Shown in pieces: positions 1-64,000 of a stretch of 64,000 nucleotides of DNA (positions are counted from its first letter, which is position 1; each line of letters begins with the position of its first letter). The position numbers were made by a program, and so were the translations under genes. The stretch comes from a virus, in the IMG/VR virus record IMGVR_UViG_3300008267_000013, positions 23,793 through 87,792 of that record; one strand, written 5' to 3'. The notes beneath the pieces are model-generated. The model did no database searches. It was given only the letters and a program-made list of their open reading frames with translations, and was not told where the DNA came from.

Positions 1-2
1 AA

Positions 3-404
3 ACATTTAGAACTCAACATAGAAATAACCGACAAGCAAGTAATAACGACGAGCAAATTAACCCAAGACTTTTCGAAGCAAGAGTTATTGGTGTTGGAGA
101 GCCGCTTAGTGCATCAGATGCAGTAAGGCAACATCATCTTGCTTCAGTTTCGTTATATGAAAATCTAATGCAGAAAGGCATATGTCGTGAGCAAGCCCGT
201 GGTGTATTACCACAGAATCTATATACAGAATATTATGGAACCTGTTCACTATCCAATCTACTTAAATTCATCGATTTAAGAACACATGAAGGCGCTCAAT
301 GGGAAATTCAGGTATTAGCTAAAGCTTGTTTAACGTTTGCAGAACGATTATGGCCTGATGTTATCAAAGCTTATTATGAGGTTAAAAATGCCAAGAACAG
401 TTAA
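3..404 (+). CDS. thyX: Flavin-dependent thymidylate synthase, 3' part (5' end outside window)
   Basis: Frame open from nt 3 (TFRTQHRNNRQAS...). C-terminal REQARGVLP...FIDLRTHEGAQWEIQ matches ThyX motifs. Confidence 0.9.
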   Translation, partial: TFRTQHRNNRQASNNDEQINPRLFEARVIGVGEPLSASDAVRQHHLASVSLYENLMQKGICREQARGVLPQNLYTEYYGTCSLSNLLKFIDLRTHEGAQWEIQVLAKACLTFAERLWPDVIKAYYEVKNAKNS

Positions 405-657
405 AACAATAAAAGATAATGATGGAAACGATTTAGAAGTATATACAGATAATTGCACTGTATGTTCTGTAGAGATGGTTTTTCCAAAAAGAGAAGCGGA
501 TGATCTTGAAAGCATGTTTCCTTTCCTAAGACAAAAAATTGAGGAATATAATCCTTGTATTAATTGTGCCATAGAGCAAGATAAAAAAGATAAAAAACCC
601 TTTTTAAGCCCAGAAGAGTTTGAAATTATTAGAAAATCTCTAACAAACAATCAATAA
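388..657 (+). CDS. Hypothetical protein, two CxxC motifs (possible Zn ribbon)
   Basis: ATG at 388 overlaps thyX end; CTVC and CINC. Confidence 0.55.
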   Translation: MPRTVKTIKDNDGNDLEVYTDNCTVCSVEMVFPKREADDLESMFPFLRQKIEEYNPCINCAIEQDKKDKKPFLSPEEFEIIRKSLTNNQ

Positions 658-660
658 AAC

Positions 661-1437
661 GTGAATAAAATAATAACTTTAGATAGAATAGTTATTGGTT
701 CTTCACTTGAAGCAGTATTATGCGCATTCTATAATAAATTAAAACTTATCTATACGCGTAATCTCCAACCAGACGTACACGATACAATTGAAGATTATGG
801 ATTGGGAACTAGCAAGCATGACGCATGGAATAAACATACGTTCCAGCTATCTCTTGCCGGCTATACGCCTTTTGGTGATAAGATAAAACATATAAGATAT
901 GTTGATAAGAATACAATAAAAGTTATCACGAAAGAAGAAGGTGTATATACTGTTATTTTTCAAGAACTATATGTGTTTGATGACCATGAATTCTTAGACA
1001 TACCGCCCCATCTTTCTTCCGATAAAGATGAAGTACGCATACTAGATTGGTTTAAAGTTGTAGAAGGTGATATATCATCACACGAATCAATACAGAACAA
1101 AAATAGATTTATAAATCAAATTATATTTTATAAAGATAAAAAAGAAGTTTGTGTTGTATCATATGTAAAAACAGAAGAGTTAGACTCTAAGCAGGAACAT
1201 CTTGTTAGAGTTAAAACAGAGAGTATATTAAGTAATCCAGGAAATGATATAATCCTTGATCATAGAGATAGACAGATATTTGATCTAGGAAAAAATATAT
1301 ATGAAGATTTTGATAACGTAACATTTTCTTATGCTGATCATAAGATCATGTATGATTTAAGAAGAGTACGTGCTAAAATCGATTATATGAAATATTTACG
1401 CATCAAGCTTGGGATAGCAAATGATAGAGACGAATAA
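661..1437 (+). CDS. Hypothetical protein with degenerate Rossmann-like N-terminus
   Basis: 258-aa ORF; IVIGSSLEA resembles a dinucleotide-binding loop. Confidence 0.5.
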   Translation: MNKIITLDRIVIGSSLEAVLCAFYNKLKLIYTRNLQPDVHDTIEDYGLGTSKHDAWNKHTFQLSLAGYTPFGDKIKHIRYVDKNTIKVITKEEGVYTVIFQELYVFDDHEFLDIPPHLSSDKDEVRILDWFKVVEGDISSHESIQNKNRFINQIIFYKDKKEVCVVSYVKTEELDSKQEHLVRVKTESILSNPGNDIILDHRDRQIFDLGKNIYEDFDNVTFSYADHKIMYDLRRVRAKIDYMKYLRIKLGIANDRDE

Positions 1438-2236
1438 AGATGTAGACCATCTAGCTGGTATTATACCAATAGCCGGCCAACCATTAGGCTTTAATATGCC
1501 ATGGCATGATTCACTTATGCCAATACATGAAAACTATCATGCTGTCGAGAGAGCAGTAAATACAGCTGCAGTTGCTGGCTGTAATACAATATGGATCGTT
1601 ATGTATCGTGAAAGCCAACCAATTATAAGAAAGAAGCTTGGCGAATGGGTATATGATCCAGAATCAACTTGGAAAAATCCTTGGCCATGGCTACAATTAA
1701 AGCGTGTACCAGTATATTATGTATCTATTAATGCTGTAGATAGAAAACGCCGTGATTCAATAGCGTGGAGTTGTCTATATGGAGCCAAGGTAGCATCTCA
1801 AACTTGTAAAAAAATAAGTAAATGGATACTACCAAAAAGATTTCTAGTAGTTAATCCGTATGGGGTAATTTCAGAAGAACAGATGAAAAATTGCCGTAGA
1901 GACTTAAGAGGCTCACAAGAAATTGTGTTTAACTGGGAGGGGAATAACTTTAAAGAGAATCTCTATACACCATTTACTTTTTCTCAAAAGCAATATGAAG
2001 AATGCCGCATATATTTCAGAGATAGATATTCTGGTGACGAGACAATGCGTCACTTTAAAGAAATATTTAAACCGTTATCATTAGAAAAATATAAATCAAT
2101 AGATGCAGAGTGGTTTTATAATATAGATGATTGGAATAGTTACTCTAATTTTATTAGATCCGAGCATAATAAATTATGTGAAAGACCAAAATATTTGGTA
2201 ACCCATAAATGGTGGGGACTTATAAAGGATACTTAA
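1421..2236 (+). CDS. Nucleotidyltransferase-like (GT-A fold) protein
   Basis: N-terminal GIIPIAG and LMPI resemble sugar-nucleotidyltransferase starts. Confidence 0.5.
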   Translation: MIETNKDVDHLAGIIPIAGQPLGFNMPWHDSLMPIHENYHAVERAVNTAAVAGCNTIWIVMYRESQPIIRKKLGEWVYDPESTWKNPWPWLQLKRVPVYYVSINAVDRKRRDSIAWSCLYGAKVASQTCKKISKWILPKRFLVVNPYGVISEEQMKNCRRDLRGSQEIVFNWEGNNFKENLYTPFTFSQKQYEECRIYFRDRYSGDETMRHFKEIFKPLSLEKYKSIDAEWFYNIDDWNSYSNFIRSEHNKLCERPKYLVTHKWWGLIKDT

Positions 2237-2628
2237 TGTGAGTAACGAAGAAGAAGAACTATACAATAAACTTAAGAATATGAAAAGAGAGAATGAGCTT
2301 CTTATGGTTATCTATGAAGAACTTGACGAACTTATATCCAGTGGATACAATGGAAAGTTGCAAGATGAATCTACGGAAGGATTATTCTATTCCATAAATG
2401 AATATAAGAAATGGAAATCATCATGAGAACACGACACGATGATGTATGTTTGTGGTGGAAAGATTGGCATAGTTGTTCATGTGGATACCTAGAAGAGGAA
2501 GTTAGAGCAGAAAGAGTGCGAGAATGCCTAGAGATAATTCCTAATACTTTTGCTGCTTGCGGCGAACTATATGGAGATCAACCACAATATTGTTCCACAT
2601 ATTGTCTAGAGAAAGCTAGAGGTCACAA

Positions 2629-2895
2629 ATGAGCGGCGGACATTTTAACAATAATGATTATATTTATTACCGCGTATATGAATTTGCAGATCAGCTAGAA
2701 AACCACATTCAGAACAACGACAAAGAAAATGATTATGGATATTGTCCAAACTATAGTCAAGAAGTCATAGAATTTCTAAAACCAAAAGTTGAAGAGATTC
2801 GCAAGATTGCCAAACTGATGAAAGAGATTGATTATCTTTATTCTGGTGACCATGGTGAAGATTCTTTCATGAAAATTGTCAAGGAGCAACAATGA
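2629..2895 (+). CDS. Hypothetical phage protein
   Basis: ORF coupled by overlap on both sides (MSGGHF...YLYSGDHGEDSF). Confidence 0.6.
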   Translation: MSGGHFNNNDYIYYRVYEFADQLENHIQNNDKENDYGYCPNYSQEVIEFLKPKVEEIRKIAKLMKEIDYLYSGDHGEDSFMKIVKEQQ

Positions 2896-3530
2896 AATAC
2901 GGAGGCGGCAGACCACCATCCAATAACTGGTCAGACAGGTACTGGAATATTAAACCAGGCGATTATATTCACGTTAGTTACTATTATTACCGTAGTGCGG
3001 CATTTGAATATGAACAACAACCAGATGAAAAAGATTATATTGTGTTAGATAAAAAGATTCAATATAATCACGATCAAGGTGTCTTATGGGATGTAAAAGA
3101 AGTTAAGACTGGTAAAGTTATCAAAGATTACCATCTCAACGAAATGACATCTATACATGATGAATGGACTGGACAAAAGCGTGCACAAGCCCGTAAGCTA
3201 ACAGAAGCAGAAGTAAGTCATATAACAAGCAATCCGTTTTACGTTGTTGAGCCTATTCCTCCACCAACACATCCAGATGATATTGTATTCCATGATCCCA
3301 AAGGTAAATATCCCAAATCAGGGAAACCAATTAAATACGATGATCCAAGGCCGGGAGAAGTCTGGTGCAATGCGGGTTGCGGTATGGGTAACGATAAGAT
3401 AATAATTAAAGATTATGAACTATGGGGAACATCACTTCCAAAAGCAGTGTCGTATACAAGACTAAATGATGATACTATTTATCGTAAGCCGTTAGAATGG
3501 TTCAAAAGATGTTTTCATAAAAGTAGATAA
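2892..3530 (+). CDS. Hypothetical protein with two xPG[DE]-type SH3-like segments
   Basis: IKPGDYI and PRPGEVW motifs similar to the array family. Confidence 0.55.
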   Translation: MKYGGGRPPSNNWSDRYWNIKPGDYIHVSYYYYRSAAFEYEQQPDEKDYIVLDKKIQYNHDQGVLWDVKEVKTGKVIKDYHLNEMTSIHDEWTGQKRAQARKLTEAEVSHITSNPFYVVEPIPPPTHPDDIVFHDPKGKYPKSGKPIKYDDPRPGEVWCNAGCGMGNDKIIIKDYELWGTSLPKAVSYTRLNDDTIYRKPLEWFKRCFHKSR

Positions 3531-3545
3531 CTGACGATACACAAC

Positions 3546-3574
3546 TTGACAGTGATTTGGAGGTCTGGTAGAAT
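3546..3574 (+). promoter_or_regulatory. Sigma70-type promoter for the DNA polymerase gene
   Basis: TTGACA-17bp-TAGAAT, then GGAG RBS before ATG 3614. Confidence 0.8.
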
Positions 3575-3613
3575 CTTTAAATTCTACTGGGCCTTTTCAA
3601 TATTGGAGATATA

Positions 3614-6600
3614 ATGTCTGATCGTAAGAAGCCATCGATTCCGTTTTATAATAGCCACGGTCACAGTACTTTTAGCATTTTTGATGGAATGGGATATCCA
3701 GATGAGCATGCAGATTTTGCTTTTCAGAATGGTCTTGAAGGTATGGCGTTTACTGAACACGGGAATATGAATTCGTTCTCTTATGCTTTTCAAAAATCCA
3801 AGAAGATGAAGGATGAAGGAAAAGATTTCCGTATTGTCTACGGTATCGAAGCATATGTTCATCCAGATATTAGCCAGTGGAAGCTTGATAAGGATAAGAT
3901 TAAAGAAGACGCTAAACTTGCAAAGCAGGTAGATGATGATGTTGGTCTTGTTGTAGAAAATGAGGCTGAAACAAAGAAAGGTATCCGTAATGTTCTCAAT
4001 GAAAGAAGCCATCTCGTACTTACAGCACAAAATCAGGTGGGACTTAATAATCTTTTTAAGCTGGTTTCTACTAGTTATCGTGGAGACAACTTTTATCGCT
4101 TCCCACGTATTGATTATGCTGCACTTAGCAAGTATAATGAAGGTATCATCGCATCTTCTGCTTGCATTGGCGGCGTCTTCGGGAATGACTATTGGCGTAA
4201 TCGTGATAACGGGGATGCAGCTGTCCTCGCAGCTATGGAAAAAACTGTTCAAAGCATGATGGATATCTTTGGTGACCGCTTCTACGGAGAGTTACAGTGG
4301 GCTAATTATCGTGAGCAACATATTATTAATCAATTTATCATTCAATTAAGTAAAGTTCACGGATTCCAACTAGTTAGCACTTGCGATGCACACTTCCCTT
4401 CACCAGATTTGTGGAAAGATCGTGAAATTTATAAGATGCTCGGCTGGATGAGTAAAAGTGAAGTCAACCTTGATACCCTACCTACAAAACTTGATGATAT
4501 GGAATACCAGCTTTATCCAAAGAATGGTGACGAGCTGTTTGCATCATATAAGCAATTTTCAAATGCTCTTGGATTTTCTTACGATGATAAATTGGTAGAA
4601 GAGAGCATTGCGCGCACCTCTGATATTCTAAAGAATCGTATTGAAAAGTATACGCCAGATACAAATATCAAGCTTCCTGATTTTGTAGTTCCGGCTGGTC
4701 AAACTGCTGACGCTACACTTGCCAAACTTGCTGTTGAGAACCTAAAAAGCACTGGTCTATATAAGAACAGCGAATATGTTGATCGCCTTAAAGAAGAATT
4801 ACATACAATTAAGGATCGTGGCTTCTCAAAGTATTTCCTTACTATGAAAACAATTTCAGACAAAGCATCTGAAATACAATTGGTTGGAAGCGGTCGTGGA
4901 AGTGGTGCGGGCTCGCTTCTTTCATATCTACTTGGTATTACACAAGTTGATCCAATTAAGTATAAACTACAGTTCTCACGGTTTATTCGAAAGGCTGATA
5001 ATTCAGGGTATCCAGATATCGACTACGACTGTGCTGATCCAATGGAAATCAAGGATATGATGATAAAGGAATTCGGTGAAAATACCGTTGTTCCAATTAG
5101 CAACTATAACACCCTACAGATTCGCTCCTTGGTTAAAGATATTTCTAAACTTTATGGTGTGGAATTTCAAAAGGTAAATGAAGTAACAAGTAAGATGTTA
5201 AACGAGGCTATTCCTACTGCAAAAAAAGATCATGGAATTACAGCCGGTGTATATAATCCAACATGGGAGGAGCTAAAGAAATATTCACCAACTCTTAATG
5301 CATACCTACAGGAATACCCAGATGTAGCTACACACGTAGAGACTCTACAAGGTCAAATTCGTAGCATTTCAAGACATGCTGGTGGCGTTCTATTTGCTGA
5401 TAACTTAGATAAGCACATGCCACTAATTAATAGCGGTGGAGTAACACAAACTCCTTGGACGGAGGGACAAACAGTACGCCATCTTGAACCATTAGGATTT
5501 ATTAAATTTGATATTCTTGGACTTGCTTCTCTACGCATGATTGAAACAGCAATCAAACATGTTTTAAAGAGAAAACTTGGTATTAATAATCCAACATTCG
5601 ATGATGTTAAAAAGTTCTATAACGAGAATCTTCATCCGAACGTTATCGATTTAAATGACCAGTTCGTGTATGAGAATATTTTTCAAAAAGGAAAGTTTAT
5701 TGGAACATTCCAATTTACTCAAGAAGGAGCGCAAAAGTTCTGTATCGATGCAAAACCAAAAAACATCGTAGATATCGCCGCCATTACTTCTATTTATCGC
5801 CCCGGTCCATTATCTGCCAACGTAGATAAAAAATATATTGAGGCTAAAAGCAATCCACAAAACATAAAATACATTCATCCTTTTGTGGAAGAAGTTACAC
5901 GTGATACTTTTGGATTTATTATCTTCCAAGAGCAATTATCATTACTGGCGCACAAGCTAGGACGTGATATTTCACTAGACGAAGGTAATGAATTGCGTAA
6001 GGTTCTAACAAAGAAGGGAACCGGCAAGGAAGCAGAAGTTAAGAATAAGCTATATAGCAAATTTATTGGCGGATGCTTAGACAAGGGTATCCATGAAGAA
6101 GATGCTATTGAATTATGGAAGACAATGGAATTCTTCTCAGGTTACGGTTTTAATCTTTCGCACGCTATTTGTTATTCAATCCTTTCGTTCCAATGCGCTT
6201 GGTTATTAAGCTATTTCCCAAGTGAATGGATGTGTTCTTTCCTTGATAAAGAACCGGAGGATCGTAAAGAACAAGCTATTTCTCTTGTTAAGAGTTATAG
6301 TTATAAGATCCGCAGCCTTGATATTAATAAATCAGGAACTGTATGGGAAGTTGACGCAGATAATGACACAACACTTGTTCAACCATTATCTTCAATCAAG
6401 GGTCTTGGCGATACTGCAATCGCTGAAATTATGAACAATCGACCTTTTAATACTGTTGAAGAGTTGCTATTCAATGAAAAGGTTGCGTATAATAAACTAA
6501 ACAAACGTGGCCTTGATGCTTTGTGCCGTAGTGGTGCGCTGAATAACTTGATGGATGACCGTTTTACTGGTATGAAGCACTTCTGGAGCGTTGTAGCTGT

Positions 6601-7042
6601 TGATCGTCCAAAGTCACTCAAGAAACTAAAAGAAAACATTGAACTATATAAACCAGAAGGTGATTTTACAGATGAGGAAAAGATAGAACATATGACAGCA
6701 CTCACAGGTGTTTATCCAATCAACCTTGTTCTTACGGAGGAAATAAGGGATAAATTAGCGAAGAAAAGCATTGCTCCACTTGGTGGAGTTGAAGAGTGTA
6801 AAGAATGTGGCCTTGTATGGTTTATACCTCGCAAAAAAGACATAAAGTCTACCAAGAATGGTAAACCATATTGGATTCTATCTGTAACAGACAGTACAAA
6901 TACGATAAGCGAAGTTAAATGTTGGGGTATTAGAGAAACTGATGTTATACACATGAATAGACCTTATCTATGTAAAATCAATAAAGATTCATATGGTTAT
7001 TCAATACGTAATTTTAAAGAACAAATACGGCTATTAGGATAG
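3614..7042 (+). CDS. dnaE: DNA polymerase III alpha subunit (family C)
   Basis: PHP domain (HGHSTFSIFDG, TEHG, GIEAY, TCDAH), GRGSGAGS, catalytic YPDIDYD, HAGG, KFDILGL, YGFNLSHA, C-terminal OB-like region. Confidence 0.97.
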   Translation: MSDRKKPSIPFYNSHGHSTFSIFDGMGYPDEHADFAFQNGLEGMAFTEHGNMNSFSYAFQKSKKMKDEGKDFRIVYGIEAYVHPDISQWKLDKDKIKEDAKLAKQVDDDVGLVVENEAETKKGIRNVLNERSHLVLTAQNQVGLNNLFKLVSTSYRGDNFYRFPRIDYAALSKYNEGIIASSACIGGVFGNDYWRNRDNGDAAVLAAMEKTVQSMMDIFGDRFYGELQWANYREQHIINQFIIQLSKVHGFQLVSTCDAHFPSPDLWKDREIYKMLGWMSKSEVNLDTLPTKLDDMEYQLYPKNGDELFASYKQFSNALGFSYDDKLVEESIARTSDILKNRIEKYTPDTNIKLPDFVVPAGQTADATLAKLAVENLKSTGLYKNSEYVDRLKEELHTIKDRGFSKYFLTMKTISDKASEIQLVGSGRGSGAGSLLSYLLGITQVDPIKYKLQFSRFIRKADNSGYPDIDYDCADPMEIKDMMIKEFGENTVVPISNYNTLQIRSLVKDISKLYGVEFQKVNEVTSKMLNEAIPTAKKDHGITAGVYNPTWEELKKYSPTLNAYLQEYPDVATHVETLQGQIRSISRHAGGVLFADNLDKHMPLINSGGVTQTPWTEGQTVRHLEPLGFIKFDILGLASLRMIETAIKHVLKRKLGINNPTFDDVKKFYNENLHPNVIDLNDQFVYENIFQKGKFIGTFQFTQEGAQKFCIDAKPKNIVDIAAITSIYRPGPLSANVDKKYIEAKSNPQNIKYIHPFVEEVTRDTFGFIIFQEQLSLLAHKLGRDISLDEGNELRKVLTKKGTGKEAEVKNKLYSKFIGGCLDKGIHEEDAIELWKTMEFFSGYGFNLSHAICYSILSFQCAWLLSYFPSEWMCSFLDKEPEDRKEQAISLVKSYSYKIRSLDINKSGTVWEVDADNDTTLVQPLSSIKGLGDTAIAEIMNNRPFNTVEELLFNEKVAYNKLNKRGLDALCRSGALNNLMDDRFTGMKHFWSVVAVDRPKSLKKLKENIELYKPEGDFTDEEKIEHMTALTGVYPINLVLTEEIRDKLAKKSIAPLGGVEECKECGLVWFIPRKKDIKSTKNGKPYWILSVTDSTNTISEVKCWGIRETDVIHMNRPYLCKINKDSYGYSIRNFKEQIRLLG

Positions 7043-7352
7043 ATTGGTTACTATTTAAAGTATTACGAGGAATAAATATGAAACTTGTCATCAAAAATAG
7101 ATTAAATGAAAATATAACTCCACAAATGTTAGATAGTAGTAGTTTTAGAACTGCAATTACGAATAGTTTAAAACATATGAATAACAGCCAGGATGTTAAA
7201 CAAACAGGTTTAAACATTTTAGATAGTGAGGGAAGACCAACTATTAAGGGATATTATTTGTTTAGAGATGGCGATAATTTTTCAGTTTATCACCTCAGCG
7301 ATCCTTCAAAAAAGTTTCCAATACAAATAAGCGATTATATATAGGATAGTTA

Positions 7353-7691
7353 ATGTTAGAAACTAGACCATGGGGTTATTTCGTTGTTCTGGAGGATAGA
7401 GAAACCCACAAGCTTAAAAGAATAGTAGTCAATCCATCTGGTGCATTAAGCTATCAATCGCACAGCAAAAGGATGGAAGTTTGGACAATTATAAGCGGAG
7501 AGGGTACTTTTATATTAGATGGCATACCACAAATAGTTACAGCTGGTATGATCTGTAGGATTCCAAGAGGTTCTAAGCATAGAATGATAAACAAATCTGA
7601 TGTTCCCTTGGAATTCATAGAAGTTCAACTTGGTGAATATTTTGGGGAAGATGATATCGTAAGATATCAGGACGAATATAATAGAGTATAA
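7353..7691 (+). CDS. Cupin, type II mannose-6-phosphate isomerase C-terminal-like
   Basis: RPWG, LSYQSH...EVW, HR..N, FIEVQLGEYFGEDDIVRYQDEY. Confidence 0.88.
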   Translation: MLETRPWGYFVVLEDRETHKLKRIVVNPSGALSYQSHSKRMEVWTIISGEGTFILDGIPQIVTAGMICRIPRGSKHRMINKSDVPLEFIEVQLGEYFGEDDIVRYQDEYNRV

Positions 7692-8044
7692 CTATTTATA
7701 AACATGAAACTAAAAATAAAAGAAAAAATTAAAGAAATCGATAATGAACAAGAAGAAGATGATCTAAAATCTCATCGTTTCGACAAACAACATTTAAAAT
7801 CTGAGGCAACTCGTCTAGATCGCATGATGCATGATTTAGCTGTACCGCTTCAAGAAAAAGTACCACTACAAATAGCTCAAGAGTATTTCTCTGTTTATGG
7901 TTCTGAGGGTGAGCGAATGAAAATAGCTGACCTTGTAGATAAAGAAGGTTTAGTTCGTATCGCTGATATATTTGTAATGGCTAAAATTCAAGATAATGTT
8001 GATTTAAGTTGGCACTTAGATAAATACAACAAGGAATAAATAAT

Positions 8045-8398
8045 ATGAAGATGACAAAAAAAGATCTAAAAGCAATTATCATGGAAGAATTACAAAACAT
8101 GCAAGAGCAACAAGACGGTTTTGAAATGGAAATTGACATGGGAGTTCTATTCCAAGGCAATATGGTTAGAGTTACAGTCTCTGAATCAGAGACTTCACGC
8201 GATAGAATAGTTATAAAAAAAATAAATGGTGAAGATGCTAAACAATTTGTAGAAGCAGTTGTACAAGAAGTACCTTTTGAAGTAGAAATGAGCAAACTCA
8301 GCAGAGATGAGCAAAATGCCTTAGCTACAGCAATGGAAAAAGAGAAAAAGGGCGAATGGTCAGACTGGGCAGCAGATCAAGCCGCTAATAGAAGATAG
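8045..8398 (+). CDS. Hypothetical protein with MKxTKxxLxxIIxEEL leader (putative internal head protein)
   Basis: Leader shared with 19723 and 50063. Confidence 0.55.
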   Translation: MKMTKKDLKAIIMEELQNMQEQQDGFEMEIDMGVLFQGNMVRVTVSESETSRDRIVIKKINGEDAKQFVEAVVQEVPFEVEMSKLSRDEQNALATAMEKEKKGEWSDWAADQAANRR

Positions 8399-8931
8399 TT
8401 CGCTAGACAAGCGCCACTTCGTGTGATATAGTTTCTTTAGCCTAATGGATAGGCAACAGGAGCAAATCATGAAGTGGCGCTTTAATCATTCTGACCTCTC
8501 AGTTAATCCAGAAACATCAAAAATTGAATCTACAACAGCTGTAAGGATTGAAAGTGGTGGCGTTGAAATGACGCTATATGTATCCGATGTGCCAGAAGAG
8601 CATATTGTTGGAACACGTAAGGCTCTAGTGGATTCCGGTAATTTATTGCGACGTATTGGTCTTGAAATGCTCAGAAAAGCAGAGAAGATCAACTAATGTC
8701 CACAAAATTACAATTAAATGTCGCCTATCATAACAAAGGCGAACCATATCCACAACATGACTTCTCACATCTAAAAAATATAGACATAACAAAACTGTCT
8801 AAACATCCTTGTTATTCTAACGGGGATATCGTAGAGAAACTAGAATCTCAATATAATAAGAATTCTAAGTTGACAAAGGGTGAGTATTTCTATTATACTA
8901 TCTTTGTAGAACATGATTTCGGGAGGAATTC

Positions 8932-9336
8932 ATGCGAATAGTAGCTGCAAGTGGATATTTTAATCCATTACATGTCGGACACGTAGAATATCTTGAAAAA
9001 GCTAAAGGCTTAGGAGATAAGCTTATTGTTATTGTTAATAATGATTTTCAAGTTAAGCTGAAGGGTTCTAAAGATTTTATGAGTGAACAGGAACGGTTAA
9101 CGATTATTCGTTCACTAAGATGTGTTGATATGGCTATTCTAGCTGTTGACACAGATCCATCTGTCTGTAAATCTCTAGAGATCATCCGTCCTCATGTATT
9201 TGCCAAAGGTGGCGATAGATTCACGTACGAAATCCCAGAATCAAAGATCTGTAGGGAACTAGGAATTGCTATTGTTGACGGTCTAGGAAATAAAATTCAA
9301 AGCTCATCATGGCTATTAAGCCGGAAGGATGGATAA
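8932..9336 (+). CDS. Cytidylyltransferase-like (HIGH family; RfaE/TagD-like)
   Basis: GYFNPLHVGH, ER..II, KGGD, IQSSS motifs. Confidence 0.88.
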   Translation: MRIVAASGYFNPLHVGHVEYLEKAKGLGDKLIVIVNNDFQVKLKGSKDFMSEQERLTIIRSLRCVDMAILAVDTDPSVCKSLEIIRPHVFAKGGDRFTYEIPESKICRELGIAIVDGLGNKIQSSSWLLSRKDG

Positions 9337-9795
9337 ATGTCAGATGTAATACTGCAATGGAAGAAACTATCAGCAAGTGCAAAGGGTCCGCAAAAGGCGC
9401 ATGGTGAAGATGCAGCTTGGGATTTGTTTGCGGACTGTTTCAATAGTCCTTCGAATACTGGCTACATTTCAATTCAACCAGGGGAAACAAAAATTGTGCC
9501 AACTGGTCTGGCTATTATGCCGGAACAGGGTTGGTCTTGCGATATTCGTGGCCGCAGTGGAATGAATAGCAAGGGTAAATTTGCTATTCTTGGACTCGTT
9601 GATTCTTATTATACCGGTCCTTGGGGCATTGTAATACACAATGGTACAGATAAAGAAGTAACAATCCAACATCACGATAAGATCGCCCAGTTTACAGTGC
9701 AGCGTGTATACGACACACGGCTTGTAGAAGTTGAAGACTTTGATGTAAGTGGCGACAAGCGCGGTTCTCATGGGTTCGGATCAACAGGTGGCTAA
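9337..9795 (+). CDS. dut: Trimeric dUTPase
   Basis: AAWDL, GRSG, GLVDSYYTG, IAQF, RGSHGFGSTG motifs. Confidence 0.95.
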   Translation: MSDVILQWKKLSASAKGPQKAHGEDAAWDLFADCFNSPSNTGYISIQPGETKIVPTGLAIMPEQGWSCDIRGRSGMNSKGKFAILGLVDSYYTGPWGIVIHNGTDKEVTIQHHDKIAQFTVQRVYDTRLVEVEDFDVSGDKRGSHGFGSTGG

Positions 9796-10294
9796 TGGGT
9801 GCTGTCAAAAATAGAAGGAATAGGCACGCTAAAAAGCGAGCAGAGCAGCGTTACAATGTATTACTTAATCGTGAAGATCGTAGGGTTATAGCAGCTAAAA
9901 TTCGTGATAATAACTCTATTTTTATTGGCAGGACCACAAGTACAAAATCTATTCATCTAGTAAAATACAAAGATGAAGAGTATATAGCAGTATACAGTTC
10001 TTCTACCAACTGTCTTGTTACGTTTTTACCAAAAGATTGTAGAATCTACAAGCAATACTTAGAATCTAAGGCGGCACAAAATGAATCGAAAACAACGCCG
10101 ACAGCTGAAAAAGCTAGCAGGCGAAAAAGCAACATCGACAATAGATTTGATGTTGAATATGCCGAGCGAATGCTCAGTCTGCCAGAATCCATATGATAAA
10201 ACTAATCGAGAAATGGCAATGACATGGTTTGTTGAAGTCTATAACAGTCAAAAAATAGTTAAATTAACCTGCCCAGAATGCCACAATAAAAACA

Positions 10295-10615
10295 ATGGAT
10301 GAATACGGTACATCAAAAAAGAAATATGTATTCCATGACCATGACCATCTCCATGCGAAGTTGGTTGTTAAACTTATGGAAGATGGTATAAAGCAGGGCA
10401 TTCTCTTTAGAGAGTTTTTAAAGGCTTATTCAGAGGATAACCCTGATATACGTAAGTGGGTTGAAAATAATCCAAATATGAAAATTAGCAATCGTTCGAT
10501 GGCTAAAAGAAAGATGCAACAACGAAAGCTTGAGTTGATAAATAAAAAGTTTAACCTTGATCAAAAAGAGGTTGATGAAATATTTGACATCCTAGCGGAT
10601 GAATTTGGTGATTAA
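10295..10615 (+). CDS. Hypothetical protein
   Basis: ORF overlap-coupled to its neighbours. Confidence 0.6.
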   Translation: MDEYGTSKKKYVFHDHDHLHAKLVVKLMEDGIKQGILFREFLKAYSEDNPDIRKWVENNPNMKISNRSMAKRKMQQRKLELINKKFNLDQKEVDEIFDILADEFGD

Positions 10616-10863
10616 TGGACTATTTAGGATGTACGGATCAATGTCGAAAAGATAAATGCCCATGCAGCAGAGAAGCGTGCCGGCATTGGATGGATTACAA
10701 AGAAGATTTAAATTGTAGTGTTATAGCGGCTGAAGATCATGGACCTATGACACTTGAGGAAGTCAGTAAAAGAATTGGTTTAACTCTTGTACGCGTTAAA
10801 CAAATTGAAGATGCGGCAATGAATAAGATGAAAAAAAGAATTTTGCCAATACTTCATGAATAA
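10615..10863 (+). CDS. Cys-rich protein with sigma70 region-4-like HTH
   Basis: MTLEEVSKRIGLTLVRVKQIEDAAMNKM. Confidence 0.8.
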   Translation: MDYLGCTDQCRKDKCPCSREACRHWMDYKEDLNCSVIAAEDHGPMTLEEVSKRIGLTLVRVKQIEDAAMNKMKKRILPILHE

Positions 10864-10945
10864 TTTTTTACTTTTGAGGTAGTAGATACTATTTATTATG
10901 TATTTTGCCAATTTTTGGATATTATAAATCCCTAGGAGATAAATA

Positions 10946-11704
10946 ATGGCTGATAAGAAATTACTAGAAGAGGCAACTATTCGCAGATTCATGAAACTAG
11001 CGAATATTGCTCCAACTGAGAAAGGCGTACTAACTGAAGGTACCATGAAAGTTAAACTATCCGGTCAAGAACCAGCTGGTGGCCGTGCTGCGTTCCCAAT
11101 GGCTAGCCAAGGTGTACGTGGTCCAGTACGCGAAGAAGCTGAAGAGGAAATGAAAAAAGAAGGTTGGATGAAAGAAGCCGACGAAGAAGAAGCCGCTCCA
11201 GAAGCTGATGCAGCTGATATGGGCGACATGGCAGGCGACGATATGGGCGCCCCAGCGGAAGGGGGTGATCTAGAGTCTGCTGTTGCAAGCGTTGTTGATG
11301 CATTAAATGGTCTACTAGCTGCTGCGGGTATGGAAGATAAAGAAGTAGAACTAGACTCTGGATCAGAAGAAGGTGGCGAAGAAGCTGCTGGTATGGAAGA
11401 TGAAATGGCTGCTCCAATGGCCGAAGCCAAAGAAGAAGAAGAAAAAGAAGGTAAAAAAGAAGAAGAGGAAGAAGAACTAGAAGAAAGCATTGAACTAGTT
11501 GACGACACTCTTATCGAGAAACTTGTACAACGCGTATCAGCTCGTCTAGTTGCTGAAGCTCGCAAACAAAAAGATGCTAAACTAGCCGAAGCTAAAAAAG
11601 GCGGCGCTGGTAACTGGCTAGCCAAGCCAAAACACTCCAAGCCACCAAAAGCCAAAGGTAACCCAACCAAAGGTGGCACTCCATTCAAGGGTGGAAAGAA
11701 ATAG
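10946..11704 (+). CDS. Acidic low-complexity protein, putative head scaffold/internal protein
   Basis: E/A-rich; many LxE sites; preceded by ACTATTTAT motif and strong RBS; followed by a terminator. Confidence 0.6.
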   Translation: MADKKLLEEATIRRFMKLANIAPTEKGVLTEGTMKVKLSGQEPAGGRAAFPMASQGVRGPVREEAEEEMKKEGWMKEADEEEAAPEADAADMGDMAGDDMGAPAEGGDLESAVASVVDALNGLLAAAGMEDKEVELDSGSEEGGEEAAGMEDEMAAPMAEAKEEEEKEGKKEEEEEELEESIELVDDTLIEKLVQRVSARLVAEARKQKDAKLAEAKKGGAGNWLAKPKHSKPPKAKGNPTKGGTPFKGGKK

Positions 11705-11722
11705 TATTAAGCGGTAAATATT

Positions 11723-11756
11723 AAAAAGAGCGGCTGGGTGACCGGTCGCTCTTTTT
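11723..11756 (+). terminator. Rho-independent terminator
   Basis: AAAAAGAGCGGCTGG-GTGA-CCGGTCGCTCTTTTT. Confidence 0.85.
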
Positions 11757-12925
11757 GTTTGTTCTTTACAAGATATTTTGTAAGTGTTAAGATGTATCGG
11801 AGGTGAAAAAATGGTAGATGCTTTTATGTTTTTTGTACTTGGTGTTGTAACGATGAGAGTGTTGCAATTCCTGTTGGGTATAGTTCCAAATTATTATATA
11901 TTTAAACAAGCTGAGTACTCAGCGTTTAGAATACTGGCTGATGTTCATTTACAAAAATTAACTGTTATGAAGATAATTGAGGCTTGTTATTTTGATACAG
12001 GCAGGGGAGATGAATTTTTAGCTATACAAAATGAAGTAAATAAACGCTACAATGATATAATTAGTAAGTGTATAGAACGTATCAAGACTTCACTACCATA
12101 CAAAACTACTTATAATAATCTACAAGAAGCAATAGAAACTCTGATAGAGGAGAAAAGAAATGAACATCAAAGATGAGGCAATGCTGGAAACAATTAGAAA
12201 AATGATCGTAGAAGCAAAGAAGGAAATGGGTAATAAGAAAATCCTAACAGAAGGTAAAACGGCAAAGGAAGTATTTAATCAACACGACAAGAATCTTAAA
12301 GAATATATTCTTGAGAATGTTTTAAAGACCCTATCAGAAACACAAAAGTAATGACCGTAAAAGATCCTAAAAAAATCATTAGAAATCTTTTCGATAAATA
12401 TGCCACCAAAGAAGAAAATGTGGTGTATGCAGAAAAACTATTTATTATAAATACAGTTATAAATTATTTATTTAAAGATAAACATTATACTTCCATAGAC
12501 AAGGTAAAATTAGTTGAATATGGTGAAATTATTAATAAATATTTAAAGGATGAAGTTGACATCTACTGGAAAGATGATACACTAATGGTTGAGGATGTTG
12601 AGGGTGTTAGAAAACCTAGCGGGGTATAAAATGAGGCCAACTGCTTGGAAGCTTTATGAATCTAATGATTGTGTTACCTACAGGATTCAATTTGATGAAG
12701 TACCTTGGAAGTTCAAGAAAGCATTGCATGAAGCTATGAAAGATTGGAAATCTGGTCCATATGGTTGGCATAAAACAACTGGTAACCAACTATATACGTT
12801 TAGTAAAGAATTTAAGAATCTGGAAGACTGGACGCAATGGGCCGAATCATTCCCTATCCAGATAACCGAGAAGCGTGTGTGGGGCGACCGGGAAAAAATC
12901 ATTCTACACGGAAAGAAGACAAAAA

Positions 12926-13594
12926 ATGGCTAGAATCACAAAGAAGAGCAAGATCTCAGGTGAACAAGAAATTGCTGTTGAAGAGGATGAATCCGGAAAC
13001 CTAATTATTATGCAGCCACCAGCTGCTCCAGAGGTTAAGTTTCGTAAAATTGGTTTAATTGGCGATGTTGACGAAGAGAAAAGCGCGGACATTATTCAGT
13101 CTCTATATGCACTCAAAGAAATGGGTAGAATCGAAATCCCTCCTGCTACTAAGCGAAGCAAGCCAAAGATCTCCTATGATCCAATCGATTTTATCATCTC
13201 GACTCACGGTGGAAGTGCTAGTGATATGTTTGCGATGTACGATGTGATGCGTGATGTACGCTCAGATGGCTGCGAAATCCACACTTTTGGTGTTGGTAAG
13301 GTTATGAGTGCAGGTGTGTTGCTTCTAGCTGCTGGAACAAAAGGTGAGCGTAAAATTGGTAAGCATTGCCGTGTTATGATGCACTCAGTTATTGGTGGTA
13401 ACAGCGGCCCAATCTTTAATCTTGAGAACGAGATGAAAGAAGTACGCGCAACTCAAGAACGTTATATTCAAGCTCTTAAATCAGAAACAAAAATGTCCAT
13501 TAAACAGATTAATAATTTCTTTAATCGCCATGTTGATATCTATTTATCGGCTGAAGAAGCAGTTAAATTAGGAATTGCTGACATTGTAGTTTAA
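12926..13594 (+). CDS. clpP: ClpP-like serine protease (copy 1)
   Basis: ISTHGG, KVMSAG (Ser), VMMH (His), DIYLSAEEAVKLGIAD (Asp). Confidence 0.9.
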   Translation: MARITKKSKISGEQEIAVEEDESGNLIIMQPPAAPEVKFRKIGLIGDVDEEKSADIIQSLYALKEMGRIEIPPATKRSKPKISYDPIDFIISTHGGSASDMFAMYDVMRDVRSDGCEIHTFGVGKVMSAGVLLLAAGTKGERKIGKHCRVMMHSVIGGNSGPIFNLENEMKEVRATQERYIQALKSETKMSIKQINNFFNRHVDIYLSAEEAVKLGIADIVV

Positions 13595-13608
13595 GGAAGA
13601 ACATTTAA

Positions 13609-15669
13609 ATGATAAAGAAGAAAGATATAGACCTAGGCTCTATTGTTAAGCAGAGTATCTTAGAATCCAAGAAAGATCTTGGAATTATAGCAGAACAAGA
13701 GAATTCCAAAACAAATAAGAAAAAATTTGTTTACAGGGAGTTTGATCCAATAAGAGACATAAAACTAGTTGACATGAACCCCGGTGCTTGGAGTCTTGCT
13801 GGAAATCCTGATGCTAATGATATTGATGCGGTTTTACAGAATTTAGTAGAAGCCGGCGAAGACCCAATACAGAAAATCAAAAGTTTATTTAAAAATTTAA
13901 ATGAATTGATGAAAGTTACCAAAACATCAGCAGGTTTAACAATAAGTAAAAGCGCTAGAGAATTTTCGTCACAGCAAGAAAAATTTTCTCATGCACAAAT
14001 CATGAGATTACTGTACACAATGTTTGTTGAAAGTAAACCAGGTGTTACAGGAACATGGTTTGAATCTTTTATAGCTAGAGCAGTTGGAGGTTACTCCACA
14101 AACAGAGACGATATAACCATAGAAGATGTGAGAGTTGGTAATAACTTCCTAAGTTTGAAAGTTATCTCATCAGGAACTGATATAACTGGTTCCAAGTTCA
14201 ATTTAGCAAGAGGTATATTATCTGCCGAAGAAGCTGGTGGCGCTGATTCGGGAATCATATATTTAGTGTGCGTAAAAGATACAAATAGTTTTCCTATGTA
14301 TTTTGAAACATTTTCATTTAAAATAAATAAAAATAACTTTTTCAAGTTTGTTTGCAGAAAACCAAACCCAACCGCAGATGAAATAAAAGCGCAAGCAGAG
14401 AGTATTCTTGGCCGTTTTATAGACGCTTTACCAGATAACTTAAAAACTAATCCTAACTTTAAAAAAACACTATCCGAGAATCTAATATTAGAAGGAAGAC
14501 CAGTAACATCAATAAAAATAAAACAATTAACTGCCGCAGCAGAAAATTATGCTACTGATAAGCTTGGTTGGAATAAGCAAGCAGGTGATTTGATTTCACA
14601 CTTTTTCACAAAATATTTTGAAGATTTAGTTGAAAATGTTTATAGTGTTTCTTTAAATATTAAAATAGGTGATAAAAGTCTTTACGAAGCATTAAGCGGC
14701 ACTAAAGAAACTAAGGCATTATTTCCAGGATTCAATGAATTAAAAAAATTAATGAATCCAAATGATAAACCACAACAATCGTTTATAAATGACGTTCTTT
14801 ATTCTAAAATAATGCAAGGCTATTATAATCTCTCTGATAATCACAATGTGTGGTCGTTCGCGGAAACTATTGAGCCAGATAAAAATATTAGAAATCTAGC
14901 TGTAAGAGTAAATAATAGAGAAGTATTATCACCTGAAGAATATAAAATAATTGATGATCACTTAAAAAATAATAGTAGTAAATATGTAAACGCTTGGAAA
15001 ACATTTGTAGAAAATGAAAAGGTTGTTAGTTTCTTTAAATTTCTTGATGAGTTTGCTTATTATGCACAAAAAGCACAAAAAGAAGCATCATCCAGCGCCA
15101 ACCCAGAACAACCTGCTTTAGCTCAACCAGAAATCCCTAGTCAGCCGCAGACAGGACTTCAAAACAAAACTTCATCGTATATTGATCTATTCTTTAAGTA
15201 CGTTAAGACAAACTCTGAAACATTCAAAATATTAAGTCAATCAGAAAATAGTAAGCAATTAGAGGAATCTAAAAAAGATACCGGCTCAAGATTCGAAATG
15301 TCTATCAGTTTAGCTAAAACTTTAGCTAATACTTCCGAGGCTGAACTTGATGATGCGTATGATACTGTGTACGTTGATACAAAATTTTTATTGAAAGAAG
15401 GAACACAACTAGAAAATGAATTAAAAAATGATATATTTATGAAATTGTTTAAAGATAAACACGACTTAGAACAAAGATATTTACAATATTTCGCCTATGG
15501 AGAACTTGAGGGTGCTAAATTATTAACTAGTGTTGTTGATGATTTAAAGAAAGATTCTACAGATTTCTTACAGGGATTAGCTAATAAACAGCCCGTACAA
15601 GAAAATAAAAACAATAAACACTTGACAAAACAATGGGCAATGGATATATTCAATAAGTTGATCAAATAG
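13609..15669 (+). CDS. Large hypothetical protein, possible PD-(D/E)xK-like segment
   Basis: 686-aa ORF; FESF...EDV...LSLK weak motif; several LxE sites. Confidence 0.55.
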   Translation: MIKKKDIDLGSIVKQSILESKKDLGIIAEQENSKTNKKKFVYREFDPIRDIKLVDMNPGAWSLAGNPDANDIDAVLQNLVEAGEDPIQKIKSLFKNLNELMKVTKTSAGLTISKSAREFSSQQEKFSHAQIMRLLYTMFVESKPGVTGTWFESFIARAVGGYSTNRDDITIEDVRVGNNFLSLKVISSGTDITGSKFNLARGILSAEEAGGADSGIIYLVCVKDTNSFPMYFETFSFKINKNNFFKFVCRKPNPTADEIKAQAESILGRFIDALPDNLKTNPNFKKTLSENLILEGRPVTSIKIKQLTAAAENYATDKLGWNKQAGDLISHFFTKYFEDLVENVYSVSLNIKIGDKSLYEALSGTKETKALFPGFNELKKLMNPNDKPQQSFINDVLYSKIMQGYYNLSDNHNVWSFAETIEPDKNIRNLAVRVNNREVLSPEEYKIIDDHLKNNSSKYVNAWKTFVENEKVVSFFKFLDEFAYYAQKAQKEASSSANPEQPALAQPEIPSQPQTGLQNKTSSYIDLFFKYVKTNSETFKILSQSENSKQLEESKKDTGSRFEMSISLAKTLANTSEAELDDAYDTVYVDTKFLLKEGTQLENELKNDIFMKLFKDKHDLEQRYLQYFAYGELEGAKLLTSVVDDLKKDSTDFLQGLANKQPVQENKNNKHLTKQWAMDIFNKLIK

Positions 15670-15677
15670 GAGGAACC

Positions 15678-17243
15678 GTGAAGGTTTACAACAAAGAATC
15701 AGATTTAAATCAAAAAATTGTATCAGGTGTTAAAAAGTTAGCCGAAGCTGTTGGAACAACATTGGGGCCAAAAGGCCGTAATGTTATAATTCAACAAAAA
15801 GGTAAGACGCCATTCATAACAAAAGATGGAATTTCAGTCGCTTCTCATATTGAATTTGAAGATCCGTTTGAGAACGCTGGCGCTCAAGTTTTAAAGCAAG
15901 TATCGCAGAGGACAGTAGAGGATTGTGGTGATGGTACGACAACATCAACAATTCTTGCAGCTGCTGTATTAACTAAATCGCAGAAGTACATAACTGCTGG
16001 TTCTTCCCCGACAGATATTCGTCGCGGTATGGAGAAGGCTGTTGAAGGCATTGTTGCTAATTTAAAGGATCTTGCAAAGCCAATCTCAAGTGTAGAAGAT
16101 ATTGAACATATAGCGACAATATCAGCAAACGGTGATAAAAAAATTGGTAAACTAATTGCGACAGCTGTTGATAAAGCAGGTGTCGATGGAGCCATTTCTA
16201 TCGAAGAAGGCCGCGCTCTAGAAACAAAATTAGATATCGTAGAAGGATTTCAGTTTGACGCTGGTTACGCCTCTCCGCAATTTATTACCGATGAACGCAA
16301 GGGTTCTGTAAGATATGAAAACGCTCTTGTTCTCGTAACAGACCAAGATATGGAACATATTGATGATATGATCCCTGTTCTAGAGATTGCAGCACGTGAT
16401 AAGCGCCCACTTGTTATTGTTGCCGAATCTGTTGAAGGACAGGCTCTTGCAGCTCTTATCATGAACGCAGTACGTGGTACAATGCGTGTTATGGCTATTA
16501 AAGCCCCACGATATGGTCAAGAACGCAAGAATCTATTAAAAGATCTCTCAATATCAGTTGGAGCTAAGTTTATTTCCAAAGAACACGGCATGTTGCTAAG
16601 AGATGTCAAATTGGTAGATCTAGGCTCAGTTAAGAGCGTAGAATCATTAAAGAATTGGTCAACATTTGTTGGCGGAAAGGGTGATCATGAAGAAATTGAA
16701 AAGCGCATTGAATCACTTAAAAATGAAATTACTCAAACCGATGACCTATCTGAATGTAGCCGCATCCAGGATCGTATCACAAGACTCGCAGCAGGCGTGG
16801 CTATTATATCTGTTGGGGGAGTTACAGAAGTAGATATGATTGAGCGTAAACACCGTATCGAAGATGCGTTATCCGCAGTTAAGAGCGCTCAAGAGGAGGG
16901 AATATTACCTGGTGGTGGCGTAGCTCTGCTGCGTGCAATAGCAGGATTAAATGTTACAGGTGACAATCAAGATGAAGAATTTGGTATACAAATCATCAAA
17001 GACGCATGTGAAGCTCCTATCCGTAAGATAGCCGAAAACTGTAATGAAAAAGCGGATGTCATCATCAATAATTTAACTGGTCGCGATACTTGGATTGGTT
17101 ATGATTTTAAAGATGGAATATATGTAAATTTCCAAACGGTTGGAGTGCTCGATCCTGCAAAAGTAACACGCTGCGCTCTTCAAAATGCTGTGTCAGCAGC
17201 CTCAACTTTATTGACAACAAATTACGCCATTATTGAAGTCTGA
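15678..17243 (+). CDS. groEL: GroEL-like chaperonin
   Basis: TLGPKGRNV, ITKDG, GDGTTT, EEGILPGGG, GVLDPAKVTR; no GGM tail. Confidence 0.96.
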   Translation: MKVYNKESDLNQKIVSGVKKLAEAVGTTLGPKGRNVIIQQKGKTPFITKDGISVASHIEFEDPFENAGAQVLKQVSQRTVEDCGDGTTTSTILAAAVLTKSQKYITAGSSPTDIRRGMEKAVEGIVANLKDLAKPISSVEDIEHIATISANGDKKIGKLIATAVDKAGVDGAISIEEGRALETKLDIVEGFQFDAGYASPQFITDERKGSVRYENALVLVTDQDMEHIDDMIPVLEIAARDKRPLVIVAESVEGQALAALIMNAVRGTMRVMAIKAPRYGQERKNLLKDLSISVGAKFISKEHGMLLRDVKLVDLGSVKSVESLKNWSTFVGGKGDHEEIEKRIESLKNEITQTDDLSECSRIQDRITRLAAGVAIISVGGVTEVDMIERKHRIEDALSAVKSAQEEGILPGGGVALLRAIAGLNVTGDNQDEEFGIQIIKDACEAPIRKIAENCNEKADVIINNLTGRDTWIGYDFKDGIYVNFQTVGVLDPAKVTRCALQNAVSAASTLLTTNYAIIEV

Positions 17244-17290
17244 TAACTATTTATTAGAGGCGGTATTTTTCATGAAAGGGGGGTAGCGAA

Positions 17291-17611
17291 ATGGACCAAC
17301 AAAATAGCTTTAGAGATATAGAAGAAGTGATGATCGAAATTAAGATTGGAACTGAGAGAATAACCAGCAAATTAGAGCAGTTAGGCGATACCATCTCTAA
17401 GCTTGAGAGTTCCATTTCACGTATAGATAGTGCTATCTCCTCTCAAGAAAGAAGACTAATTGTTTTAGAGCAATCTGTTCCTAGAAATTTATTGGAAGAC
17501 CTAGCACTTCTGAAGAATTCACAAGCTAATCAAACAAAGCTTATGTGGCTTATAGGTGGTGCTGCTGTTTCTGGTTGGTTAAAAACAATCTTTACCTTGA
17601 TAACTCAGTAA
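17291..17611 (+). CDS. Coiled-coil protein with C-terminal membrane segment
   Basis: Heptad-like region then LMWLIGGAAVSGWL; upstream ACTATTTAT. Confidence 0.5.
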   Translation: MDQQNSFRDIEEVMIEIKIGTERITSKLEQLGDTISKLESSISRIDSAISSQERRLIVLEQSVPRNLLEDLALLKNSQANQTKLMWLIGGAAVSGWLKTIFTLITQ

Positions 17612-18912
17612 GAGTGTGTTACAATTACCGGGAAGTGGCTTATGCTGCTTCTCGGTTTTTTATTGGAGGATATATGAACGTTAAAATTAGTTTTACAATA
17701 CCAATTGAAGAATTACCAAATAAGATTTATGGGATTCTTAAAGAAAATGTTAATAAATTAGAAGATGCAGGTGAAATGTTAAACCAAGTATCAATAAACC
17801 AGAGTAACTTAATATCTTCTATTAAAAATATAGATTCTATAAGAAAGTTACTACTTACAGTTGATACGCAGCTTGGAGATTGCTATAATATCCTTCTTGG
17901 TTACAACAAAGCAGTAACAGAATCTTTGTATCCAAAAGAAGAAGGGGTAAATAATGCAGTCGATGTGGACAACGACTCTTCACAAGGGTGATATAGTAAA
18001 GATTCCTCAGAACACTCATCTTTTTAGGGGAACATCGTTTTTTGTACCAGATAAACCAATATACGGAATAATTACAGAAGAAATAGAAGGTTATTACGAT
18101 ATTATGGTAAATGGCGAGAATTGGCTAGCCTTTAAGTGTGAAGTATACCCAGGGAGATAACATGGTTAGATTTACAGAAGTTTATCAGAAACAAGGTACT
18201 AATCAATATAGTATGAGAGAGATTACTATCAACCCACAACACGTTGTAGCCTTTAGGGAAGATCCAGGTGTTCAGTCTGCATTAAATGAAAATAGACTAC
18301 CAGAAGGTCTTTCTAAGAATATTGGCTTTACTCGTATCTATTTAAATTCAGGGCAGTTTAGTCTAAATGTTGTTGTAGCTGGTTCGCCAGAGATGGTGGA
18401 ACAAAAAATGTCCACCTCTAAGAAGCTGCTCAAGGGCTAATCTATGGCAGAAGATAATCAAGATGATGATGAACTAAAAGATTATTTTGTTGTTAAGTTT
18501 GAAAAATTCCTTCAGCTGATGGAAGAAATAGAACACAAATATCAAATACTTGCTGATTTAATTCATGAACAAGTATTAGCTACATTACCAGACTTTTGGG
18601 AAGGTACTCCTATAAAAGATCTAATGAGGTTTTTTGTAGATGTATCCGATTTAAGAGACTTTTTGGAAGATAAAATAAACAACGCTTCCGACGATGAAGT
18701 TAAGTTAGCTGCAAAATATAATATAAAAGATGTTTTGATGAAAACAGAAGAACTAGCAAGGATGAATGTCCTACTTGTTTCAGTAGAGGAGCTAGAAGCA
18801 AGAATTGAAATAGAACATAAAATTTCTATACAGACCCATTGACAAGTTTAAAGTAGTGATTACACTATAGACATACCGCGCCACTGGCGCTTTTTCAAAA
18901 GGAGAAAAACGT

Positions 18913-19275
18913 ATGTCAATACTAGTTCGTGAGTTCGACAATCTATTTAGCAGCACGGCTTCAACCACTTGGGCAGATAGCCCAAGTTATGGTGCATATC
19001 ACCAACATACCCGGGAGGATGAGATCCTTATCGAAGTACCACTTGTTGGGATGACTAAAGAAAATGTATCTGTTGATGTAAGTGATAATGTTTTAGCAGT
19101 TATAGCTAAAACTGATAACACAACACGATATACTAGAAACTTTAGTCAGAAGTGGATCCTAACAAAGGATTCTGATGCCGAGAATATTTCTGCTAAACTT
19201 GAAAATGGTTTACTTTCTGTACGTATTCCACGCACCAAACCAGCAAAGAAAGTTATTAATGTATCTGTTATTTAA
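18913..19275 (+). CDS. Small heat-shock protein (Hsp20/alpha-crystallin)
   Basis: VPLVGMTKENVSVDV...ISAKLENGLLSVRIP. Confidence 0.9.
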   Translation: MSILVREFDNLFSSTASTTWADSPSYGAYHQHTREDEILIEVPLVGMTKENVSVDVSDNVLAVIAKTDNTTRYTRNFSQKWILTKDSDAENISAKLENGLLSVRIPRTKPAKKVINVSVI

Positions 19276-19292
19276 TAATAATTAAGTAATGG

Positions 19293-19322
19293 GCGAGCAG
19301 ACTAAAATCTGCTCGCTTTTTT
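19293..19322 (+). terminator. Rho-independent terminator
   Basis: GCGAGCAGA-loop-TCTGCTCGC-TTTTTT. Confidence 0.8.
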
Positions 19323-19357
19323 ATTGCTTTATATATATTATAAAGCTATTTATAGTC

Positions 19358-19681
19358 ATGAGATTAATATTATTAGACAAACGTGAATTAGAAATGGGTA
19401 TTGAAAAAGAGAGTACCGAACACGGAATGTCATATGAAGAAGCTCGCAGAACAGCCATTGATCACCTAAAAGAACGACCTGATTATTATTCTGTAGCTGA
19501 AAAGGCTGGCCTTGAAGAAGAGGGTCTTGAAGAATGGACTGATTCTATTTTCACTAAAGAAAAAACAGGCGGCAGAACTGGTCGTTTAAAGAAACATTGG
19601 AACAAACAAAAGAGAAGTGGTAAGAAACAATTCGCGGATATTCCAGTTGGGGCTAGCGGCGGAATGTTTACAGACGAATAG
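19358..19681 (+). CDS. DUF5661-like phage protein
   Basis: ELEMGIEKESTEH...AIDHLKERPDYY recalled as the DUF5661 pattern. Confidence 0.55.
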   Translation: MRLILLDKRELEMGIEKESTEHGMSYEEARRTAIDHLKERPDYYSVAEKAGLEEEGLEEWTDSIFTKEKTGGRTGRLKKHWNKQKRSGKKQFADIPVGASGGMFTDE

Positions 19682-19722
19682 TTCTGTGATACACTATATA
19701 AGTTTTATAGAAGGATAATAAC

Positions 19723-20133
19723 ATGAAGATTACAAAAGAAAGACTAGAACAACTAATCCAGGAAGAACTAGCTGTTGGTGTTATAAGCCCAGAAGAGATG
19801 AAAGGTGGCGAAGAACCACGCGATCCAGATGGCTATGAGGGCCGTATGGCAAAGCAAAATCTATGGAAAATCTGCGAATACGCCAGAACTCTACATGATC
19901 TCATAGGCGACGATGAAAATCTAGAACCATGGGTAGAAGAGAAAATTGCGGTAGCAGCATTTATGATGGATTCAGTTGGACACTATATGGAATATGAGAA
20001 ACACCGCTCACACGAAGGCTCAGAAGGTGAGATGGACCATGCTGATTTTGATGGTGGTCACGAAGAAGAGGGTGATGAGGAATATGAATTTGAATTCGAA
20101 CCCGAAGAAGGCGAAGAAGAAGAGGAACTATAA
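19723..20133 (+). CDS. Acidic protein with MKITKERLEQLIQEEL leader (putative internal head protein)
   Basis: Shared leader; LEPWVEEKIAVA. Confidence 0.6.
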   Translation: MKITKERLEQLIQEELAVGVISPEEMKGGEEPRDPDGYEGRMAKQNLWKICEYARTLHDLIGDDENLEPWVEEKIAVAAFMMDSVGHYMEYEKHRSHEGSEGEMDHADFDGGHEEEGDEEYEFEFEPEEGEEEEEL

Positions 20134-21218
20134 TGTTAACAAGAAAAGAAACTCGTAAAGTTCTTGTTGAATGGAAAAACTTTCTTCAAGAAGGTGAAGG
20201 TAAGAAAATAGCAGTTGTTGATTTAGACGGAACTGTTTTCGAGAAGGGATTAAACCTAGCAAATATCCCAGAGGGAACAGTTGCTGGTCCAATTAAATAC
20301 TTCGCCTTATCGTCTGTTGAATCATTAACTCCAAACGCTAAATCAAGCAATGGTATTTTTAATGGTAATGATGAAATATTTACTGATGTTATCAAGCAAG
20401 TTAATGATTTAAAGAAGCAAGGTCACAAGGTTGTTATGTTAACAGCTAGATCCGTTCCAAACTTCGCTGATTATAAGGCCAAAAATGATCCTAATCTTAA
20501 TTTTGTAGATTCAGGTGTTACCTTAATTGAAACTAACGGTGAGTTATTAAACAAACTAAGCCAACTTGTAAGAGATATTGGTTTAGAAGTTGATGAAATT
20601 TATCCACTAAACGCTCCCGAAGAAGGCAAAAAACATGCCAAGAAAGCAGAATCATACAAGAAAGATGCAATAATCAACATTGTCAGAGATGCCTCAGAAG
20701 TAATCATTTTCGAAGATGATAGAGAAATAAAAGTAGCTCTACAAAATAAGCTACATAAAGAGTTACCAGATGTTCTTGTTAATTTTGCAAATGTTGGCCC
20801 AGCGATAACAGATACCGCACGCGAAGAAGATGCTGCTGCCAAAGAACAGGTTAAAACTACAGCTTTAAAGGTAGTAGAAGCAATCTTTGGTGAAGGTACT
20901 TATGTAAGACCACAGGGTAGACCATCAGACACAATAGTTAAAATGCGCGATATTCTATATCCTGCACAAATTAGCAGCGAAGAAGACGACATTCTGCAAT
21001 CAGTTATTAAAATTTATACAAATGCTACAAAGAAGCTAACCTTCAAAGATTTTGAAATTGTCAGTAATCTAAAAGATAATAAAGCGCTATTAAAGAAGTT
21101 TAAAGCAGCCTATAAAGAAGCTAGTAAAGAGCAAGGGTTCACACCAGAACCTGATGAGATGGGTGATCAACTTAAAGAATCCTTAAATAAATTGAGAGTT
21201 ATATTAAAAAATAAGTAG
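20133..21218 (+). CDS. HAD-superfamily phosphatase-like protein
   Basis: VVDLDGT, MLTAR, IFEDD motifs. Confidence 0.7.
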   Translation: MLTRKETRKVLVEWKNFLQEGEGKKIAVVDLDGTVFEKGLNLANIPEGTVAGPIKYFALSSVESLTPNAKSSNGIFNGNDEIFTDVIKQVNDLKKQGHKVVMLTARSVPNFADYKAKNDPNLNFVDSGVTLIETNGELLNKLSQLVRDIGLEVDEIYPLNAPEEGKKHAKKAESYKKDAIINIVRDASEVIIFEDDREIKVALQNKLHKELPDVLVNFANVGPAITDTAREEDAAAKEQVKTTALKVVEAIFGEGTYVRPQGRPSDTIVKMRDILYPAQISSEEDDILQSVIKIYTNATKKLTFKDFEIVSNLKDNKALLKKFKAAYKEASKEQGFTPEPDEMGDQLKESLNKLRVILKNK

Positions 21219-21631
21219 TTTTCAGAACTAATTATATATGTAGGGAAAGGAGAATATAATTTTAACGGGCTTGATACGCCAAGGATAAACCCAGAATGTG
21301 TACCATTTGTAAAAAGTTTAAAAAGGGAACGATTGATACCGACGAAGCAAGAGATTTGTTAGAGGAGTCACTAGAGTTCCTGAGTGAAGAACACATCGAA
21401 GAAGTAGAACAGATGATCTTTGAAGCAGAAGATACATATGAATACATGATGGAACGCCACCTTGATAAGCTAGAATTAGACGGTGGCCCTGGCTATGAAG
21501 ATGACGAAGATTATATTATCGAAGAAGATCTTCACGAAGAAGAAATCCCAGAAGATGATGACGAATAATTTATAAGGATAGAAATACAGCCACCGCATAG
21601 AAATGTGCGGTGGTTTTCTATTTATTACAGC

Positions 21632-22327
21632 ATGAAATTATATTTCAATCACGAAATGGGTTTTGGTAAGATGATGCATGAAACAATGCTTTATTATCCA
21701 TTTGGTGCAACATTTGAACCACATGAGCGTTCACACGCATTGGAAACAGGTTGGTTCCCCATTAATAATGTTATGTGGTTTCAAAGCCGCTCAACAAGAA
21801 TAAACTTAAAAAAGTATTCACCATCGGAGAAAGTGTTAAAGCTTTCAAAGAGCATAAAATATTATCCAGATGTCAATATGACACCTGTTAAAAAAGCGCG
21901 TCTCCAGGAGATATATGATAAATATGTCCAACATAAAGGTTTCCGCGATTTATCATTAACAGTTGATGATATGATTGCAAACTCAAGCGGACATGTGTAT
22001 TATGTACACAATAACAAGATAATAGGTTTTACATTCTATAAGATAATCGGCAAGAATTATCTCTCAATAGAGTTTGCTTGGGATTATGAATTACCAAAGT
22101 TATCACTTGGACATGTTAGTATATATTTTGAAAGTCTGTTTGCAAAAACGCAGCGTTGCGAGTATATGTATCTCTCTGCTGGTTATGAGTCATGCTCGCT
22201 TTATAAAGCAGACTATAAAGGGTTTGAGTGGTGGAAAGGGTATGAGTGGTCAGATGATGTTGACAAGTTCAAGAGCCTATGCTACATTGATGAGCAAGTG
22301 AAGATCTTGAACTTTGAGAGCACATGA
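21632..22327 (+). CDS. Aminoacyl-tRNA-protein transferase-like (Ate1/Bpt family, GNAT-like)
   Basis: LETGW, STRINL, IYDKY, WDY...LSLG, YMYLSAGYESCSLYKADY resemble Ate/Bpt motifs. Confidence 0.7.
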   Translation: MKLYFNHEMGFGKMMHETMLYYPFGATFEPHERSHALETGWFPINNVMWFQSRSTRINLKKYSPSEKVLKLSKSIKYYPDVNMTPVKKARLQEIYDKYVQHKGFRDLSLTVDDMIANSSGHVYYVHNNKIIGFTFYKIIGKNYLSIEFAWDYELPKLSLGHVSIYFESLFAKTQRCEYMYLSAGYESCSLYKADYKGFEWWKGYEWSDDVDKFKSLCYIDEQVKILNFEST

Positions 22328-23011
22328 AGCTCCATACAATAGAAATTGGTGATCTTGTTTCACACTGCGGCATACCAAAAACGCTTGGTGTAGCATACGA
22401 ACAAGTTGATTGTCCATCAAGTGCTTTTTATGCGGTACACTGGATTGTGCATCCTGACATTGACATGTACGGCGACTATGGTATAATCGACATCAAGTGG
22501 TTGAGGCCATTCAAACCTTGGCGTGGATTCTATAAGCGAGAAGATTAAGATGGGATGAACGTGGAATAACCACGATCAATATCGATGAAGAAGGATGGGA
22601 GTTTGTATAATGATTAAAAAACTTAAACAACTTTATTACAGATGGCTTAGAAGAGGAATGGTACCAGAAGATGAAGTTTATATTGTGTTGCGAAGACCAG
22701 ATGCAGAAATAGGGCTTGTTAATATAGAAAGTGTACATAAGACTCTAAAAAGTGCTATCTCTGGCCGCAATAGACTAATCCGCAATAGTGGCGATATTGA
22801 TGGTTACCAAATTGAAAGATATGGAATGTGGAGATCCTAAATGTCTCAAGGCACAAGCCTCTTCGTAACTTTCCTGTTCGTGTTCATTAATGGTATCATA
22901 GCAGGAATAGCAATAGCTGGCGCAGGAAAGTAGAAGAAGTTACTTGACAAGAAACAAGAAGTGAAGTATAGTAAGTCTACAACAACCGCCCTGCGGGGCA
23001 AGGAGAAAACA

Positions 23012-23254
23012 ATGGCTCGCTCAACTCGTAACACCCGTTCTACGGCTACTGCTTCAACCACCGGCAACGTACGCCGCAGCGCCAAGCGTAGCATCACCAA
23101 CTACACCTTCACCTATCAACGTGATCGTGTAAGCCGCCGTGCTGGCTCATCCTATCTAAACATTGCTCCACGGGGCGATGGGTCACCAGTTACGATGACT
23201 CTACAGGAGGCCCGCAGCCTATATAACTTCCTAGAGGCGGCACTAGGTCAGTAA
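23012..23254 (+). CDS. Small basic R/T/S-rich protein, probable nucleic-acid binder
   Basis: Own TTGACA-17-TATAGT promoter (22944), AGGAG RBS, downstream hairpin. Confidence 0.6.
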   Translation: MARSTRNTRSTATASTTGNVRRSAKRSITNYTFTYQRDRVSRRAGSSYLNIAPRGDGSPVTMTLQEARSLYNFLEAALGQ

Positions 23255-23337
23255 TCCTTAACCCGTAGTATAAAAGGAATATGAAGCGACACCCTGCTAC
23301 TTATACTAGCAGGGTGTTTGCTTAGGAGGACAGATGT

Positions 23338-23742
23338 ATGCAGGACACAGAAGAAAGTATAGCTCTTGCTAAAAAGCTATATGATAGATACCGTAGAATA
23401 TTCAAGAAACAAATTCATATAGATCACCACCCTGGCTGGTATCCTATAATAGAAGATCTAACACACGATTTATATGAGCTGTCGCTAGAATATTCAGAAG
23501 GCTCTATAAATGTGGAATGTGTACGCGATAAGATGGGTGGTTTAAGATATTATGTTGAGTATCATCTACCAGATGAAGAAATAATGGAGATTGAGAAACT
23601 TATAAGAAAGTATGAGAAACAGTCTCTAAAGACTTGCGAAGAGTGTGGCGAATCTGGTAGTATGTGTTCACCGAAGATCTTTTGGTTTGTAACACTTTGT
23701 GCTAAATGTAGAGAAAGATATGGGGATATAAATGGAAGCTAA
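23338..23742 (+). CDS. Hypothetical phage protein with C-terminal Zn finger
   Basis: GWYPII, DKMGGLRYY, CEECG...LCAKC. Confidence 0.65.
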   Translation: MQDTEESIALAKKLYDRYRRIFKKQIHIDHHPGWYPIIEDLTHDLYELSLEYSEGSINVECVRDKMGGLRYYVEYHLPDEEIMEIEKLIRKYEKQSLKTCEECGESGSMCSPKIFWFVTLCAKCRERYGDINGS

Positions 23743-24468
23743 GAACTATTTACTAATAGCTAGAAGCGGTGATGGTTTTATGCATGAGAAGGTTAATCTC
23801 ATGTGTGACGTAGAAACAGCAAAGTTAGTTTTGAAACTAATGATGCAGACCTCCCCTCGTCTAGTTAGAGGTGAGATTATCGATGGTAATAGGACTCATA
23901 TTGGCGATTTCTCTGTTAAGCCATCTGTATTTATATACCGTGATGGCGAAACATTTTCAGAAGAAATGAGTTGGCGATGATCAAGTTTAAGTATGAGAAG
24001 GGTGATATCGTTACTTTTACATTTGTGGAAGGCGCAACAACCTATAATAATGGTGTTGTAATCAACCGCTGGCAAACTGATGCAAAGCGCAAAGGTGGAA
24101 AGCGAGCAATTTATGAGATTGCAAGCATGAATCACTGCATGAACAGTTTCTCTATTGGAGAAAGCTGTATCTTAAAGAAGATTAGTGAATGAAATATAAG
24201 TGGTCGGCAGGCGATCTAGTAGAATTTATACCAGGAAATTATCTCTTTAGGGGTTATAATACCTCTTTCTGGCTTGAAGGGGCTGGTATAATATATGGTA
24301 TTGAGGATGATCATTACATTATAAGAGTGTACAATCTACGTAGAACATCTACTAAAAACCTTGCTACTTATGACATTGGTGAAACAATGATGAAACTACC
24401 TGCTAAAGATTGCGATATGCAGGAGTGTTTTAGATCTCTAGAGGACTAATTATAGCAGGAGGTCTGCT

Positions 24469-25065
24469 ATGTCCTTGATTTCTGAAGAACAGCTAAAAAA
24501 GATTTTTAAAAATTGCAAAGACGATAAAATTAAATTTTATTGTGATGCTTTCAATAAAGTATTTCCAATATATGAAATTAATACACCAAACCGTATTGCT
24601 GGTTTCCTTGGACAAGTTGCTGTTGAATCAGGTGAACTTAAATACGACGTAGAACTTCCATCTAAATGGAACAAAAAGAACCCTAAAGATCCTAAGGAGC
24701 CAATTGGTACGCTATATGAGGGCCGCGCCAACCTAGGCAATAAAACGCTTGGTGATGGCCCTAAGTTTATTGGCAGAGGTATATTACAGTTAACTGGTAG
24801 AGCAAACTACGAAACAATGTCTAAAAAACTAGGTTTAGATCTAGTTAATAGTCCAGAATTGGCAGCAACACCAGAAGTCTCTACTAAGATTGCATGCCAA
24901 TACTTCAAAGATAGGGGTTTATTATCTCTATGCGATGTATGGAACCTGGATGAAGTGACACGCCGCGTCAACGGTAATGCCAAGCTTCACCTAAAAGAAA
25001 GGATAGAATATTCAGAGCGGGCATTAAAAGTGTTAAAGGATAAGAAGGAGTATGCGAACTGTTAA
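24469..25065 (+). CDS. Glycoside hydrolase family 19 endolysin
   Basis: FLGQVAVES, YEGRANLGN...GDGPKFIGRGILQLTGRANY, TRRVNG; late motif upstream. Confidence 0.92.
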   Translation: MSLISEEQLKKIFKNCKDDKIKFYCDAFNKVFPIYEINTPNRIAGFLGQVAVESGELKYDVELPSKWNKKNPKDPKEPIGTLYEGRANLGNKTLGDGPKFIGRGILQLTGRANYETMSKKLGLDLVNSPELAATPEVSTKIACQYFKDRGLLSLCDVWNLDEVTRRVNGNAKLHLKERIEYSERALKVLKDKKEYANC

Positions 25066-25273
25066 AGGAAGAGCGACTGTTGCTGATGTAGTTGTGATGC
25101 TATTTGTAGTAATATTTGCATTAATTGTATTACTCGGAATACAATGTAAGAAGGTTGAGCGCACTGATCACCTATCTAATTGTTTAAAGGTATGCTATCC
25201 TAAAGACGTAGACGAAGATAGTTCTAGAATATATTGTCATTGTAAGGAGAATGTTGATGAGAGCGCAAAATAA
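25052..25273 (+). CDS. Membrane-anchored Cys-rich protein
   Basis: N-terminal TM; CLKVCYP...YCHCK. Confidence 0.6.
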   Translation: MRTVKGRATVADVVVMLFVVIFALIVLLGIQCKKVERTDHLSNCLKVCYPKDVDEDSSRIYCHCKENVDESAK

Positions 25274-25493
25274 AACGAAAACGAACCCTAAAGTAAATTA
25301 CTTAGGTATGCTCGTTATAACGTGGATTCTTATATTTATGACAATCCCATTCTTTTATCAGACTTGGAAAGAGCGAGCTGAGGCAAAGGCCCAGTTGACA
25401 GAATGTGAAAGAATGTGTTATCCTAGCCAAATCTTGGAAGACGGTGAAAATTATTGTTACTGTAAGCCATACGTGAAATCAAATCTTCCTTAG
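25251..25493 (+). CDS. Membrane-anchored Cys-rich protein, paralogue of 25052
   Basis: TM; CERMCYP...YCYCK. Confidence 0.6.
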   Translation: MLMRAQNKTKTNPKVNYLGMLVITWILIFMTIPFFYQTWKERAEAKAQLTECERMCYPSQILEDGENYCYCKPYVKSNLP

Positions 25494-26542
25494 AGGAATA
25501 ATAATGAATCCCAGGCAATTCTATCTTATCGTGGACAAGTGGGGTAATATAATTGCATATAGGGATTTTTCTTGGTCACCAAGTGATGTGTCACCATATA
25601 AAGTTATGCACTGGACAGGAATAGTATTTGTGGAGTGGAAGAAATAATGGTTCTTAAATATTTTTATCGTGTCTACGACACAGAAAGTGAGATACCGATG
25701 ATTCTTAATCCGTGTTATGTTGTTGTTGACAAAGATGGTGATTTTGTTGACGCCTCAAGCGCCAAACTGCCACCATCTGCTCTTGATCACGTTTTGGAAC
25801 GAGTCAATAGACAATTTCCAGAGAACAAACCATTTCGAGTTGTTAAATGGACAGGTAAAAGTTTTGTAGAACTAACTCCTGTAACTTAAAGGATTTAATA
25901 TAAATGTGGAATATTGCAGTTGTAAGTAAAACTAACAAAGATGATATTAAATGGTTTGTAAATGGATATGATGGCCGTCCGTTAAGATTTATAGAGTATG
26001 GTACAGCTGAACGTGAAGCTCTATATATGAATAACGGAACTGCTGGTGCAATATTTCTTGAAGATGATCTAGAATATCGTGTTATACTAGAACAGAAAGA
26101 AGCATGGTATGACAATTAGGAATAGCGCTATATGTTTAGAATGCAATACAGAAGTGGAGAGTAAACACCGCCATGACTACGTTAGATGCCCTTGTGGTAA
26201 TGTTGCTGTTGATGGCGGTAAGGATTACTTTAAACGTTCTGTACGAAACGTTGCAATGTTTAAAGACACAAGTATCTGTGAAGCCAGAGGGGACAATGGA
26301 ACTAACTGATAAACAATATTTTTGTTTTACAAACTATACATATGATAAAGAATTTTATGTTATGACCACAAATGCTTCCGAGACAGGTGAATGGGAAACA
26401 TGCGTATTTTGTAACGACCCAGTCACAGGTGTCAGGGACTTTGAAAGTTTGGTTGAGCAAATAAGATTCAATTCACAAGATGAAGCAAAACAAATGCATT
26501 CTGATGTTCTTTACAAGTGGAATACACTTGGAGTAGTTTAAA

Positions 26543-26866
26543 AATATAAATGGTAGTTGGCTTAATGGTAGCCATCTTTAATCAGTGAGACAAAATCCCG
26601 AGGCGTATGCTAGCAATCCAAATACTGGACAGAATGCGAAAGCCCCGAAAAATACTTCTTACGAACCCCGATAGAGTAAGAGGTTATTGTAACAACGGTG
26701 TTGTACGTTTAGTAGGGTAACTGTGGCTAGCTGAGAGGAGGCCCGGGTTGGGGAATGGGACAAATGGACTGACTGAACTAACCACTTCGTTTTAATTAAC
26801 AGGTGGAGCCGATAAAAAGGCCGATACAAGTCCATCTCTTAGGTGTAACAACAGGCCATTTATATT
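26543..26866 (+). ncRNA. Candidate ~320-nt structured non-coding RNA, family not recognised
   Basis: ORF-free, GC-richer; 11-bp closing helix AATATAAATGG/CCATTTATATT; several internal stems; terminator immediately after. Confidence 0.65.
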
Positions 26867-26867
26867 G

Positions 26868-26893
26868 CCCTCCTCGTAAGGGGAGGGTTTTTT
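26868..26893 (+). terminator. Rho-independent terminator after the ncRNA candidate
   Basis: CCCTCCTC-GTAA-GGGGAGGG-TTTTTT. Confidence 0.85.
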
Positions 26894-26938
26894 ATTGGTA
26901 GCTTGACTTGATATAGACTACCATGTAGAATGTACCCT

Positions 26939-27559
26939 ATGGAAAACAACATCGTTAACGATCCACAAATTAATGATCGACTCCAGCAGCTTCTACAGAA
27001 ACCATTAACTCCCAAGCATTTAAATGTAATAAAATCATTTAGTGATTTCTGGAGTAAGTATCAATATTTAACTATCAAGCAAGTTTCTTTTCTGGACAAT
27101 ATAGAATCAAGTTATAATGATGACTATAACTCTTGGAGAGCAAACTTCGGAGATGATAAAAAAGAACTACTAAAGATGGCGGTTAACTATTACCAAAATA
27201 GTCAGTATTTTATGGAGATTGTAAATAATTATTACATGGACAAAAATTACATTCCAACTCGTAGACAATACGAAAGAATGTGTGAGAATAAGTATGTAAA
27301 GCGAGCCATAGGATATTACAAGTCTAATCCATTATATGAATTGGGCGACATAATTACTCCTAGAGCTCGTTATCTTTATAAAATAAGCGATACTTTAACC
27401 GTAGGTATAATCAATAAAATTGGTGAACCTTCGTTTCTAAACGGAACCAGATTGTACGATGTAATGTGGTTAGGCGGAACAAAATTTTCTAAAATGTTTG
27501 AGAGAGAAATAAAAATTTACAGACACCCCAAAAAGGAGAAGAAAGATGGCACAACGTAA
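26939..27559 (+). CDS. Hypothetical protein with C-terminal SH3-like domain
   Basis: YELGDII...YDVMWLG; resembles the C-terminus of 43199-44098; TTGACT-17-TAGAAT promoter. Confidence 0.6.
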   Translation: MENNIVNDPQINDRLQQLLQKPLTPKHLNVIKSFSDFWSKYQYLTIKQVSFLDNIESSYNDDYNSWRANFGDDKKELLKMAVNYYQNSQYFMEIVNNYYMDKNYIPTRRQYERMCENKYVKRAIGYYKSNPLYELGDIITPRARYLYKISDTLTVGIINKIGEPSFLNGTRLYDVMWLGGTKFSKMFEREIKIYRHPKKEKKDGTT

Positions 27560-27787
27560 CATTACAGAAGATGGCAAATACTATGTTTCAACTTCTAGTT
27601 CTCAGCAAAACTGGGAGACCAAGGTGTTTATGATTGATAAGGATGGCAAGATGCTCTTTGATGTTGCTCTTGAGGAAAAGAATTATTCCAACGAACACGA
27701 GGCTGATGTTGGTCACAAGAAGGTTCTTGCAAAATGGTGTGGCAGAATCGACGCCGAGGAAGAGTTGGGTATAGGGGAAGGCGGTTA

Positions 27788-27973
27788 TTGATTTTGTTTG
27801 TTCCCGGTGATATTGTAGAGAAAAAATATAAACCATTTCGTCTTATAAGGCACTTTATGGTTGTCGAAGGTGAACATCCTTATTATAACTGTTATGATAT
27901 TGATAGTGAAAACTTCGTAAAAAATATCCTTCTTTCTAATACATTGTTGTGGAAAGTTGAAAAATTAGCCTAG
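27788..27973 (+). CDS. GD..KVA family protein
   Basis: FVPGDIV...EKLA; TTG start inferred. Confidence 0.6.
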   Translation: MILFVPGDIVEKKYKPFRLIRHFMVVEGEHPYYNCYDIDSENFVKNILLSNTLLWKVEKLA

Positions 27974-27982
27974 GTTTATAAT

Positions 27983-28210
27983 ATGTATAATACAGGTGAT
28001 ATTCTAGAAAGAATTATAATAAGTAACATAGATAGAATGAATCCTATATTTAGAGATGACAATATACATTTCTTGATAGTTGATAAAAGAGAATATTTTC
28101 TAGAAGTATCTGGCAAGTGTGCAGTTATTTACACACTTATGTCACTAAAGACCAATCAACATCACACAATCAGTTTGAGAGATACACGTAATTGGAAAAA
28201 AGTAGCATAA
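27983..28210 (+). CDS. GD..KVA family protein
   Basis: YNTGDIL...WKKVA. Confidence 0.7.
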   Translation: MYNTGDILERIIISNIDRMNPIFRDDNIHFLIVDKREYFLEVSGKCAVIYTLMSLKTNQHHTISLRDTRNWKKVA

Positions 28211-28226
28211 TAGGTGACACCATGAG

Positions 28227-28436
28227 ATGGAGCAGGAAGAAAAGATAAACGGAGTTGGCGATATAATAGTAGAATGTTATATGAATAGCGTTCGCGGCGA
28301 GCAACATTATATTATAATAGATCAAAACTATTATCAATATGAATTACTGCCACTAAATGCAGCCAATAAAGATTATCAATCATCGTTCCTGTTATTAAAA
28401 AGTACGGTTGTCATGTATTATATAAGAGTCGCTTAA
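28227..28436 (+). CDS. GD..KVA family protein
   Basis: VGDII...IRVA. Confidence 0.7.
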   Translation: MEQEEKINGVGDIIVECYMNSVRGEQHYIIIDQNYYQYELLPLNAANKDYQSSFLLLKSTVVMYYIRVA

Positions 28437-28825
28437 TGAGATATAACATAGGAGATGTTATAGAAGCAGATTATGTATCGCATAAGCAAATATATTACAT
28501 TAAAGATATAATAGCAGATGAATACATACTAAGAACAATAGATGGTGATTTACAAAGAGATCTTCATTGTCTGCTAACAAATGTTAGCAATATAACGTAC
28601 AAAAAGGTTGATATGTCGCTTACTAAAGATATGATGATATCAGTAGATTCAGAAATTCAATATTATAGCAACCAAGAACTAATTACTTATAATATATCAT
28701 ATACTGAATTAAACAATAAATATCCTAATTCTTATTTTAAATACAGAGTAGATCGTAGTACAGAAGAGCTATTAACCAGAGGATTAGAACCATCTGATGC
28801 CAGTAAAAGCAGAGGTGATAGTTAA
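28436..28825 (+). CDS. GD..KVA family protein extended past YKKVD (apparent fusion)
   Basis: YNIGDVI...YKKVD then a ~70-aa extension starting with Met. Confidence 0.6.
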   Translation: MRYNIGDVIEADYVSHKQIYYIKDIIADEYILRTIDGDLQRDLHCLLTNVSNITYKKVDMSLTKDMMISVDSEIQYYSNQELITYNISYTELNNKYPNSYFKYRVDRSTEELLTRGLEPSDASKSRGDS

Positions 28826-29000
28826 TGTAGGTGATATTATTAAAGTAAAGAGTGCTGAAACAGAATTCAGTGGCCTCTACCTAGTATTAGAAATAAAATC
28901 AACTCAAGGAATAAAAATATATAATCTGCAGGATCTAAGATTCCCAGACACATTCTGGACTTTTTTTAGCGATGATGATATATTGGAAATACTGGCGTAA
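28797..29000 (+). CDS. GD..KVA family protein
   Basis: VNVGDII...EILA. Confidence 0.65.
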   Translation: MPVKAEVIVNVGDIIKVKSAETEFSGLYLVLEIKSTQGIKIYNLQDLRFPDTFWTFFSDDDILEILA

Positions 29001-29003
29001 AAA

Positions 29004-29240
29004 ATGATGCCTTCACACGATAGATTAAGAGAAGTAAGATACGATGTGGGCGATCTTGTCAAACGTTATAATATGCTTGACTCGGATAAAGAGGCCACAT
29101 CATGCGTATATTTAATACTAGCTGTAAATATCGATGAAGAAGGTTGGGTCTGGTACTACTGCTACAGTTTCGGATCAGGTACATATCGTGAATTTTTGAT
29201 GGATGATAATTCCGCTCGTAAATATGTTAAATTAGCGTAG
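29004..29240 (+). CDS. GD..KVA family protein
   Basis: YDVGDLV...VKLA. Confidence 0.7.
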   Translation: MMPSHDRLREVRYDVGDLVKRYNMLDSDKEATSCVYLILAVNIDEEGWVWYYCYSFGSGTYREFLMDDNSARKYVKLA

Positions 29241-29252
29241 AAAAGAGGACAT

Positions 29253-29468
29253 ATGCGTAAATTTAAAGATGGTGATAAGGTATCTGTTAAATCGTGTGAA
29301 GAATTAGAGATGCCATGCAGCGTTGAGGGTCTTGATGATTGGATTCCAAAATTAACCTCTTTGGATGGTCGTACTATTTATATGTATAAAGTAACTGGTC
29401 GTCACGCAAAGCGCGGTAATGCAGTATCGGTTCGCGTATCAGAAAGTCAATTAGAACTTTGGAGTTAA
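29253..29468 (+). CDS. SH3-like small protein (divergent family member)
   Basis: KFKDGDKV...ESQLEL. Confidence 0.65.
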   Translation: MRKFKDGDKVSVKSCEELEMPCSVEGLDDWIPKLTSLDGRTIYMYKVTGRHAKRGNAVSVRVSESQLELWS

Positions 29469-29469
29469 T

Positions 29470-29655
29470 ATGAAAAGTTTTGAGTTGGGTGATATTGTAC
29501 ATGATTTTGAATATGACCAATATTATCTAATCACACACATTAAACAATCAGATACATATAAGTACCTGTATTCATTGATGGATTTAGAAGATTCATCAAG
29601 AGTTATAGGGGCATCACTAGCAAATCTTAAAAAATTATACAAGAAGGTAGCATAA
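29470..29655 (+). CDS. GD..KVA family protein
   Basis: FELGDIV...YKKVA. Confidence 0.7.
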   Translation: MKSFELGDIVHDFEYDQYYLITHIKQSDTYKYLYSLMDLEDSSRVIGASLANLKKLYKKVA

Positions 29656-29808
29656 AATGAGCTCCGAAAGATGGATAAGATTGATATTATCATCCATAGT
29701 TGGAGCAACTGCTTATGTAATTATAGCAGTTATATACACGCATTATAAAACTCACGATAAATATACGGTCTATAATAAGTCGCCGCTAACAATAGGGCCG
29801 TATAAAAA

Positions 29809-30030
29809 ATGAGCAACGAGCGAATATTTAAGCCGGGGGATATAATAAAGTATATACCAGACAAAGATAGCAAGATAAAAGAAGCCTTTGAACAGGAACT
29901 ATATATAGTTATATCAGCTGGTCCTTATATATTTGAAGAGGGTTTCCAAATGGTTGAAAAAATGCATCTGATATCTGGTGTTATACAGATGCGTCCCATA
30001 ATGATTAATAGATGGGAAATATTGGCTTGA
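29809..30030 (+). CDS. GD..KVA family protein
   Basis: FKPGDII...EILA. Confidence 0.7.
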   Translation: MSNERIFKPGDIIKYIPDKDSKIKEAFEQELYIVISAGPYIFEEGFQMVEKMHLISGVIQMRPIMINRWEILA

Positions 30031-30203
30031 AGTTTAGAGTAGGTGATATAATAAGAGCAATCAATAAATCAACTGGTATATATGTTCACTTCCTAATTTA
30101 TAGGATTGAAAAGTGGCACTATGTAGCTTACTGTATTGAAGATGGTATGCCAAGCGTATCAATCAGTCCAATATACGATAATGATTTTGAAAAGGTTGCT
30201 TAG
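30027..30203 (+). CDS. GD..KVA family protein
   Basis: FRVGDII...FEKVA; TTGA overlap. Confidence 0.7.
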   Translation: MKFRVGDIIRAINKSTGIYVHFLIYRIEKWHYVAYCIEDGMPSVSISPIYDNDFEKVA

Positions 30204-30254
30204 ATCAGTAAGTTGTGCTATAGTATTTAAACTAACTAACTCAAGGAGGAAAAT

Positions 30255-30479
30255 ATGAGCAAAGTTAGCATCGTACTAAGTATTGCCGTTGGATTGTGGT
30301 CAGCGACTGCTCTTGGAGTCGGTACCGCATGGTTGTTCAGTAGAACTAGACCAGTACAAGTTGTAAGACTCGACAATAACTGTGTAACTGTTCAGCAGGG
30401 TATGTTTCACCGACTAGAATGTTATAACAGCAATGTTCCACCTCATGATCCCGTGGAACAGATTGGTTATGCAGAGTAA
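30255..30479 (+). CDS. Small membrane protein inside the array
   Basis: AAGGAGG RBS, N-terminal hydrophobic helix, terminator at ~30503-30532. Confidence 0.7.
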   Translation: MSKVSIVLSIAVGLWSATALGVGTAWLFSRTRPVQVVRLDNNCVTVQQGMFHRLECYNSNVPPHDPVEQIGYAE

Positions 30480-30580
30480 TAATAAATAGATATAGCCAAT
30501 TCAGCGGCTGGTGTGTGAACACCAGCCGTTTTTATTATCTGCTTGACAACAAACATACGTTGACCTATACTATCAACACG

Positions 30581-30808
30581 ATGGATACACCACAGGTTGG
30601 CGACATATGGAAGAACAACTGGTCAAGTAACCTCAACACACATAATTGCGGCGAAACTCACTACCTATTGATAAAGAAGGTAGAGCCCGACAACTCCAAG
30701 GATACAAAGTGGGTAGCATTTTCTTATAAGAGATATAAGGAAGTACTCATCTATATTGATAACTATTCAAATGAGATAGTTACAAATAGTTTCACAAGGG
30801 TATCTTGA
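30581..30808 (+). CDS. GD..KVA family protein
   Basis: PQVGDIW...TRVS; TTGACA-17-TATACT promoter at 30543. Confidence 0.7.
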   Translation: MDTPQVGDIWKNNWSSNLNTHNCGETHYLLIKKVEPDNSKDTKWVAFSYKRYKEVLIYIDNYSNEIVTNSFTRVS

Positions 30809-30809
30809 T

Positions 30810-30992
30810 ATGCTATCATCAACTATAGAACCTGGTGACATCTGGAAGAATGATAACTCACAATTCCATAATATCATTATTGAACCCGACATCGTAAACC
30901 CTTGGTGGATTACATGGGTTATTGAATTGGGCGAATATAATCTCTATCATAAAGATGATTTTGATATGCGTTGGTGGAGGAAAGTAGCATGA
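30810..30992 (+). CDS. GD..KVA family protein
   Basis: IEPGDIW...WRKVA. Confidence 0.7.
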   Translation: MLSSTIEPGDIWKNDNSQFHNIIIEPDIVNPWWITWVIELGEYNLYHKDDFDMRWWRKVA

Positions 30993-31192
30993 GTAGCAGA
31001 GACGCAAAGTGGGATGTTGGCGATATTATCAGAGAAGAATGGGGTGACGAATCAAGGCATTTCCTAATAATGAGTGTATGTTTGTGGGAAACAAGTATTG
31101 ATACTTATGAGTGTCGTGTTTTAGAGACAGGACAAACCATGAACATAACTCCACATTATAGTCCACCAAACATGTTGAGAAAAGTCGCATGA
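30989..31192 (+). CDS. GD..KVA family protein
   Basis: WDVGDII...LRKVA. Confidence 0.7.
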   Translation: MSSRDAKWDVGDIIREEWGDESRHFLIMSVCLWETSIDTYECRVLETGQTMNITPHYSPPNMLRKVA

Positions 31193-31413
31193 GGACTCTT
31201 AAATTCAGCATCGGAGATATCATAACACGCGGCAAGCCACACCATGATATGTTCAAAGATAATTGGCGTAAGTTCTATCTTATACATGATATAATCTATG
31301 AAGAAGAGCAAAAAGAATATAGATATTGTTTATACAGTTTCCAAACAGGTTCTTGGAGCGGCTATTTCCCAGCAGGTGAACTTGTAGAACCTTTTCTATT
31401 CAAGGTAGCCTAA
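31189..31413 (+). CDS. GD..KVA family protein
   Basis: FSIGDII...FKVA. Confidence 0.7.
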   Translation: MRTLKFSIGDIITRGKPHHDMFKDNWRKFYLIHDIIYEEEQKEYRYCLYSFQTGSWSGYFPAGELVEPFLFKVA

Positions 31414-31592
31414 TGAATCCACAAGTTGGTGACATATGGAAGATAGGAGATCACTATCATTATCTTGTCTTAGAAGAGAGACTTGACTACTGGGGGGAGA
31501 AGCAGTATTATATGTACATCCTTGAGAGAGACATGTACGACTGCCTCTCATTAGATTTAATAGAGTGATGGAATGGTACAAAAGTGGTGTAA
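31413..31592 (+). pseudogene. GD..KVA family member with in-frame TGA
   Basis: MNPQVGDIW...LIE, TGA at 31566-31568, then WNGTKVV* abutting the next ATG. Confidence 0.65.
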
Positions 31593-31802
31593 ATGTCTAA
31601 ACCTCATCAAGTTGGTGATGTTGTCATGGTTGAAAATGACTGGATTGCTTATGAGAATGGTAGTTTGGTTTACGAAACAGGACAAAATCATTATCTTATA
31701 CTTGAACGCTGCGATTATACCTGTACCTATACAACGATTCATCTGCAAAGCGGCAAGCATATCCTTACAAGTATGTTAGATAACGCAACAAAGGTCGCCT
31801 AA
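31593..31802 (+). CDS. GD..KVA family protein
   Basis: HQVGDVV...ATKVA. Confidence 0.7.
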   Translation: MSKPHQVGDVVMVENDWIAYENGSLVYETGQNHYLILERCDYTCTYTTIHLQSGKHILTSMLDNATKVA

Positions 31803-32038
31803 TGGAACTCAAGAATATCCTACTTCTCGATAAAAACAAGAAAGTGTATTATACACATTATGAAGTTGGAGATATTCTTAGACACGAAGCAGAAATTAGT
31901 GCTCATTATCTGGTAGAAGATATACGCGTAGAAGATAATCTTGGAGTTTACTCGCTTAGAGTTCTTGAAAATAACGATATCTTTTCATGGGACGTAGAAA
32001 TAGTAGATAAAGCCCGCAAAATCAAGAGGGTCGCATGA
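31802..32038 (+). CDS. GD..KVA family protein
   Basis: YEVGDIL...IKRVA. Confidence 0.7.
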   Translation: MELKNILLLDKNKKVYYTHYEVGDILRHEAEISAHYLVEDIRVEDNLGVYSLRVLENNDIFSWDVEIVDKARKIKRVA

Positions 32039-32235
32039 TGGAACACCAATACGAGCCCGGTGATATTCTTGCAGTTGATGAACCTTGGTCCAATGAAACA
32101 TTTTATTACTTGATAGAGGGTGAGCTTGATTCTGTTCATGCGTACATGGAATTAATGTATCCTTACCGCTGTCTAAGTGATGGCAAGACAGGATGGGGTA
32201 AATTCAATGCGCCTTCAACAAGGAAAGTCGCATGA
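32035..32235 (+). CDS. GD..KVA family protein
   Basis: YEPGDIL...TRKVA. Confidence 0.7.
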   Translation: MMEHQYEPGDILAVDEPWSNETFYYLIEGELDSVHAYMELMYPYRCLSDGKTGWGKFNAPSTRKVA

Positions 32236-32417
32236 TGAATATGTTCCAAATAGGTGATATAGTAAAATGTACAACTACTAACATGATAGAACACATGCTC
32301 ATACTTGACACACAACCAGACTACTGGTATATTGTCCTGTGTCTAGAATCCGGCTTTACAAAAACACATAAGATGTGGCCGAATCAAATCCCAAGAGTAT
32401 ATATGAAGGTCGCATGA
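32232..32417 (+). CDS. GD..KVA family protein
   Basis: FQIGDIV...YMKVA. Confidence 0.7.
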   Translation: MMNMFQIGDIVKCTTTNMIEHMLILDTQPDYWYIVLCLESGFTKTHKMWPNQIPRVYMKVA

Positions 32418-32620
32418 TGTTTAAAACCAAGTATCAGATTGGCGACATTATCGAGGGTAGTCACATACCTGGCGCAAAAATACACCTGCTAATTGAAAAC
32501 ATTACCTATATGGGCAAGAAGCCATTTGAGTATTGTGTACGGAATCTTGAAGAAGATTTGATATATGAAAAGTCAGTAGAAAGAACCGATAAAAGTCTTT
32601 ATTACAACAAGGTTGGCTAG
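32414..32620 (+). CDS. GD..KVA family protein
   Basis: YQIGDII...YNKVG. Confidence 0.7.
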   Translation: MMFKTKYQIGDIIEGSHIPGAKIHLLIENITYMGKKPFEYCVRNLEEDLIYEKSVERTDKSLYYNKVG

Positions 32621-32656
32621 CTTGACAACCCTAACCTCTTGCGCTACTATACAACC

Positions 32657-32881
32657 ATGACGCCACGATACGAACCCGGCGATATCCTTCACCATTCAGG
32701 TATGGAAGGTATTGAGTTTTATTGTTTGGTGATGGACGTTGAGACCGTATCAAACTGTATTATAAACGGTAACTACGAACATCGTAGAATTTATACTCTT
32801 CTTTGTATGGATGACGGAGAAGTGTATAGATTCAATACAGCAAACATTGATTGTAGTGTTTATTATAGGAAGGTTGCGTAG
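32657..32881 (+). CDS. GD..KVA family protein (recent duplicate A)
   Basis: RYEPGDIL...YRKVA; own TTGACA promoter at 32622. Confidence 0.75.
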   Translation: MTPRYEPGDILHHSGMEGIEFYCLVMDVETVSNCIINGNYEHRRIYTLLCMDDGEVYRFNTANIDCSVYYRKVA

Positions 32882-32917
32882 CTTGACAACCATCACTTCT
32901 TGAGGCACTATACAACC

Positions 32918-33142
32918 ATGAAGCCCCGATACGAACCCGGTGACATCCTTTATCATCAAGGCAGCGGCTTTGGTGAATTTTATTGTTTAGTTATGGATAT
33001 CGAACACAAGACAAGACCAGATCCAAGAGGTAGAAAGTGGCCTTTTGATGTCTACGTTCTTCTTGGTATGGATGACGGCGAGACTTATACAATAAGTACT
33101 CAAAATATTGACTGTAGTGTATACTATAAAAAGGTTGCATGA
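32918..33142 (+). CDS. GD..KVA family protein (recent duplicate B)
   Basis: RYEPGDIL...YKKVA; own TTGACA promoter at 32883. Confidence 0.75.
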   Translation: MKPRYEPGDILYHQGSGFGEFYCLVMDIEHKTRPDPRGRKWPFDVYVLLGMDDGETYTISTQNIDCSVYYKKVA

Positions 33143-33345
33143 CAAAGTATCAGATAGGCGATATCATCCGTGTTGAAGTTTCTCACAGAGAAGAACCACT
33201 CATCTTCTTGATTGAAGATATTATAAATGAAAATCGGCGCGATGCCGCCCTATATTGTGTTAGAGATTTAGAATCAAACGAGACAAAGAAAGTGTTTAGC
33301 AACACCCTAGATAAACGCGATCTAACCGTTTGGAAGGTGACCTAA
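33139..33345 (+). CDS. GD..KVA family protein
   Basis: YQIGDII...WKVT. Confidence 0.7.
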   Translation: MTKYQIGDIIRVEVSHREEPLIFLIEDIINENRRDAALYCVRDLESNETKKVFSNTLDKRDLTVWKVT

Positions 33346-33539
33346 TGGAACCTCAAACTGGGGACATATGGGAATACAATTTCGACACACCAGATTATCA
33401 CTTAACATATAACCTGTTGGTGCTAGGGAGCGGCATCATGTTCAGCAATTATTATCTGTGTCTTATACTAGAAACAGGTAGCATACAAGAGGCAAGTTTC
33501 ATGCCAACACCCAAAGAAACATACGAGAAGGTTGCATGA
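33345..33539 (+). CDS. GD..KVA family protein
   Basis: PQTGDIW...YEKVA. Confidence 0.7.
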   Translation: MEPQTGDIWEYNFDTPDYHLTYNLLVLGSGIMFSNYYLCLILETGSIQEASFMPTPKETYEKVA

Positions 33540-34745
33540 TTTAAAAAACGAATAGGTAGAAGAAGTAGGAGGACGGGGGGGTCACAAAACCAAAGAAGGT
33601 ACTATTTATATATAGAAAACAAAGATAGGTTCCATGCTGAGAAGACGCACGGTGATCACCACAAAAGAAAAGGTGATCCACAGCCAAGCGGACGCATGGA
33701 CTGTGTCCATCTTCAAAGTGCAAACGAACCAGTTGATGGACGCCGGAAGCAGGATCTGAACCCTGAACCGGCTAAAAAGAGAATGAAAAACCCCACAGTC
33801 CACAGGGCGTGGAACCCCTGATAGTTTTCAAGAGGCGGCAATCACCAGGGACAAAAGATTGCTGACCACTTGGTTGGACAGATCAACTGGGGGTTTTGTT
33901 ATTAAACTAAAAGCTGGTTAGGCCCATGGTGCTGATGATGGAGCCGCAAACTAACAAACAAAAAAAGATCCAGCCACCAGTAGAGGTAGGAGGACCAGTC
34001 CCAGTCATAGAAGTAGAAGATCCTGGAGAGAGGTGAGGTATAGCACTACAAGTAGAGTAGGATAAGCACTAGTGCCAGTAGAGGTAGGAGTATACCAGGA
34101 GGGGAGGGAGTAGAGGGGAAACAAATAGATCCCATACCCACCCATCCATAAGGTAGAGGGAGTAGGGGGAGGGGTATGACTAGGTAAAGTTCTATAGCAA
34201 ACCCAGTATAATAAAAAGTGGACGAGATGGACCGGCGAAGCGGTCCTGCTCTCCCAGTTGAGGAAGAGGAAAGAATCAGATGCTAGTAAATAAGCATACT
34301 GCCCTTATACAATAGGTTGTGGTAATTGAAAAAAAGGTATACAATTGCTTATTATAAGTTATTATCTACTGGTTAAATGTGGCAATTGGTGTCAAAGCGG
34401 GGCAAGAAGTGGCATCGAGTGCCAACACAGCTTTAGCCCTTATTTTATAGGGTTTTCGAACAAGCCCATCCGGAAACCCCTTATTTTAAGCTAGATTGTG
34501 ATAAATTTTATTTTTATAACATGGATCCCCTATAGATTAAGACATAATAGAATAGCCCCTTCACCATTAAGCCTAAAATAAGGCAAAACGTGATTTCACA
34601 AAATGCCTTAAAATAAGGCACTTCCGAATATTAGACGTATATGTTGAATATATGATAAATATATATTATATGCGGCACCCCTACTCTAATAAATTTAGTA
34701 TACCACCGATGTTGGCAGGTGTCCAGTAGCGTCTATTCAATAGAT
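33540..34745. other. Long non-coding region with short repeats (candidate origin or genome-end signal)
   Basis: No credible ORF; five GTAGAG-led purine repeats; CCTTATTTTA twice and its complement twice; lies at a strand convergence. Confidence 0.45.
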
Positions 34746-34893
34746 ATGGAAAAAGGGTAAAGGGTGGGGGCTAGCCGGGTCAGTAGTCCTTTTTTTTGTT
34801 AGATAGGGCAGGAAGAAAAAAGGATATAGCAGGGGCCTAGCCCCCTCCGCTCCCCCCTTTATTAACAGGGGAGGGAAGGCTTGACTCGCGGTG

Positions 34894-35955
34894 CTACTCC
34901 TTCTTCTTGACACCCGCCAGCATGGAGGTGATGAACGGCTTGACACCCTCCTGCTTGTGGAACTTGAGAACAAACGGAAGCAGTCCCTTGCTGCTGTTCA
35001 TGTTGGTGTAGAACTTCATAGCTGCCTCAGAGGGCAGGGAGAGGAAGTACTTGCGGAGGTTTTCCATATGGTCAGCCTCCATACTGTCACCCAGCTTGCC
35101 GCTGTCGATGATCTTGTCAACCATCGCAACGTGATCGTTCAGCTTCCAGCCCTTCGTCTTTGCCTTGCCCTCCAGAATATCCTCAACCGTCACCTGAGAC
35201 TCATACTTATCGGCAAAGTCTCGGAAAGAAACAGCCGCCTCGAAACCAACGAAACCCGTGGAGATATTGAAAACAGTTGAAAGGTTACGCTTGAAATCAC
35301 CCTCCATCAGCTTGCCAGCCTCAATTGTGCGGCTCAATCGCTCCCAGCTACGACGGGAGGGATAAACCTTGCCCGGTTCAAACTCCTTTGTATGCTCAAG
35401 GTGCGCCTTATTGTGTCGGATAAAATCAACAAGGATGGGGTTGCAGCGATCCTTTGCATAATCAATCCAATCCTCAACAGACGGCTCAACATCAAAAACA
35501 GTCCAGCGGTCCAGTTCGGCAGGGTCCATATCGTTGACCTGATACTGAGCAGCGTGGATTCCACCGTTGACAGCAGCAAACAGCAGGGTATCGGGATGCA
35601 GCCTGTGACCATTAAGCTGTCGGCTGTCCGCAAGCTGGAAGAAGCCCTGCCGCACCTCAGTTGTCGCACGGTCAATCTCGTCCATGAACAGGACAACAGC
35701 CTCGCTGCACGCACGCTTGTACCAATCGGGGGGATTCCAAGCGGTCGAATCGCCGTCAATAACAGGCAAGCCAACAAGATCGCCCTCGCTCATCTGCGAG
35801 GCTCGACGTTCCACTACCGGCAAACCCTTCTTCTCGGCAAACTGGTACACCAGTTCACTCTTGCCGACACCGTGACGACCCCGGATCATAACAGGGTAAC
35901 GGCTATCAGCGATCATGTGGACAAAAGAATTAAACGTCTTGAAATCAACAGCCAT
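34894..35955 (-). CDS. MoxR-like AAA+ ATPase
   Basis: Walker A GRHGVGKS, Walker B LFMDEIDR, DLVGLP, MDPAELDRW, PSRRSW. Confidence 0.9.
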   Translation of the reverse strand: MAVDFKTFNSFVHMIADSRYPVMIRGRHGVGKSELVYQFAEKKGLPVVERRASQMSEGDLVGLPVIDGDSTAWNPPDWYKRACSEAVVLFMDEIDRATTEVRQGFFQLADSRQLNGHRLHPDTLLFAAVNGGIHAAQYQVNDMDPAELDRWTVFDVEPSVEDWIDYAKDRCNPILVDFIRHNKAHLEHTKEFEPGKVYPSRRSWERLSRTIEAGKLMEGDFKRNLSTVFNISTGFVGFEAAVSFRDFADKYESQVTVEDILEGKAKTKGWKLNDHVAMVDKIIDSGKLGDSMEADHMENLRKYFLSLPSEAAMKFYTNMNSSKGLLPFVLKFHKQEGVKPFITSMLAGVKKKE

Positions 35956-36174
35956 TGTCGGACCTCGTTGACGGCTCCATGCCGTCCATGTGGGAGAAGT
36001 TACAACGTGCAGATGGGGTTGTCAAGCAGTTGGTGGGTGGTGCATCAGCCGCGAACAGGTACACAATATTGCATGGGGGGGTTGGTGTCAAGTTGAGCGA
36101 TCATATAAAAAGGGATGGGCTGCGGGGCTAGCCCCCCTTCAAGCACCTTTTATCGGTGCCATCGGGGGTACACT

Positions 36175-37347
36175 TTAACCCTTCTTGCTATTCTTCACTT
36201 CAACAACAATCTCGTTTGTCTGGAAGTATGGACTCTCCTTACCGGCACGGTCAGTCATCCACATACGTCGGACACGGCAAGGAACAGGCGCAGGAGCCTG
36301 CATATCGGTTAAAACAATAAGCCCATCAATTTCGGGGTGCTTGTTGACCCACTTGGTTGGTGCATCGAAGTCGGTGCCGCCGCACATAACACGCTCAGTC
36401 CTGTGCTTCTGTCCTTTCTTCCATTCATACACCAGCTTATCGCCTACCTCAGTATCAAAAGGTACAACGGTGAAAGTTACCAGCTTCGACAGACCATTCA
36501 ATTCAGCAAAGAACATGGAAAGCATCTCGTCGCTAACAGAACCGCTCTGGTCAATAGCAATTGCAATATGTGCAGAATGGTTTGTCTTGCGACCGGGATG
36601 GATATATGGGAACCGCTTGTTGATACGCTTGATTGTGTTGGAACGATTCGCCCGCTGTGCGTTGCCAATAAAGTTGCGGAGGATTGCACGCCAATCAACC
36701 GATCCGTTGACGAATTGCAGGATCGCCCGCTTAACGTCCTCGTGCATATTGCCGAATCCACGGCTAGACTTGGAGGCTTCCTCGACGCCCTTCTTCATAG
36801 CCTCACGCAGACGCTCCCGTGCAATAGCCTTGCTGTCACCGTTCGCCTCGTTCTCTCCCCATCCATCGTGATCGTCAAAGGAATCCTGACCATCACCAAA
36901 GTTGGGATCATTCTCTGCCTTCTCCTCCAACAGCTTCATATATTGTTCAGCCGAGAGGTAATCATCGAAACCAAACTTGGACGGGAAAACACCAAACTCT
37001 GGAATCTCGTCCTTGATATGGCAGTTGATCGACATATCAGTTGCCATGTTCCACATACGGCTCACTTGCTTGCCATCAGGGTTGCGGCTCAATACGTGTT
37101 CAAAGATCAAGTGGTAGAACTCATGCTTGAGAACACCCGTTCGCTGCTTGTCGGGCAATCCATCAAAGAACGCTTGGTTGTATGCCATATCAAAGAAGCC
37201 GTCATCGGTGATACGAACACCAGCAGTAGGAATATTATTGTTAGGGTGCTTGTTGACAGACCGGCTCATAGCAGCAAAGAATGGCTCCTCACGCAGAAGC
37301 CGGAAAACATCATGCTCAAGGTTGTAGTCGCTCAAGGTTGTCTCCAT
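36175..37347 (-). CDS. DUF2201-type metallopeptidase plus VWA-like domain
   Basis: HEFYH, WNMATDMSIN, MIDAS DQSGS, GGTDF, VLTD. Confidence 0.88.
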   Translation of the reverse strand: METTLSDYNLEHDVFRLLREEPFFAAMSRSVNKHPNNNIPTAGVRITDDGFFDMAYNQAFFDGLPDKQRTGVLKHEFYHLIFEHVLSRNPDGKQVSRMWNMATDMSINCHIKDEIPEFGVFPSKFGFDDYLSAEQYMKLLEEKAENDPNFGDGQDSFDDHDGWGENEANGDSKAIARERLREAMKKGVEEASKSSRGFGNMHEDVKRAILQFVNGSVDWRAILRNFIGNAQRANRSNTIKRINKRFPYIHPGRKTNHSAHIAIAIDQSGSVSDEMLSMFFAELNGLSKLVTFTVVPFDTEVGDKLVYEWKKGQKHRTERVMCGGTDFDAPTKWVNKHPEIDGLIVLTDMQAPAPVPCRVRRMWMTDRAGKESPYFQTNEIVVEVKNSKKG

Positions 37348-37478
37348 GCCGCTCTGTGCGGCGTCCAGTCAATCTATGGCAAGCATCGGCACTTGTCAAG
37401 CTGGGCTGGTGGAAAAAAGATGGGTCAGAGGGGGCTGGTCCCCCTTCACCACCGTTTATTGGTGGCTCGGGGCGGCAG

Positions 37479-38108
37479 CTAGGCGATGGGCTTCCAACCG
37501 TAGACCTTTTTGTCGAGCCGATCATGGCCTTGGAAGTCTCGGAGAACTCTACCCATATCGGGCTGTCCATCGTTTGAGGGTGATAACAGCTTTGGGGGGT
37601 GGTCCCAACTATAGAGCGGACGGCTGTAGTCCTTTAGAGTGGGATGGAGCAGGCTGCGATCAAGGGTTGTGATGCAGATTGGTGCGGTGATGTTACGGCT
37701 CATATCATGGAGCGGCATAACGTTGATGTTGATATGAGCAACGTGTTGGTAGCGGATCAAATCATCACAACCATTGGGAGTTTCGGGATAGTACCCACTA
37801 GCAGACTTTAAGATGGTACGAACAGTTTTCTTGTACTTTACATTACGGTACTCAAGGTAGTTACCAAAATAGCCGTGTACGCACTCATTGGGATCAGAGA
37901 TGATGCAGTTAACATAATCGCCAGCATGATAATCATATGCTTCAATGATGGCACCTGATCCATATCCGCTGGCAATCAGGAGCTGCACTTGACGCAACCG
38001 CTCGCCTCCAACATGACGCCTAACAGCTTCAATCTGTGACAGGCGAACTCGGCAGACAGACTGGTTGTGATTGTACTCGCGGCAGTATCCACATTGACGA
38101 TCACCCAT
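37479..38108 (-). CDS. Hypothetical protein with N-terminal zinc knuckle
   Basis: CGYC...HNQSVC; GGAGG RBS. Confidence 0.7.
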   Translation of the reverse strand: MGDRQCGYCREYNHNQSVCRVRLSQIEAVRRHVGGERLRQVQLLIASGYGSGAIIEAYDYHAGDYVNCIISDPNECVHGYFGNYLEYRNVKYKKTVRTILKSASGYYPETPNGCDDLIRYQHVAHININVMPLHDMSRNITAPICITTLDRSLLHPTLKDYSRPLYSWDHPPKLLSPSNDGQPDMGRVLRDFQGHDRLDKKVYGWKPIA

Positions 38109-38118
38109 GATTGGCCTC

Positions 38119-38310
38119 CTAAGCAGCTATATAGAACGGATTGTCGGGTAGGTCAAGTCCAAAAGGGCTTGTGTAGGTTGAATACGTCCCATCGTTCAAT
38201 ACATAGATATGTAGCTGGTGGACATCGTTTGGATATACCTTATCCTCATAGATTAACCAGTATGTCCCATCATGCTTTCTACATAGGATATCACCAACTT
38301 GGACCATCAT
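38119..38310 (-). CDS. GD..xA family protein
   Basis: VQVGDIL...YIAA. Confidence 0.65.
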   Translation of the reverse strand: MMVQVGDILCRKHDGTYWLIYEDKVYPNDVHQLHIYVLNDGTYSTYTSPFGLDLPDNPFYIAA

Positions 38311-38642
38311 GCCTTGCCCTTGTGGTTAGCTACACCAGAAAAGGTTGCCACAGTTTCGAACTTGATACCAGTTTCCTTGGCACGATATGCCAATTGACAG
38401 TTCTTACCTGTATTCAGGCCGCTATTAGCCGCCCAATAACGGAGGTAGTCTTTTCTATCATCCTGTGATTGGAACCGCAAGATCTGGACTTGGGCCTGCT
38501 TACCCTCTCCAGAAGAGATACCAGCATAACGAACAGTAGACTCCTCAGAACAAATTTCACAATGGGTGGAGAGGCCACCAGCACGACGCTTGGCAGGCGA
38601 ACGATGATCAAACTGTTCGCCGCACACTTGACAGGTTCTCAT
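38307..38642 (-). CDS. Hypothetical Zn-finger protein
   Basis: CQVC...CEIC; ATGA overlaps. Confidence 0.65.
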   Translation of the reverse strand: MRTCQVCGEQFDHRSPAKRRAGGLSTHCEICSEESTVRYAGISSGEGKQAQVQILRFQSQDDRKDYLRYWAANSGLNTGKNCQLAYRAKETGIKFETVATFSGVANHKGKA

Positions 38643-38830
38643 GCTAACTTCCTCCACTTAATTCTTTCAAACTGATTATCCAAGTCCATGAACCAATCCC
38701 CAACCTCACCATCTTCAAGTTTCAAGCACAGATGGTAATCGAGATCATCGATATAGTCAAGCACAAGCAGGGTGGCAGTTCCATACTGGGGATAACTATA
38801 TTCCCAGATGTCACCAATGTTGACAGTCAT
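38639..38830 (-). CDS. GD..xA family protein
   Basis: VNIGDIW...WRKLA. Confidence 0.7.
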   Translation of the reverse strand: MTVNIGDIWEYSYPQYGTATLLVLDYIDDLDYHLCLKLEDGEVGDWFMDLDNQFERIKWRKLA

Positions 38831-39015
38831 GCCAGCACCTTAAACTCTGCCATGCCAAACTGGTATCTAACGTTTCTACCATTAGTCAGCGAGATAGTAT
38901 CGTAAATATATCCATCTACATCCTTATCAAGCCTGACAATAAGAAAAATATTATCGTCTCTATCCCAATCGTACTGGACAATATCCCCGACATGGCACAG
39001 CGGTTCGTTGCTCAT
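38827..39015 (-). CDS. GD..xA family protein
   Basis: HVGDIV...KVLA. Confidence 0.7.
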   Translation of the reverse strand: MSNEPLCHVGDIVQYDWDRDDNIFLIVRLDKDVDGYIYDTISLTNGRNVRYQFGMAEFKVLA

Positions 39016-39115
39016 GAGAGAAACCTACAGCGGGGCAGTTGGGTTGTCAAGCGGCAGAAAACGATAAAAGGGTAGGAGAGGGGGACTAGCCCCTCTCGTA
39101 GCGGGTATTTCTAGA

Positions 39116-39190
39116 TGGTGCTTTCGGGAAGAGTTGCACTTCCATCACGAACTTTACAAGAGTTGTATTTTGCTATTAAACTACGAAAGC
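39116..39190 (-). tRNA. tRNA-Thr(UGU)
   Basis: Cloverleaf GCTTTCG/CGAAAGC+ACCA; loop CTTGTAA; atypical T-loop TGCAACT. Confidence 0.8.
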
Positions 39191-39262
39191 TAGGAGTAAT
39201 AAGCACTAATTACATTATATAGTATACCACAAATAGAATAGTATTTAAATGTTTTTTGTTGT

Positions 39263-39334
39263 TGGAGGCCCGTGAGCGAGTTGAACGCTCTTAGCAGATT
39301 TAGAAGATCCGCCGCTGAATCCGTCAGACGGGCC
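39263..39334 (-). tRNA. tRNA-Arg(UCU)
   Basis: GGCCCGT/ACGGGCC+TCCA; loop CTTCTAA; TTCAACT T-loop; short D-arm. Confidence 0.85.
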
Positions 39335-39339
39335 ATAAA

Positions 39340-39855
39340 CTATCTTTTCTTGCTCAGACGTTCTTTTTTCTTTTTTTCATTATTGGCAGATTTGCATAAT
39401 TCACACCTACATTTTCTATATTGATAGGTATTAGGTGTTCCGTGAACCCAAGTAGAGGGATCACTTGTTGTACCACCTCTGGTGGTTACTTGTTTTGTCT
39501 GTCCGTATTTTCCGGCACACTCTCTAGAACAGAATGGACCAGCTTTGCCCTTCTTAATGTTTCCTCTTACATCACGCGCTTCTCTTATAAATTCTTTTTC
39601 ACAAAGTGGACAAATATGTTTACTAAGTTCAGCAATAGGAGCGTGCATCCTACTATGTTCTTCTCTTGATAGTATCTCTAGGTTCTCTATCCTATTATCT
39701 AGTTTGTTTTCATTTAGATGATGCACAACTTCATCAGTAGTCAGTCTCCTACCAATATGTTGTTCCATAATCCAACGATGTTCTAGATAATATCTAGATT
39801 TACCATCTATCTTAACGCAAATATACTTGTAACCTTCTTTAGAAACGTGTGGCAT
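39340..39855 (-). CDS. HNH homing endonuclease
   Basis: EHRWIMEQHIGR...VVHHLNENKLDNRIENL plus C-terminal Zn motifs; AT-rich. Confidence 0.9.
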   Translation of the reverse strand: MPHVSKEGYKYICVKIDGKSRYYLEHRWIMEQHIGRRLTTDEVVHHLNENKLDNRIENLEILSREEHSRMHAPIAELSKHICPLCEKEFIREARDVRGNIKKGKAGPFCSRECAGKYGQTKQVTTRGGTTSDPSTWVHGTPNTYQYRKCRCELCKSANNEKKKKERLSKKR

Positions 39856-39924
39856 AATTACCTCCTATTAGCCCCTCTACCATAATTAGTTAGTTGTGGC
39901 GGAAAAGGCTAACAGGAGGTGTCA

Positions 39925-40221
39925 TGGTCCCAGCTGAGCGAGTCGAACGCTCAATCCCGTAAGGGCGGTTGATTTTCTTACCACTTCAGCTTTCGCTGCC
40001 ATCTTTCGATGTTTGTGGTCTGGACTATGCCTTCACCTTTTAATCTTTCGATCAGTCAGGTGGGTGCCGTCTAGTCTCTACACGTTCTAGATATTTCTAT
40101 CTAGCTTCGCTCGGCGTTGCCAGTTAAGGGTTCACCGAATTTGACACCATTCAGATAGAGGATTTCGCCTCTACTGCTCAATTAAATAAGTCAACTGTGT
40201 ATGCCATTCCACCAAGCTGGG
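39925..40221 (-). tRNA. tRNA-Leu(UAA) with group I intron
   Basis: Exons join as GTTGA-CTT|AAAA-TCAAC; long variable arm; ACCA end. Confidence 0.92.
39977..40187 (-). ncRNA. Group I intron (compact, IC3-like) in tRNA-Leu
   Basis: AAATTCGGTGAA, GTAGAGACTAGACGG, GGCATAGTCCA core; terminal G; P1 CTT/GAG. Confidence 0.9.
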
Positions 40222-40257
40222 TTAATCTTAGTTACTAATTTTCAAAGAAGTACTCAG

Positions 40258-40549
40258 TACGACCCCTGGGAATTGAACCCAGACTCTCTCGATTATCCTG
40301 CCACTATGGCTTTCGCCACCCTTTCGGTTTGTGGTCTGGACTATGCCTTCATCTTCGCCATTACGCGGTCAGACGGGTGATTATAGTCTCTGCACGTCCT
40401 GCTTTCGCAGTTTCGCTCAATGTTGGGACGGATAACTAATTGCAAGTATATCCAGACCGTTCGTTGAATTTACACCATTCAGTATAATATTTCTACTATA
40501 CTGCTCATATTTCTAAGTCGAGTGCTTTCACCAATTAAGCTAGGGTCGT
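40258..40549 (-). tRNA. tRNA-Ile(UAU) with group I intron; no encoded CCA
   Basis: Exons join as CTCGA-CTT|ATAA-TCGAG; acceptor ACGACCC/GGGTCGT. Confidence 0.82.
40297..40514 (-). ncRNA. Group I intron in tRNA-Ile
   Basis: GCAGAGACTATAA, GAAGGCATAGTCCAGACCACAAAC core; P1 CTT/GAG; P10 ATA/TAT. Confidence 0.9.
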
Positions 40550-40685
40550 ACTCAGTACTTCTCTTTCAACCTTACAAGAGGCAGTCTATCACACCTCCGT
40601 CACACTTTCAAGTTCTTTCTCAAACTTTCTTTTGATTCCCTGCCGGGGCAGAACTTCAACCACCAGCAGGGATCAACTTCAACCT

Positions 40686-40716
40686 ATCTTAGTGGCTATC
40701 GGGCGGGTTGTCAAGT
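40686..40716 (-). promoter_or_regulatory. Sigma70 promoter; direct repeat of 41484-41514
   Basis: TTGACA-ACCCGCCCGATAGCCAC-TAAGAT; points toward the tRNA cluster. Confidence 0.8.
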
Positions 40717-40847
40717 GATCGGACACAACGAACCCGGTTCGTATTGCTCACGCCGTCGTTGCGCGGGTTGCCGTAGCCGAAGTCCAAGCCCCTGCCATGC
40801 TCCACATCGGCCAGCCGCTCGATCTCGTCCAGTTGCTCGGGGGTCAT
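40689..40847 (-). CDS. Small ORF ending in a DGR variable-repeat-like Lcl tail
   Basis: MTPEQLDEIERL...DFGYGNPRNDGVSNTNRVRCVR. Confidence 0.6.
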   Translation of the reverse strand: MTPEQLDEIERLADVEHGRGLDFGYGNPRNDGVSNTNRVRCVRSLDNPPDSH

Positions 40848-41044
40848 TTCCACTCCGTAAGACCACGAATGGCGAAGAGCTTGTCGCACGCCGCCTTCCA
40901 GTCCATCTCTTTCCGCTCCAGCAGGAACTCAAGCCTCACGATCTCGGCGTTCGCTTGCCGCAGGGCTTTGATGAGCTTCATCGGGATACCGTTCGGGTCC
41001 GACGATGCCAGAAGCTCGTACTCGTTCAGTTGCTGTGGGGTCAT
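40844..41044 (-). CDS. Hypothetical protein
   Basis: MTPQQLNEYELL; GGAGG RBS; ATGA overlap. Confidence 0.65.
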   Translation of the reverse strand: MTPQQLNEYELLASSDPNGIPMKLIKALRQANAEIVRLEFLLERKEMDWKAACDKLFAIRGLTEWK

Positions 41045-41463
41045 GACTCACCTCCAACAGAACGGACACAACGGACCCGGCGCGTAATGCCCACGACGCT
41101 GCTGTACGTGTTGCCGTGGTTGAAGTACACGCTCCACGCGAGCGCTGTAAGGCCGGACACGGGAGACGACGACCAGAACCATTCACTGGGGCAGTCAGGA
41201 AACACGCTGCACGCTGGATTGTGTGTCTCGTAGTCCACAAGAGACAGAAGCTCCCTGACCGTGGGCAGCCGCCACCCATCACCCAGAGAAGCGGCATATG
41301 CCTTGGCCCCTTCCCAAGTGAACTCCCTATCCGGCACGTCCGCCTGCCACTCAAGATCACCCACCTTCACGGTGCGGATAGATGGTCTACTCTGTGCAAC
41401 CTCCATATCAGCAAGACGTTTTTCGAGCATGGCAACACGGGCAGATAAATCTTTAACAGTCAT
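41041..41463 (-). CDS. DUF1566/Lcl C-terminal domain protein (C-type-lectin-like DGR-target fold)
   Basis: WEGAKAYA, GWRLPTVRELLSL, FWSSS, AWSVYF..G, VRCVR. Confidence 0.9.
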   Translation of the reverse strand: MTVKDLSARVAMLEKRLADMEVAQSRPSIRTVKVGDLEWQADVPDREFTWEGAKAYAASLGDGWRLPTVRELLSLVDYETHNPACSVFPDCPSEWFWSSSPVSGLTALAWSVYFNHGNTYSSVVGITRRVRCVRSVGGES

Positions 41464-41483
41464 ATGCGCCTCCCTATCCACCC

Positions 41484-41514
41484 AATCTAGTCACTATCAG
41501 GCGGGTTGTCAAGT
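41484..41514 (-). promoter_or_regulatory. Sigma70 promoter; direct repeat of 40686-40716
   Basis: TTGACA-ACCCGCCTGATAGTGAC-TAGATT. Confidence 0.8.
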
Positions 41515-41768
41515 AGTTCTTCAGTTTCCTCGTCATAGAAACCGATGTTGCCGCCGGTCACATCGTTCAAGCCCTCTACGAATCCAGCAACGAAGTCCTC
41601 ACTGTAACCGTTCCTGCGGTACTCGTCAAGAAACAGATTCATCTTTTCAATGATGTGCTTGCGAGCAAAAGCCTGCCCAGCCTCATTGCCATGCAGGTTA
41701 TCCTCAACCATCTGCTCACTATACTCGGTCATCTCGCTGCTGTCAATCTCAGTCACGATGTTATCCAT
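41487..41768 (-). CDS. Acidic hypothetical protein
   Basis: MDNIVTEIDS...; GGAGG RBS. Confidence 0.65.
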   Translation of the reverse strand: MDNIVTEIDSSEMTEYSEQMVEDNLHGNEAGQAFARKHIIEKMNLFLDEYRRNGYSEDFVAGFVEGLNDVTGGNIGFYDEETEELLDNPPDSD

Positions 41769-42062
41769 CACTAGCCTCCGTTGGAAAGTGGCATCCCATA
41801 TGCCAACACTCGCACTCACGTTCATGTTCCCACAGGCACCGTCGAGCCTGTTCAAAAGGTACAGGATCAATCGACACCATATGTGGATGCTCAGATGAAA
41901 TTACATCTCTACACTTGTCACAGAGCATTGGTTGGTGAGGATCACGCAGCATCTGGTCGCTACGGATCCGGCATCTACGGCAAGCCGGCAGCAACCCTTT
42001 CAAGTTTGTCACGGCAACCTGCACCGTTGATTCCCTAATCTTAGCCACTCTTCACCTTCCTG

Positions 42063-42275
42063 TCAAGCGTGCAACTCGTATGTGTAGTTTTTATCCATCG
42101 TGTTGAGATAACTTGTGCTGTACTCGTCTCGATCCATGTCATAGATAGAGTAGTACGGCTTACCGTTGATATCAAGAGTAACACCAGTAACAAGAAAATA
42201 TCTTGTTTCCACATGGTGTTGCTCGGAACCATAGACCCATGTGTTCTTCACAATGTCACCGATCTCGTATGTCAT
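42063..42275 (-). CDS. GD..xA family protein
   Basis: YEIGDIV...ELHA. Confidence 0.65.
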   Translation of the reverse strand: MTYEIGDIVKNTWVYGSEQHHVETRYFLVTGVTLDINGKPYYSIYDMDRDEYSTSYLNTMDKNYTYELHA

Positions 42276-42394
42276 AGATGTACTTTAAAGCTGCCACCCA
42301 CCGTTGTCAAGCAGGATGATCAGATAAAAGGTTGATGTGAGGGGGCCAGCCCCCCTGCACCCAGCTTTTTCTGCTGGGCCGGGGATGGCTAATG

Positions 42395-42440
42395 TTACTC
42401 GCGCTTCTTTAGGCCGTTCTTAAAAGTTGGGCGTTTCCAT
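42395..42440 (-). pseudogene. Displaced 3' remnant of gene 43199-44098
   Basis: Encodes KRPTFKNGLKKRE* versus ERPSYKNGLKKR* in the intact gene. Confidence 0.8.
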
Positions 42441-42471
42441 TTTTTTATACTATTTATTTTAGGAGATAAAA

Positions 42472-43197
42472 ATGACAGAAGAACAAAAAGCTTTAAAAAA
42501 AATAAAAGATAAGGAATATAGAGGTAAAAATAAAGATAAAGCAAAAGCTTGGAGGGAAGCTAATAAAGAGTACATTAAGGAATATAGAAAAAAATATTAT
42601 GAAGAAAATAAAGATGAATTATTAGAATATTATAAAAAACAGAGAGAAGAAAATCCTGGGGAGAATACTGAGCGCTGTAAAGAATATAGAAAAAATAACT
42701 TAGAAAAATTAAGAGGATACGATAGACAAAGAAGGAAGGAAGGGAAGAAAAAAGAATCCGATAAGAAATATCGCGATAAAAATAAAGATAAAGCTAAGGC
42801 ATATAAAAAAGAATATTCTAAAAAAAACAAAGATAAATTAAATGAATACAAAAAAGAATATTTGAAAGATAACCCAATGTATAGGACCCATAATCAATTT
42901 TCAAATGCTATACGAGATCATTTAAAAAAACTTTCAATTAATAAAACACGCAATTGGGAAGAATTAGTTGGTTATACCTTAGAAGATCTTATGAAGCACC
43001 TTGAATCGCTTTTCAAAGAAGGCATGACTTGGGATAACTATGGCAGTTATTGGCACATTGACCACGTTCGTCCCAAGTCATGGTTCATCTTTGAATCAGT
43101 CGAAGATCAAGCGTTCAAAGACTGCTGGGCATTGTCCAATCTTCAACCTTTGGAGGCTAGTCTCAATTGCTCTAAAGGTAACAGATACGAAGGTTAG
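42472..43197 (+). CDS. HNH endonuclease with Lys-rich helical repeats
   Basis: GMTWDNYGSYWHIDHVRP...NLQPLEASLNCSKGN; AT-rich insert in the GC-rich island. Confidence 0.9.
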   Translation: MTEEQKALKKIKDKEYRGKNKDKAKAWREANKEYIKEYRKKYYEENKDELLEYYKKQREENPGENTERCKEYRKNNLEKLRGYDRQRRKEGKKKESDKKYRDKNKDKAKAYKKEYSKKNKDKLNEYKKEYLKDNPMYRTHNQFSNAIRDHLKKLSINKTRNWEELVGYTLEDLMKHLESLFKEGMTWDNYGSYWHIDHVRPKSWFIFESVEDQAFKDCWALSNLQPLEASLNCSKGNRYEG

Positions 43198-43198
43198 T

Positions 43199-44098
43199 TT
43201 ATCTTTTCTTTAGGCCATTTTTATAAGACGGCCTCTCATGCCACTTGATAATCTTTTCAGCAACGTGTTCAGTCCCATCCTTGCCAAACCACAGAACCTC
43301 GATTAGCTTGCTGCCCTTGCCAGCACGCCAGCGACGTGTTTCTGCTGTTACCTTCATAACGGTGCCGATACGCTCAACCTCCTTGCTGGGAGTAGGAGTT
43401 GCGCCCCGGTGGACAACATCATAGTTGGAAACCCACAGGGGATCATGCCCATCATGCCCAATATAGGGATCACGCAGCTTGACAAGATCACCCGGCTCAT
43501 ACGGAGTGTCACGGTTCACTTCACGATAATGTGCAGCCTCATGGTGAGAAGTTACCGTGTTGAACATAAGGTAGGTTTCTGGACGGTTGCGATAACGCTC
43601 AGTCAGAGCTTCCGCAGCACTCCTTTCCTCCTGAGTTGAACTGTACTGGTTAACCTGCAAGCTGTTACCATAGCGATCATGCAGCCAGTATGAACTGTTG
43701 AAGAACTGCTTGTAGAAATCCTGCAAGTCCTCACGCTCGTCATACTCCTTGAGGAACTGTTCGTTTACTTCATCAAAAGCAGGGCTGGAGAAATAAGCGT
43801 ACTCAACACAACGCTCAAAGTTCCAGTTGGTCTTGACAACAGATCGGAAGTTTTCCTCGTTCACTTCCCAACGGTTGAATCGCTCGTCATAATATTCCTT
43901 TACCGTGTAAGGAGTCCCATCCTCATGGACTCCATAATAATGATTATGCTTCTGTGAACCGCGAACGACACACATATCCTTGATATTCTGTAGAGTGTAG
44001 CCCCGCGCAGGGTCCAGCATGATGCTGGCAATATTCTGTCGCTTGAGAGGGAACTTGGTGTTGGGAACAAACTTAACAATCTTCTTCTGACGCGCCAT
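43199..44098 (-). CDS. Hypothetical protein with C-terminal SH3-like domain
   Basis: 299 aa; YEPGDLV...IEVLWFG. Confidence 0.75.
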   Translation of the reverse strand: MARQKKIVKFVPNTKFPLKRQNIASIMLDPARGYTLQNIKDMCVVRGSQKHNHYYGVHEDGTPYTVKEYYDERFNRWEVNEENFRSVVKTNWNFERCVEYAYFSSPAFDEVNEQFLKEYDEREDLQDFYKQFFNSSYWLHDRYGNSLQVNQYSSTQEERSAAEALTERYRNRPETYLMFNTVTSHHEAAHYREVNRDTPYEPGDLVKLRDPYIGHDGHDPLWVSNYDVVHRGATPTPSKEVERIGTVMKVTAETRRWRAGKGSKLIEVLWFGKDGTEHVAEKIIKWHERPSYKNGLKKR

Positions 44099-44134
44099 GT
44101 GTCACCTCACCCGTCCATCGGGGATATTGACAAT

Positions 44135-44425
44135 CTATAACGGGATGCTGCTGCTGTCAAGCGCCTGCTTGCAATCTTCGCAACAATCTTTCGACAACTC
44201 TTTCCACGGTACCTTTGGCAGATTAAGGATTGCTTTTCTAACCTGCTCCCGCACACCATAATGAAAACAGTTTATTATATTGTAAGAGGTAAAGTTTCCA
44301 ACTCCTCTGGGGGTTACATTATGTGTGATTGTACATACCAGTTCAAAATCAGACAGTGCGATTAGCTCGCTCGCCAGTTTCTTCAAGCCTTCCTCGTCTA
44401 GCTTGTTTGACGGTATCCGCATCAC
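44135..44425 (-). CDS. Hypothetical protein
   Basis: AGGAGG RBS; promoter at 44465-44470. Confidence 0.6.
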   Translation of the reverse strand: MMRIPSNKLDEEGLKKLASELIALSDFELVCTITHNVTPRGVGNFTSYNIINCFHYGVREQVRKAILNLPKVPWKELSKDCCEDCKQALDSSSIPL

Positions 44426-44790
44426 GTCCTCCTGTCCACTCTATATAGAGCAGGCTGCTTCGCCTGTCAAGCTGGCGGGGCATAAGAAAAGGGAGTAGAG
44501 GGAGGGCTAGCCCCCTCAGCCAACCTTTAATTCCCAGCCGGGGAGGTTGACTAGAAGGAGGGGGCGGGGTACATTAAGAACATCAGGAGGACGGAACAAA
44601 TGGACTGGGACAACTTAGACGAGGAGATGGAGTGGGAGGGGGAGGACTGGTGTTGGGATGATGATATGCCGACTCCCGTTCACAATGCTTGGTGGTACGA
44701 CTTGACTGCTGAAGGTTAGTGTACTAGATTAACTTTTACGGGGCAATTGAGCCTCACACAAGCTGGCTAATCCAGCATCGGAGCAAGACA

Positions 44791-45108
44791 ATGGCTGCTA
44801 CCCGCGAGAACGTTCTGGCTGCTATCGTGAAGTACGTTGAGGATCATGGTCGCCGCGCCCCTGCCAAGGCTATCGCTGAGGCTGTTGGTGACAAGCTGCC
44901 GGTTGTGCAGGGCATCATCAAGGAGCTGGTCGCTGCTGGTTCTATTGAGTCGAGCCGTGGACGCAACGGCGGTGCAAAGCCCTCTGGTCAGAACATTGAC
45001 AAGGTTGAGGTTGAGACTGCTGCGTCCGACGAGGACATGGCCGCACAGTTTGCGGCACTTGTCAACCAGCTTGAGCAGGATGCAGAGGCCCAGGCCGCTG
45101 TTGGTTAG
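44791..45108 (+). CDS. Winged-HTH protein
   Basis: AKAIAEAVG...VQGIIKELVAAGSIESSRGRNGG; hairpin downstream. Confidence 0.8.
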   Translation: MAATRENVLAAIVKYVEDHGRRAPAKAIAEAVGDKLPVVQGIIKELVAAGSIESSRGRNGGAKPSGQNIDKVEVETAASDEDMAAQFAALVNQLEQDAEAQAAVG

Positions 45109-45340
45109 TTAACAATAGCAAAGGGTACAGGGGCCGCTCTCCATGTCGGGGGGCGGCCTCGTTGCATAGGTGCCTAAGATAGCACCCCCACCGCAGTAGA
45201 CAAGGGTGAATAAACTTTTTTTAGCAGGTAAAAAAGAGGGGTCGAAGAGGGCTAGCCCCTCCCGATTCCCGTTTTTTTCTGTAGACTCCCGGCGGGCTCT
45301 CGACTACTTTGACAATGTACCCACCACGGAGGAACACAAT

Positions 45341-45997
45341 ATGGCAAAGCTCCCTTGGATTCTCGGCAATGCGAAGTTGCAAAAGACTAGCGGCAATGGG
45401 TTCGGACGTGTTATTGGGTACGGGATCCCCCCAGACTTCGACTTCGAGGTTGACGGGAGTAACTTTAACACGTGTCCTGGTGCTCTTGCCTGTCGTGCCG
45501 TCTGCTATGCAAAGCAAGGCGCATATAACTGGCCGGCAACCAAGGCGGCGCGTCAACGTGCTCTTGAATCCACCCTCAGTCAATCGTTCGTTGACGATGC
45601 GGTCGCGGACCTTAAGCGGATGCGCGGCGTTGGTGTTGTACGTATCCACGACAGCGGTGATTTCTATTCGCAGACGTATCTGGACAAGTGGGTTGCAATT
45701 GCCCGTGCGTTCCCCAATATTATCTTTTACGCCTACACCAAGAGTGTCACGCTTGACTTCACAGGCATTCCCGAAAACTTCCGCGTCACCTTTTCGCTGG
45801 GTGGTAAGTATGATTCACAGGTTGACCTGAGCAAGCCGCACTCCCGTATCTTCACAACGCATGAGGATATGGAGCGGGCGGGATATGTAGACGGCGGCAA
45901 AAGCGATGCCCCGGCGATTCAAGGGCTGGTCAAGATCGGCCTCCCTTGGCACGGTGTTAAGAATCTAACAGACTCTCAAAAGAAGTTTTTCCGATAG
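45341..45997 (+). CDS. GP88-like phage protein (Cys motif, radical-SAM-like)
   Basis: GNAKL, TCPGALACRAVCYA, RIHDSGDFYS, FYAYTKS. Confidence 0.8.
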   Translation: MAKLPWILGNAKLQKTSGNGFGRVIGYGIPPDFDFEVDGSNFNTCPGALACRAVCYAKQGAYNWPATKAARQRALESTLSQSFVDDAVADLKRMRGVGVVRIHDSGDFYSQTYLDKWVAIARAFPNIIFYAYTKSVTLDFTGIPENFRVTFSLGGKYDSQVDLSKPHSRIFTTHEDMERAGYVDGGKSDAPAIQGLVKIGLPWHGVKNLTDSQKKFFR

Positions 45998-46338
45998 TGT
46001 AAAGCCCCACGGTGTCCAAAAAAAGGATGCCGAAGGGGGCTGGCCCCCTACCCCACCACTTTTCTGATGGCAGGGAGGGAGACCAGTCTTTTTTAGATAA
46101 GGAAACGCACGTTGCCCCTATTCTACCGCCCTAGAGTCAACGTGGAGACGCGATCGTCATCTTTGCGACACGGTATCGCCTAATAACCTTGCCGCCCTTC
46201 CTGAGGGGATTAACGTTGTTTAATTCCTGACAGCATGAGCGGGCATTCTTTCGCATGGTGAAGATAGCATCCTCGATCCGGCGCCAATTATTGCCAACAC
46301 GCTTTAGAACGGTATAGATATGATTCTTCTTTGTTGTC

Positions 46339-46566
46339 TTAATCGTCATCATCCATCTCCTCATCTGGCATGTCGTCAAGCTCTTGAGCGGCACGGTTAG
46401 CTAGAAACCCCATCTGTTTAACTTCATCGTCAGAGAAGTCATCTAGTTCAATATCTAAACCATATTCATCCTTGATCTCCAGGATTGATACCCGCCCGGT
46501 ATGTGAGACCTCGGCCAGAATATCATATTGACCAAAGTCATCCCGGAAGTTATAGTTGACGCGCAT
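46339..46566 (-). CDS. Small acidic protein
   Basis: D/E-rich, GAGG RBS. Confidence 0.65.
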   Translation of the reverse strand: MRVNYNFRDDFGQYDILAEVSHTGRVSILEIKDEYGLDIELDDFSDDEVKQMGFLANRAAQELDDMPDEEMDDDD

Positions 46567-46567
46567 T

Positions 46568-46744
46568 CTAGATCCCCTCCTCTACAACGATGTATGAAAC
46601 ACCTGTAGACTTGAGGCGACTGTTTAATACCTCCGCTCGATCAATAGCGGCCTGCTTATCCTTGAAACGTAGCGGCTGGCCATCGAATTGGACAACATGT
46701 CCGCCACTTGCGTAGATTGCTTTTATAACCCAATTTGTTTGCAT
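46568..46744 (-). CDS. Small protein, paralogue of 25904-26119 (not in ORF track)
   Basis: MQTNWVIK...DGQPLRFKDKQAAIDRAEVLN; AGGAG RBS. Confidence 0.6.
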   Translation of the reverse strand: MQTNWVIKAIYASGGHVVQFDGQPLRFKDKQAAIDRAEVLNSRLKSTGVSYIVVEEGI

Positions 46745-47170
46745 TTATTCTCCTGTGCCTTGAGGCACGTTATCATCAGTCTCGATCTTGGACTTGTTAC
46801 GGCGAATCCTCTTCCTCTTCAATTCGCGGTCATATTCAATAGAAAGGCAGCTCATCTTCTCAGGAACAGGAACCTCCCGTGCCTTAGCCTTGCGTGAGCC
46901 GCAGTTATCACACTTCGCACAGTCAAGGTGGTTGATACCACGGCAGCTACTATTAACGCACCGCCATGCGAAACCAGCCCGCACAAGAATACCACCAAGA
47001 ACAGCATACTCGTCTGCATCGTAGTTGTCAAGGTCAACAGCAGCAATCAGTCGATCAACAAAACCTTCGGTGAATTGCGTCTTGAGACGAACAGCAAAGT
47101 TATTCTTTCCACCCTTCTCGATCTCAGTCTGTGCGTCAACACTCTCGATATTATCCATGGCAACCTCCAA
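46745..47170 (-). CDS. Hypothetical protein with RanBP2-like Zn ribbon
   Basis: WRC...CRGINHLDCAKCDNCG. Confidence 0.65.
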   Translation of the reverse strand: MEVAMDNIESVDAQTEIEKGGKNNFAVRLKTQFTEGFVDRLIAAVDLDNYDADEYAVLGGILVRAGFAWRCVNSSCRGINHLDCAKCDNCGSRKAKAREVPVPEKMSCLSIEYDRELKRKRIRRNKSKIETDDNVPQGTGE

Positions 47171-47905
47171 AGTTAGTTAGCGTGACGGTAGTTAGCAGCA
47201 TCCCACTCAACAGGCAAGCTAATCTCATAATGCACATATTGTTGCCAATCAGCATAACCAAGCGACTGTGCGAGGCGGTCACGCTCCTCAACACTCATCA
47301 TGTCGTCGGTGCGACCAACAATCTTCTTGACCTTGTTGTAAACCATGTCAAACATAACAACCCCCAAGGTGAGCCAAGCCATGATCATATAAGTCGGCAT
47401 CTGTGTCCTCCCGTTCAACTGAAGCTATATTCTCATGAGACGGGGATGGTTGCAACAAAGAAAAAGATGTAAGCGGAGGGGCTAGCCCTCCCCGGTCCCG
47501 GTTTATATTCAGCCGGGTGGGAGGCAATCCTACAAGAAGAACTTGACAACGAATGCAGTTGCAACGCCACCAGTCAAGGCACCAAGGAGGAGCGAATAAC
47601 GCACAAGATTAACAACCTGCTCATCGTTGAAGGAATAGGAGATGGAGTTAACAGACGACAGACGCTTTGAGACGCGCATGAGAAGCCTCCAGGGAGTTGG
47701 TGAGTCTTTGTAGATCATGGCAACCGCCGGAACATATCATACCATTGCTGGACAAGCAACGCATAAGTTTCTGTGATGGAACCGCTACTCTTCTTCTTCG
47801 TTGGCTTCTTCCCGCCAGTCCTCTTCCTCTTGGCGATTGTACTCTTTTTTTGATCGGTGTGGTCCACTTTTTGTTACCCCTTGGATGATGCGAACCATGT
47901 GAATG

Positions 47906-48151
47906 TCACGCGTTCTTATTCGTGAACTTCCAGCCATCAGGCGCCGTTTCATTCCACACCTCGCGTGCATACTCGGGGTCGATCACATCAAGGTCGGCAA
48001 AAAGATCAGAAACAACTTTATAGCTATCACGACCCTTGGTCCACACGCCATGATCGTCGCTGTAATCATACCACCAATCATGACGGCTCATCACGTTGCG
48101 GAGCTGGGTGGCAACAGTTTCACGGTCCTTGAGGATGGGGAGATTGTTCAT
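47906..48151 (-). CDS. Hypothetical phage protein
   Basis: HDWWYDYSDD motif; AGGAG RBS. Confidence 0.7.
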   Translation of the reverse strand: MNNLPILKDRETVATQLRNVMSRHDWWYDYSDDHGVWTKGRDSYKVVSDLFADLDVIDPEYAREVWNETAPDGWKFTNKNA

Positions 48152-49328
48152 CTGTGTTCTCCTAGCAGCACCGTGCTGCCTATGAACTGATATTACGTCA
48201 GGACGGGTCAGCGTACAAGATAAAAAAACGGTGATGAAAAGGGGCTAGTCCCCCTTGCCAACCCTTTTATGGGCTGGTGGGGGCATCCCATATGTTGCGG
48301 CTGGGTGGTACCGCCGGGGCCTAATACACCCCTTCCAGTTCTGCACTTGTATCATACCATGCGGCCAGAGGGCAAGCCTCATCCTGCCAGTCGGTCATCT
48401 CCTCATAAGCCTCACGGCTGTCAACCTTCTGACACTCATGGAGGGCCATGAGTTCAACAGGCGGCGGAGCGATGTAACCAACAACACCCTCACGCTCCAG
48501 AGCCTCCTCGCGCTCGACAAGCTCTTCGGCTTCACGGTCAGTCATGGGGGGAACCTCGTCAGAGAAAAGGTGCTGGTGGGCTTCGGTCAAGGTCATGGTG
48601 TCTCCAAGATTGCGACAGCGGCGCAGGGCTTCAATGAAGTTGGTGTCGTGGTGACGCATCTTTTGTCTCCAGAGTTGATCTAGTCTAGTGTCCTGCAATC
48701 TAGTTGTCAAGCCGGTACATGGCGGCAACAATGATGAGGGCAACTACAAGGGAAGAGAAAAAGATGTTCATGATGCGGTCGTTGTTCATGTTTGACTCCG
48801 TGTCGTGCGCTGTTGATGAAGTGATATTCTCATGGAACCGGCAGGGTGACAAGATAAAAAAAGGGTGCAGGATAGGGGCTGGCCCCCTCTGCCAATCCTT
48901 TTTGGACTGGCTGGGGTCTTAGCCTATCGGGGTTCGGAGTCCTTCACCAGCTGTTCAAACTGGTCATACACCCGCTGCCGGTTGCCGTTCAGTTTGTAGA
49001 CACGTTTAACGTGGGCATACATGGAACCCCCTCTGTGCTTCAATCCAGCAAGCTCTAGCTTCAGAGCCGAAAGCTGGGTCCGCATATGATACCAGTTGAT
49101 CGATTGCAGGCCCGTGATCAATGACATAGCTTCTCCTTCTCGTCCCCATAATCACCAGAGCAGCAGGGGCCGCAGATTGCAACCTCCTGTCCATTGATCG
49201 CCCCAACAACACCATGCAGGGAGGGATCGAAGTAGACCCCGCAGCAGTTGCACCTCTTGTCCATTAGAGCGACCTCCCGGGGTTGGTGGCAACAGCCACG
49301 ATGGCAATGATGATAAACGTCATTGAGA

Positions 49329-49574
49329 TCAAAGGTCACACTCCTTCCAGCTCATGCCATTCATCGCCATGAGCTGACGCAGCCCACCCTGCTGGCAGCT
49401 CGTTGTCACACTATAACGTCCGCTGTTCAATGTCAAGACACCATCCTTCCTACAGAGTAGCGGAGTGTTATAAGAAAAAATGATGCTGCCATCAGTCCAG
49501 ATCGAAGTGGACTTGCGGCAAGTCTTGCCTGCGTTCCAAGCATTGAAGGCATCCTGAACATTCTTGCGGGCCAT
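49329..49574 (-). CDS. Hypothetical early protein
   Basis: MARKNVQDAF...IFSYNTPL...YSVTTSCQQ; GGAGG RBS. Confidence 0.65.
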   Translation of the reverse strand: MARKNVQDAFNAWNAGKTCRKSTSIWTDGSIIFSYNTPLLCRKDGVLTLNSGRYSVTTSCQQGGLRQLMAMNGMSWKECDL

Positions 49575-50062
49575 GGCATCCTCCGTTGTGTGCCGTCTTG
49601 ATGTGTCTAATCTCTCATGGGTTGACTGCCTTGGCAAGAAGAATAAACGATTGCTTGTGGGGGCTAGCCTGCCACGATCAACCTTTTTCCTGGGCAGCAT
49701 ATAAACTTTTTTAAAGCTTGACTGGCATGAACACTTTTATTTTTATGTATGGGGTGGTGGGGAGGGGAGGTGGTCATACTGCAAGATGTCACAATATAAG
49801 TCCCTAGAGATATTAAAAAGGGTTAAAAACGGGCATAACCCTCGCACCAACTCCCGGAAAAATTCTCATTTTTGAAACATATAATATTTTAAGAAAACTT
49901 TAACATGTGTTATATTAATCGTCAACAAAAATTTTTTTAAAAAATTTCTAGGATTTCTTCTTGTCTACTGTTTAAATAACTGGTAGTCTATATACAATAT
50001 ATTTTGTTATCTTTATTTAAAAAAATATCTACTTATAGTATACAGGAGAGCAATCAAATATT

Positions 50063-50830
50063 ATGAAGATAACTAAAGAATACTTAAAGCAAGTAATAAA
50101 AGAAGAACTAAATAATCTTGAAGAAGCTTCTTTTTTAGATAAGCTAGCAAATACAGCTCGCAATGTTGTATCCCCTATCAAAAGAGTAAGCTTGTCCCCA
50201 ACTGGTGCTGCTGCTGTTTCAAATGATGAAACCGTTATTCGTGACATACTATCATCTAAGCATGTTGATGTTGTTAATGGTTTTAAAGCAACAGTTACTA
50301 ATTTTTTGATGCCCGGTAAAGCAACCAGCGTTGCTAATATGTTTAGCAATTTAAAGAAACGTTTTCCATTTGGAGATAAATTTTATACATCACTTCAAAA
50401 TTACTTGGGTTATTCTGGTAAAACAACTCCCGGCACAGCTAACATAGAGAAGTTTAAAAAACTTATTGATGATATAAAGCCAGGGCAGACTAAAAAAATA
50501 AAAGAAGCTGATGTTCCTGGGGCCTTATCTGATAGAGAAAGGGATGCTTCCGTAAGATCAACTGCTTCAAAATACGGCTTATCAGCTGGTGATGCCGTCA
50601 AAGCGGACGATATCGACAAGGCTCTAACAACCTTAGCCACCGATAAAACAAATTTAACACCAGATGAGATGGCAGATGTTGCTTCTAAAAAAGGTCTTGG
50701 GGCAGATAAAAACATTCTTGATAAAATGACTTCCTCTGCTTCTGCACAACAATCCTCAGCCAGCCCCACAACCACATCATCACCGGCGACCAAAGTTCCA
50801 CTTGCATTACGTCGTCTTAGAGTTAAGTAA
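50063..50830 (+). CDS. Protein with MKITKEYLKQVIKEEL leader (putative internal head protein)
   Basis: Shared leader; CTACTTAT motif upstream. Confidence 0.65.
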   Translation: MKITKEYLKQVIKEELNNLEEASFLDKLANTARNVVSPIKRVSLSPTGAAAVSNDETVIRDILSSKHVDVVNGFKATVTNFLMPGKATSVANMFSNLKKRFPFGDKFYTSLQNYLGYSGKTTPGTANIEKFKKLIDDIKPGQTKKIKEADVPGALSDRERDASVRSTASKYGLSAGDAVKADDIDKALTTLATDKTNLTPDEMADVASKKGLGADKNILDKMTSSASAQQSSASPTTTSSPATKVPLALRRLRVK

Positions 50831-50860
50831 TCAAATAACATTACAGAAAGGTAGTATATA

Positions 50861-51097
50861 ATGAATTCTCAAGTCAATCAACAACGTATGAACGTAGATC
50901 TATCAAATGCTCTTGATATAGTTTGTGAAGAGTGTGGCTGCAAGACCTTCCGTGAGGTTGCTTTTATCAAAAAAGTTTCTGCTCTTGTTTCGCCAACCGG
51001 CAAGGAAGCTGTTGTTCCTGTTGGAACTTTCTGCTGTTCCTCATGCGGTCATGTGAATAAAGAATTCGATCCATTCCACAAACCAGTTGCGCCCTAG
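50861..51097 (+). CDS. Zn-ribbon protein
   Basis: CEECG...SALVSPTGKE...CSSCGH. Confidence 0.75.
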   Translation: MNSQVNQQRMNVDLSNALDIVCEECGCKTFREVAFIKKVSALVSPTGKEAVVPVGTFCCSSCGHVNKEFDPFHKPVAP

Positions 51098-51395
51098 GTT
51101 CCTTTCTGTTAGAGTGCAGTTTGGAAGTTTCACTGGTCTCAACCATGGAGGTTTTCTTGATGCACCGTGCTGCTCTTGCAAGAGAAGTTGTCAATCATCA
51201 ACCCTCAAATGTGCTTCGCACTGCTGGTTCCCGAAAAAAATTTGGGCGCGAGCTTTGCGAGGCACTTCAATTTTGGAGCTTTGAAGAAATGCAATCTTTT
51301 GTTGAAGAGATGCGCGGCTTGAATTTTCGGCTGGCTGAGGATCGACAACTTTTTGTTCAGTTCCTTTCATCTTGGATTGGGATTGGAGATAGAAC

Positions 51396-51923
51396 ATGAA
51401 GGTTCTTACGCTCTCTAGCACATATGAGCCGCTTGGTGTTATAGATTGGGAGAAAGCAATCACGCTTGTTTTTTCAGGCAAGGTTCATGCTGTCTCTGAA
51501 TATGATCGGGAGATTCATTCACCAACTTGTTCTATGAAAATTCCATCTGTTGTTGCTTTCAAACACAGCAAAGGTCGCAGAGTTAAGTCTGTTAGATTTT
51601 CTAGAAAGAACGTTTGGATTCGCGACGAAGGCCGTTGTCAATATTGTAAATCACATGTGTCCATCAAAAGTTTTACACTTGACCATGTTGTGCCAAGAAC
51701 ATTAGGTGGTTCAACTATTTGGACAAATGTTGTTACTTGCTGTGCATCCTGTAATCAAAAAAAGGGTGACAAATTGCTACATAAATGTGGCATGACTCTA
51801 TATAAAGTACCAACAAAACCTTCTAGTCTACCATATGTACAAGATGTAGAATTTTTTTATAATTTTCAAAATACGGTCCCTGAGGATTGGAAGTTTTGGC
51901 TTGGAGAGGACTGCTGTAAATGA
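51396..51923 (+). CDS. HNH endonuclease (McrA-like family)
   Basis: FSRKNVWIRDEGRCQYC, TLDHVVPRTLGG, NVVTCCASCNQKKGD. Confidence 0.9.
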   Translation: MKVLTLSSTYEPLGVIDWEKAITLVFSGKVHAVSEYDREIHSPTCSMKIPSVVAFKHSKGRRVKSVRFSRKNVWIRDEGRCQYCKSHVSIKSFTLDHVVPRTLGGSTIWTNVVTCCASCNQKKGDKLLHKCGMTLYKVPTKPSSLPYVQDVEFFYNFQNTVPEDWKFWLGEDCCK

Positions 51924-52519
51924 TTATAACTTTTATCGATACTGAAACAACTGGGCTGGATCTTATGCAGCATGAGGTTATCGAACTTGGAATGCTTCGT
52001 GTTCATGTCGATAAATCCTGGACTCATTCCAAAATGGAATGTTTTGAAGCCAAGATTAAACCTAAATTTATTAAACGAGCATCACCACAAGCTTTGAAAG
52101 TCAATGGTTATACAGCTGATAAATGGAAAAAAGCTATCAAGGCAATAGATGTTTTGCCAATTTATAAAGAATGGGTTGAGAGTTCTGATTACCTTGCTGG
52201 TCAAAATTTAATTTTTGATTATAATTTTATTAATCAACTTTTTGATCGTGAAGAAATAGAACGTCCACAATATCCCAAGTATTTTGATACTAAGAAAATG
52301 GCGGAAGAGCTTGTCAAGAACGGTACAGTTAAAAGAACTTCATTAGATTATCTATGTGAAAATTTTAATATACATACAACCGGTAGAGCACATACCGCTC
52401 TAGCCGATGTTATGCGTACTTTTGAATTGTTTAAAAAATTATCTGAAACAGTTAAACCAAACGCATTATCGTTTAATAAACCATATGATCCTTTCGCGGA
52501 GCGTGAAAAAAATGGCTGA
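51920..52519 (+). CDS. dnaQ: DEDDh 3'-5' exonuclease (DnaQ/epsilon-like)
   Basis: DTETTG, QNLIFD, AHTALAD. Confidence 0.9.
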   Translation: MIITFIDTETTGLDLMQHEVIELGMLRVHVDKSWTHSKMECFEAKIKPKFIKRASPQALKVNGYTADKWKKAIKAIDVLPIYKEWVESSDYLAGQNLIFDYNFINQLFDREEIERPQYPKYFDTKKMAEELVKNGTVKRTSLDYLCENFNIHTTGRAHTALADVMRTFELFKKLSETVKPNALSFNKPYDPFAEREKNG

Positions 52520-52947
52520 TCCTTTAAAAGATTTGACACCTGATGAAAGAAAGATAGTCAACATTTTGTCATATGGATCACCAGCTGCCAAGCAAGAAGT
52601 TATAATTAAATTGATCTATCTTGGAAAACCAGAAGTATTAGCTAAAGTATTAAATTCAATGTCTGATGCTGATTATTATAAAGTTATGCCTTCTGGATAA
52701 CTAATTATTATAGGAGGGTATTTTATGATTCCTGCCTATATCATCGAAAGTGATAGAAAAAAGCAACAAAATGAAGAAGGAATACAACTAGAAATACCCG
52801 ATTACACTAGAGAATATGAAGAATATTTAAAGCATAAACAAGAAGAAACCGAGCAACAGCAGCCTGAAACAGTAATTATAATAGATATTTATTAAAATAA
52901 AAGACTACTTATGGTATATATTTAAAACCATAGGTAGTTTTTTTATT

Positions 52948-53526
52948 ATGCTTGATGCCGAAACACAACAATTAGCACGCAGCTTATATAAATTTATGAA
53001 AAAAAAGTTTGGATTCACTTCCAAACCACATATTAAATTTAAATATAGCGAACAAAATGCCGCTAATCATCTTGGGATGACTGGTCACTACGACCCTGAT
53101 TCTGAAGAAATAGTTATATTTTGTGCAAATCGTCATCCAAAAGACATCCTACGGTCACTAGCACACGAACTAATGCACCATATTCAAAAACATGAAGGCG
53201 TGTTAAACCCCGAAGACGCAGCTTCAGAGGGTGATCCAAACTATATCGTTCACGATAAATACTTGGAAAAGATTGAAGCTGATGCTTTTGATCGTGGTAA
53301 TATTGCATTTAGATTCTGGGAGGCGGAACAAAAAATGAATGGTCATGATAAATTATTAAATCAAGAAGAGCAAGTTCAAAAAGAAAATAAAGAAATTAAT
53401 GTTAATCCTGCACTAAAAGATTCAGTAGTATATGTAAAAGATGATAGAGCTTGTAATGATCTATACAACAATAGAGAAGAAACTGTTTTTCAAGATCTAT
53501 TAAAGAAATTTGGGATTAAAAAATAA
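52948..53526 (+). CDS. Zincin-like metallopeptidase
   Basis: RHPKDILRSLAHELMHH...EADA. Confidence 0.75.
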   Translation: MLDAETQQLARSLYKFMKKKFGFTSKPHIKFKYSEQNAANHLGMTGHYDPDSEEIVIFCANRHPKDILRSLAHELMHHIQKHEGVLNPEDAASEGDPNYIVHDKYLEKIEADAFDRGNIAFRFWEAEQKMNGHDKLLNQEEQVQKENKEINVNPALKDSVVYVKDDRACNDLYNNREETVFQDLLKKFGIKK

Positions 53527-53528
53527 CA

Positions 53529-54653
53529 ATGGCTACTAAAAAAATACAAGAAATGAATGCAGCTGGTGGCGGTTCTGTCGGTTCTGTACAGGGTACAGCA
53601 GGTGGTTTTAGACGCCGTTATAACAGAGCAGCAAAAAATAAAGGGCAACCATTTCAGGTTGCCCCGGAAGTTACTGGTGAGAGCGTGTTACGTGAAGCAA
53701 TACGTAAATTAGTATTCCTAAATCGCATTAAATATCACGAAGAAAATGTTAAACGCGAAATGCAAGAGCAAAAATTACGTAAAGTAATTCGTTATTTGTT
53801 AAGAGAAGGTGACGACGCTCTTGAGGGTGCTCTTGATACAACTGGGCAAACCGCTGCATTTAAATTTTTACAAAAAGTAGAAACAACGACTTTTAAAAAT
53901 TTCTATAGTAATCTAAAAACTTCTAGAAAACAAAGAAGAGAATTTAAAAAAATGTATCTAACCGGTGTTAAGGTATACCTTGATGCCCTCGATCAACAAT
54001 ATTATATTTTAAACCCGCAAGCCAAACAGGGCGGTTCAGCACCAGCTATGCCAACTGGAACACCAGTTTCACCTGTGGCAGCACCAGTAGCAACGGCTCC
54101 TATAGCTGAGGCTACAAAGCCAGTAAATCCTGCTGCATCAGGTGTAGCAGACAGTATTTCATCTGATACTGGACACATACAAAAGCAGGCTATTAGTGCT
54201 GCTGTTAGTCCAAATGTCTCTGCGTCTGGCGATGAAACAATTAAAGCAGCAATCGAAAACGCTAAAGATGCTCTAAAAGCAGACTTAGCACAAATAGATA
54301 ATCTGTATTTTAACTTAAGTTTTAAAGAATTTACTACTAACACAGGTAGATCAACCAGTGATCGTAGAGATTTTAGACTATTTTTAATAGGCGATGAAGG
54401 AACTGTAGGAAACTTACAAGTTAAATTTAAACAATATAATCTTGCCAATCCAATTAAGAATACAATACCAGACGATATCCCAGACGAGGATTCAGACGAA
54501 GCAAGTCCAATTCTTGATGTGCCGAAAGATAGCGCAGCAGGCAGCGCTCCACCTCCAGAAGCACCGGCAGCAGGAGCAACACCACCACCACCGGCAGCAG
54601 ATGGAGCTCCAATTCCGCCTCCTGAAGGTGAGCAACCACCAGAACAAGCATAA
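53529..54653 (+). CDS. Hypothetical protein with Pro/Ala-rich tail (putative virion protein)
   Basis: LREAIRKL and LRKVIRYLLREG motifs. Confidence 0.6.
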   Translation: MATKKIQEMNAAGGGSVGSVQGTAGGFRRRYNRAAKNKGQPFQVAPEVTGESVLREAIRKLVFLNRIKYHEENVKREMQEQKLRKVIRYLLREGDDALEGALDTTGQTAAFKFLQKVETTTFKNFYSNLKTSRKQRREFKKMYLTGVKVYLDALDQQYYILNPQAKQGGSAPAMPTGTPVSPVAAPVATAPIAEATKPVNPAASGVADSISSDTGHIQKQAISAAVSPNVSASGDETIKAAIENAKDALKADLAQIDNLYFNLSFKEFTTNTGRSTSDRRDFRLFLIGDEGTVGNLQVKFKQYNLANPIKNTIPDDIPDEDSDEASPILDVPKDSAAGSAPPPEAPAAGATPPPPAADGAPIPPPEGEQPPEQA

Positions 54654-55002
54654 AGGAAAAATAAAATGAATACTTTAAAAAGAAAAAAATTATATAGAAT
54701 AAACATGGCTACCAAAAATGTATCTGACACTGTAGCAGAAGTTGCTCCAAAAGTCGAACAACCTGTAGCAGAAGTTGAAAAACAGCTTCCGGTAGCATTA
54801 AAAGACGAACCAGTTGTTGCTGTAGAGGTAGTTGAAGCGGTAGAGATGCCAGTAGCAGAAGTAGTAGTTACAGAAGAAGTACAAGAAGAAGTAATAACAG
54901 ATACAGAAGAAAATAAAGAAGTAAAGAAAAACGTACTTCCTAAATTTAAAAAATTCAAAAAAGATGTTGAAGTAGGAGAGTAGTTACTGTATACTGTTCT
55001 TC

Positions 55003-55350
55003 ATGAAAACTATATTTGAAGAAACAGCAGAGAGAATAGGTAAATTAGTAGCAGAAAAGAACGTAGCTTACGGAAGTTCTTTTTCACAAGCTCACAAAAT
55101 TCTAGAGGTGCTGTATCCACAAGGTATAGCACCTCATCAATTTACTGATGCACTTGCAATTATTAGGGTAGTAGATAAGCTTTTTAGAATCGCAACTAAA
55201 AAAGATGCTTTTGGAGAAAGTCCTTGGCAAGATATTGCTGGCTATGCAATACTTGGTGTAGTAAAGGCTGAAAATGAATCCAGACAGATGGATACTGAAC
55301 GAAACAAAAAGATGGACCTCCTTACTGAAGAAGCTGAGGAAAGAAAATAA
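55003..55350 (+). CDS. Nucleotide-modification-associated domain (Nmad1/DUF1599-like) protein
   Basis: EKNVAYGSSF, RVVDKLFRI, WQDIAGYAILG. Confidence 0.75.
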   Translation: MKTIFEETAERIGKLVAEKNVAYGSSFSQAHKILEVLYPQGIAPHQFTDALAIIRVVDKLFRIATKKDAFGESPWQDIAGYAILGVVKAENESRQMDTERNKKMDLLTEEAEERK

Positions 55351-55714
55351 AAGTAGTGAAGAGTTTGAGGTTATGTTAAATAATCTTACATTAGAAGAAT
55401 TAATTGCAATGAAGTTAGAATTATCTTCTAAAACTCTAAGAAGCCCATTATTTGGTACCCCTATCTGGGAGCATATACCACAGATAGTGCAAGATGCTGT
55501 ACTAGTGTTTGCTATATCCACTACACAAACTTACAATGAAGCTGCAGCATTTCTTGGAATGACACCATATAAATTATTTAGATTAATAAAAAAATATAAA
55601 ATTGATAACTACTTAGATTTAAATTATAAAGAAAAGTTTTGGAAGCGTAGAGAAGAAAAAGCCAGACAAAAACAGGAATATTTAGATGGTAAAAAAAATA
55701 CAGAGCAAGTCTAA
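55274..55714 (+). CDS. Fis-like HTH protein
   Basis: EAAAFLGMTPYKLFRLIKKYKI; start uncertain. Confidence 0.6.
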   Translation: MNPDRWILNETKRWTSLLKKLRKENKSSEEFEVMLNNLTLEELIAMKLELSSKTLRSPLFGTPIWEHIPQIVQDAVLVFAISTTQTYNEAAAFLGMTPYKLFRLIKKYKIDNYLDLNYKEKFWKRREEKARQKQEYLDGKKNTEQV

Positions 55715-56019
55715 TACGTTTAAAAAAGTCTTAATATCTCTAGGCATTGGTGCTATGATTAGCACAGTTGTATGGTTAGTTCTTGACAGAAGAGCAGTTC
55801 ATAATATGGTATGTCAAATAGTAGCTGTAGATGAACAAGAAGGCATTGTAGCAGTTAGGTGTTTGGCAAAATGAGTATGTTTGCAGTATGTTTTATGATA
55901 CAATGTGCTAATGTATGTGCAGAAATTATTGTTAATAACGATGCTTCATATTCTGTTGGAGAGTTTAAGATTGTAAATTATGATGAGGAGTGCTTAAGAA
56001 ACGAAAATAAATAAATTTA

Positions 56020-56058
56020 TGGGGATATAGCTCAACTGGTAGAGCACCGCGTTTGCAA
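56020..56058 (+). pseudogene. 5' half of a disrupted tRNA-Ala(UGC)
   Basis: GGGGATA-TA-GCTC-AACTGGTA-GAGC-A-CCGCG-TTTGCAA then breaks; matching 3' end ATCTCCACCA at 56721-56730. Confidence 0.8.
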
Positions 56059-56062
56059 AAGA

Positions 56063-56584
56063 CTAACCCCATCTTCCTGATTTTGTTAAATAATGTTGTT
56101 CATCGTGACATCTAGAACATAAAATAATTAAATTATCTAAAGAATTGTTTTCTCTATTTCTATCTTTATGATGAACTTCTAAAATTTGAGGAATCTTGTT
56201 ATAACCACACTCAGCACATTCGTTAGGAAAATTTCGAAGAGCTATTTCTCGATAGTTGCTAGAACCACCAGAATAATGTGGAGGATGAATTTCTTTTAAA
56301 CCAAATTCTAATCTTTGTGCTAAATCTTTATGTTCTCTACAGCAAAAATGTAAATTTGATTTAGATGTCTTTTTTTTAGAATTATTTTTGTAGAACATTA
56401 CATGACAATAACTACATTCGACATTAGGTATATTAATTTTAGCGTTTCTTTCTAAGTGAGTTTTAGAAACACCAATTTTTGAACATTTTTTAGAACAATA
56501 TTTAGCATTGCCTCTATTTACTTCACGTGATTGTGCTTGAAAAATTTCCTTACATTCCTTACAAATTTGTGATATAGTTTTCAT
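56063..56584 (-). CDS. HNH homing endonuclease
   Basis: CAECG...LEVHHKDRNRENNSLDNLIILCSRCH plus N-terminal Zn repeats. Confidence 0.9.
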   Translation of the reverse strand: MKTISQICKECKEIFQAQSREVNRGNAKYCSKKCSKIGVSKTHLERNAKINIPNVECSYCHVMFYKNNSKKKTSKSNLHFCCREHKDLAQRLEFGLKEIHPPHYSGGSSNYREIALRNFPNECAECGYNKIPQILEVHHKDRNRENNSLDNLIILCSRCHDEQHYLTKSGRWG

Positions 56585-56598
56585 AGTTAACCTTTAGT

Positions 56599-56676
56599 GG
56601 GTCGCGGGACTGCATAGTGTGGTCACCTGTCTTGCACACAGGAAATCAGCTCGAAGCATTATCGAGGCGATCCACC
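56599..56676 (+). tRNA. tRNA-Ala(UGC), non-canonical
   Basis: GGGTCGC/GCGATCC+ACCA with G3:U70; loop CTTGCAC; T-loop AGCATTA. Confidence 0.75.
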
Positions 56677-56873
56677 ACTAATATATAGTGGAGAAATATA
56701 AATTTACACCAAAATAATTAATCTCCACCACTGAAGAGAGCGCATAAGAGCATGCCCCTGACGCTGAAGTCTTATGCGGTTAACGCGACGGAAAAGGGAT
56801 GCATACCTGAGTACAGACTCTCTCTTATATTGCAATATAAATCATTTGCGTCTGGAATAGACGAAGGAGGCAA

Positions 56874-57150
56874 GATGAGTGATGAATCAGAGCAAGTTGT
56901 TAATGGTGACCCTTGGACCAATGAACGTTATCTATCTTCTTATGAAGAGGCGACATTTTTAAGAGACAGTCTAAAGGCAAGGGACCATTCTGGAACTCTA
57001 CAAGTTAAAATTAAGCGATGCGGTGTTGGTGGAACTTTATATGTTGTTAAAAGCCGCCAATCTAAAGAACTACGTGCCGCTACAGCTGCTGTAGAAGAAG
57101 AACTAAACGCCCCCAAACCAGCCAAGAAATCAAAAAAAGCTAAAAACTAG
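56874..57150 (+). CDS. Hypothetical protein
   Basis: AAGGAGG RBS before MSDESEQ. Confidence 0.65.
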
Positions 57151-57159
57151 GGGTATAAA

Positions 57160-57756
57160 ATGTTTAGATTAACTTCAGAACAAGAACAAACCAAAACCAA
57201 GGCCGAGGAAGCAGAGGACGAATCCTCAGTAGAAACATCTGGATGTAAGATATTTTATTATTCAGAAGTCAATAGAGACTCTGTATTGAGTCTAAACAGA
57301 CAACTTATCGACCTTTCAAATAAATTATTAAACGCTTCAAATGTTTATGAAATCCCAGTACCACATATTAAATTACATATAAACAGTGGTGGTGGAAGTT
57401 TACTTGACGGATTCGCAGCGGTGGACTATATTAAAGCTTGCAAGGCCCCGGTTCACTCAATTATTGATGGAAGCGCTGCTAGTGCGGCAACTCTTATGAG
57501 CGTGGTAGCACAAAAACGTAGCATTCATAAGCACTCATTTATGCTTATCCATCAATTATCGGGCGGTATGTGGGGTAAATACGAAGATATTGTTGATGAT
57601 TTTAAAAATTCTACAAGGTTTATGGAGACAATCAACACTATATATACCCAACATACCAAGATCCCTGCTAAAGAACTAAAAGAAATGTTAAAAAGAGATT
57701 TGTGGTTTGACGCAAAAACTTGTCTCAAGTATGGTCTTGTAGACGAAATTATCTAA
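57160..57756 (+). CDS. clpP: ClpP-like serine protease (copy 2)
   Basis: INSGGG, GSAASAA (Ser), MLIHQ (His), RDLWF (Asp), YGLVDEI. Confidence 0.92.
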   Translation: MFRLTSEQEQTKTKAEEAEDESSVETSGCKIFYYSEVNRDSVLSLNRQLIDLSNKLLNASNVYEIPVPHIKLHINSGGGSLLDGFAAVDYIKACKAPVHSIIDGSAASAATLMSVVAQKRSIHKHSFMLIHQLSGGMWGKYEDIVDDFKNSTRFMETINTIYTQHTKIPAKELKEMLKRDLWFDAKTCLKYGLVDEII

Positions 57757-57771
57757 AGGAGAAAGTAAGTA

Positions 57772-57957
57772 ATGAAGAAAGTAATTTTAGTAGCAATTCT
57801 AGTAAGTGTTATCGGTTTTGTAGCTGGCTGTGTAAATGATCCAACTGTAGATCAACGTACCATGACTGATACTTCAACTGATACAGGCAGCGAAGTAAGT
57901 GTAGACGTAACCAGCACCTCAACTGGTACCGAAACAAGTACAGAAGTTGCGAATTAA
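57772..57957 (+). CDS. Thr/Ser-rich lipoprotein
   Basis: Signal peptide with lipobox VAG-C. Confidence 0.7.
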   Translation: MKKVILVAILVSVIGFVAGCVNDPTVDQRTMTDTSTDTGSEVSVDVTSTSTGTETSTEVAN

Positions 57958-57966
57958 TAATAAAAG

Positions 57967-58041
57967 GCGGGTGTAGTTCAGTGGTAGAACTTTAGTTTTC
58001 CAAACTAAATGTCGCTGGTTCAACCCCAGTCACCCGCTCCA
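57967..58041 (+). tRNA. tRNA-Gly(UCC)
   Basis: GCGGGTG/CACCCGC+TCCA; loop TTTCCAA. Confidence 0.92.
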
Positions 58042-58364
58042 CTTGAGATGTCCGTTGAAAGTTCTAGTCCATAATGAAGACCTCAACGCCGAGAACAAAA
58101 CGGAAGGCGCTGGTCAACTTAACAAGGAGAATAAATGTCGCTAAAGCATGACTTCTGCCACAATAGAAAAATGAAATTAATTGCTTATGAAGAAATGATT
58201 GATGAGAAAAGTTACATTTTTATTCGTTGTGCTGGAGAAGAAATGCGTATGCCAATAGCGGCATGGCGTGAATTAAATGCAGCATGGAATGAAAAAGCAT
58301 GGGATGAAAAATTTGATGTTCTACAAGACTGCATCCCAGAAATTCAGGAAGAGCTATAGTTTAT

Positions 58365-58655
58365 TGGTCAGTAGCCAAGCGGCAAGGCAGCGAGCTGTAA
58401 ATTAGCAGCGTTTGATAGAAATATCAAAATGAAAAGATTGTAATATCAAGGAACCCTCTGTTTGAACTTTAAACGTGGCAATCTTGAGCCAAGCAAAAGT
58501 AGAAATACTTTTGAAGGTGCAGAGACTATAATCAGTCCATCTTAACGTAAAGCCGAAGATGATGGAATAGTCCAGACCACAAACCGAAAGGGTAGCGAAA
58601 GCTATAGTGGTAAGTAACTCGCCTAGCGTAGGTTCGATTCCTACCTGACCAGCCA
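58365..58655 (+). tRNA. tRNA-Asn(GUU) with group I intron
   Basis: Exons join as GCGAG-CTGT|TAA-CTCGC; acceptor TGGTCAG/CTGACCA+GCCA. Confidence 0.9.
58399..58614 (+). ncRNA. Group I intron in tRNA-Asn
   Basis: GCAGAGACTATAA and ATAGTCCAGACCACAAAC core; P1 GCTGT/GCAGC; P10 TAA/TTA; terminal G. Confidence 0.9.
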
Positions 58656-58772
58656 ACCTAACAACCACTAAGTGCCTAAAAAACATTTAGTGGTTGTTTT
58701 TTTCAACATTATAAACACTCAAGCTACTATAGTTGAGACACTAACAAAGCGGTTAAACCGCAAGGAGAAAAT

Positions 58773-59177
58773 ATGTCACGTTTCATGATCGCACTATCAC
58801 TAGCTCTACTATCTGTATCAGCCCGTGCAGTAGAAACAACCACAACACAATCTACTGTCGGAGTTTCTACTTCATCACCAAACCAAACTACTCAATCAAC
58901 TGATGGCGGTAAGAGAGATAATCATGGTCAAAGAGTAAAAGAAGTAGCTACTGGTGACACTAAAGGTAACGATAAACGCGATGAAAACCGTGAGGTTAGA
59001 CAAGAACGTCGTGAGTTACGTCAAACACGTAGAGATGAACGTCGCGAGCGTCGTGAACAACGCCGTACCGAACGTCTAGAAACCAAAAACACCTCAGTTA
59101 CAACGGAAGTTTCAGTTGTTAATGGCGATAAACACGAAGGCTCTGGTCGTAAAGACCGTGAATCAGGTAAACGCTAA
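58773..59177 (+). CDS. Exported low-complexity protein (Thr-rich, then R/E-rich)
   Basis: Signal peptide ending ARA; terminator ~59208-59239. Confidence 0.7.
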   Translation: MSRFMIALSLALLSVSARAVETTTTQSTVGVSTSSPNQTTQSTDGGKRDNHGQRVKEVATGDTKGNDKRDENREVRQERRELRQTRRDERRERREQRRTERLETKNTSVTTEVSVVNGDKHEGSGRKDRESGKR

Positions 59178-59803
59178 CATAGAATTTAAATAAAATATTC
59201 TAGAAACTGAGCCAACTTGAAAGAGTTGGCTCTTTTTTTGTCTACTTGACGAGCAATACAGTAGTTGCTATAGTCTTCTTCTTGATGCTTGACAGGCAAG
59301 CATCAACTACCGTGGAGCAAATTAATGTCTGATAAGATTCCTTACGTTCAAATGAAGCTTGTATTTGAAGAGATGATGAATTCTACATTTGGAGAAATGG
59401 GGAAGCTTGTTCATGGGTGGTCAAAGGATGAATTTCTTGCCAATTACAAGGAAGAAATGATTGCTGAAACGGAAGAAGAGACATATGATATTGTATTAAC
59501 TGCCCCAAACACCCTACAGTAGAGGCACAAATGAGTCACACAAAGCAAGAGGCATACAATATAATTGGTCAAATTAGGTGTGTTAGCGCTGAAGATGTGG
59601 GCGATGGCACAATGAAAGTTGTTTTTGACTATGATGAAAAGTTTAAAGATGAATATAAGCGACTTTTTAATCTAAAAAGATTCTCAAAAAAGCATTTTGA
59701 ACAGCAGTTAGAACAAGCAATCAAACATTTTGCTGAAAAAATAGAGCTTGAAACTGGTTTACGTGAACTGCGTGAAGATGTCATCAAGACACTTGAGGAT
59801 TAA

Positions 59804-60355
59804 ATGACTGATAATTCTGAAATCCAGGGCCTTAATGTCAGTGACAAGTACAAGTTTGATCGTCTAACTCGCTGGACAAAGGATCTTATCAAGAAGGATC
59901 TCCAGCAAAACGCATTTCCATATGCTGTATGTATGGAAAACTGGGCCGGTGACTTTAATTTAAGTAGCTGCATAAGGGCAGTAAATGCTCTTGGTGGTTC
60001 TGAAATGTATTATCTTGGTAGGAAGCATTATGATAAACGCGGAGCGGTAGGCACATATAACTATACGCAGGTGTCGCATCTTTCTACAAGAGAAGAACTT
60101 TTAAGGTTAAAAGAAAAATATGTACTTGTTGGACTTGAAAATACAGTTTCGAATCCACAATCACTTTATGATTACACATGGGATAAAAATTCTTTAATTA
60201 TCGCTGGTGAGGAGGGTATTGGCATTACACCGGAAACTCTAGAATTATGTGATAAGTTTGTTTATATTCCTCAATACGGCTCAGTGAGAAGTATGAATGC
60301 AGCTGCGGCAGTAAGTATTGCTTTATATGATTACACATCAAAATTTAAAAAATAA
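59804..60355 (+). CDS. SpoU/TrmH-family RNA 2'-O-methyltransferase
   Basis: FNLSSCIRAVNALG, GEEGIGI, IPQYGSVRSMNAAAA. Confidence 0.92.
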   Translation: MTDNSEIQGLNVSDKYKFDRLTRWTKDLIKKDLQQNAFPYAVCMENWAGDFNLSSCIRAVNALGGSEMYYLGRKHYDKRGAVGTYNYTQVSHLSTREELLRLKEKYVLVGLENTVSNPQSLYDYTWDKNSLIIAGEEGIGITPETLELCDKFVYIPQYGSVRSMNAAAAVSIALYDYTSKFKK

Positions 60356-60388
60356 TGATGTGTTCCAAAAGTACCAACTAATTATTTT

Positions 60389-61306
60389 ATGGAAAATAAA
60401 ATAAAATGTGTTAAATGTAAATTAGAAAAAGAAAGTGCTTCATATACTTTAAACACTGGGGATAGATATTCAAAAACTTGTTTAGAGTGCAGAAAAAAAT
60501 TAAATAAAGAAAAATATCTTAGAAGAAAAAAAACTTTATCTATAAAAGATAAAATTATAAAATATGAAGCTTATTATGATGAAAACAATGTTTTAATAGC
60601 ACAAAAATGTGCTAAATGTTTTTTAATTAAAAGCTTAGATAATTATTTTAAAAATAAATCAAGAAAAACAGGTTTTGATAAATATTGTAAAGATTGCCGC
60701 CATACCAGTAGAGTCAATCGTTCTGAAGAAAAAGCAAAAATAGAAAGACAAAAAAATAATGAAAGATATCATAAAAACAAAGAAAAAATAAATAAAGACA
60801 TAAAAAATAAAAGAAAAAACGACAAAAAATATATAGAAAAATACCTATCTTATAAAAAAAAATATTACTCTAAGGAAGAAAATAAAATTAGACGAAGACT
60901 TAAATATAAACAATATCATAAAAACAAACAAAAAAATGATCCTTGTTATAGAATGATGTTTGTTATGCGAACTAGATTGCGCAATGAAATAAAAAAATCA
61001 CTAGGTAAAAAAACTAAAAAGTTTAGTGAATTTTTAGGAATCGACTATGTTTCTTTTAAACAATATATAGAAAAACAATTTACGGAGCATATGAGTTGGG
61101 ATAATTATGGTACTTATTGGGTAATAGACCACATAAAACCGTGTTGTTCATATGATTTAACAATTGTCGAACAACAACAAGAATGTTTTAATTATAAAAA
61201 TTTGCGGCCTTTAGAAACAAAAGAAAATTTAATAAAGGCAGGCGAAGATAGAAAATTATCAATTAAAACAAACAAAAAAATATGTTATCCACCTAAAGAC
61301 GCGTGA
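60389..61306 (+). CDS. HNH endonuclease with Zn-finger and Lys-rich N-terminus
   Basis: MSWDNYGTYWVIDHIKP...NLRPLETKENLIK. Confidence 0.9.
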   Translation: MENKIKCVKCKLEKESASYTLNTGDRYSKTCLECRKKLNKEKYLRRKKTLSIKDKIIKYEAYYDENNVLIAQKCAKCFLIKSLDNYFKNKSRKTGFDKYCKDCRHTSRVNRSEEKAKIERQKNNERYHKNKEKINKDIKNKRKNDKKYIEKYLSYKKKYYSKEENKIRRRLKYKQYHKNKQKNDPCYRMMFVMRTRLRNEIKKSLGKKTKKFSEFLGIDYVSFKQYIEKQFTEHMSWDNYGTYWVIDHIKPCCSYDLTIVEQQQECFNYKNLRPLETKENLIKAGEDRKLSIKTNKKICYPPKDA

Positions 61307-61586
61307 CCAGTTGCTCAAGCTTAGGGAGGAATACGAGCTTGTGGCTATTGAAAATACTGTGCCGTCTGCTGTTGCTCTGGCTAACGCTGAATATAAGCGT
61401 CCTCCTCTATTTATATTGGGCGAAGAGGGTGTCGGAATCACTCCAGAAACCCTTGAACTTTGTGAAAAGTTTGTATATATTCCTCAGTGGGGAAGTGTTC
61501 GTAGTCTCAATGCTGCTGTGGCTGGCAGTATCATTATGAATGATTTTGTGACTAATCATGCGCATAAATTTTCAAATAAGAATTAA
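61284..61586 (+). pseudogene. Displaced C-terminal half of the SpoU methyltransferase
   Basis: VIHLKTRDQLLKL...GEEGVGITPETLELCEKFVYIPQWGSVRSLN parallels the intact copy; N-terminal half absent. Confidence 0.85.
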
Positions 61587-61667
61587 AAGTTTATACTACA
61601 TATTGTAAGATGAAGGCACCGGATAAGATTCATCGGTGCCTTTTTTCTTATCAAAGGAACCATTTAA

Positions 61668-62993
61668 ATGGCTAAAAAAACCGGCAAGAAGATCTACGTT
61701 ATAGATACTAACGTATTTCTAAGTGATTTTAATGCTGTATATGCTTTTAAGGATAACGATATTGTTGTTCCTATAAAAGTTCTTGAAGAAATTGATAAGC
61801 ACAAAAAGCGCCAAGATGGTGTTGGTGCTAATGCGCGTCAAGTTATTCGCGTATTTGATGCTTTAAGAGAAAAGGGTGAGCTAACTGCAGGTGTTAAAAT
61901 TAGTGGCAAGAAAGGGACTTTAACCGTTAAAGGCTACGGCCCCGTAAGTCCATTACCAAGTGAAATGTCAATACAAGACCCTGATAATCAAATACTTGCA
62001 ACCGTTAAAACTGTAATAGCTGATAGTCCGGAAGCAAAAGTTATTCTCGTATCTCAAGATATTAATATGAGAGTTAAGGCTGGTGCTCTTGGAATTACAG
62101 CCGAAGATTATACAACAAATCAAATTGTTGAAAAGATGGAAGAAATCTATACTGGATTTACTTCTTATCTTGTCGATGATCATTTAATTGATCGTTTCTA
62201 TGCTAACGAACGTATATTTGTAGACATAAAAGATATATCCCTACAACCAAATCAATATGTAATGTTAGTTTCAAATGCTAACGAAAAGAAAACAGCACTA
62301 TCTAGATTCAGAAACTACAATCATCCACTCTCAAAAGTAAGAGAATATCGTGATGGTATCTGGGATATTCGCGCTAAAAATAAAGAACAACAATTTGCTT
62401 TTGATCTATTAATGGACCCAGAGATAAAGATTGTTTCGCTTGTAGGTCTTGCTGGTTGTGGAAAAACTCTAATAGCCCTTGCTGCCGCACTAGAACAAAC
62501 TATAGCAGCAGAAATTTATAAGAAAATTATTGTTTCGCGACCCGTAGAGCCAATGGGACGCGATATTGGATTCCTACCTGGCACTCTAGAAGAAAAAATG
62601 GCACCTTGGGTTGCTCCAATTCAAGACAATCTTGAGTTCCTTATGGGTGACGACAAAGAGCATCTAAAAATGCTACAAGAAAAAGGAACTATTGAAGTTG
62701 AAGCACTAACATTTATTCGTGGTCGTTCTATTTCAAAAGCTTTTATTATAATTGATGAAGCACAAAACTTAACAATGCATGAACTAAAAACAATCATCAC
62801 TCGCGTTGGTGAAGATACAAAAATTGTTCTAACTGGTGATATTGCTCAAATTGATAATCATTTTCTAGATGCCACCAATAATGGTCTAACTTATGCTGTA
62901 GAAAAGTTTAAACCATTTGAATTAGCTGGTCATGTAACCTTGCAAAAAGGTGAAAGATCTGCGGTTGCCAGTCTGGCTGCTAATGTTCTTTAA
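61668..62993 (+). CDS. phoH: PIN-PhoH (PhoH2-type) protein
   Basis: VIDTNV PIN domain; GLAGCGKT, IGFLPG, FIRGRS, IDEAQN, TGDIAQID. Confidence 0.95.
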   Translation: MAKKTGKKIYVIDTNVFLSDFNAVYAFKDNDIVVPIKVLEEIDKHKKRQDGVGANARQVIRVFDALREKGELTAGVKISGKKGTLTVKGYGPVSPLPSEMSIQDPDNQILATVKTVIADSPEAKVILVSQDINMRVKAGALGITAEDYTTNQIVEKMEEIYTGFTSYLVDDHLIDRFYANERIFVDIKDISLQPNQYVMLVSNANEKKTALSRFRNYNHPLSKVREYRDGIWDIRAKNKEQQFAFDLLMDPEIKIVSLVGLAGCGKTLIALAAALEQTIAAEIYKKIIVSRPVEPMGRDIGFLPGTLEEKMAPWVAPIQDNLEFLMGDDKEHLKMLQEKGTIEVEALTFIRGRSISKAFIIIDEAQNLTMHELKTIITRVGEDTKIVLTGDIAQIDNHFLDATNNGLTYAVEKFKPFELAGHVTLQKGERSAVASLAANVL

Positions 62994-63042
62994 GTTGCTT
63001 TTTCAAATTTTCAACACTATGTAATGTAGTGGAGGAAATAAA

Positions 63043-63654
63043 ATGATTAAAAAAATAACAAAAGAAGGAACATGGAAAGAAAAAAGAGTATTGGTAGAAT
63101 GTGAAATATGTCACAAAGAAAGAGAAGTTGCCTATAGAGTAGCAGTAGATAAGAGCAATCTAATTCATAGATGTATTTCTTGTGCAACAATTAATACACA
63201 GACAGGCCTGAAAAGATCAGAAGAAACTAAAAAAAATATAAGTAGAGCTCTTAGAAAAATAAATAATGGTGGAATTAGATATAATCAATCTGGTGGTTAT
63301 AAACAAATATTAGTCGATAATGATCATCCAAGAAAAAAAGATAGAAAAGGCGGTAGCTACATTTTTGAGCATATATTGACTATGGAGCAAAAAGTAGGAA
63401 GATTTCTTGAAAAGCATGAAATAGTACACCATATAGACAAAGATAAACAAAATAATAACATAGAAAATTTACACTTATTTTCTGGAAACAACAATAAAGA
63501 ATCATCACAAATGCATAACGCAGCACATGAAAGTTTAGAACAAGTAGGTATTGAATTATATAAACTTGGTCTAGTTAAATTCGTAGATGGAAAGTACAAT
63601 CTACCAGAAGAAATCAAACAAGCAGTCGCTAGTCTAGCTGCCTCGGTACTCTAA
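63043..63654 (+). CDS. HNH homing endonuclease with C-terminus borrowed from old phoH end
   Basis: YIFEHIL...IVHHIDKDKQNNNIENL; ends AVASLAASVL. Confidence 0.9.
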   Translation: MIKKITKEGTWKEKRVLVECEICHKEREVAYRVAVDKSNLIHRCISCATINTQTGLKRSEETKKNISRALRKINNGGIRYNQSGGYKQILVDNDHPRKKDRKGGSYIFEHILTMEQKVGRFLEKHEIVHHIDKDKQNNNIENLHLFSGNNNKESSQMHNAAHESLEQVGIELYKLGLVKFVDGKYNLPEEIKQAVASLAASVL

Positions 63655-64000
63655 TGAAGCAATATATAATTGAATCAGCATCAAAAGCGCAAAATTCTCA
63701 AAAAGAATTTACTCTTTTTAAAAGAATTACCGTACAGGTAACAGATCCACTACCAGATGGTATTAATTTAAAAAAAATATTAAAGGATGTAGAAAGAAAT
63801 ATTCCTGAACATGTAGTTTCTGATGTTGATTCGATTTATATTGGAAATTATAAAATGCTGCAAGACCGACAGGCTGATTCCATATATGTTAATGGATCAA
63901 TACTTATAACCAACAATCAGCCAAGCGAAATAGAATTATATAGTACTTTTATACACGAAATCGGACACGCAGCTACTGAAATAGCCAAAGATTTTATATA
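63654..64000 (+). CDS. HExxH metallopeptidase-like protein, truncated by window end
   Basis: Open frame MKQYIIES...FIHEIGHAA. Confidence 0.6.
   Translation, partial: MKQYIIESASKAQNSQKEFTLFKRITVQVTDPLPDGINLKKILKDVERNIPEHVVSDVDSIYIGNYKMLQDRQADSIYVNGSILITNNQPSEIELYSTFIHEIGHAATEIAKDFI

What the first reader, a model, noticed from the sequence alone, without database searches (positions are those of the whole stretch)
27788..33539. Array of 24 small SH3/KOW-like paralogues with a conserved C-terminal K/R-V-A
Seen: ~60-80 aa proteins with [YF]x[VIP]GD[IVL], a central HYL[IV]-like strand and divergent middles. Twelve end exactly KVA* and 18 of 24 end [VL]A*. The KVA codons vary synonymously (aaa/aag, gta/gtc/gtt, gca/gct/gcc/gcg), so the constraint looks protein-level and not a DNA repeat. 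At least four more members sit in the island (38119, 38639, 38827, 42063), and related GD motifs occur at 17954, 22324, 23971 and 24189. Inference: an expanded, rapidly diversifying family on one small beta-barrel scaffold, possibly an anti-defence or host-protein-binding library. The non-polar terminus resembles ssrA-like ClpX or Tsp degrons, so the proteins may be short-lived or act as protease decoys, which is notable beside two phage ClpP genes.
Basis: partly seen in the sequence, partly recalled or inferred. Interest (0 to 1): 0.8.

Follow-up and report, generated by a model that had tools for sequence, protein, structure and literature searches.

The report
Expanded phage family of mini beta-barrel proteins
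An uncultivated large phage carries 27 fast-diverging copies of an undescribed 51-78-residue SH3/Tudor-like barrel protein, most in one early-type gene array, whose conserved Lys-Val-Ala end looks mainly structural; no function has been shown.

Summary
Positions 27788-33539 encode 23 members by profile, not 24. Four more lie on the minus strand at 38119, 38639, 38827 and 42063. The ORFs at 17954, 22324, 23971, 24189 and 29253 are not members.

A typical member folds with high confidence (pLDDT 94) into a five-strand SH3/Tudor/KOW-like barrel. No Pfam family or solved relative matches. A search of 1.84 billion proteins gave 228 small relatives. No isolated phage matched.

Two related viral contigs also carry arrays, one with about 17 copies and one with 27. 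Their backbone proteins are 58-81% identical to ours, but array members are only about 30% identical and show no one-to-one orthologues.

Members picked without using their C-termini still end in Ala in 21 of 26 cases (background 3.8%). KVA closes strand 5, which in SH3 folds lies beside the invariant Gly-Asp of strand 1, and it is confidently ordered. Its codons often double as the next gene's ribosome-binding site.

[KR]KVA also matches the published ClpX C-motif-2, so a degron role stays open. This scan noted the same family before on other DNA (e1-5737019). Function is unknown; a panel of early host-protein binders is my best guess.

The parts
27788..27973 (+). member 1 (TTG start after GGGGAAGG; ends KLA)
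   Evidence: orthologue P0095 is 90% identical
27983..28210 (+). member 2 (75 aa, ends KKVA; next gene 16 nt away)
28227..28436 (+). member 3 (69 aa, ends RVA; TAATG overlap with the next gene)
28436..28825 (+). member 4: the barrel domain ends YKKVD at about 28612 and then reads on for 70 aa (the usual stop is missing)
   Evidence: the extension has no Pfam hit
28797..29000 (+). member 5 (67 aa, ends ILA)
29004..29240 (+). member 6 (78 aa, ends KLA)
29253..29468 (+). interspersed non-family small gene (71 aa) with a 61% orthologue in G001
29470..29655 (+). member 7 (61 aa, ends KKVA; weak phrog_7591 match)
29657..29812 (+). interspersed 51-aa hydrophobic ORF, not a member
29809..30030 (+). 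member 8, the most divergent (ends ILA); only strands 1, 2 and 5 are modelled with confidence
30012..30203 (+). member 9 (63 aa, ends EKVA; no gene for 51 nt downstream)
30255..30479 (+). interspersed 74-aa ORF with a hydrophobic N-terminus, not a member
30581..30808 (+). member 10 (75 aa, ends RVS), first gene after the promoter at 30543
30810..30992 (+). member 11 (60 aa, ends WRKVA)
30989..31192 (+). member 12 (67 aa from the ATGA-overlap start, ends RKVA)
   Evidence: (P0001)
31189..31413 (+). member 13 (74 aa, ends FKVA)
31413..31568 (+). member 14, cut short by a TGA stop. Orthologue P0010 continues ...ESWNGVKVA; here WNGTKVV follows the stop in frame.
31593..31802 (+). member 15 (69 aa, ends TKVA)
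31802..32038 (+). member 16 (78 aa, ends KRVA)
32035..32235 (+). member 17 (66 aa, ends RKVA)
32232..32417 (+). member 18 (61 aa, ends MKVA); the member that was modelled
   Evidence: AF2 pLDDT 94.3 with five strands; fold searches
32414..32620 (+). member 19 (68 aa, ends NKVG)
32657..32881 (+). member 20 (74 aa, ends RKVA), with its own promoter
32918..33142 (+). member 21 (74 aa, ends KKVA), the youngest duplicate of member 20 (60% aa identity)
33139..33345 (+). member 22 (68 aa, ends WKVT)
33345..33539 (+). member 23, last of the array (64 aa, ends EKVA; nothing follows)
38119..38310 (-). dispersed member (63 aa, ends IAA)
   Evidence: orthologue P0047 is 98% identical
38639..38830 (-). dispersed member (63 aa, ends RKLA)
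38827..39015 (-). dispersed member (62 aa, ends KVLA)
42063..42275 (-). dispersed member (70 aa, ends LHA)
26867..26931 (+). intrinsic terminator (26867-26888), then promoter GCTTGACT-17-TAGAAT with an ATG at 26939, 7 nt after the -10 box; start of the first transcription unit
30503..30571 (+). 12-bp-stem terminator (30503-30530), then promoter GCTTGACA-17-TATACT, 9 nt before the ATG at 30581
32620..32650 (+). promoter GCTTGACA-17-TACTAT, 6 nt before the ATG at 32657
32881..32911 (+). duplicate promoter GCTTGACA-17-CACTAT, 6 nt before the ATG at 32918 (84% identical to the previous one)

Best explanation
The region is a clade-specific multigene family: 23 tandem copies plus 4 dispersed ones. 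The products are small (51-78 aa, one 129-aa read-through form), mostly acidic, single-domain SH3/Tudor-like five-strand barrels.

Expression (inferred). Four sigma-70-type promoters of the form GCTTGACA-N17-TAnnnT, each with almost no leader, drive the array. Inside each unit the genes are translationally coupled. This is how host-polymerase-read early phage genes are usually organised.

Scaffold. The conserved residues build the barrel: [KR][YF]x[IV]GDI in strand 1, H[YF]L[IV] in strand 2, a near-invariant Tyr in strand 3, an LE[TDS]G hairpin, and [YWF]xKVA in strand 5. The beta1-beta2 loop, the beta2-beta3 loop and the beta4-beta5 segment vary freely in sequence and length.

Evolution. Copies are born, diverge and are lost so fast that related phages share no recognisable orthologues.

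Function (inferred, untested). I think the proteins are a diversified set of stoichiometric binders of host or defence proteins, made early in infection.

The KVA end. It is mainly a scaffold element. It finishes strand 5, which in SH3 folds pairs antiparallel with strand 1. That places Lys-Val-Ala beside the invariant Gly-Asp-Ile and closes the barrel. The purine-rich K/R codons are also used as the ribosome-binding site of the next cistron.
For: Family and fold:
- Leave-one-out profile membership holds for all 27.
- AF2 gives pLDDT 94.3 and pTM 0.79 with strands at 10-14, 19-28, 32-37, 43-47 and 56-59.
- Every top fold match is an SH3-like barrel. Foldseek TM is about 0.6. VIA Z is 6-7 over 50-59 residues.

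Conservation map: G8, D9, I10, L23, I24, Y33, L38, K59, V60 and A61 are the most conserved positions. Insertions concentrate after residues 18-19 and 29 (mean 4.1 residues, maximum 22).

C-terminus ordered: pLDDT is 94 at the last residue of member 18. It is 88 for the last three residues of the otherwise poorly modelled member 8, where strands 1 and 5 are the confident parts.

Distribution:
- 228 relatives at E<=1e-3 among 1.84e9 proteins, almost all 55-80 aa and full length. Of the top 150, 74 end in KVA and 121 end in A.
- The syntenic relative G001 has about 17 copies, and G002 (162 kb, 89% complete, gp23-type capsid) has 27.

Rapid turnover:
- Backbone identity to G001 is 58% for the polymerase, 81% for GroEL and 77% for the ATPase.
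- The tool reports 79% and 75% identity to G002 for the polymerase and GroEL.
- Median best identity of array members between genomes is 30-31%, the same as between paralogues in one genome.
- In the youngest pair (32657 and 32918), dN/dS is 0.14 on the scaffold. The 18-codon beta2-beta3 loop is 11% identical with dN/dS about 2.3.

Charge: median pI 5.0 and mean net charge -3.2, which fits protein binding better than nucleic-acid binding.

Transcription: four promoters sharing GCTTGAC and two strong terminators.

Dual coding: junctions such as AAGGTCGCATGA and AAGGTAGCCTAATG are common. AAG is used 12:6 over AAA at -3, against 31% AAG genome-wide (p=0.002).
Against: - No binding partner, expression timing or phenotype has been observed. 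The host is unknown.
- The fold match is generic (Z below 8) and carries no functional information.
- I could not read the model coordinates. The Asp9-Lys59 contact and the burial of Val60 and Ala61 are inferred from SH3 topology, not measured.
- Three consecutive conserved terminal residues, and a chain that stops exactly after Ala in 80-90% of members, is more than a strand usually needs. A free-carboxylate function is therefore possible.
- In G001 only 6 of 15 members end in Ala, so the motif is dispensable in some lineages.
- The loop dN/dS rests on 18 saturated codons chosen after seeing the alignment.
- The most divergent member folds only partly (pLDDT 66.7).
Confidence: 0.5

Rival explanations
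1. The C-terminal [KR]-K-V-A (more generally hydrophobic-Ala-COOH) is a ClpX-type degradation signal. Three versions are possible: the proteins are short-lived early factors; they are decoys that occupy ClpXP; or they are tagged adaptors that drag bound host proteins to the protease.
For: [quoted passage not shown] Tails here include WKKVA, YKKVA, WRKVA, LRKVA, TRKVA and YRKVA.
- The chain ends exactly at Ala in 21/26 members here and 23/25 in G002.
- The phage carries a set of proteostasis genes: GroEL, Hsp20, an ATE_C-like tRNA-protein transferase and two ClpP-family genes.
Against: - The tail is not a free extension. K is in strand 5, and V and A are confidently ordered.
- From my own knowledge, ClpX normally needs several accessible residues.
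- Position -4 is basic in only about a third of relatives (K 31 + R 26 of about 165; E 32, T 20). In G002, position -3 is often F or L.
- Both ClpP-like genes score best as head-maturation proteases (phrog_94).
- No ClpX gene was looked for or seen.
- The motif was defined in E. coli, and the host here is unknown.
Confidence: 0.2
2. The proteins bind RNA or DNA, or act as transcription or translation regulators, as many KOW, Tudor and Sm-like barrels do.
For: Fold neighbours include a PWWP domain bound to ssDNA, NusG/Spt5 KOW domains, Hfq/LSm, and the UvrD/PcrA and CarD Tudor-like domains that bind RNA polymerase.
Against: - Most members are acidic (median pI 5.0).
- There is no match to the KOW, Tudor or LSM Pfam models beyond two isolated weak hits.
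- There is no N-terminal helix as in Sm or Hfq proteins.
- Twenty-seven divergent copies are hard to reconcile with one conserved nucleic-acid target.
Confidence: 0.1
3. The conserved KVA reflects only a DNA- or RNA-level constraint (a Shine-Dalgarno sequence and start/stop overlap for the next cistron) that was copied along with each tandem duplication.
For: - Thirteen of 23 array junctions have the next start within 3 nt of, or overlapping, the stop. The K/R-V codons there give AAGG, AGGT or GGAGG 4-8 nt upstream of that start.
- AAG and GTC are over-used relative to the genome.
Against: - Seven of the eight array members with no closely following gene still end K-[VL]-[AG]. This includes the last gene of the array.
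- The Ala codon lies outside the Shine-Dalgarno sequence and varies at its third base.
- G002 keeps hydrophobic-Ala with F or L at -3.
- 121 of 150 metagenomic relatives end in A.
- AAG enrichment is not significant against the array's own codon usage (p=0.12).
Confidence: 0.05
4. The array is a near-neutral product of runaway tandem duplication with no present function for most copies.
For: - One copy is truncated by a stop (31413) and one has lost its stop (28436). One copy folds poorly.
- Copy sets differ completely between relatives.
Against: - Twenty-five of 27 reading frames are intact and tightly packed.
- Scaffold dN/dS is 0.14 in the youngest pair.
- The core motifs are kept over 228 divergent relatives.
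- About 3% of a size-limited phage genome is spent on the family in three lineages.
Confidence: 0.1

Closest known systems
SH3-like small beta-barrels of the Tudor / PWWP / chromo / KOW class (for example the UvrD/PcrA C-terminal Tudor domain, Spt5/NusG KOW domains, R67 DHFR)
   Same: Five antiparallel strands in about 60 residues. A G-D-hydrophobic motif opens strand 1. The N- and C-termini are adjacent. VIA Z is 6-7 with rmsd 2.0-2.5 A over 50-59 residues, and Foldseek TM is about 0.6.
   Different: There is no sequence-level match to any of these families. The proteins are free-standing and acidic, end exactly at KVA, and occur as 17-27 paralogues per phage genome.
ClpX C-motif-2 degrons (MuA RRKKAI, YbaQ RAKKVA, PaaA HARKVA)
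   Same: The last four to five residues of about half the members ([KR]-K-V-A-COOH) match the published examples.
   Different: Here the residues are the end of a barrel strand and are predicted to be ordered. Related genomes use F, L or Y in place of K and V. No degradation data exist.
Clusters of small early 'host-takeover' genes in large lytic phages, and virus multigene families that expand by tandem duplication (my own knowledge; not searched successfully here)
   Same: Many small genes are packed behind host-type promoters. Copy number and sequence change quickly between relatives.
   Different: Here all genes are paralogues of one fold, which is unusual for phage early regions. No target is known.
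phrog_7591 (PHROGs, unknown function)
   Same: Member 29470 matches at E=2e-6, and 7 of 146 relatives match.
   Different: Most members do not match, and the PHROG has no annotation. No isolated phage in the INPHARED set matched by tblastn with two queries.

Membership tests
SH3-like small beta-barrel fold (Tudor/KOW/chromo superfold) | five antiparallel strands forming a closed small barrel of about 60 residues | tested here: met
   AF2 gives pLDDT 94.3 with five strands. All top Foldseek and VIA matches have this fold. The most divergent member is only partly modelled.
KOW motif family (Pfam PF00467) | sequence match to the KOW profile | tested here: not met
   No KOW hit for 10 members at E<=1, or for 146 relatives at E<=0.01.
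Tudor / PWWP / chromo 'royal family' readers | profile match and an aromatic cage that binds methylated ligands | tested here: inconclusive
   Only one of 146 relatives gave a weak LBR_tudor hit (E=0.005). The cage geometry could not be inspected because no coordinates were available.
Sm / Hfq-like | N-terminal alpha-helix followed by the bent five-strand sheet with Sm1/Sm2 motifs | tested here: not met
   The model has no N-terminal helix. There was one weak LSM12 hit below the cut-off. LSm and Hfq appear only as generic fold neighbours.
ClpX C-motif-2 degron | C-terminal basic-basic-small/hydrophobic sequence like RRKKAI or RAKKVA | tested here: met
   In the window, eleven of 27 members end [KR][KR]VA or [KR][KR]LA. 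The reference motifs are in PMC9775585 Table 2. Among relatives, position -4 is basic in about a third (K 31 + R 26 of about 165).
ClpX C-motif-2 degron | the tail is accessible to the ClpX pore | tested here: inconclusive
   K is in strand 5, and the last residues have pLDDT 94 and 88. This suggests an ordered end, but solvent exposure was not measured.
ClpX C-motif-2 degron | ClpXP-dependent degradation | not testable with these tools
   This needs half-life assays in wild-type and clpX/clpP-deficient strains.
ssrA-like C-motif-1 (LAA) | the C-terminus ends in x-A-A | tested here: not met
   Only 38119 (IAA) in the window does so. AA endings are 6 of 150 among relatives.
Tsp/Prc substrates | periplasmic location (signal peptide) plus a non-polar C-terminus | tested here: not met
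   The non-polar end is present. However, members have only 5-10 mostly polar residues before strand 1, so there is no signal peptide (read directly). That Tsp is periplasmic is my own knowledge.
phrog_7591 | significant profile match | tested here: inconclusive
   Two of 10 window members (E=2e-6 and 5e-3) and 7 of 146 relatives match.

The most novel reading that the evidence does not exclude
The family may be a phage-encoded library of degron-bearing adaptors. Each paralogue's variable loops would bind a different host or defence protein. The shared, strictly terminal [KR]KVA-COOH would then hand the complex to ClpXP or another C-end-reading machine. The result would be targeted destruction of many host proteins early in infection, alongside the phage's GroEL, Hsp20, ATE-like transferase and ClpP-family genes.
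Probability: 0.07. Interest if true: 0.9.

Novelty: new variant of a known kind. Interest (0 to 1): 0.6.

Why it matters
Large multigene families on a single fold are rare in phages. Here about 3% of a roughly 160-200-kb genome is spent on 17-27 copies of one tiny, confidently folding barrel. The loops of that barrel are replaced far faster than the rest of the genome changes.

If the copies are binders of host or defence proteins, the family would be useful in two ways. It would be a natural, compact binder scaffold, and it would be a new source of host-takeover or counter-defence factors from uncultivated phages. The strictly terminal KVA also gives a simple handle, by mutating or extending it, to test whether phage early proteins use C-end recognition.

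If the proteins prove to be inert, the array is still a clear example of birth-and-death gene evolution in a phage.

Tried and rejected
- Megablast of the array against the isolate phage set gave no match. tblastn of two members against the same set also gave none, even at E<=1.
- Pfam gave no family, and PHROGs gave only weak unknown-function hits.
- A PDB sequence-profile search gave nothing below E=0.28.
- The ESM Atlas returned only generic small barrels.
Single members found nothing in viral contigs or metagenome contigs.
- A degenerate DNA pattern for KYQIGDI and the neighbouring ATPase did recover related contigs.
I therefore could not fetch the DNA of the 64-98% identical orthologues seen as proteins, and could not do site-wise dN/dS.
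- Rejected as members: ORFs 17954, 22324, 23971, 24189, 29253 and 34577.
- P0036, a 510-aa repeat protein, matches only the N-terminal motif.
- Rejected: treating the two ClpP genes as evidence for a degron system, because they score best as prohead proteases.
- Two literature searches for a described phage family of this kind found nothing relevant.

Full report
**Setting.** The window is bases 23793-87792 of an 87.8-kb linear IMG/VR viral contig that CheckV rates 43% complete. The contig encodes:
- a DnaE-type polymerase at 3614-7042;
- GroEL at 15678-17243;
- PhoH;
- an AAA ATPase;
- HNH endonucleases;
- two group I introns and two tRNAs.

It is far from every isolated phage. The polymerase is at most 30% identical to any of them, and the array gave no nucleotide or tblastn match. 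A relative, G002, has a T4-type gp23 capsid gene.

**Observation.** ORF listing and translation confirm a head-to-tail run of small + strand ORFs from 27788 to 33539. They carry [YF]x[VIP]GD[IVL], H[YF]L[IV] and a [YFW]xKVA end.

Leave-one-out HMMs place each of 27 ORFs within the top 27 of 847 six-frame ORFs of the contig, with E from 2e-14 to 3e-3. Non-members score 7 bits or less. An HMM built mainly from outside sequences gives the same result.

By profile there are 23 members in the array and 4 on the minus strand (38119, 38639, 38827, 42063). ORF 29253 and the 'GD' ORFs at 17954, 22324, 23971 and 24189 are not members.

Two copies are damaged:
- Copy 31413 stops at a TGA where its 90%-identical orthologue P0010 continues to ...GVKVA.
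- Copy 28436 ends its domain in KVD and reads on for 70 residues.

**Fold.**
- With the 27 paralogues as the alignment, AlphaFold2 models member 32232-32417 at pLDDT 94.3 and pTM 0.79, as five strands.
- Foldseek against PDB and BFVD, and an exhaustive VIA search, return only SH3-like barrels. These include Tudor, PWWP, KOW and chromo domains, the UvrD/PcrA and CarD Tudor-like domains, R67 DHFR and EF-P domain I. TM is about 0.6 and Z is 6-7. This fixes the fold class and nothing more.
- The most divergent member (29809) reaches only pLDDT 66.7, with strands 1, 2 and 5 as the confident parts.
- No Pfam family matches. PHROGs gives weak hits to families of unknown function. The PDB sequence profile gives nothing.

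**Distribution.** A profile search of 1.84 billion cluster representatives found 228 proteins at E<=1e-3. Almost all are 55-80 residues and match full length. A few are two-domain fusions.

Two further viral contigs carry arrays:
- G001 is a 34.9-kb fragment, collinear with our contig. It has about 17 copies in the same position.
- G002 is 162 kb, 89% complete, with a gp23-type capsid. It has 27 copies in three clusters.

The scan has therefore seen this family before on other DNA.

**Rate of change.**
- Against G001, backbone proteins are 58% (polymerase), 81% (GroEL) and 77% (ATPase) identical.
- For G002 the tool reports 79% (polymerase) and 75% (GroEL).
- The non-family gene 29253, which sits inside the array, has a 61% orthologue in G001.
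- Array members have median best identities of 30-31% between genomes, equal to the within-genome paralogue value. Several members hit the same target. No orthology survives, so the family turns over or diverges much faster than the backbone.
- In the youngest pair (32657 and 32918), the scaffold has dN/dS 0.14. The 18-codon beta2-beta3 loop is 11% identical with dN/dS about 2.3. That loop value is suggestive only, because the sample is small, saturated and chosen after seeing the alignment.
- Across 167 sequences, length variation concentrates in the beta1-beta2 and beta2-beta3 loops.

**The C-terminus.** Three readings were weighed.

(a) *DNA level.*
- In 13 of 23 junctions the next start overlaps or abuts the stop. 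The K/R-V codons there supply AAGG, AGGT or GGAGG 4-8 nt upstream. AAG is preferred 12:6 over AAA, against 31% AAG genome-wide. The codons are therefore dual-use.
- This cannot be the only cause. Seven of the eight array members without a closely following gene keep K-[VL]-[AG].
- The Ala codon lies outside the Shine-Dalgarno sequence and varies at its third base.
- In G002, 23 of 25 members end in Ala, with F, L or K at -3 and V, Y or I at -2. Those members were chosen with an HMM that lacked the terminal strand.

(b) *Structural.*
- K59 is the last residue of strand 5. V60 and A61 follow with pLDDT 94.
- In SH3 folds strand 5 pairs antiparallel with strand 1 and the two termini are adjacent (established knowledge). 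KVA should therefore lie against the invariant G8-D9-I10.
- The two motifs are the best-conserved parts of the family. They are also the confident parts even of the poorly modelled member.
- I could not inspect coordinates, so this contact is inferred.

(c) *Signal.*
- [KR]KVA matches the ClpX C-motif-2 examples YbaQ RAKKVA and PaaA HARKVA (PMC9775585 Table 2).
- The chain stops exactly at Ala far more often than a strand would require.
- Against this, the tail is ordered and position -4 is basic in only about a third of relatives.
- G001 has largely lost the motif (6 of 15 end in Ala).
- The two ClpP-family genes look like prohead proteases.
- Tsp is excluded because the proteins have no signal peptide.

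**Context.** Four promoters share GCTTGAC[AT]-N17-TAnnnT, with the ATG 6-9 nt after the -10 box. Two follow strong terminators. This indicates transcription by a sigma-70-type host polymerase and nearly leaderless first cistrons. Members are acidic, with median pI 5.0. The contig also carries Hsp20 and an ATE_C-like transferase.

**Verdict.** The scaffold and rapid-diversification reading is supported, and the function is untested.

My best reading, at about 50%, is a clade-specific library of early-expressed small barrel proteins that bind host or defence proteins through variable loops. In that reading KVA is chiefly a barrel-closing element that is also used as a ribosome-binding site. A ClpX-type degron role is a live minority reading, at about 20%.

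The family is undescribed in the curated resources I could search. It belongs to a familiar fold and a familiar evolutionary pattern, so I rate it a new variant of a known kind.

Noticed in passing
window 26903-26939, 30543-30581, 32620-32657, 32881-32918: Four promoters share an extended -35 box (GCTTGAC[AT]), a 17-nt spacer and a TAnnnT -10 box. The first ATG lies only 6-9 nt downstream and has no Shine-Dalgarno sequence, which suggests leaderless or near-leaderless first cistrons.
   Followed up: partly
window 31413-31592: This family member is truncated by an in-frame TGA. The in-frame codons after the stop still read WNGTKVV, whereas the 90%-identical metagenomic orthologue P0010 reads ...ESWNGVKVA. 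It looks like a recent nonsense mutation.
   Followed up: partly
window 28436-28825: This family member has KVD in place of KVA-stop. It continues for 70 residues with no known domain and overlaps the next member by 29 nt.
   Followed up: partly
window 33540-34890: A 1.35-kb stretch without convincing ORFs lies between the array and the minus-strand AAA ATPase. It has several terminator-like hairpins, and no Rfam family reached the gathering score.
   Followed up: no
window 12875-13594, 15678-17243, 18913-19275, 21605-22327, 57160-57756: The contig carries a set of proteostasis genes. Two are ClpP-family proteins, whose best PHROG is head-maturation protease. The others are GroEL, Hsp20 and an ATE_C-like Arg/Leu-tRNA-protein transferase (29.7 bits against a cut-off of 25).
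   Followed up: partly
window 39997-40198 (-) and 58387-58595 (+): There are two group I introns above the Rfam gathering score. They lie near tRNA-Thr (39116-39190, minus strand) and tRNA-Gly (57967-58041).
   Followed up: no
window 29253-29468: A non-family 71-aa gene is embedded in the array. It is 61% identical to its G001 counterpart, while the surrounding family members have no orthologues. It serves as an internal control for the family's high rate of change.
   Followed up: yes
window 27788-33539: The array's codon usage differs from that of the large genes. AAG is 50% of Lys codons in the array against 31% in large genes. GTC is 6 of 18 at the Val of KVA, against 7% genome-wide.
   Followed up: partly
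proteins P0054, P0083 (metagenomic relatives): These are natural two-domain fusions of the family (175 and 142 aa), which hints that the domains may work in pairs.
   Followed up: no
window 24469-25065: This 198-aa protein has a Glyco_hydro_19 (chitinase class I / lysozyme-like) match at 29.5 bits. It is 73% identical to its G001 counterpart.
   Followed up: no

Follow-up and report, generated by a model that had tools for sequence, protein, structure and literature searches.

The 64-kb window, the whole stretch of DNA analysed here, belongs to a large freshwater phage and contains 13 dyads that are restricted to its island of 50% GC and are probably composite terminator/promoter joints between early-gene cassettes, similar to the promoter-early stem-loops (PeSLs) of T4-type phages, with a symmetry that would enable cassette rearrangement by homologous recombination. 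A search with the core GGGGCTAGCCCC, allowing up to two mismatches, returned 14 matches in the window, as compared with a chance expectation of 0.47±0.76 in 100 dinucleotide-preserving shuffles. Thirteen of these were the dyads listed in a first-pass annotation of this DNA, whose count stood against about 0.5 expected core matches; the fourteenth (19649) was rejected as a stray, lying within coding sequence and without tracts. Of the two wider scans suggested there, that of the entire 87.8-kb record found no additional copies outside the 13, and that of related phages found the dyad family in their matching islands.

Each dyad spans 48 bp in the order A-tract, GG, six unconserved nucleotides, G-run, CT/AG, C-run, six unconserved nucleotides, CC and T-tract (the slash marks the centre), with the core consensus GGGGCT/AGCCCC. 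In nine of the 13 copies (36129, 37436, 39087, 42347, 45253, 47483, 48246, 48880 and 49665), both the A-run and the T-run start 18.5 bp from the centre, with the 19th base, and the tract starts deviate by at most 1 bp in the remaining four. A mirrored print-out bore out this spacing as originally described, and the flanks, described as poorly conserved, were unconserved at distances 11–16 from the centre.

The dyad halves fall into two types, P (promoter side) and S (stop-codon side), and the joint type follows the gene layout, with S/P joints between tandem, P/P between divergent and S/S between convergent genes. We positioned each dyad by the last base of its left half and assigned it no strand. 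Dyad 1 at 34772 (34749..34796, centre 34772/34773, core GGGGCT/AGCCGG) is the outer of two tandem dyads at the left edge of the island, and dyad 2 at 34838 (34815..34862) has an S-type right half after the stop of an AAA ATPase gene. P/S joints are formed by dyad 3 at 36129 (36106..36153), which separates a VWA/DUF2201 gene from the AAA ATPase gene, dyad 4 at 37436 (37413..37460), dyad 6 at 42347 (42324..42371), dyad 10 at 47483 (47460..47507), dyad 11 at 48246 (48223..48270) and dyad 12 at 48880 (48857..48904); dyad 5 at 39087 (39064..39111) lies 29 nt downstream of the adjoining tRNA-Thr gene (39116-39190, − strand). Dyad 7 at 44508 (44485..44532) is a P/P joint with divergent promoters on either side, dyad 8 at 45253 (45230..45277) lies within the + strand block, dyad 9 at 46041 (46018..46065) is an S/S joint between convergent genes, and dyad 13 at 49665 (49642..49689), with a P-type left half, marks the right edge of the island. 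The genes enclosed by 44508 and 46041 lie on the + strand, whereas those next to them are on the − strand, in agreement with the opposite orientation first reported for these cassettes. Two ORFs seemed to overlap the dyads at 45253 and 49665, but their true starts (RBS and ATG) lie beyond the elements; therefore all copies are intergenic, and with this correction the earlier placement between genes and within the island held.

On the P side, the T-tract occupies the position of an UP element and is followed by a sigma70-type promoter, and promoter-like sites in the island numbered 50, as compared with 25±5 in shuffles. At 36129, 37436, 39087, 42347 and either side of 44508, the −35 hexamer begins 37–38 nt away from the centre, in the predicted sigma70-type promoters of dyad 3 (36063..36091, − strand, TTGACA-17-TATTGT, offset 38), dyad 4 (37371..37399, −, TTGACA-17-TAGATT, 37), dyad 5 (39022..39050, −, TTGACA-17-TAGGTT, 37), dyad 6 (42282..42310, −, TTGACA-17-TAAAGT, 37), dyad 7 left (44442..44470, −, TTGACA-17-TATATA, 38) and dyad 7 right (44547..44575, +, TTGACT-17-TACATT, 38), the last of which is predicted to head the + strand block. 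It starts 28 nt from the centre at 47483, 48246, 48880 and 49665, namely in dyad 10 (47427..47455, −, TTGCAA-17-GAATAT, TG upstream), dyad 11 (48190..48218, −, TTGTAC-17-TAATAT), dyad 12 (48824..48852, −, TTGTCA-17-GAATAT) and dyad 13 (49609..49637, −, TTGCCA-17-GAGATT). The spacing classes first proposed were thus retained at 37.5–38.5 and, for these four sites, at 28.5 bp, but at 45253 no convincing promoter was found at 28.5, the right-hand promoter of dyad 8 being a decayed one. Likewise, the offset of one helical turn between the classes is real in the window, while across the family the distances are not phase-locked, taking every value from 28 to 32 as well as 37, 38 and 40. Within the window the offset fits proximal and distal UP subsites, whose coordinates were reportedly given by Estrem et al. 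in 1999. By computed position, the T-tract lies at about −46 to −41 relative to the start site for a −35 offset of 29 and at about −55 to −49 for an offset of 37–38, which would correspond to the proximal and distal subsites, respectively, and suggests UP-element activity, as expected of composite joints.

The dyad family also populates the equivalent island in two contigs of related phages (G001 and G002) and occurs on about 12 metagenome contigs. Dyad 3 has an orthologous copy in both G001 and G002, and the P/P joint of dyad 7 has orthologues in G002, L085 and L081. Over 50-odd copies the core is near-invariant and the flanks are free; the core changes as a block from one sister lineage to the other, and it is kept among orthologues at divergent P/P joints, although these are crossed by no local transcript. 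Such uniformity exceeds by far what a hairpin requires and counts against composite joints, while it would favour a DNA operator, in which a dimeric host or phage protein on the palindromic core, with the A/T tracts two turns off aiding bending, would control, activate or insulate early promoters. The core centre would then sit near −64 or −73 relative to the start site, and the cassette adjoining the P/P joint codes for a winged-helix protein (Rrf2-like; HrcA_DNA-bdg at 24.2 bits, above the cut-off). Nevertheless, an operator is distinctly unlikely: S/S joints and further copies have no promoter, the core-to-promoter distance varies across the family as given above, and near-consensus promoters should need no activator. 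In addition, the winged-helix protein is just 37% identical between the window and G002 (60 residues) while the core is shared, and its homologues also occur in the dyad-free relatives L038 and L040. The promoterless convergent copies, the non-phased distances and the T-tract at the UP position also speak against the DNA-wrapping factor of the first-pass annotation.

On the S side, a C-run begins 0–10 nt after the stop codon, and the S half is predicted to form a covarying RNA hairpin that includes the core G-run. In 33 of 69 S halves the stop codon of the upstream ORF ends 41–51 nt from the centre, and this arrangement, with a promoter on the other side, supports joints between cassettes. Predicted S-half hairpins range from about −19 to −27 kcal/mol, in dyad 2 (34839-34886, −27.0 kcal/mol), dyad 3 (36133..36168, − strand, −22.4, upstream C-run with core G-run), dyad 4 (37441..37472, −, −19.1), dyad 6 (42348..42390, −, −24.8), dyad 9 left (46003..46041, +, −23.4, after a GP88-family gene), dyad 9 right (46042..46084, −, −26.3), dyad 10 (47487..47524, −, −18.8), dyad 11 (48250..48283, −, −24.2) and dyad 12 (48881..48916, −, −22.8). 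In the S half of dyad 3 the C-run:G-run pairing encloses a further hairpin, hairpin B (5-bp stem, A-rich loop), and shows a compensatory change relative to G001. In the left S half of dyad 9, four pairs carry compensatory double changes among five orthologues, for which RNAalifold returned exactly the C-run:G-run pairing and hairpin B. Hairpin B covaries in S halves only (native −9.9 versus chimeric −7.0 kcal/mol, p = 2e-5).

Transcribed in either direction, a dyad would give a two-tier hairpin between an A-tract and a U-tract, the design of a bidirectional intrinsic terminator. Like such terminators, the dyads have symmetric A- and T-tracts around a GC-rich dyad, follow stop codons, lie at convergent gene ends and could in principle act on both strands; in contrast, their stem is broken by a 6×6-nt unconserved internal loop, so that only GG:CC adjoins the tracts, and their sequence is common to all copies instead of unique to each. 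In agreement with a terminator, the predicted hairpin ends at most 2 nt from the U-tract in 57% of 28 distinct S/P copies, a tandem pair closes the convergent left edge of the island in all three genomes (degenerate in G002), and dyad 5 directly follows a tRNA gene. This dyad has the best perfect stem in the window (8 bp; z −2.6). The sister lineage L037 adds 10–12 copies that keep the arm lengths but not the core. In these copies a G6:C6 outer stem lies flush against the T-tract and is followed by TTGAC promoters; by their design these are textbook two-tier bidirectional terminators. On the other hand, a strict terminator scan passed just two of the 13 copies, the conserved stem and the U-tract are about 12 nt apart, with poor pairing in this spacer, and native left and right flanks had no folding advantage over chimeras (−16.8 versus −18.1 kcal/mol). 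Fold z-scores against dinucleotide shuffles were weak, with a mean near −0.9 (dyad 8, −2.1), and according to the folding models the competing S-half hairpin should form first in the sense RNA and sequester the core G-run. Canonical terminators, each unique, occur in the AT-rich part of the same genome. With its hairpin interrupted, termination in this lineage may be weak or conditional.

One refinement of the composite joint, unlikely on balance, is that translation of the upstream gene decides termination. Among the post-stop C-run (1), the core G-run (2) and the core C-run (3) of the sense RNA, 1:2 pairing would enclose hairpin B and block the terminator hairpin 2:3, whereas a ribosome on the stop codon would mask segment 1 and permit 2:3. 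The compensatory pairs, the hairpin energies, the covariation of hairpin B and the distance from stop codon to C-run are all consistent with this switch, and L037 shows the same competition, there between an upstream C-run and the outer G6 arm. However, many copies leave a gap between the 2:3 stem and the U-tract, hairpin B is absent from the tRNA-linked copy, and stable 3′ hairpins behind stop codons commonly serve just to stabilise the message. The same two-tier hairpin, which has an internal loop and spans about two helical turns, might also be a substrate of RNase III or a comparable enzyme, whose cleavage would give monocistronic messages with protective 3′ hairpins, as at the R1.1-type signals between T7 early cistrons, which share this shape. 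The sizes of the outer stem, the 4–6 nt internal loop and the inner stem are constant in both lineages, the position is intercistronic, and the hairpins of this lineage are a poor likeness of canonical terminators. We consider such processing very unlikely, since nearly every cassette has its own promoter and a polycistronic precursor is unnecessary, the inner (upper) stem has only 4–6 bp, the A-/U-tracts are foreign to RNase III sites and to the T7 signals, and P/P joints would never be in RNA.

Comparison with relatives showed that differences are bounded by cassettes, with breakpoints that at 65–75% identity are placed no finer than within the element, and that orthologous gene junctions differ in the presence or absence of a dyad; dyad 4, for instance, is present in G002 and missing from the orthologous junction of G001. 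The wHTH cassette adjoins the GP88 cassette in L085 and in the window, while 2.5 kb (three cassettes) lie between them in G002, and the L085 joint consists of the left flank of one G002 dyad and the right flank of another. Cassette X occurs in L068, L103 and L083 and is missing from G002, gene b lies on the − strand to the right of the S/S joint here and on the + strand within an inverted block in G002, and the cassette order is Q-R in G002 and R-?-Q in L089. These comparisons support gain, loss, movement and inversion of cassettes at the dyads. Of the recombination site proposed in the first-pass annotation, cassette shuffling and inversion at the elements were thus retained, while a dedicated site, with crossover at the central CT/AG by a specialised enzyme in either orientation, is highly improbable. 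In its favour, an identical half-site occurs at both ends of every cassette, S/P, P/P and S/S joints all restore a complete core, and at three independent places an EndoVII-like gene lies 125–190 bp away from a dyad, including a homing endonuclease gene that begins 125 bp to the right of dyad 6. However, no tyrosine or serine recombinase was found in the record, in whose window none had been noted, or in an 89%-complete relative; a RecA/UvsX-like gene is present in the record, and therefore ordinary homologous recombination suffices. The limited placement of breakpoints also weighs against a dedicated site, and short-homology recombination, documented for PeSLs, explains the same patterns. Integron attC sites likewise mark the 3′ end of mobile gene cassettes with an imperfect palindrome, in which cassettes are joined at a fixed point, but the dyads have no sequence similarity to attC and no integrase, and their cassettes have their own promoters and symmetric joints.

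PeSLs, initially suggested as an analogue in spirit, are the best match for the dyads. They are known from the T4-type phages RB49/phi1, T4/PST and KVP40/nt-1 and consist of a stem-loop followed closely by AT-rich DNA, a sigma70 promoter and a Shine-Dalgarno site, the stems being G-run, loop and C-run in RB49 and A3-4G3-loop-C3T3-4 in nt-1; indels are located at the elements, and short-homology recombination is documented (Arbiol et al. 2010, PMC2839356; Comeau et al. 2014, PMC4122927). Both families are short conserved intergenic modules, repeated many times in each genome within a variable early region dense in genes, with a G-run/loop/C-run stem-loop upstream of the AT-rich stretch, promoter, Shine-Dalgarno and start codon, a lineage-specific stem, and indels or replacements between relatives bounded by the elements; A and T tracts flank the stem-loop in the dyads and in nt-1. 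The dyads differ in their 48-bp perfect geometry, with a 12-bp palindromic core 12 nt from each tract, in the extra covarying hairpin on the stop-codon side that competes with the terminator hairpin, and in forming S/P, P/P and S/S joints with cassettes also inverted, which the PeSL papers do not describe (the word 'inversion' does not occur in PMC2839356). This phage also differs from the PeSL phages in its DnaE-type polymerase, although a relative carries a T4-type capsid gene. Terminator and promoter activity and mini-circles have been measured for PeSLs, whereas terminator and promoter activity is predicted from sequence for the dyads.

Taken together, our results suggest that in these composite joints each cassette would contribute its own parts outside the dyad. 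The promoter side would supply the T-tract as UP element, a near-consensus sigma70 promoter, a ribosome site and a start codon, and on the stop side the upstream C-run and hairpin B would form pairs with two parts of the terminator hairpin, its outer arm and its G-run, either stabilising the 3′ end of the message or rendering termination leaky or conditional. Because each dyad reads the same on both strands, homologous recombination between two copies could delete, insert or transpose the putative early-gene cassettes, as with PeSLs, and could also invert them, leaving a promoter/promoter joint at one end and a stop/stop joint at the other.

A search of the window for the 12-mer core GGGGCTAGCCCC, allowing up to two mismatches, returned 14 matches, against 0.47±0.76 expected. 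Thirteen of these were the elements described in the first-pass annotation, and the remaining match, at 19649, was a stray one without tracts. All 13 copies lie within 15 kb, in an island at window 34.7–49.7 kb whose GC content is about 50% in a genome of about 35%, and a scan extended to the whole record (IMG/VR, 87.8 kb, of which the window is bases 23793–87792; CheckV completeness 43%) and to related phages recovered the family in the relatives and found no copy in the other 73 kb of the record, bearing out the proposal that the elements are confined to the island. The reported geometry was also reproduced, with both the A-tract and the T-tract starting on base 19, counted from the centre, in the nine copies given as exact and at most 1 bp away in the others. 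Just beyond the right boundary dyad there is a conserved G-rich tract (GGGGTGGTGGGGAGG-like), at window 49735–49765 and, in the island locus (L060) of the related phage contig G002, at L060:18045–18075.

The genes around the island include a DnaE-type DNA polymerase (PHP plus DNA_pol3_alpha, window 3614–7042), GroEL and PhoH, and most cassette genes had no family match. G002, a 162 kb relative, carries a Gp23-family (T4-type) capsid gene (G002:C1:150155–151750, E 4e-62); in the lineage, a capsid gene of this family coexists with GroEL and the DnaE-type polymerase (PHP plus Pol III alpha). A megablast comparison of the island and of a late region with 50,697 phage records gave no close DNA match to a catalogued phage. 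Rfam had no match at the dyads and, within the island, matched only one tRNA and two group I introns.

Read outward from the centre, the half profile of 50-odd family members was AGCCCC at positions 1–6, C-rich at 7–10, unconserved at 11–16, C(C) at 17–18 and TTTT at 19–22, followed by (A/T)T, and past position 24 the halves diverged into two types, one continuing into a promoter (P) and the other following a stop codon (S). The joint type tracked gene orientation. Tandem genes are separated by S/P joints, which account for most copies; divergent genes by P/P joints, found at 44508 in the window, at L060:10706 in G002 and in the relative contigs L081, L085 and L083; and convergent genes by S/S joints, found at 46041 in the window, at L060:14766 in G002 and in L068, L083 and L103. 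Both half types retain TTTT at 19–22, and the sole variable tract position tends towards complementarity across the dyad (34 observed vs 27.6 expected, p=0.04); these two features rule out, as the whole story, that the A-tract is merely the loop of a hairpin (B) in the S halves and the T-tract merely an UP element.

In the P halves the T-tract, 19–24 nt from the centre, is followed by a sigma70-type promoter with a 17 nt spacer and a TAnnnT-like −10 box, then by GGAGG and ATG. In most copies the −35 hexamer starts 28–31 nt from the centre; in the five left-hand copies of the window and in the related contig G001 this distance is 37–38 nt. The offsets of 37–38 and 28 nt assigned by the first-pass annotation stand, except at 45253, where the promoter has decayed. 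The difference of one helical turn that it noted between the two classes holds within the window; across the family every value from 28 to 32, plus 37, 38 and 40, occurs, so that the promoter is not strictly phased to the core. Taking a 17 nt spacer and placing the start site about 7 nt past the −10 box puts the T-tract at about −46 to −41 when the offset is the common 29, and at about −55 to −49 when it is 37–38. These are the positions of the proximal and distal UP-element subsites. The tract resembles an UP element (an A/T-rich tract at about −40 to −60 upstream of a sigma70 promoter) by position only, and its occupation of the two subsites would account for the helical turn with no need for a new factor. 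The same spread of offsets speaks against the proposal that the core is the operator through which a dimeric regulator controls the adjacent promoter, held in fixed helical phase and present at regulated promoters only, as does the occurrence of S/S joints and further copies that have no promoter.

As a protein that might bind the core, the island offers a weak candidate predicted from sequence, a 105 aa winged-helix protein (window 44791–45108, + strand; Rrf2-like, and scoring above the cut-off for HrcA_DNA-bdg) whose gene lies in the cassette that adjoins the P/P joint. Homologues occur in G002, in the sister lineage L037 and in the dyad-free relatives L038 and L040; the candidacy is weakened by poor conservation among core-sharing genomes and by this presence in dyad-free ones. 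A 39 aa acidic, Trp-rich ORF (44600–44719) precedes the gene. At its right boundary the winged-helix cassette has a conserved promoter that is directed back into it, antisense to the 3′ end of the gene, in G002 (L060:11370–11445), L085 (850–925) and L081 (1641–1715); the window copy of this boundary, 45253, has no back-facing promoter. A further good promoter-like site (TGGACA-17-TATACT with TG; window 34697–34725, − strand) lies 47 nt left of the outermost dyad and faces outward into the strand-switch region, with no ORF of at least 60 aa downstream.

In the S halves, 33 of 69 cases have a stop codon that ends 41–51 nt from the centre. These halves form hairpin B, in which the tract itself serves as the loop. 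Native S halves gave a more stable fold (−9.9 kcal/mol) than chimeras made by combining different copies (−7.0 kcal/mol, p=2e-5), and the same comparison gave no gain for native P halves. The hairpin B stem is kept through four compensatory double changes among five orthologous copies after the GP88-family gene; on both counts, hairpin B is judged a real structure. In the consensus fold, a C-run just past the stop codon also pairs with the core G-run, so that the S-half hairpin would terminate exactly at the dyad centre (−19 to −27 kcal/mol). Between L068 (1570) and L103 (366–457), contigs 99.7% identical to each other, there is a 91 bp deletion whose start directly follows the dyad T-tract; lost with it are the last part of the upstream ORF and hairpin B's outer arm. 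In the window, around 45120–45200, about 145 nt of untranslated sequence separates the winged-helix stop codon from dyad 45253, against tight stop-to-dyad spacing elsewhere, and this interval contains its own GC-rich hairpin (GGCCGC/GCGGCC).

Termination by the window dyads is likely, although probably weak or conditional, because evidence for and against it is present. The dyads are placed after stop codons and after the tRNA gene, have symmetric A and U tracts, form a tandem pair at the convergent island edge in three genomes and are followed by cassettes each with its own promoter, and the sister family has clear terminator architecture. Against this, a strict terminator scan passed only two of the 13 dyads, only GG:CC borders the tracts in the window lineage, pairing among the 6+6 spacer positions is no better than chance, the dyad folds have weak z-scores, and the AT-rich part of the genome uses canonical, unique terminators. 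When internal loops were permitted, 57% of S/P copies folded within 2 nt of the U-tract, a proportion equal to that of chimeras. A plain long hairpin maintained by compensatory changes was ruled out, as native halves folded no better than chimeric ones. In addition, the S-half hairpin is expected to fold earlier and to tie up the core G-run, which would also count against termination. Competition among C-run, G-run and C-run in an attenuator-like layout might make the terminator conditional, with the first C-run within ribosome reach of the stop codon; we list this as a refinement rather than a claim.

The exact pattern WAAA-14 nt-GGGCTAGCCC-14 nt-TTTW occurred in just two other records among 2.9 million viral contigs. 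One, G001, is collinear at about 72% DNA identity and has copies at orthologous places until the contig ends. The other, G002 (89% complete; ATPase 59% identical), has 17 of its 18 core matches inside one 16.5 kb island of about 50% GC in a 36% GC genome. A first degenerate pattern was unspecific and returned mostly unrelated single terminators; the metagenome scan brought in about 12 short contigs, on each of which there are one to four copies. The sister lineage L037 (IMGVR_UViG_3300008459_000116; ATPase 64% identical) has 10–12 copies with equal arm lengths and a different sequence at L037:400–9850, in a roughly 50% GC island adjoining the ATPase gene. The element reads AAAAATGGGGGG, 4 nt, GGGGCC/GGTCCC, 4 nt, CCCCCCATTTT, then a TTGAC promoter, and has G6/C6 outer arms. 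As the outer G:C stem abuts the T-tract, ending 0–2 nt before the U-tract, it should form an ordinary strong bidirectional terminator fold (−16 to −27.5 kcal/mol), and an upstream C-run is able to pair with the outer G arm, as in the window lineage. Among 25 more distant relatives of the ATPase locus no comparable repeat family was found. The core is thus constant within a lineage, also at P/P joints, and swapped wholesale in the sister lineage; homogenization by recombination and protein recognition both fit this constancy.

Comparison of cassettes at the protein and DNA levels revealed gains, losses, moves and inversions bounded by the elements. The first-pass annotation had asked whether synteny breaks and inversions map to the central TA; the association with the elements holds, but the TA itself is not reached, as breakpoints were resolved to the element and not to the nucleotide, and the contigs of the nearest relatives by ATPase (80–97% identical) lie outside this comparison. 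The winged-helix and GP88 cassettes adjoin in the window and L085. Three cassettes lie between them in G002 (2.5 kb, L060:11445–13955), and two in the L081/L103 phage. On its left flank the L085 joint matches one G002 dyad (67% vs 54% background), and on its right flank the other (65% vs 53%). Cassette X (742 bp), after the GP88 S/S joint, is present in L068, L103 and L083 and absent from G002. Gene b, right of the S/S joint in the window (46339–46566, − strand), has a + strand homologue inside the inverted block of G002 and is on the + strand after a P/P joint in L083. The cassette pair Q-R of G002 appears in L089 as R-?-Q, with unchanged orientation. The junction of the VWA gene with the next gene has a dyad in the window and G002 and a plain 35 bp spacer in G001; at the junction after that, a dyad occurs in G001 and G002 but is missing from the window. 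A P/P-to-S/S inverted layout occurs at window 44508–46041 and at L060:10706–14766 in G002, and a single inversion between two P/S joints would yield one P/P and one S/S joint, with the internal joints inverted. Contig ends were not enriched at dyads (4 of 24 vs about 3.6 expected, by a rough count).

The absence of a recombinase from the window, remarked on in the first-pass annotation, extends to the whole 43% complete record and to G002: neither had a match to the tyrosine or serine recombinase families (PF00589, PF00239), with working positive controls, and a RecA/UvsX-like gene is present. A dedicated att- or attC-like site, which would come with an encoded cognate enzyme of these families, is therefore disfavoured. 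We consider it quite improbable that the dyad is instead a dedicated joining site for cassettes in either orientation, equivalent in phages to the integron site, and that its central CTAG is cut by an unrecognized nuclease or recombinase. Every early cassette would then have a half-site at both ends, with the hairpin of the stop-codon half ending exactly at the junction, and cassettes with their own promoters would be excised, exchanged between co-infecting phages and re-inserted either way. EndoVII-like endonucleases encoded beside three dyads are possible candidates for the enzyme. Each of these AT-rich, free-standing genes (phrog_1035; window 42472–43197, + strand; L060:5279–5887; L060:16948–17553) lies 125–190 bp to the right of a different dyad and is oriented against its neighbours; the three locations are independent, and a fourth copy lies outside the island (window 60389–61306).

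We favour a reading of the dyads as PeSL-like composite terminator/promoter joints. In PeSLs, a stem-loop directly precedes an AT-rich stretch, a sigma70-like promoter and a Shine–Dalgarno sequence. The stem differs between lineages, being G-run/loop/C-run in RB49 and A3-4G3-loop-C3T3-4 in nt-1; the elements are concentrated in hyperplastic regions, their terminator and promoter activities have been measured, and recombination between them leads to indels and mini-circles (PMC2839356; PMC4122927). They have been proposed as the means by which T4-type phages swap accessory genes with neighbours undisturbed. As far as sequence can tell, the dyad family has every feature of such elements: the P halves run from stem-loop through AT-rich stretch, sigma70-like −35/−10 and Shine–Dalgarno sequence to start codon, many conserved copies cluster where gene content varies and the genes are small and mostly unknown, and indels and replacements between relatives are bounded by elements, at element resolution. 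Unlike PeSLs, the family has a strict 48 bp dyad, three joint types with inverted cassettes, a competing 3′ hairpin and a different phage background. Because the joint is palindromic, short-homology recombination could invert cassettes besides inserting or deleting them, and each product would still be a working joint. On the PeSL-like reading, this type of device would also occur in an uncultured freshwater lineage whose replication module is different. The family also supplies a candidate translation-sensitive terminator and, by combining a single motif with three joint types and two sister cores, a test bed for sequence constancy within a genome, and its exact pattern, which matched this lineage only among the viral contigs scanned, may serve as a marker for fishing the early region of the lineage from metagenomes.

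Follow-up and report, generated by a model that had tools for sequence, protein, structure and literature searches.

Predicted group I introns of the IC3 tRNA type in three tRNA genes of an uncultured large phage

All phage introns known at the time of a 2014 review were located in protein-coding genes, despite the many tRNA genes of phages (PMC3984707), and no description of group I introns in phage tRNAs was found in the open-access literature later than that review. The survey of Williams (2020) covered bacterial and archaeal assemblies rather than phages, and the accessible part of its catalogue includes seeds named Asn.4Ug, Leu.3Ug, Thr.3Ug, Arg.3Ug and Lys.3Ug, many of them with the 3' signature described below. 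Introns of the classical tRNA-Leu lineage are inserted between U34 and A35 and have a CUU/GAG P1, an IC3 core and a P9 domain. In Azoarcus, a tRNA-Ile with anticodon CAU is interrupted in its anticodon loop, past position 36, by a compact (~200 nt), ORF-less IC3 intron whose L2 and L9 are GAAA tetraloops. Collaborative homing was reportedly described by Zeng, Bonocora and Shub in 2009 for cyanophage S-PM2, in which an ORF-less psbA intron is accompanied by the neighbouring free-standing endonuclease F-CphI, whose activity is said to have been demonstrated at the bench. In T-even phages, the free-standing GIY-YIG homing endonuclease SegB is carried in the tRNA cluster and acts on tRNA gene DNA (PMC13096335).

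Here, we describe three intron-split tRNA genes (Leu, Ile and Asn) in a 64,000-nucleotide stretch of DNA from an uncultured large phage, referred to as the window. The Leu intron shares the site, P1, IC3 core and P9 domain of the classical tRNA-Leu lineage, of which it is a plain member, in agreement with the initial annotation of its site; its host gene, however, is a phage tRNA, and the nearest relative among the matches listed belongs to a genome of Acidobacteria and not to a cyanobacterium. The window introns resemble the Azoarcus intron in their compact ORF-less IC3 form, anticodon-loop location and GAAA tetraloops, but the Ile intron lies after U34 of a UAU anticodon, and the P9 region differs in enclosing two hairpins. 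The window Asn intron is also unlike the sole Asn.4Ug seed in the accessible part of the Williams (2020) catalogue, which differs in its P9 and carries an additional domain past P7. As in S-PM2, a free-standing endonuclease gene adjoins a gene interrupted by an ORF-less group I intron, but the interrupted gene is a tRNA rather than a protein-coding gene, and the nuclease, reportedly assayed in S-PM2, is here known from its sequence. The placement of this homing-type gene within a phage tRNA gene cluster recalls SegB, which is GIY-YIG, not HNH, and belongs to a system with no introns. Sequence comparisons indicate that the three ~215-nt ORF-less IC3-type introns very probably arrived separately, by lateral transfer, as selfish passengers.

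Split tRNA genes and intron anatomy

The three genes were detected using ARAGORN with introns allowed, as tRNA-Leu(taa) c[39925,40221], tRNA-Ile(tat) c[40257,40549] and tRNA-Asn(gtt) [58365,58655], with introns of 211, 218 and 216 nt, respectively (Table 1). Neither default ARAGORN nor the Rfam tRNA model detected any of these three genes (0/3), default ARAGORN recovering two of the five tRNAs of the window. The spliced Leu, Ile and Asn sequences gave canonical cloverleaves in ARAGORN.

Table 1. Positions of the split tRNA genes, their introns and the neighbouring endonuclease gene in the window
Feature	Position	Strand	Basis
tRNA-Ile(UAU) 5' exon, ends C32-U33-U34	40515..40549	-	ARAGORN -i; sequence
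tRNA-Ile ORF-less group I (IC3-type) intron, 218 nt, first base past U34 to terminal G	40297..40514	-	RF00028 34.7 bits, E 3.9e-5
Ile intron guide UAU-GAG	40504..40509	-	sequence; family-wide guide/exon matching
tRNA-Ile(UAU) 3' exon	40257..40296	-	ARAGORN; cloverleaf once spliced
tRNA-Leu(UAA) 5' exon	40188..40221	-	ARAGORN; sequence
tRNA-Leu(UAA) ORF-less group I intron, 211 nt, classical U34/A35 site	39977..40187	-	RF00028 51.4 bits
Leu intron guide UU-GAG (P10, then P1)	40177..40181	-	sequence
tRNA-Leu(UAA) 3' exon, long variable arm, encoded CCA	39925..39976	-	ARAGORN; cloverleaf
Free-standing HNH_3 endonuclease gene (HNH39), 171 aa	39340..39855	-	Pfam PF13392, E 5e-13
tRNA-Asn(GUU) 5' exon, ends C32-U33-G34-U35	58365..58398	+	ARAGORN; sequence
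tRNA-Asn ORF-less group I intron, 216 nt, between U35 and U36	58399..58614	+	RF00028 59.7 bits
Asn intron guide UUA-GCAGC	58402..58409	+	sequence; family-wide guide/exon matching
tRNA-Asn(GUU) 3' exon, encoded CCA	58615..58655	+	ARAGORN; cloverleaf
Family signature 18-mer (P7 3' strand, P9.0, P9 5' strand)	58567..58584	+	sequence; family census
Signature 18-mer, other two copies	40011-40028 and 40327-40344	both -	sequence

The group I model search proposed as a check in the initial annotation (Rfam RF00028, curated cut-off 50 bits) matched all three introns, with Asn and Leu above the cut-off and Ile below it. The Ile intron of the sister locus of the window, on metagenome contig L466, scored 42.7 bits; it is 92% identical to the window Ile intron, and the differences between the two in P6/P6a are compensatory. 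On the sense strand, no ORF longer than 34 aa was found in any of the three introns. A 94-aa antisense ORF spans the Asn intron and is taken as spurious, because it is broken up in L466.

Read from the sequence, the 5' splice sites are located after U34 in Leu and Ile and after U35 in Asn, and each intron ends in a terminal G (omega G) at the aligned column. P1 is CUU/GAG in Leu and Ile and GCUGU/GCAGC in Asn, with U-1 facing G as the U.G pair of the 5' splice site in 3/3 introns, and P10 is AA/UU in Leu (2 bp), AUA/UAU in Ile (3 bp) and UAA/UUA in Asn (3 bp). Thus in the Ile guide UAU is matched to AUA of the 3' exon and GAG to CUU of the 5' exon, and in the Asn guide UUA is matched to UAA and GCAGC to GCUGU. 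In a matching table of 12 site types, P1 and P10 together averaged 6.4 bp when introns were matched to their own exons and 2.9 bp when matched to those of other site types.

RNAalifold analysis of 26 family members recovered P2, P3, P4, P5, P6, P6a, P8 and a P9 with two inner hairpins (P9a, P9b), and compensatory changes were present in 31 of the 41 pairs. The putative P7 strands, GAGACUA and AUAGUCC, show no variation in the family alignment, and each of the window introns keeps all 51 columns that are invariant in it (51/51). The core is compact (211-218 nt) and devoid of P5abc, GAAA loops cap the P2 and P9 hairpins, and all three introns lie in a tRNA anticodon loop and leave a canonical tRNA after removal. 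The introns are thus of the IC3 tRNA type, the subgroup being assigned by likeness to known members and not by a subgroup classifier. The initial annotation is accordingly upheld in its coordinates and intron lengths, in describing the introns as ORF-less, group I and of one family, and in its account of predicted junctions at U34 and U35 with P1 and P10 co-varying with each exon, which were read identically here.

A splicing scheme is suggested by the homologous introns of Anabaena tRNA-Leu and Azoarcus tRNA-Ile. In the folded precursor, P1 would form between the end of the 5' exon and the short guide within the intron, placing a U.G pair at the 5' splice site, where free guanosine would cut. 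The 3' exon would be positioned through P10 by the bases directly 5' of the guide, and joining of the exons would follow exchange of the terminal G. The predicted anticodon loops are CUUAAAA for Leu (UAA), CUUAUAA for Ile (UAU) and CUGUUAA for Asn (GUU). The introns would be selfish passengers that need to splice well, since the split tRNAs read codons heavily used by the phage; in its AT-rich genes, AUA makes up 30-36% of Ile, UUA 33-38% of Leu and AAU 70-73% of Asn codons.

Insertion sites and relatives of the three introns

The window contains exactly three copies of the 18-mer ATAGTCCAGACCACAAAC (0.06 expected by chance). This 18-mer is not private to the phage, but marks the 3' domain throughout the IC3 tRNA-intron family, being present in >118 viral contigs and >120 bacterial genomes and, in the accessible part of the Williams (2020) seed alignment, in Leu.3Ug, fMet.2Ug, Thr.3Ug and Arg.5Ug seeds. 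These counts are lower bounds, the relatives having been gathered by exact sequence patterns in a census that is biased and incomplete. Since the 18-mer and the similar 3' ends are family-wide, they do not demonstrate kinship within the genome.

At least 12 types of anticodon-loop site are occupied by the family. Its tree shows 18 changes of site label, compared with a minimum of 10, and the family has switched sites many times, colonising many anticodon-loop sites by altering only the 5-8-nt guide. The Ile and Asn sites had been noted as less familiar; for Asn this did not hold, as Asn.4Ug is already catalogued for bacteria, whereas Ile(UAU).3Ug is absent from the seed alignment of Williams (2020) as far as that source is accessible, which does hold Leu.3Ug and Asn.4Ug. 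Among the matches listed, Ile(UAU).3 introns occur on ~25-30 metagenome contigs, with at least three independent origins.

Trees were constructed from ~190 columns of a MAFFT alignment, with P1 trimmed automatically. The window Ile intron paired with that of L466 (support 100/100), the Asn intron with the Asn.4 intron of L078, a viral contig of another phage (99/97, 85% identity), and the Leu intron with L278 (99/97, 82%); the sister of the window Leu intron is the Leu.3 intron of a genome of Pyrinomonadaceae (Acidobacteria), at ~80% identity. Identity among the three window introns is only 60-74%. As each has a closer same-site relative elsewhere, three separate acquisitions are a better reading than transposition within the phage. 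Moreover, introns were more alike than exons in Ile (92% and 69%, window and L466), Asn (85% and 74%) and Leu (79-82% and 64%), which argues for lateral transfer into cognate tRNA genes, although rapid evolution of the tRNA exons of phages might account for part of the excess. The Ile and Asn introns are both present in L466, whose tRNA-Leu(UAA) is intronless.

Modes of spread and alternative readings

The step by which such introns would reach new genes is probably either the action of nucleases in trans, such as those encoded by HNH genes beside these tRNAs, or reverse splicing. Collaborative homing is a possible but tentative form of the former: in competing phages, HNH39 would cut the intronless tRNA-Leu(UAA) gene, or tRNA genes of other kinds, at or near the anticodon, and repair would copy in the intron, which would protect its own allele. 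Consistent with this, HNH39 adjoins the intron-bearing tRNA-Leu gene in the same orientation, 69 nt downstream; an HNH39-like protein adjoins a Leu.3 intron in contig L103; and another HNH cassette in the same genome interrupts a tRNA-Ala gene directly past its anticodon. HNH genes were enriched around the intron signature: of 25 HNH hits among 118 viral loci, 22 were no more than 500 nt away from it (odds ratio 13, p = 9e-8). HNH genes were found within 400 nt of 12/65 intron-bearing and 24/313 intronless tRNAs, a control confounded by clustering because tRNA clusters may simply be a preferred location of HNH genes, as they are of SegB in the T-even phages; the 12 near intron-bearing tRNAs were all co-oriented (12/12), six of them directly downstream. 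Against such homing, no tRNA was found near the nearest relatives of HNH39 at 24 of the 25 IMG/VR loci encoding them, the HNH of L466 is unrelated to HNH39 and is placed differently, directly upstream of the intronless tRNA-Leu(UAA), and no HNH gene lies beside tRNA-Asn in the window.

It is unlikely that the introns benefit the phage, by shielding anticodon-loop DNA from homing nucleases or by gating tRNA maturation (for example through GTP level or timing). The tRNA genes of this genome are indeed targeted by HNH elements, and the split tRNAs read the most-used A/U-ending codons of the phage. Carriage is patchy, however, L466 being without the Leu intron and introns being absent from the majority of phage tRNAs in these clusters, no sign of regulation was found in the analysis, and the signature of lateral transfer suits a selfish element.

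The initial annotation had proposed intron transposition among tRNAs, which stands for the site switching across the family but not as a burst inside this genome. That one founder intron was recently copied into the other two tRNAs, its guide being retuned afterwards, is highly improbable. The 18-mer and P9 domain are common to all three introns, and Ile and Asn, 74% identical, formed a group in a quick initial tree that predated the finding of closer Ile relatives. The 18-mer is family-wide, however, and with L466 included the Ile intron is placed with that of L466 within a clade formed by CAU.2 and Leu.2 introns; Asn is placed beside L078 and Leu beside L278. A clade of the three window introns was rejected (p-AU 0.022 in the earlier tree, 3e-6 in the tree including L466).

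Loss of splicing by decay, leaving three dead tRNA genes, is likewise highly improbable: the Ile intron does fall under the Rfam cut-off and has lost one terminal P9 pair (A-C), but all three introns retain P1, P10, the terminal G and every family-invariant column, changes relative to L466 are compensatory, the spliced products form canonical cloverleaves and the matching codons are in high demand.

Implications for phage tRNA genes

Three tRNA introns occur in one phage, and the family to which they belong is common in phages. It fills at least 12 anticodon-loop settings, including the Ile(UAU) site after U34, and it spreads by lateral transfer, its changes of site requiring minimal alteration of the guide. 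Standard tRNA finders overlook intron-split tRNA genes, so that phage tRNA repertoires and analyses of codon supply are undercounted. More speculatively, and with considerable doubt, phage tRNA clusters may be contested zones for two cooperating types of selfish element: IC3 introns, in a phage-rich radiation able to retarget any U34 or U35 loop through a 3-8-nt guide, and co-oriented free-standing HNH nucleases, which would cut the tRNA anticodon DNA of rivals. The introns would spread through the breaks made by the nucleases and immunise their own tRNA genes against them. If so, intron-split tRNAs would mark phage-against-phage competition and would not be neutral baggage.

Split tRNA genes of the phage and their introns

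The source record is an 87.8-kb IMG/VR virus with a completeness estimate of 43%, and the window corresponds to its positions 23793-87792. With default settings, ARAGORN detected only tRNA-Thr and tRNA-Gly in the window, as did the Rfam tRNA model. When introns were allowed, ARAGORN identified three split genes, with coordinates and intron lengths identical to those of the initial annotation, which had been made from the sequence alone. The Rfam group I model matched all three introns, at 59.7 bits (Asn), 51.4 bits (Leu) and 34.7 bits (Ile, below the cut-off of 50), and gave no match beyond these in the entire record. The 18-mer signature named in the initial annotation was present in exactly three copies, against 0.06 expected by chance, and the proposed junctions and guide pairings were borne out on reading the sequence. 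The terminal base was G in all three introns, and the predicted spliced Leu, Ile and Asn sequences gave canonical tRNA folds. The other possible Ile junction (anticodon GAU) would require a guide of GGUC type, which is absent. Within the three introns, sense-strand ORFs did not exceed 34 aa; an antisense 94-aa ORF across the Asn intron was not accepted as a gene, since it is not conserved in L466, a 1.9-kb metagenome contig (Ga0172373_10125634) carrying a related tRNA cluster.

Positions of features in the window and in other contigs (L466 genes in their order along the contig; the L466 tRNA-like sequence is listed after them)
Feature	Positions	Strand	Details
tRNA-Leu(UAA)	39925-40221	-	intron 211 nt; 5' exon ends CUU, guide UU-GAG, 3' exon begins AAAA
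tRNA-Ile(UAU)	40257-40549	-	intron 218 nt; 5' exon ends CUU, guide UAU-GAG, 3' exon begins AUAA
tRNA-Asn(GUU)	58365-58655	+	intron 216 nt; 5' exon ends GCUGU, guide UUA-GCAGC, 3' exon begins UAAC
tRNA-Ile leader/trailer	40246-40265, 40543-40562		complementary
HNH39	39340-39855	-	HNH_3 endonuclease ORF, 69 nt after tRNA-Leu
tRNA-like gene	39262-39335	-	between HNH39 and tRNA-Thr
Interrupted tRNA-Ala	56020-56730		5' half broken directly after UGC
HNH gene (Pfam HNH/HNH_3)	56063-56584		antisense, within the tRNA-Ala interruption
3' end matching the tRNA-Ala 5' half	~56721		ATCTCCACCA recurs
G+C island	34000-50000		16 kb, ~50% G+C
Bait protein	58773-59177		
L466 tRNA-Ile			with intron
L466 HNH gene			
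L466 tRNA-Leu(UAA)			without intron
L466 tRNA-Asn	1485-1757		with intron; Rfam group I 72 bits; not detected by ARAGORN
L466 tRNA-Lys			
L466 tRNA-like sequence	~1395-1478		acceptor stem and T arm, just upstream of tRNA-Asn
L057 introns (viral contig)	12982-13172, 13592-13790		group I, 62.6 and 70.2 bits, in adjacent tRNA genes
L062 and L095 matches	7522-7582, 7711-7771		Rfam 'freshwater-1' RNA, 58.9 bits, below the cut-off of 72; in phage tRNA clusters

In the AT-rich genes, AUA accounts for 30-36% of Ile codons, UUA for 33-38% of Leu codons and AAU for 70-73% of Asn codons; the split tRNAs therefore serve the favoured codons of the phage. The intron-bearing Ile and Leu tRNAs are located inside the G+C island, which lies within a genome of ~36% G+C and differs in codon usage, with AUA making up 10% of Ile codons vs 30-36% elsewhere. 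Pairing between the complementary leader and trailer of tRNA-Ile lengthens its acceptor stem from 7 bp to a 20-bp helix that contains a single mismatch and may be a processing stem.

Family membership, fold and insertion sites

The reading of the three introns as one family with retuned guides holds at the level of the family. The exact 18-mer occurs in at least 118 IMG/VR contigs and at least 120 bacterial genomes, and each guide is matched to its own exons. The Williams 2020 seed alignment (bioRxiv 10.1101/2020.01.27.920355) contains the same 3' domain, in the Leu.3Ug, fMet.2Ug, Thr.3Ug and Arg.5Ug seeds and others. Since both the 18-mer and the 3' domain are family-wide, sharing them says nothing on kinship inside the phage genome, and the 18-mer did not stand as a sign of it. 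Against deposited phage genomes, blastn gave partial matches to intron cores only. The two introns of L057 show that several split tRNAs in one phage are not unique to the window.

For the structure, 26 members of the family, drawn from a range of tRNA sites, were aligned; the consensus helices derive from a MAFFT alignment folded with RNAalifold rather than from a purpose-built covariance model, and the trees likewise rest on MAFFT alignments. Helices P2, P3, P4, P5, P6, P6a, P8 and P9 and two inner hairpins were recovered, with compensatory changes in 31 of the 41 pairs, and the invariant blocks GAGACUA and AUAGUCC were taken as the P7 strands. GAAA tetraloops are present in the L2 and P9 hairpins, a feature shared with the IC3 introns of Azoarcus and Anabaena. 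Differences between the window Ile intron and that of L466 cluster in P6/P6a with both sides of pairs changed, which argues for selection on the fold.

Junctions were re-derived under three requirements: U as the base preceding the intron, G as the last intron base, and pairing in P1. The anticodons that ARAGORN assigned to intron-containing genes ('Tyr ata', 'Stop tta', 'SeC tca') were discarded, being mostly products of wrongly chosen junctions; the automatic junction step mis-set a few rows, and the window Leu row was corrected by hand. The census is biased and its counts are those among the matches listed: viral loci comprised Leu(UAA).3 (57), CAU.2 (13), Leu(UAA).2 (4), Asn.4, Arg(UCU).3 and Arg(UCU).2 (3 each), Glu(UUC).3 (2), and Lys(UUU).2, UCA.3, Gln.4 and Ile(UAU).3 (1 each), and bacterial loci were mostly Leu.3 (59), Arg(UCU).3 (29) and CAU.2 (8). 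Mean P1+P10 pairing was 6.4 bp with own-type exons vs 2.9 bp with other types. At '.3' sites P1 (C32-U33-U34/GAG) is common to all and only the triplet just 5' of the guide varies with the anticodon (UAU in Ile, UAG in Arg, UUG in UCA, UAC in Thr), so that a move from U34 of one tRNA to U34 of another takes only ~3 substitutions.

Ile.3 introns were sought by 3'-junction pattern. A pattern of 14 specified bases gave chance matches only, a tighter one two viral Ile.3 introns, and a still more specific one roughly 25-30 in metagenomes. An exact-match search of viral contigs with a 26-mer from the tRNA-Ile 5' exon gave no match, and the bait protein, used to find syntenic loci in related phages, retrieved no relatives.

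Origin of the three introns and neighbouring HNH genes

The three introns are 60-74% identical to one another, and for each of them a more similar intron at that site occurs elsewhere: for Leu the Leu.3 intron of L278, a Pyrinomonadaceae MAG (79-82%), for Asn the Asn.4 intron of the 168-kb viral contig L078 (85%), and for Ile the Ile.3 intron of L466, found with the targeted pattern (92%). These pairs were supported at 99/97, 99/97 and 100/100, respectively. Forcing the window introns into one clade cost 114 log-likelihood units and was rejected (p-AU 3e-6; 0.022 in a smaller set). Transposition inside the phage, as the initial annotation had proposed, is thus rejected in favour of what appear from these comparisons to be three separate acquisitions. 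In a quick first tree the Ile intron, on a long branch, had grouped with Asn.4, but this grouping was lost once L466 was added.

Introns were more alike than their own exons for Ile (92 vs 69%), Asn (85 vs 74%) and Leu (about 80 vs 64%), which indicates probable lateral transfer. The Leu intron is present in the window cluster and absent from the related cluster of L466. Its nearest relative among the matches listed is from Acidobacteriota (L278), and two further Acidobacteria introns are close; this kinship gives a weak clue to the host range or to the source of the intron.

Collaborative homing, in which the HNH39 nuclease would be linked to intron spread, is a reasonable conjecture that we rate as less likely than not. 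In its favour, among the matches listed for 118 viral loci, 22 of 25 HNH matches lay within 500 nt of an intron signature (odds ratio 13, p = 9e-8), and an HNH gene lay within 400 nt of 12/65 intron-bearing vs 24/313 intronless tRNAs (p = 0.017). All 12 HNH genes near intron-bearing tRNAs were co-oriented with them, 6 directly downstream; some sit inside longer introns. A second HNH cassette of the phage genome splits the tRNA-Ala gene directly after the anticodon. However, for the closest relatives of HNH39, 24 of 25 loci had no tRNA nearby, the HNH gene of L466 is unrelated to HNH39 and adjoins an intronless tRNA-Leu, and the window tRNA-Asn has no neighbouring nuclease. HNH genes may also prefer tRNA clusters independently, as with SegB in T-even phages (PMC13096335).

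In the interrupted tRNA-Ala, the canonical 5' half and the HNH gene are followed by a complete, non-canonical tRNA-Ala-like sequence. The tRNA-like gene beside HNH39 was missed by ARAGORN and the Rfam tRNA model; it has a cloverleaf fold (z = -3.3) in which a 7-bp acceptor stem is joined directly to the D arm (4-bp stem, 5-nt loop), bases 8-9 being absent. Its anticodon arm has a 7-bp stem and the loop CUUCUAA (anticodon UCU, Arg), its T arm is normal, and CCA is encoded.

Relation to known tRNA introns

IC3 introns are classical in bacterial tRNA-Leu, fMet, Ile(CAU) and Arg, and the three window introns are members of an already known intron kind. Williams 2020 (bioRxiv 10.1101/2020.01.27.920355) extends the tRNA intron settings in bacterial genomes to 21, Asn.4Ug included. 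A 2014 review placed all phage introns then known in protein-coding genes (PMC3984707), and our search of the later literature found no open-access account of phage tRNAs with group I introns.

The Ile pair of the window and L466 lies inside a clade of CAU.2 and Leu.2 introns (support 98/89), a single clade for all Ile.3 introns was rejected (7e-9), and the branching of the tree requires three or more origins for them. Over all site labels the tree held 18 site changes against a minimum of 10; site switching is therefore real and repeated, yet old relative to the phage genome. Two points are modestly new: the Ile(UAU) U34 site, absent from the Williams 2020 seed alignment, is recurrent with more than one origin, and there is a phage-rich intron clade in which site switches are frequent.

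Follow-up and report, generated by a model that had tools for sequence, protein, structure and literature searches.

[quoted passage not shown] 2018, PMC5758913). The stretch that is mutagenized in a DGR target is bounded on its 3' side by the IMH, and on its 5' side in a homology-dependent manner (PMC5758913). The avd, template repeat (TR) and brt components have been found experimentally to be able to act in trans, Avd is not universal among DGRs, and the non-adjacent targets of phage-associated DGRs lie nearly all within 50 kb of the reverse transcriptase (RT) (PMC5758913). The targets of viral DGRs are mostly tail proteins (Roux et al. 2021, PMC8144416). Since DGR surveys begin from the RT, targets that have lost their writer, or that never travelled with it, go uncounted. 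The phage locus described below may hold such a target. The overall explanation that we consider likely is a DGR-written target gene, a second copy of the variable region that is a relic, and a writer that lies off the contig.

Positive controls came from the loci of more distant DUF1566 relatives (33-46% identity), of which 144 were fetched. A DGR-type RT (IGNLSSQ followed by Y/FVDD) occurs in 16 of these 144 loci, and the 14 that were examined for repeats contain one to three VRs and a TR, with the RT just downstream of the lectin gene or genes. Across the 26 TR-VR pairs listed, TR adenines take 84-95% of the mismatches, and comparisons of VR with VR display mixed first- and second-position differences, like those between the two copies described below. 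Thirteen loci (L010, L011, L014, L016, L018, L019, L020, L041, L045, L054, L097, L118 and L126) are canonical DGR loci with two or three target VRs each, usually in tandem. In these 13 the RT has a stop-to-stop frame with the start of the TR at or within its 5' end, and the ...CAGT(C/G)AGT end is common to VR and TR apart from a single C/G.

The window, that is, the whole stretch of 64,000 nucleotides that was analysed, makes up the final 64 kb of an IMG/VR record of 87,792 bp, which CheckV estimates to be 43% complete. Phage genes on this contig include a DnaE-type polymerase, GroEL and PhoH. The polymerase is less than 30% identical to that of every cultured phage, and neither a homologue of the target gene nor a near DNA match was found in GenBank phages. 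The target gene (Table 1; gene call P0001, a 100% match) starts at an ATG at 41463 preceded by a GGGAGG Shine-Dalgarno sequence, and its stop codon overlaps the start of ORF2 (ATGA). Its Lcl_C/DUF1566 domain matches the PF07603 profile with an E value of 4.6e-21 and 75.7 bits (cut-off 34.9). The AF2 model of the protein places a helix at residues 3-25; its mean pLDDT is 63, and across residues 92-128 the value drops below 50. The best PDB matches of this model in Foldseek are all C-type lectin domains, the neck plus CRD of surfactant protein D among them, at E values that are non-significant (0.075 or above); a PDB sequence search with the target gave nothing significant. ORF2 has no Pfam match and is a paralogue of the protein P0122 (39% identity over 49 residues).

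Table 1. Positions, in window coordinates, of the target gene, the two variable-region copies and the flanking elements
Feature	Coordinates	Strand	Basis or remark
Target gene, 140 aa: N-terminal helix and Lcl_C/DUF1566 lectin-like domain	41041..41463	-	PF07603
Variable region A, codons 93-134	41062..41187	-	Family column spectra and L030 codon alignment
Variable region A, hypervariable core, codons 105-128	41080-41151	-	
Variable region A, conserved R-V-R-C-V-R end, IMH-like	41062-41079	-	
ORF2, 66 aa, helical, translationally coupled to target	40844..41044	-	P0124 77% identical
ORF3, 52 aa, chimeric, gene call P0121	40689..40847	-	ATG at 40847 overlaps ORF2 stop
ORF3 N-terminus, 5' fragment of a P0122-like gene, 24 codons	40776..40847	-	BLASTP 23/24
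Variable region B, probable remnant: last 19 codons of the VR of a second DUF1566 allele	40719..40775	-	
Upstream resident gene, 127 aa	41487..41870	-	Weak Pfam T7-like_Y65 match
Promoter-like site, upstream side of cassette: TTGACA, 17 nt, TAGATT	41484..41512	-	10/12 consensus matches
Promoter-like site, copy 2, downstream edge of cassette: TTGACA, 17 nt, TAAGAT	40686..40714	-	

The target gene, ORF2 and ORF3 form a cassette: an accessory island of high GC content with a copy of the promoter-like site on either side. GC content is 57% in the target gene and 60% in ORF2 and ORF3, against 45-48% in the flanks and 39% in the window as a whole. The promoter-like 19-mer occurs twice in the window, both occurrences bracketing the cassette, where the chance expectation is 0. 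Its upstream copy lies partly within the resident gene, at the 3' end, where it encodes the D-N-P-P-D-S-D tail, and its downstream copy encodes the tail of ORF3. The window has a collinear counterpart in a second locus, L030 (4.75 kb, 51% GC), which contains orthologues of a 299-aa gene, of the upstream resident gene (54% by tblastx), of the target (72% by tblastx) and of small genes beyond; as in the window, its upstream gene lies 5' of the DUF1566 gene. The resident protein ends E-E-L-L-D-N-P-P-D-S-D in the window (41487-41870) and E-S-T-E-S-V-D-S-T-E in L030 (2086-2391), a difference which suggests that the promoter-like element has overwritten the end of the resident gene.

Two group I intron matches (Rfam) lie on the minus strand directly 3' of the cassette, at 39997-40198 (51.4 bits, above the gathering score) and at 40315-40524 (34.7 bits, E 2e-6). 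By eye, tRNA-like exon halves can be recognized for the second of these near 40245-40314 and 40525-40565, with no ARAGORN call. A free-standing HNH_3 endonuclease gene (39340-39855, minus strand; Pfam 5e-13) is located between the intron-bearing tRNA region and a tRNA-Thr (39116-39190); the HNH gene of L030 is placed differently, between the upstream gene and the lectin gene. On the other side, an AT-rich patch with strong purine skew (42400-43000, 25-29% GC) encodes a Lys/Glu-rich ORF of 241 aa (42472-43197) on the plus strand, opposite to its neighbours.

The preliminary description of this DNA had noticed that the end of the Lcl_C gene (41139-41062, minus strand; copy A) and the end of a small ORF (40796-40719; copy B) can be aligned without gaps, and that over 20 codons they show 18 differences, none of them at a third position. 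The two stretches lie 340 bases apart. Our recount gives the same figures (11, 7 and 0 at codon positions 1, 2 and 3), and the next eight codons show ordinary divergence (1, 1 and 4). In the part that is unambiguously variable region, 14 codons long, there are 12 differences (6, 6 and 0), and all non-variable bases are identical in the two copies. Mutagenesis ends at the R-V-R-C-V-R segment (41079-41062), from which the third-position differences between A and B begin; for a downstream inverted repeat, only a weak, 5-bp hairpin-like match was seen. Among the 12 differing sites, adenine is found in copy B at six, in copy A at three and in neither at three. Since both copies have other bases at many of these sites, neither can be the template, as had been proposed. 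The accompanying proposal of a single template behind both copies is borne out by the imprint that they have in common, with template adenines at the variable sites.

Much the same imprint can be read from the homologues of the target. Searched against 5.8 billion proteins, the target has 180 homologues at E <=1e-10, and column statistics were taken from the 76 that are at least 55% identical to the protein of the window. The scaffold (about residues 29-104) is nearly invariant across the aligned homologues, and the tail follows the pattern S-G-x-T-x-x-A-W-x-V-x-F-x-x-G-x-x-x-x-x-x-V-x-x-x-x-R-V-R-C-V-R. In the 12 most variable tip columns, all of the 908 residues belong to the 15 amino acids that can be reached from AAC through changes of adenine; K, E, Q, M and W, which make up 41% of residues in variable scaffold columns, are absent from these 908. 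Other columns have spectra of the same kind: column 123 contains G/D/V/A, as from GAC, column 125 contains S/G/R/C, as from AGC, and columns 106-107 contain T/S/A/P, as from ACN. Columns 93 and 94 contain S/C/R and E/D/A/G, as from AGT and GAA, which suggests that the written stretch may begin near codon 93. Tip and scaffold also behave differently in the six nearest relatives: in the scaffold, identity among them and with the protein of the window is 85-96%, yet in the tip 0-4 of the 12 variable residues are shared.

The codon comparison with L030 separates the history of the tip from that of the scaffold. Over the scaffold (codons 29-101, 71 codons) the window and L030 differ at 10 first, 8 second and 30 third positions, and over the VR (codons 102-134, 33 codons) at 13, 8 and 0. 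With 42% of scaffold third positions differing (30/71), the probability of finding none in 33 is, by our own arithmetic, ~1e-8. This suggests that a common template was used to write the tips of both orthologues at a time when their scaffolds had long been separate, and it is very probable that one template served copy A, copy B and L030. Ordinary third-position divergence in homologues, which the preliminary description had named as an observation against a DGR origin, is thus not seen between the VRs of the window and L030. On the right, the identity between the window and L030 reaches precisely to the end of R-V-R-C-V-R, which is the edge that homing would predict. It already begins near codon 83, 5' of the clearly mutated sites, so that recombination of the 3' segment of the gene may also have contributed. 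A more distant homologue, 59-64% identical to the target, is carried by the phage contig L002 (60% GC, 64.8 kb, 73% complete). Compared with the window, it differs at 10, 11 and 7 sites by codon position over the 33 VR codons, and at 36 third positions over 73 scaffold codons; the pattern points to a template for this tip that is related but diverged.

We regard the tip of the target as almost certainly DGR-written. The mechanism that we infer is mutagenic retrohoming, by which the last ~30-42 codons of the target would have been written: an RNA of the TR would be reverse-transcribed with random bases placed opposite template adenines, and the resulting cDNA would replace the VR up to the conserved 3' segment. 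In the protein sense, the template would read about W-N-V-N-F-N-N-G-N-T-N-N-N-D-V-S-N-T-N-R-V-R-C-V-R.

No component of such a writer is present on the contig. The preliminary description had reported that RT and TR are lacking locally, and this extends to the whole 87.8 kb: the PF00078 (RVT_1) profile found nothing, tblastn with 14 DGR RTs as queries yielded no match below E 0.1, the Avd profile PF05635 found nothing, and a degenerate 50-nt pattern allowing <=8 mismatches matched only the two VR copies. The A-rich template and RT/Avd locus that it had suggested looking for in the rest of the genome are therefore absent from this contig, the target being 22.9 kb from one end and 64.9 kb from the other. 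In IMG/VR, three patterns (the 50-nt degenerate pattern, a 28-nt 3' pattern and the 27-nt core of the inferred TR) matched either the VRs of L001 and L002 or nothing, and the 64.8-kb L002 record contains no RT. The degenerate pattern was unmatched in the five bacterial genomes behind loci L114, L118, L124, L126 and L144, and in a sample of 401 Burkholderiales genomes it gave one match, with 3 mismatches, which is not VR-like.

The relatives of the phage lack both the writer and the target. Neither an RT nor a DUF1566 gene occurs in any of 16 IMG/VR records with polymerases 52-77% identical to that of the contig, including records of 187,450 bp (100% complete) and 168,144 bp (92%). The protein search that was used does detect the lectin gene in G000 and G001, and the cassette is thus accessory to this phage lineage. 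An orthologue of the upstream gene, by which the empty site could be defined, was not found in five relatives. Among four myxobacterial or deltaproteobacterial MAGs that contain DUF1566 relatives, one has 14 RVT_1 matches, with no link to the phage. This 8.2-Mb genome also includes contig CAWDXG010000004.1 (locus L125), on which a DUF1566 gene with an end of the R-V-R-C-V-R type is frameshifted just before its tip (~7260-7610).

Where the writer resides is less certain than that it wrote. It may lie in the unsequenced 57% of the phage genome, a placement that we hold only tentatively. A doubtful reading is that a DGR on the host chromosome, on a prophage or on a co-infecting phage rewrites the target in trans, the target being in this reading a cytoplasmic, promoter-led lectin-fold binding protein and its phage a large one of lytic type. 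Writing in trans would explain why one identical template imprint is found in two phages whose scaffolds have diverged at 42% of third positions, and also why the RT is absent from the contig and from near-complete related genomes.

A somewhat unlikely alternative is that both tips are frozen, the cassette or its 3' segment having been captured by recombination from a GC-rich, DGR-carrying phage, with no rewriting at present. Three points argue for import: the island is GC-rich (57-60% in a window of 39%), the promoter-like 19-mer is duplicated at its bounds, and the identity with L030 sets in at codon 83, ahead of the mutated sites. Also in keeping with capture are the existence of L002, a phage contig of 60% GC with a homologue of the target, and the absence of both RT and gene from the 16 polymerase relatives, the most complete ones included. 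Two points argue instead for recent writing on the target itself. The comparisons of A with L030 and of A with B reveal no change outside adenine-derived sites, and the identity with L030 stops precisely at the conserved 3' end. Between A and L030, 21 inferred adenine-derived sites differ with no third-position change in 33 codons, in scaffolds that differ at 42%, so that the rewriting, or the import of rewritten DNA, must be much younger than the scaffold split. In addition, L002 has no RT on its 64.8 kb, and thus no DGR-bearing donor has been identified. Mixtures of these scenarios take up the likelihood that remains.

Copy B has a different history from copy A. Residues 1-24 of ORF3 are identical to residues 1-24 of P0122 at 23 of 24 positions, and the similarity ends there (BLASTP). 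Beyond residue 24, P0122 continues as a full-length paralogue of ORF2, which indicates that P0122 is the native form and ORF3 the chimera. P0122 is a protein of 103 aa that is present on three contigs, the longest of 89,309 bp; P0029, a DUF1566 relative, has the same contig count and the same longest contig, and no homologue of P0122 was found in IMG/VR. After the junction, ORF3 reads Y-G-N-P-R-N-D-G-V-S-N-T-N-R-V-R-C-V-R, followed by the tail S-L-D-N-P-P-D-S-H up to 40692. Copy B shares its type of tail with full-length relatives, namely P0004, P0006 and P0007, all of which finish in R-V-R-C-V-R-S-L-D-N-P-P-D-x-x. The match of the start of ORF3 to the unrelated P0122 leads us to consider copy B, with good confidence, a fusion relic.

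This has consequences for the alignment of the two copies. The leftmost 4-6 codons of copy B (R-G-L-D-F-G) are the 5' end of a different gene and not VR, so that 6 of the 18 differences originally counted fall in or beside non-VR DNA and are not evidence for a DGR. Where the family invariably has W110 and V112, ORF3 has R and L, which it owes to T-to-A and G-to-T substitutions of a kind foreign to DGRs. Positions 2 and 3 of the four codons to the left of the junction nevertheless match copy A in 4 of 4, beyond casual chance, which we attribute to the join having formed at pre-existing similarity. The zone of junction and microhomology, at about 40776-40784, is placed by protein identity only, and the patchy similarity at the join (x-GG, x-GC, x-TG, x-AC, TTC) probably guided the fusion.

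The fusion can be read directly from ORF3; the order of the events behind it is what we infer. The target gene would once have had a second allele or paralogue, of whose VR and tail the bases from 40775 to 40719 are left; a deletion or a cassette replacement would have fused these bases in frame to a neighbouring P0122-like gene, after its first 24 codons. The join may have taken place at codons 22-24 of the P0122-like gene, in a patch of chance similarity around GAC-TTC-GGC, and in the middle of the VR of the second allele. Either route, deletion or cassette replacement, would require two events. The earlier view that both targets are small proteins of an early island therefore stands for copy A, which belongs to a small, non-structural protein gene in a GC-rich island, and fails for copy B, which is a chimeric relic.

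It is improbable that copy B is instead a live second target, with ORF3 a genuine small protein whose tail is still being diversified. ORF3 is open, its ATG overlaps the stop of ORF2, a conserved 3' segment has been kept beside the VR and the non-variable bases are still those of copy A, as would be expected of a working target. With 52 residues, however, the protein has no lectin scaffold, and the changes at W110 and V112 are not of the adenine type. Moreover, among 5.8 billion proteins the architecture of ORF3 has no homologue, the sole hits being the gene call for ORF3 itself and P0122, which matches at the N-terminus.

A reading without any DGR, in which ordinary diversifying selection on binding residues combines with GC-biased codon use, is very improbable and close to refuted. 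The high GC3 of the island (0.61-0.78) does lift chance identity at third positions. However, when the block from copy A was compared with 150 in-frame, non-VR coding blocks of 14 codons from the same island, the third positions shared were 4.3 of 14 on average and 9 at most, never 14; the codon pattern between A and B is real, and GC3 bias does not explain it. The contrast with L030, where third positions differ at 0 of 33 VR codons and at 30 of 71 scaffold codons, points the same way, and selection alone would not exclude K, E, Q, M and W from the tip columns. The family columns, the third positions and the control blocks thus agree in reading the codon pattern as the imprint of DGR mutagenesis, as it had been read at first.

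A local template, in the form of either copy or of a hidden element, with a degenerate RT nearby, is already refuted for this contig: canonical relatives do have a TR and RT directly downstream of the last target, and copy B is more A-rich than A, but copy B has a base other than A at 6 of the 12 differing sites, where real TRs have A at 84-95%, what lies downstream of it is a promoter-like site, two group I introns and an HNH gene with no RT, and the profile and tblastn searches of the whole contig were empty.

DUF1566 proteins are already known as a class of DGR target; what is unusual here is the non-structural setting, the absence of a writer on 88 kb and the fusion relic. The target is found among small early-type genes and not in a tail module. 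Its imprint is readable from homologues alone, and a collinear relative dates the rewriting to a time after the scaffold split. If the writer is on another replicon, this would be a retroelement that edits a phage genome in which it is not contained; if the tips are frozen, DGR-made binding diversity would spread between phages as promoter-bounded cassettes. Either way, the fusion relic would be a record of cassette replacement or deletion in a hyperplastic region.

Among the systems already described, the targets of category 'd' are closest to this one: they also have a C-terminal VR on an Lcl_C/DUF1566 domain, an imprint of the AAC type and a conserved 3' end, and about half of them are, like this one, short proteins that contain only DUF1566. 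Unlike them, the target described here has no lipoprotein signal, and no cognate TR, RT or Avd was found for it. Their context is that of the cell surface or the tail fibre, whereas the context here is that of small promoter-led genes in a phage lineage of ~170-190 kb. The canonical DUF1566 cassettes of our control set (L010, L016, L018, L019, L054, L118 and L126) have a related lectin scaffold, and in them two or three VRs are derived from one TR, with VR-to-VR differences of the same kind as those between A and B. In these cassettes, however, the TR and RT are located 0.4-1.3 kb downstream of the last target, and on our contig there are none. Their VRs end in a motif of the V-R-A/P-V-R type and ours in R-V-R-C-V-R, at a protein identity of 33-46%.

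Non-adjacent or remote targets, such as those of the Treponema TvpA family and of phage-associated DGRs, resemble the present one in lying away from the RT. Unlike the non-adjacent phage targets, it has no RT in the 22.9 kb over which the contig extends on one side or in the 64.9 kb on the opposite side, and near-complete related genomes lack one as well. The DGR of BPP-1 (mtd, avd, TR, brt) has as its target a tail-fibre protein encoded beside the RT, whereas the target here is a 140-aa protein of a non-structural region, on a contig without RT. The mechanism that we propose for it is nevertheless like that of BPP-1, in that adenine-specific mutagenic retrohoming would diversify the C-terminal tip of a lectin fold.
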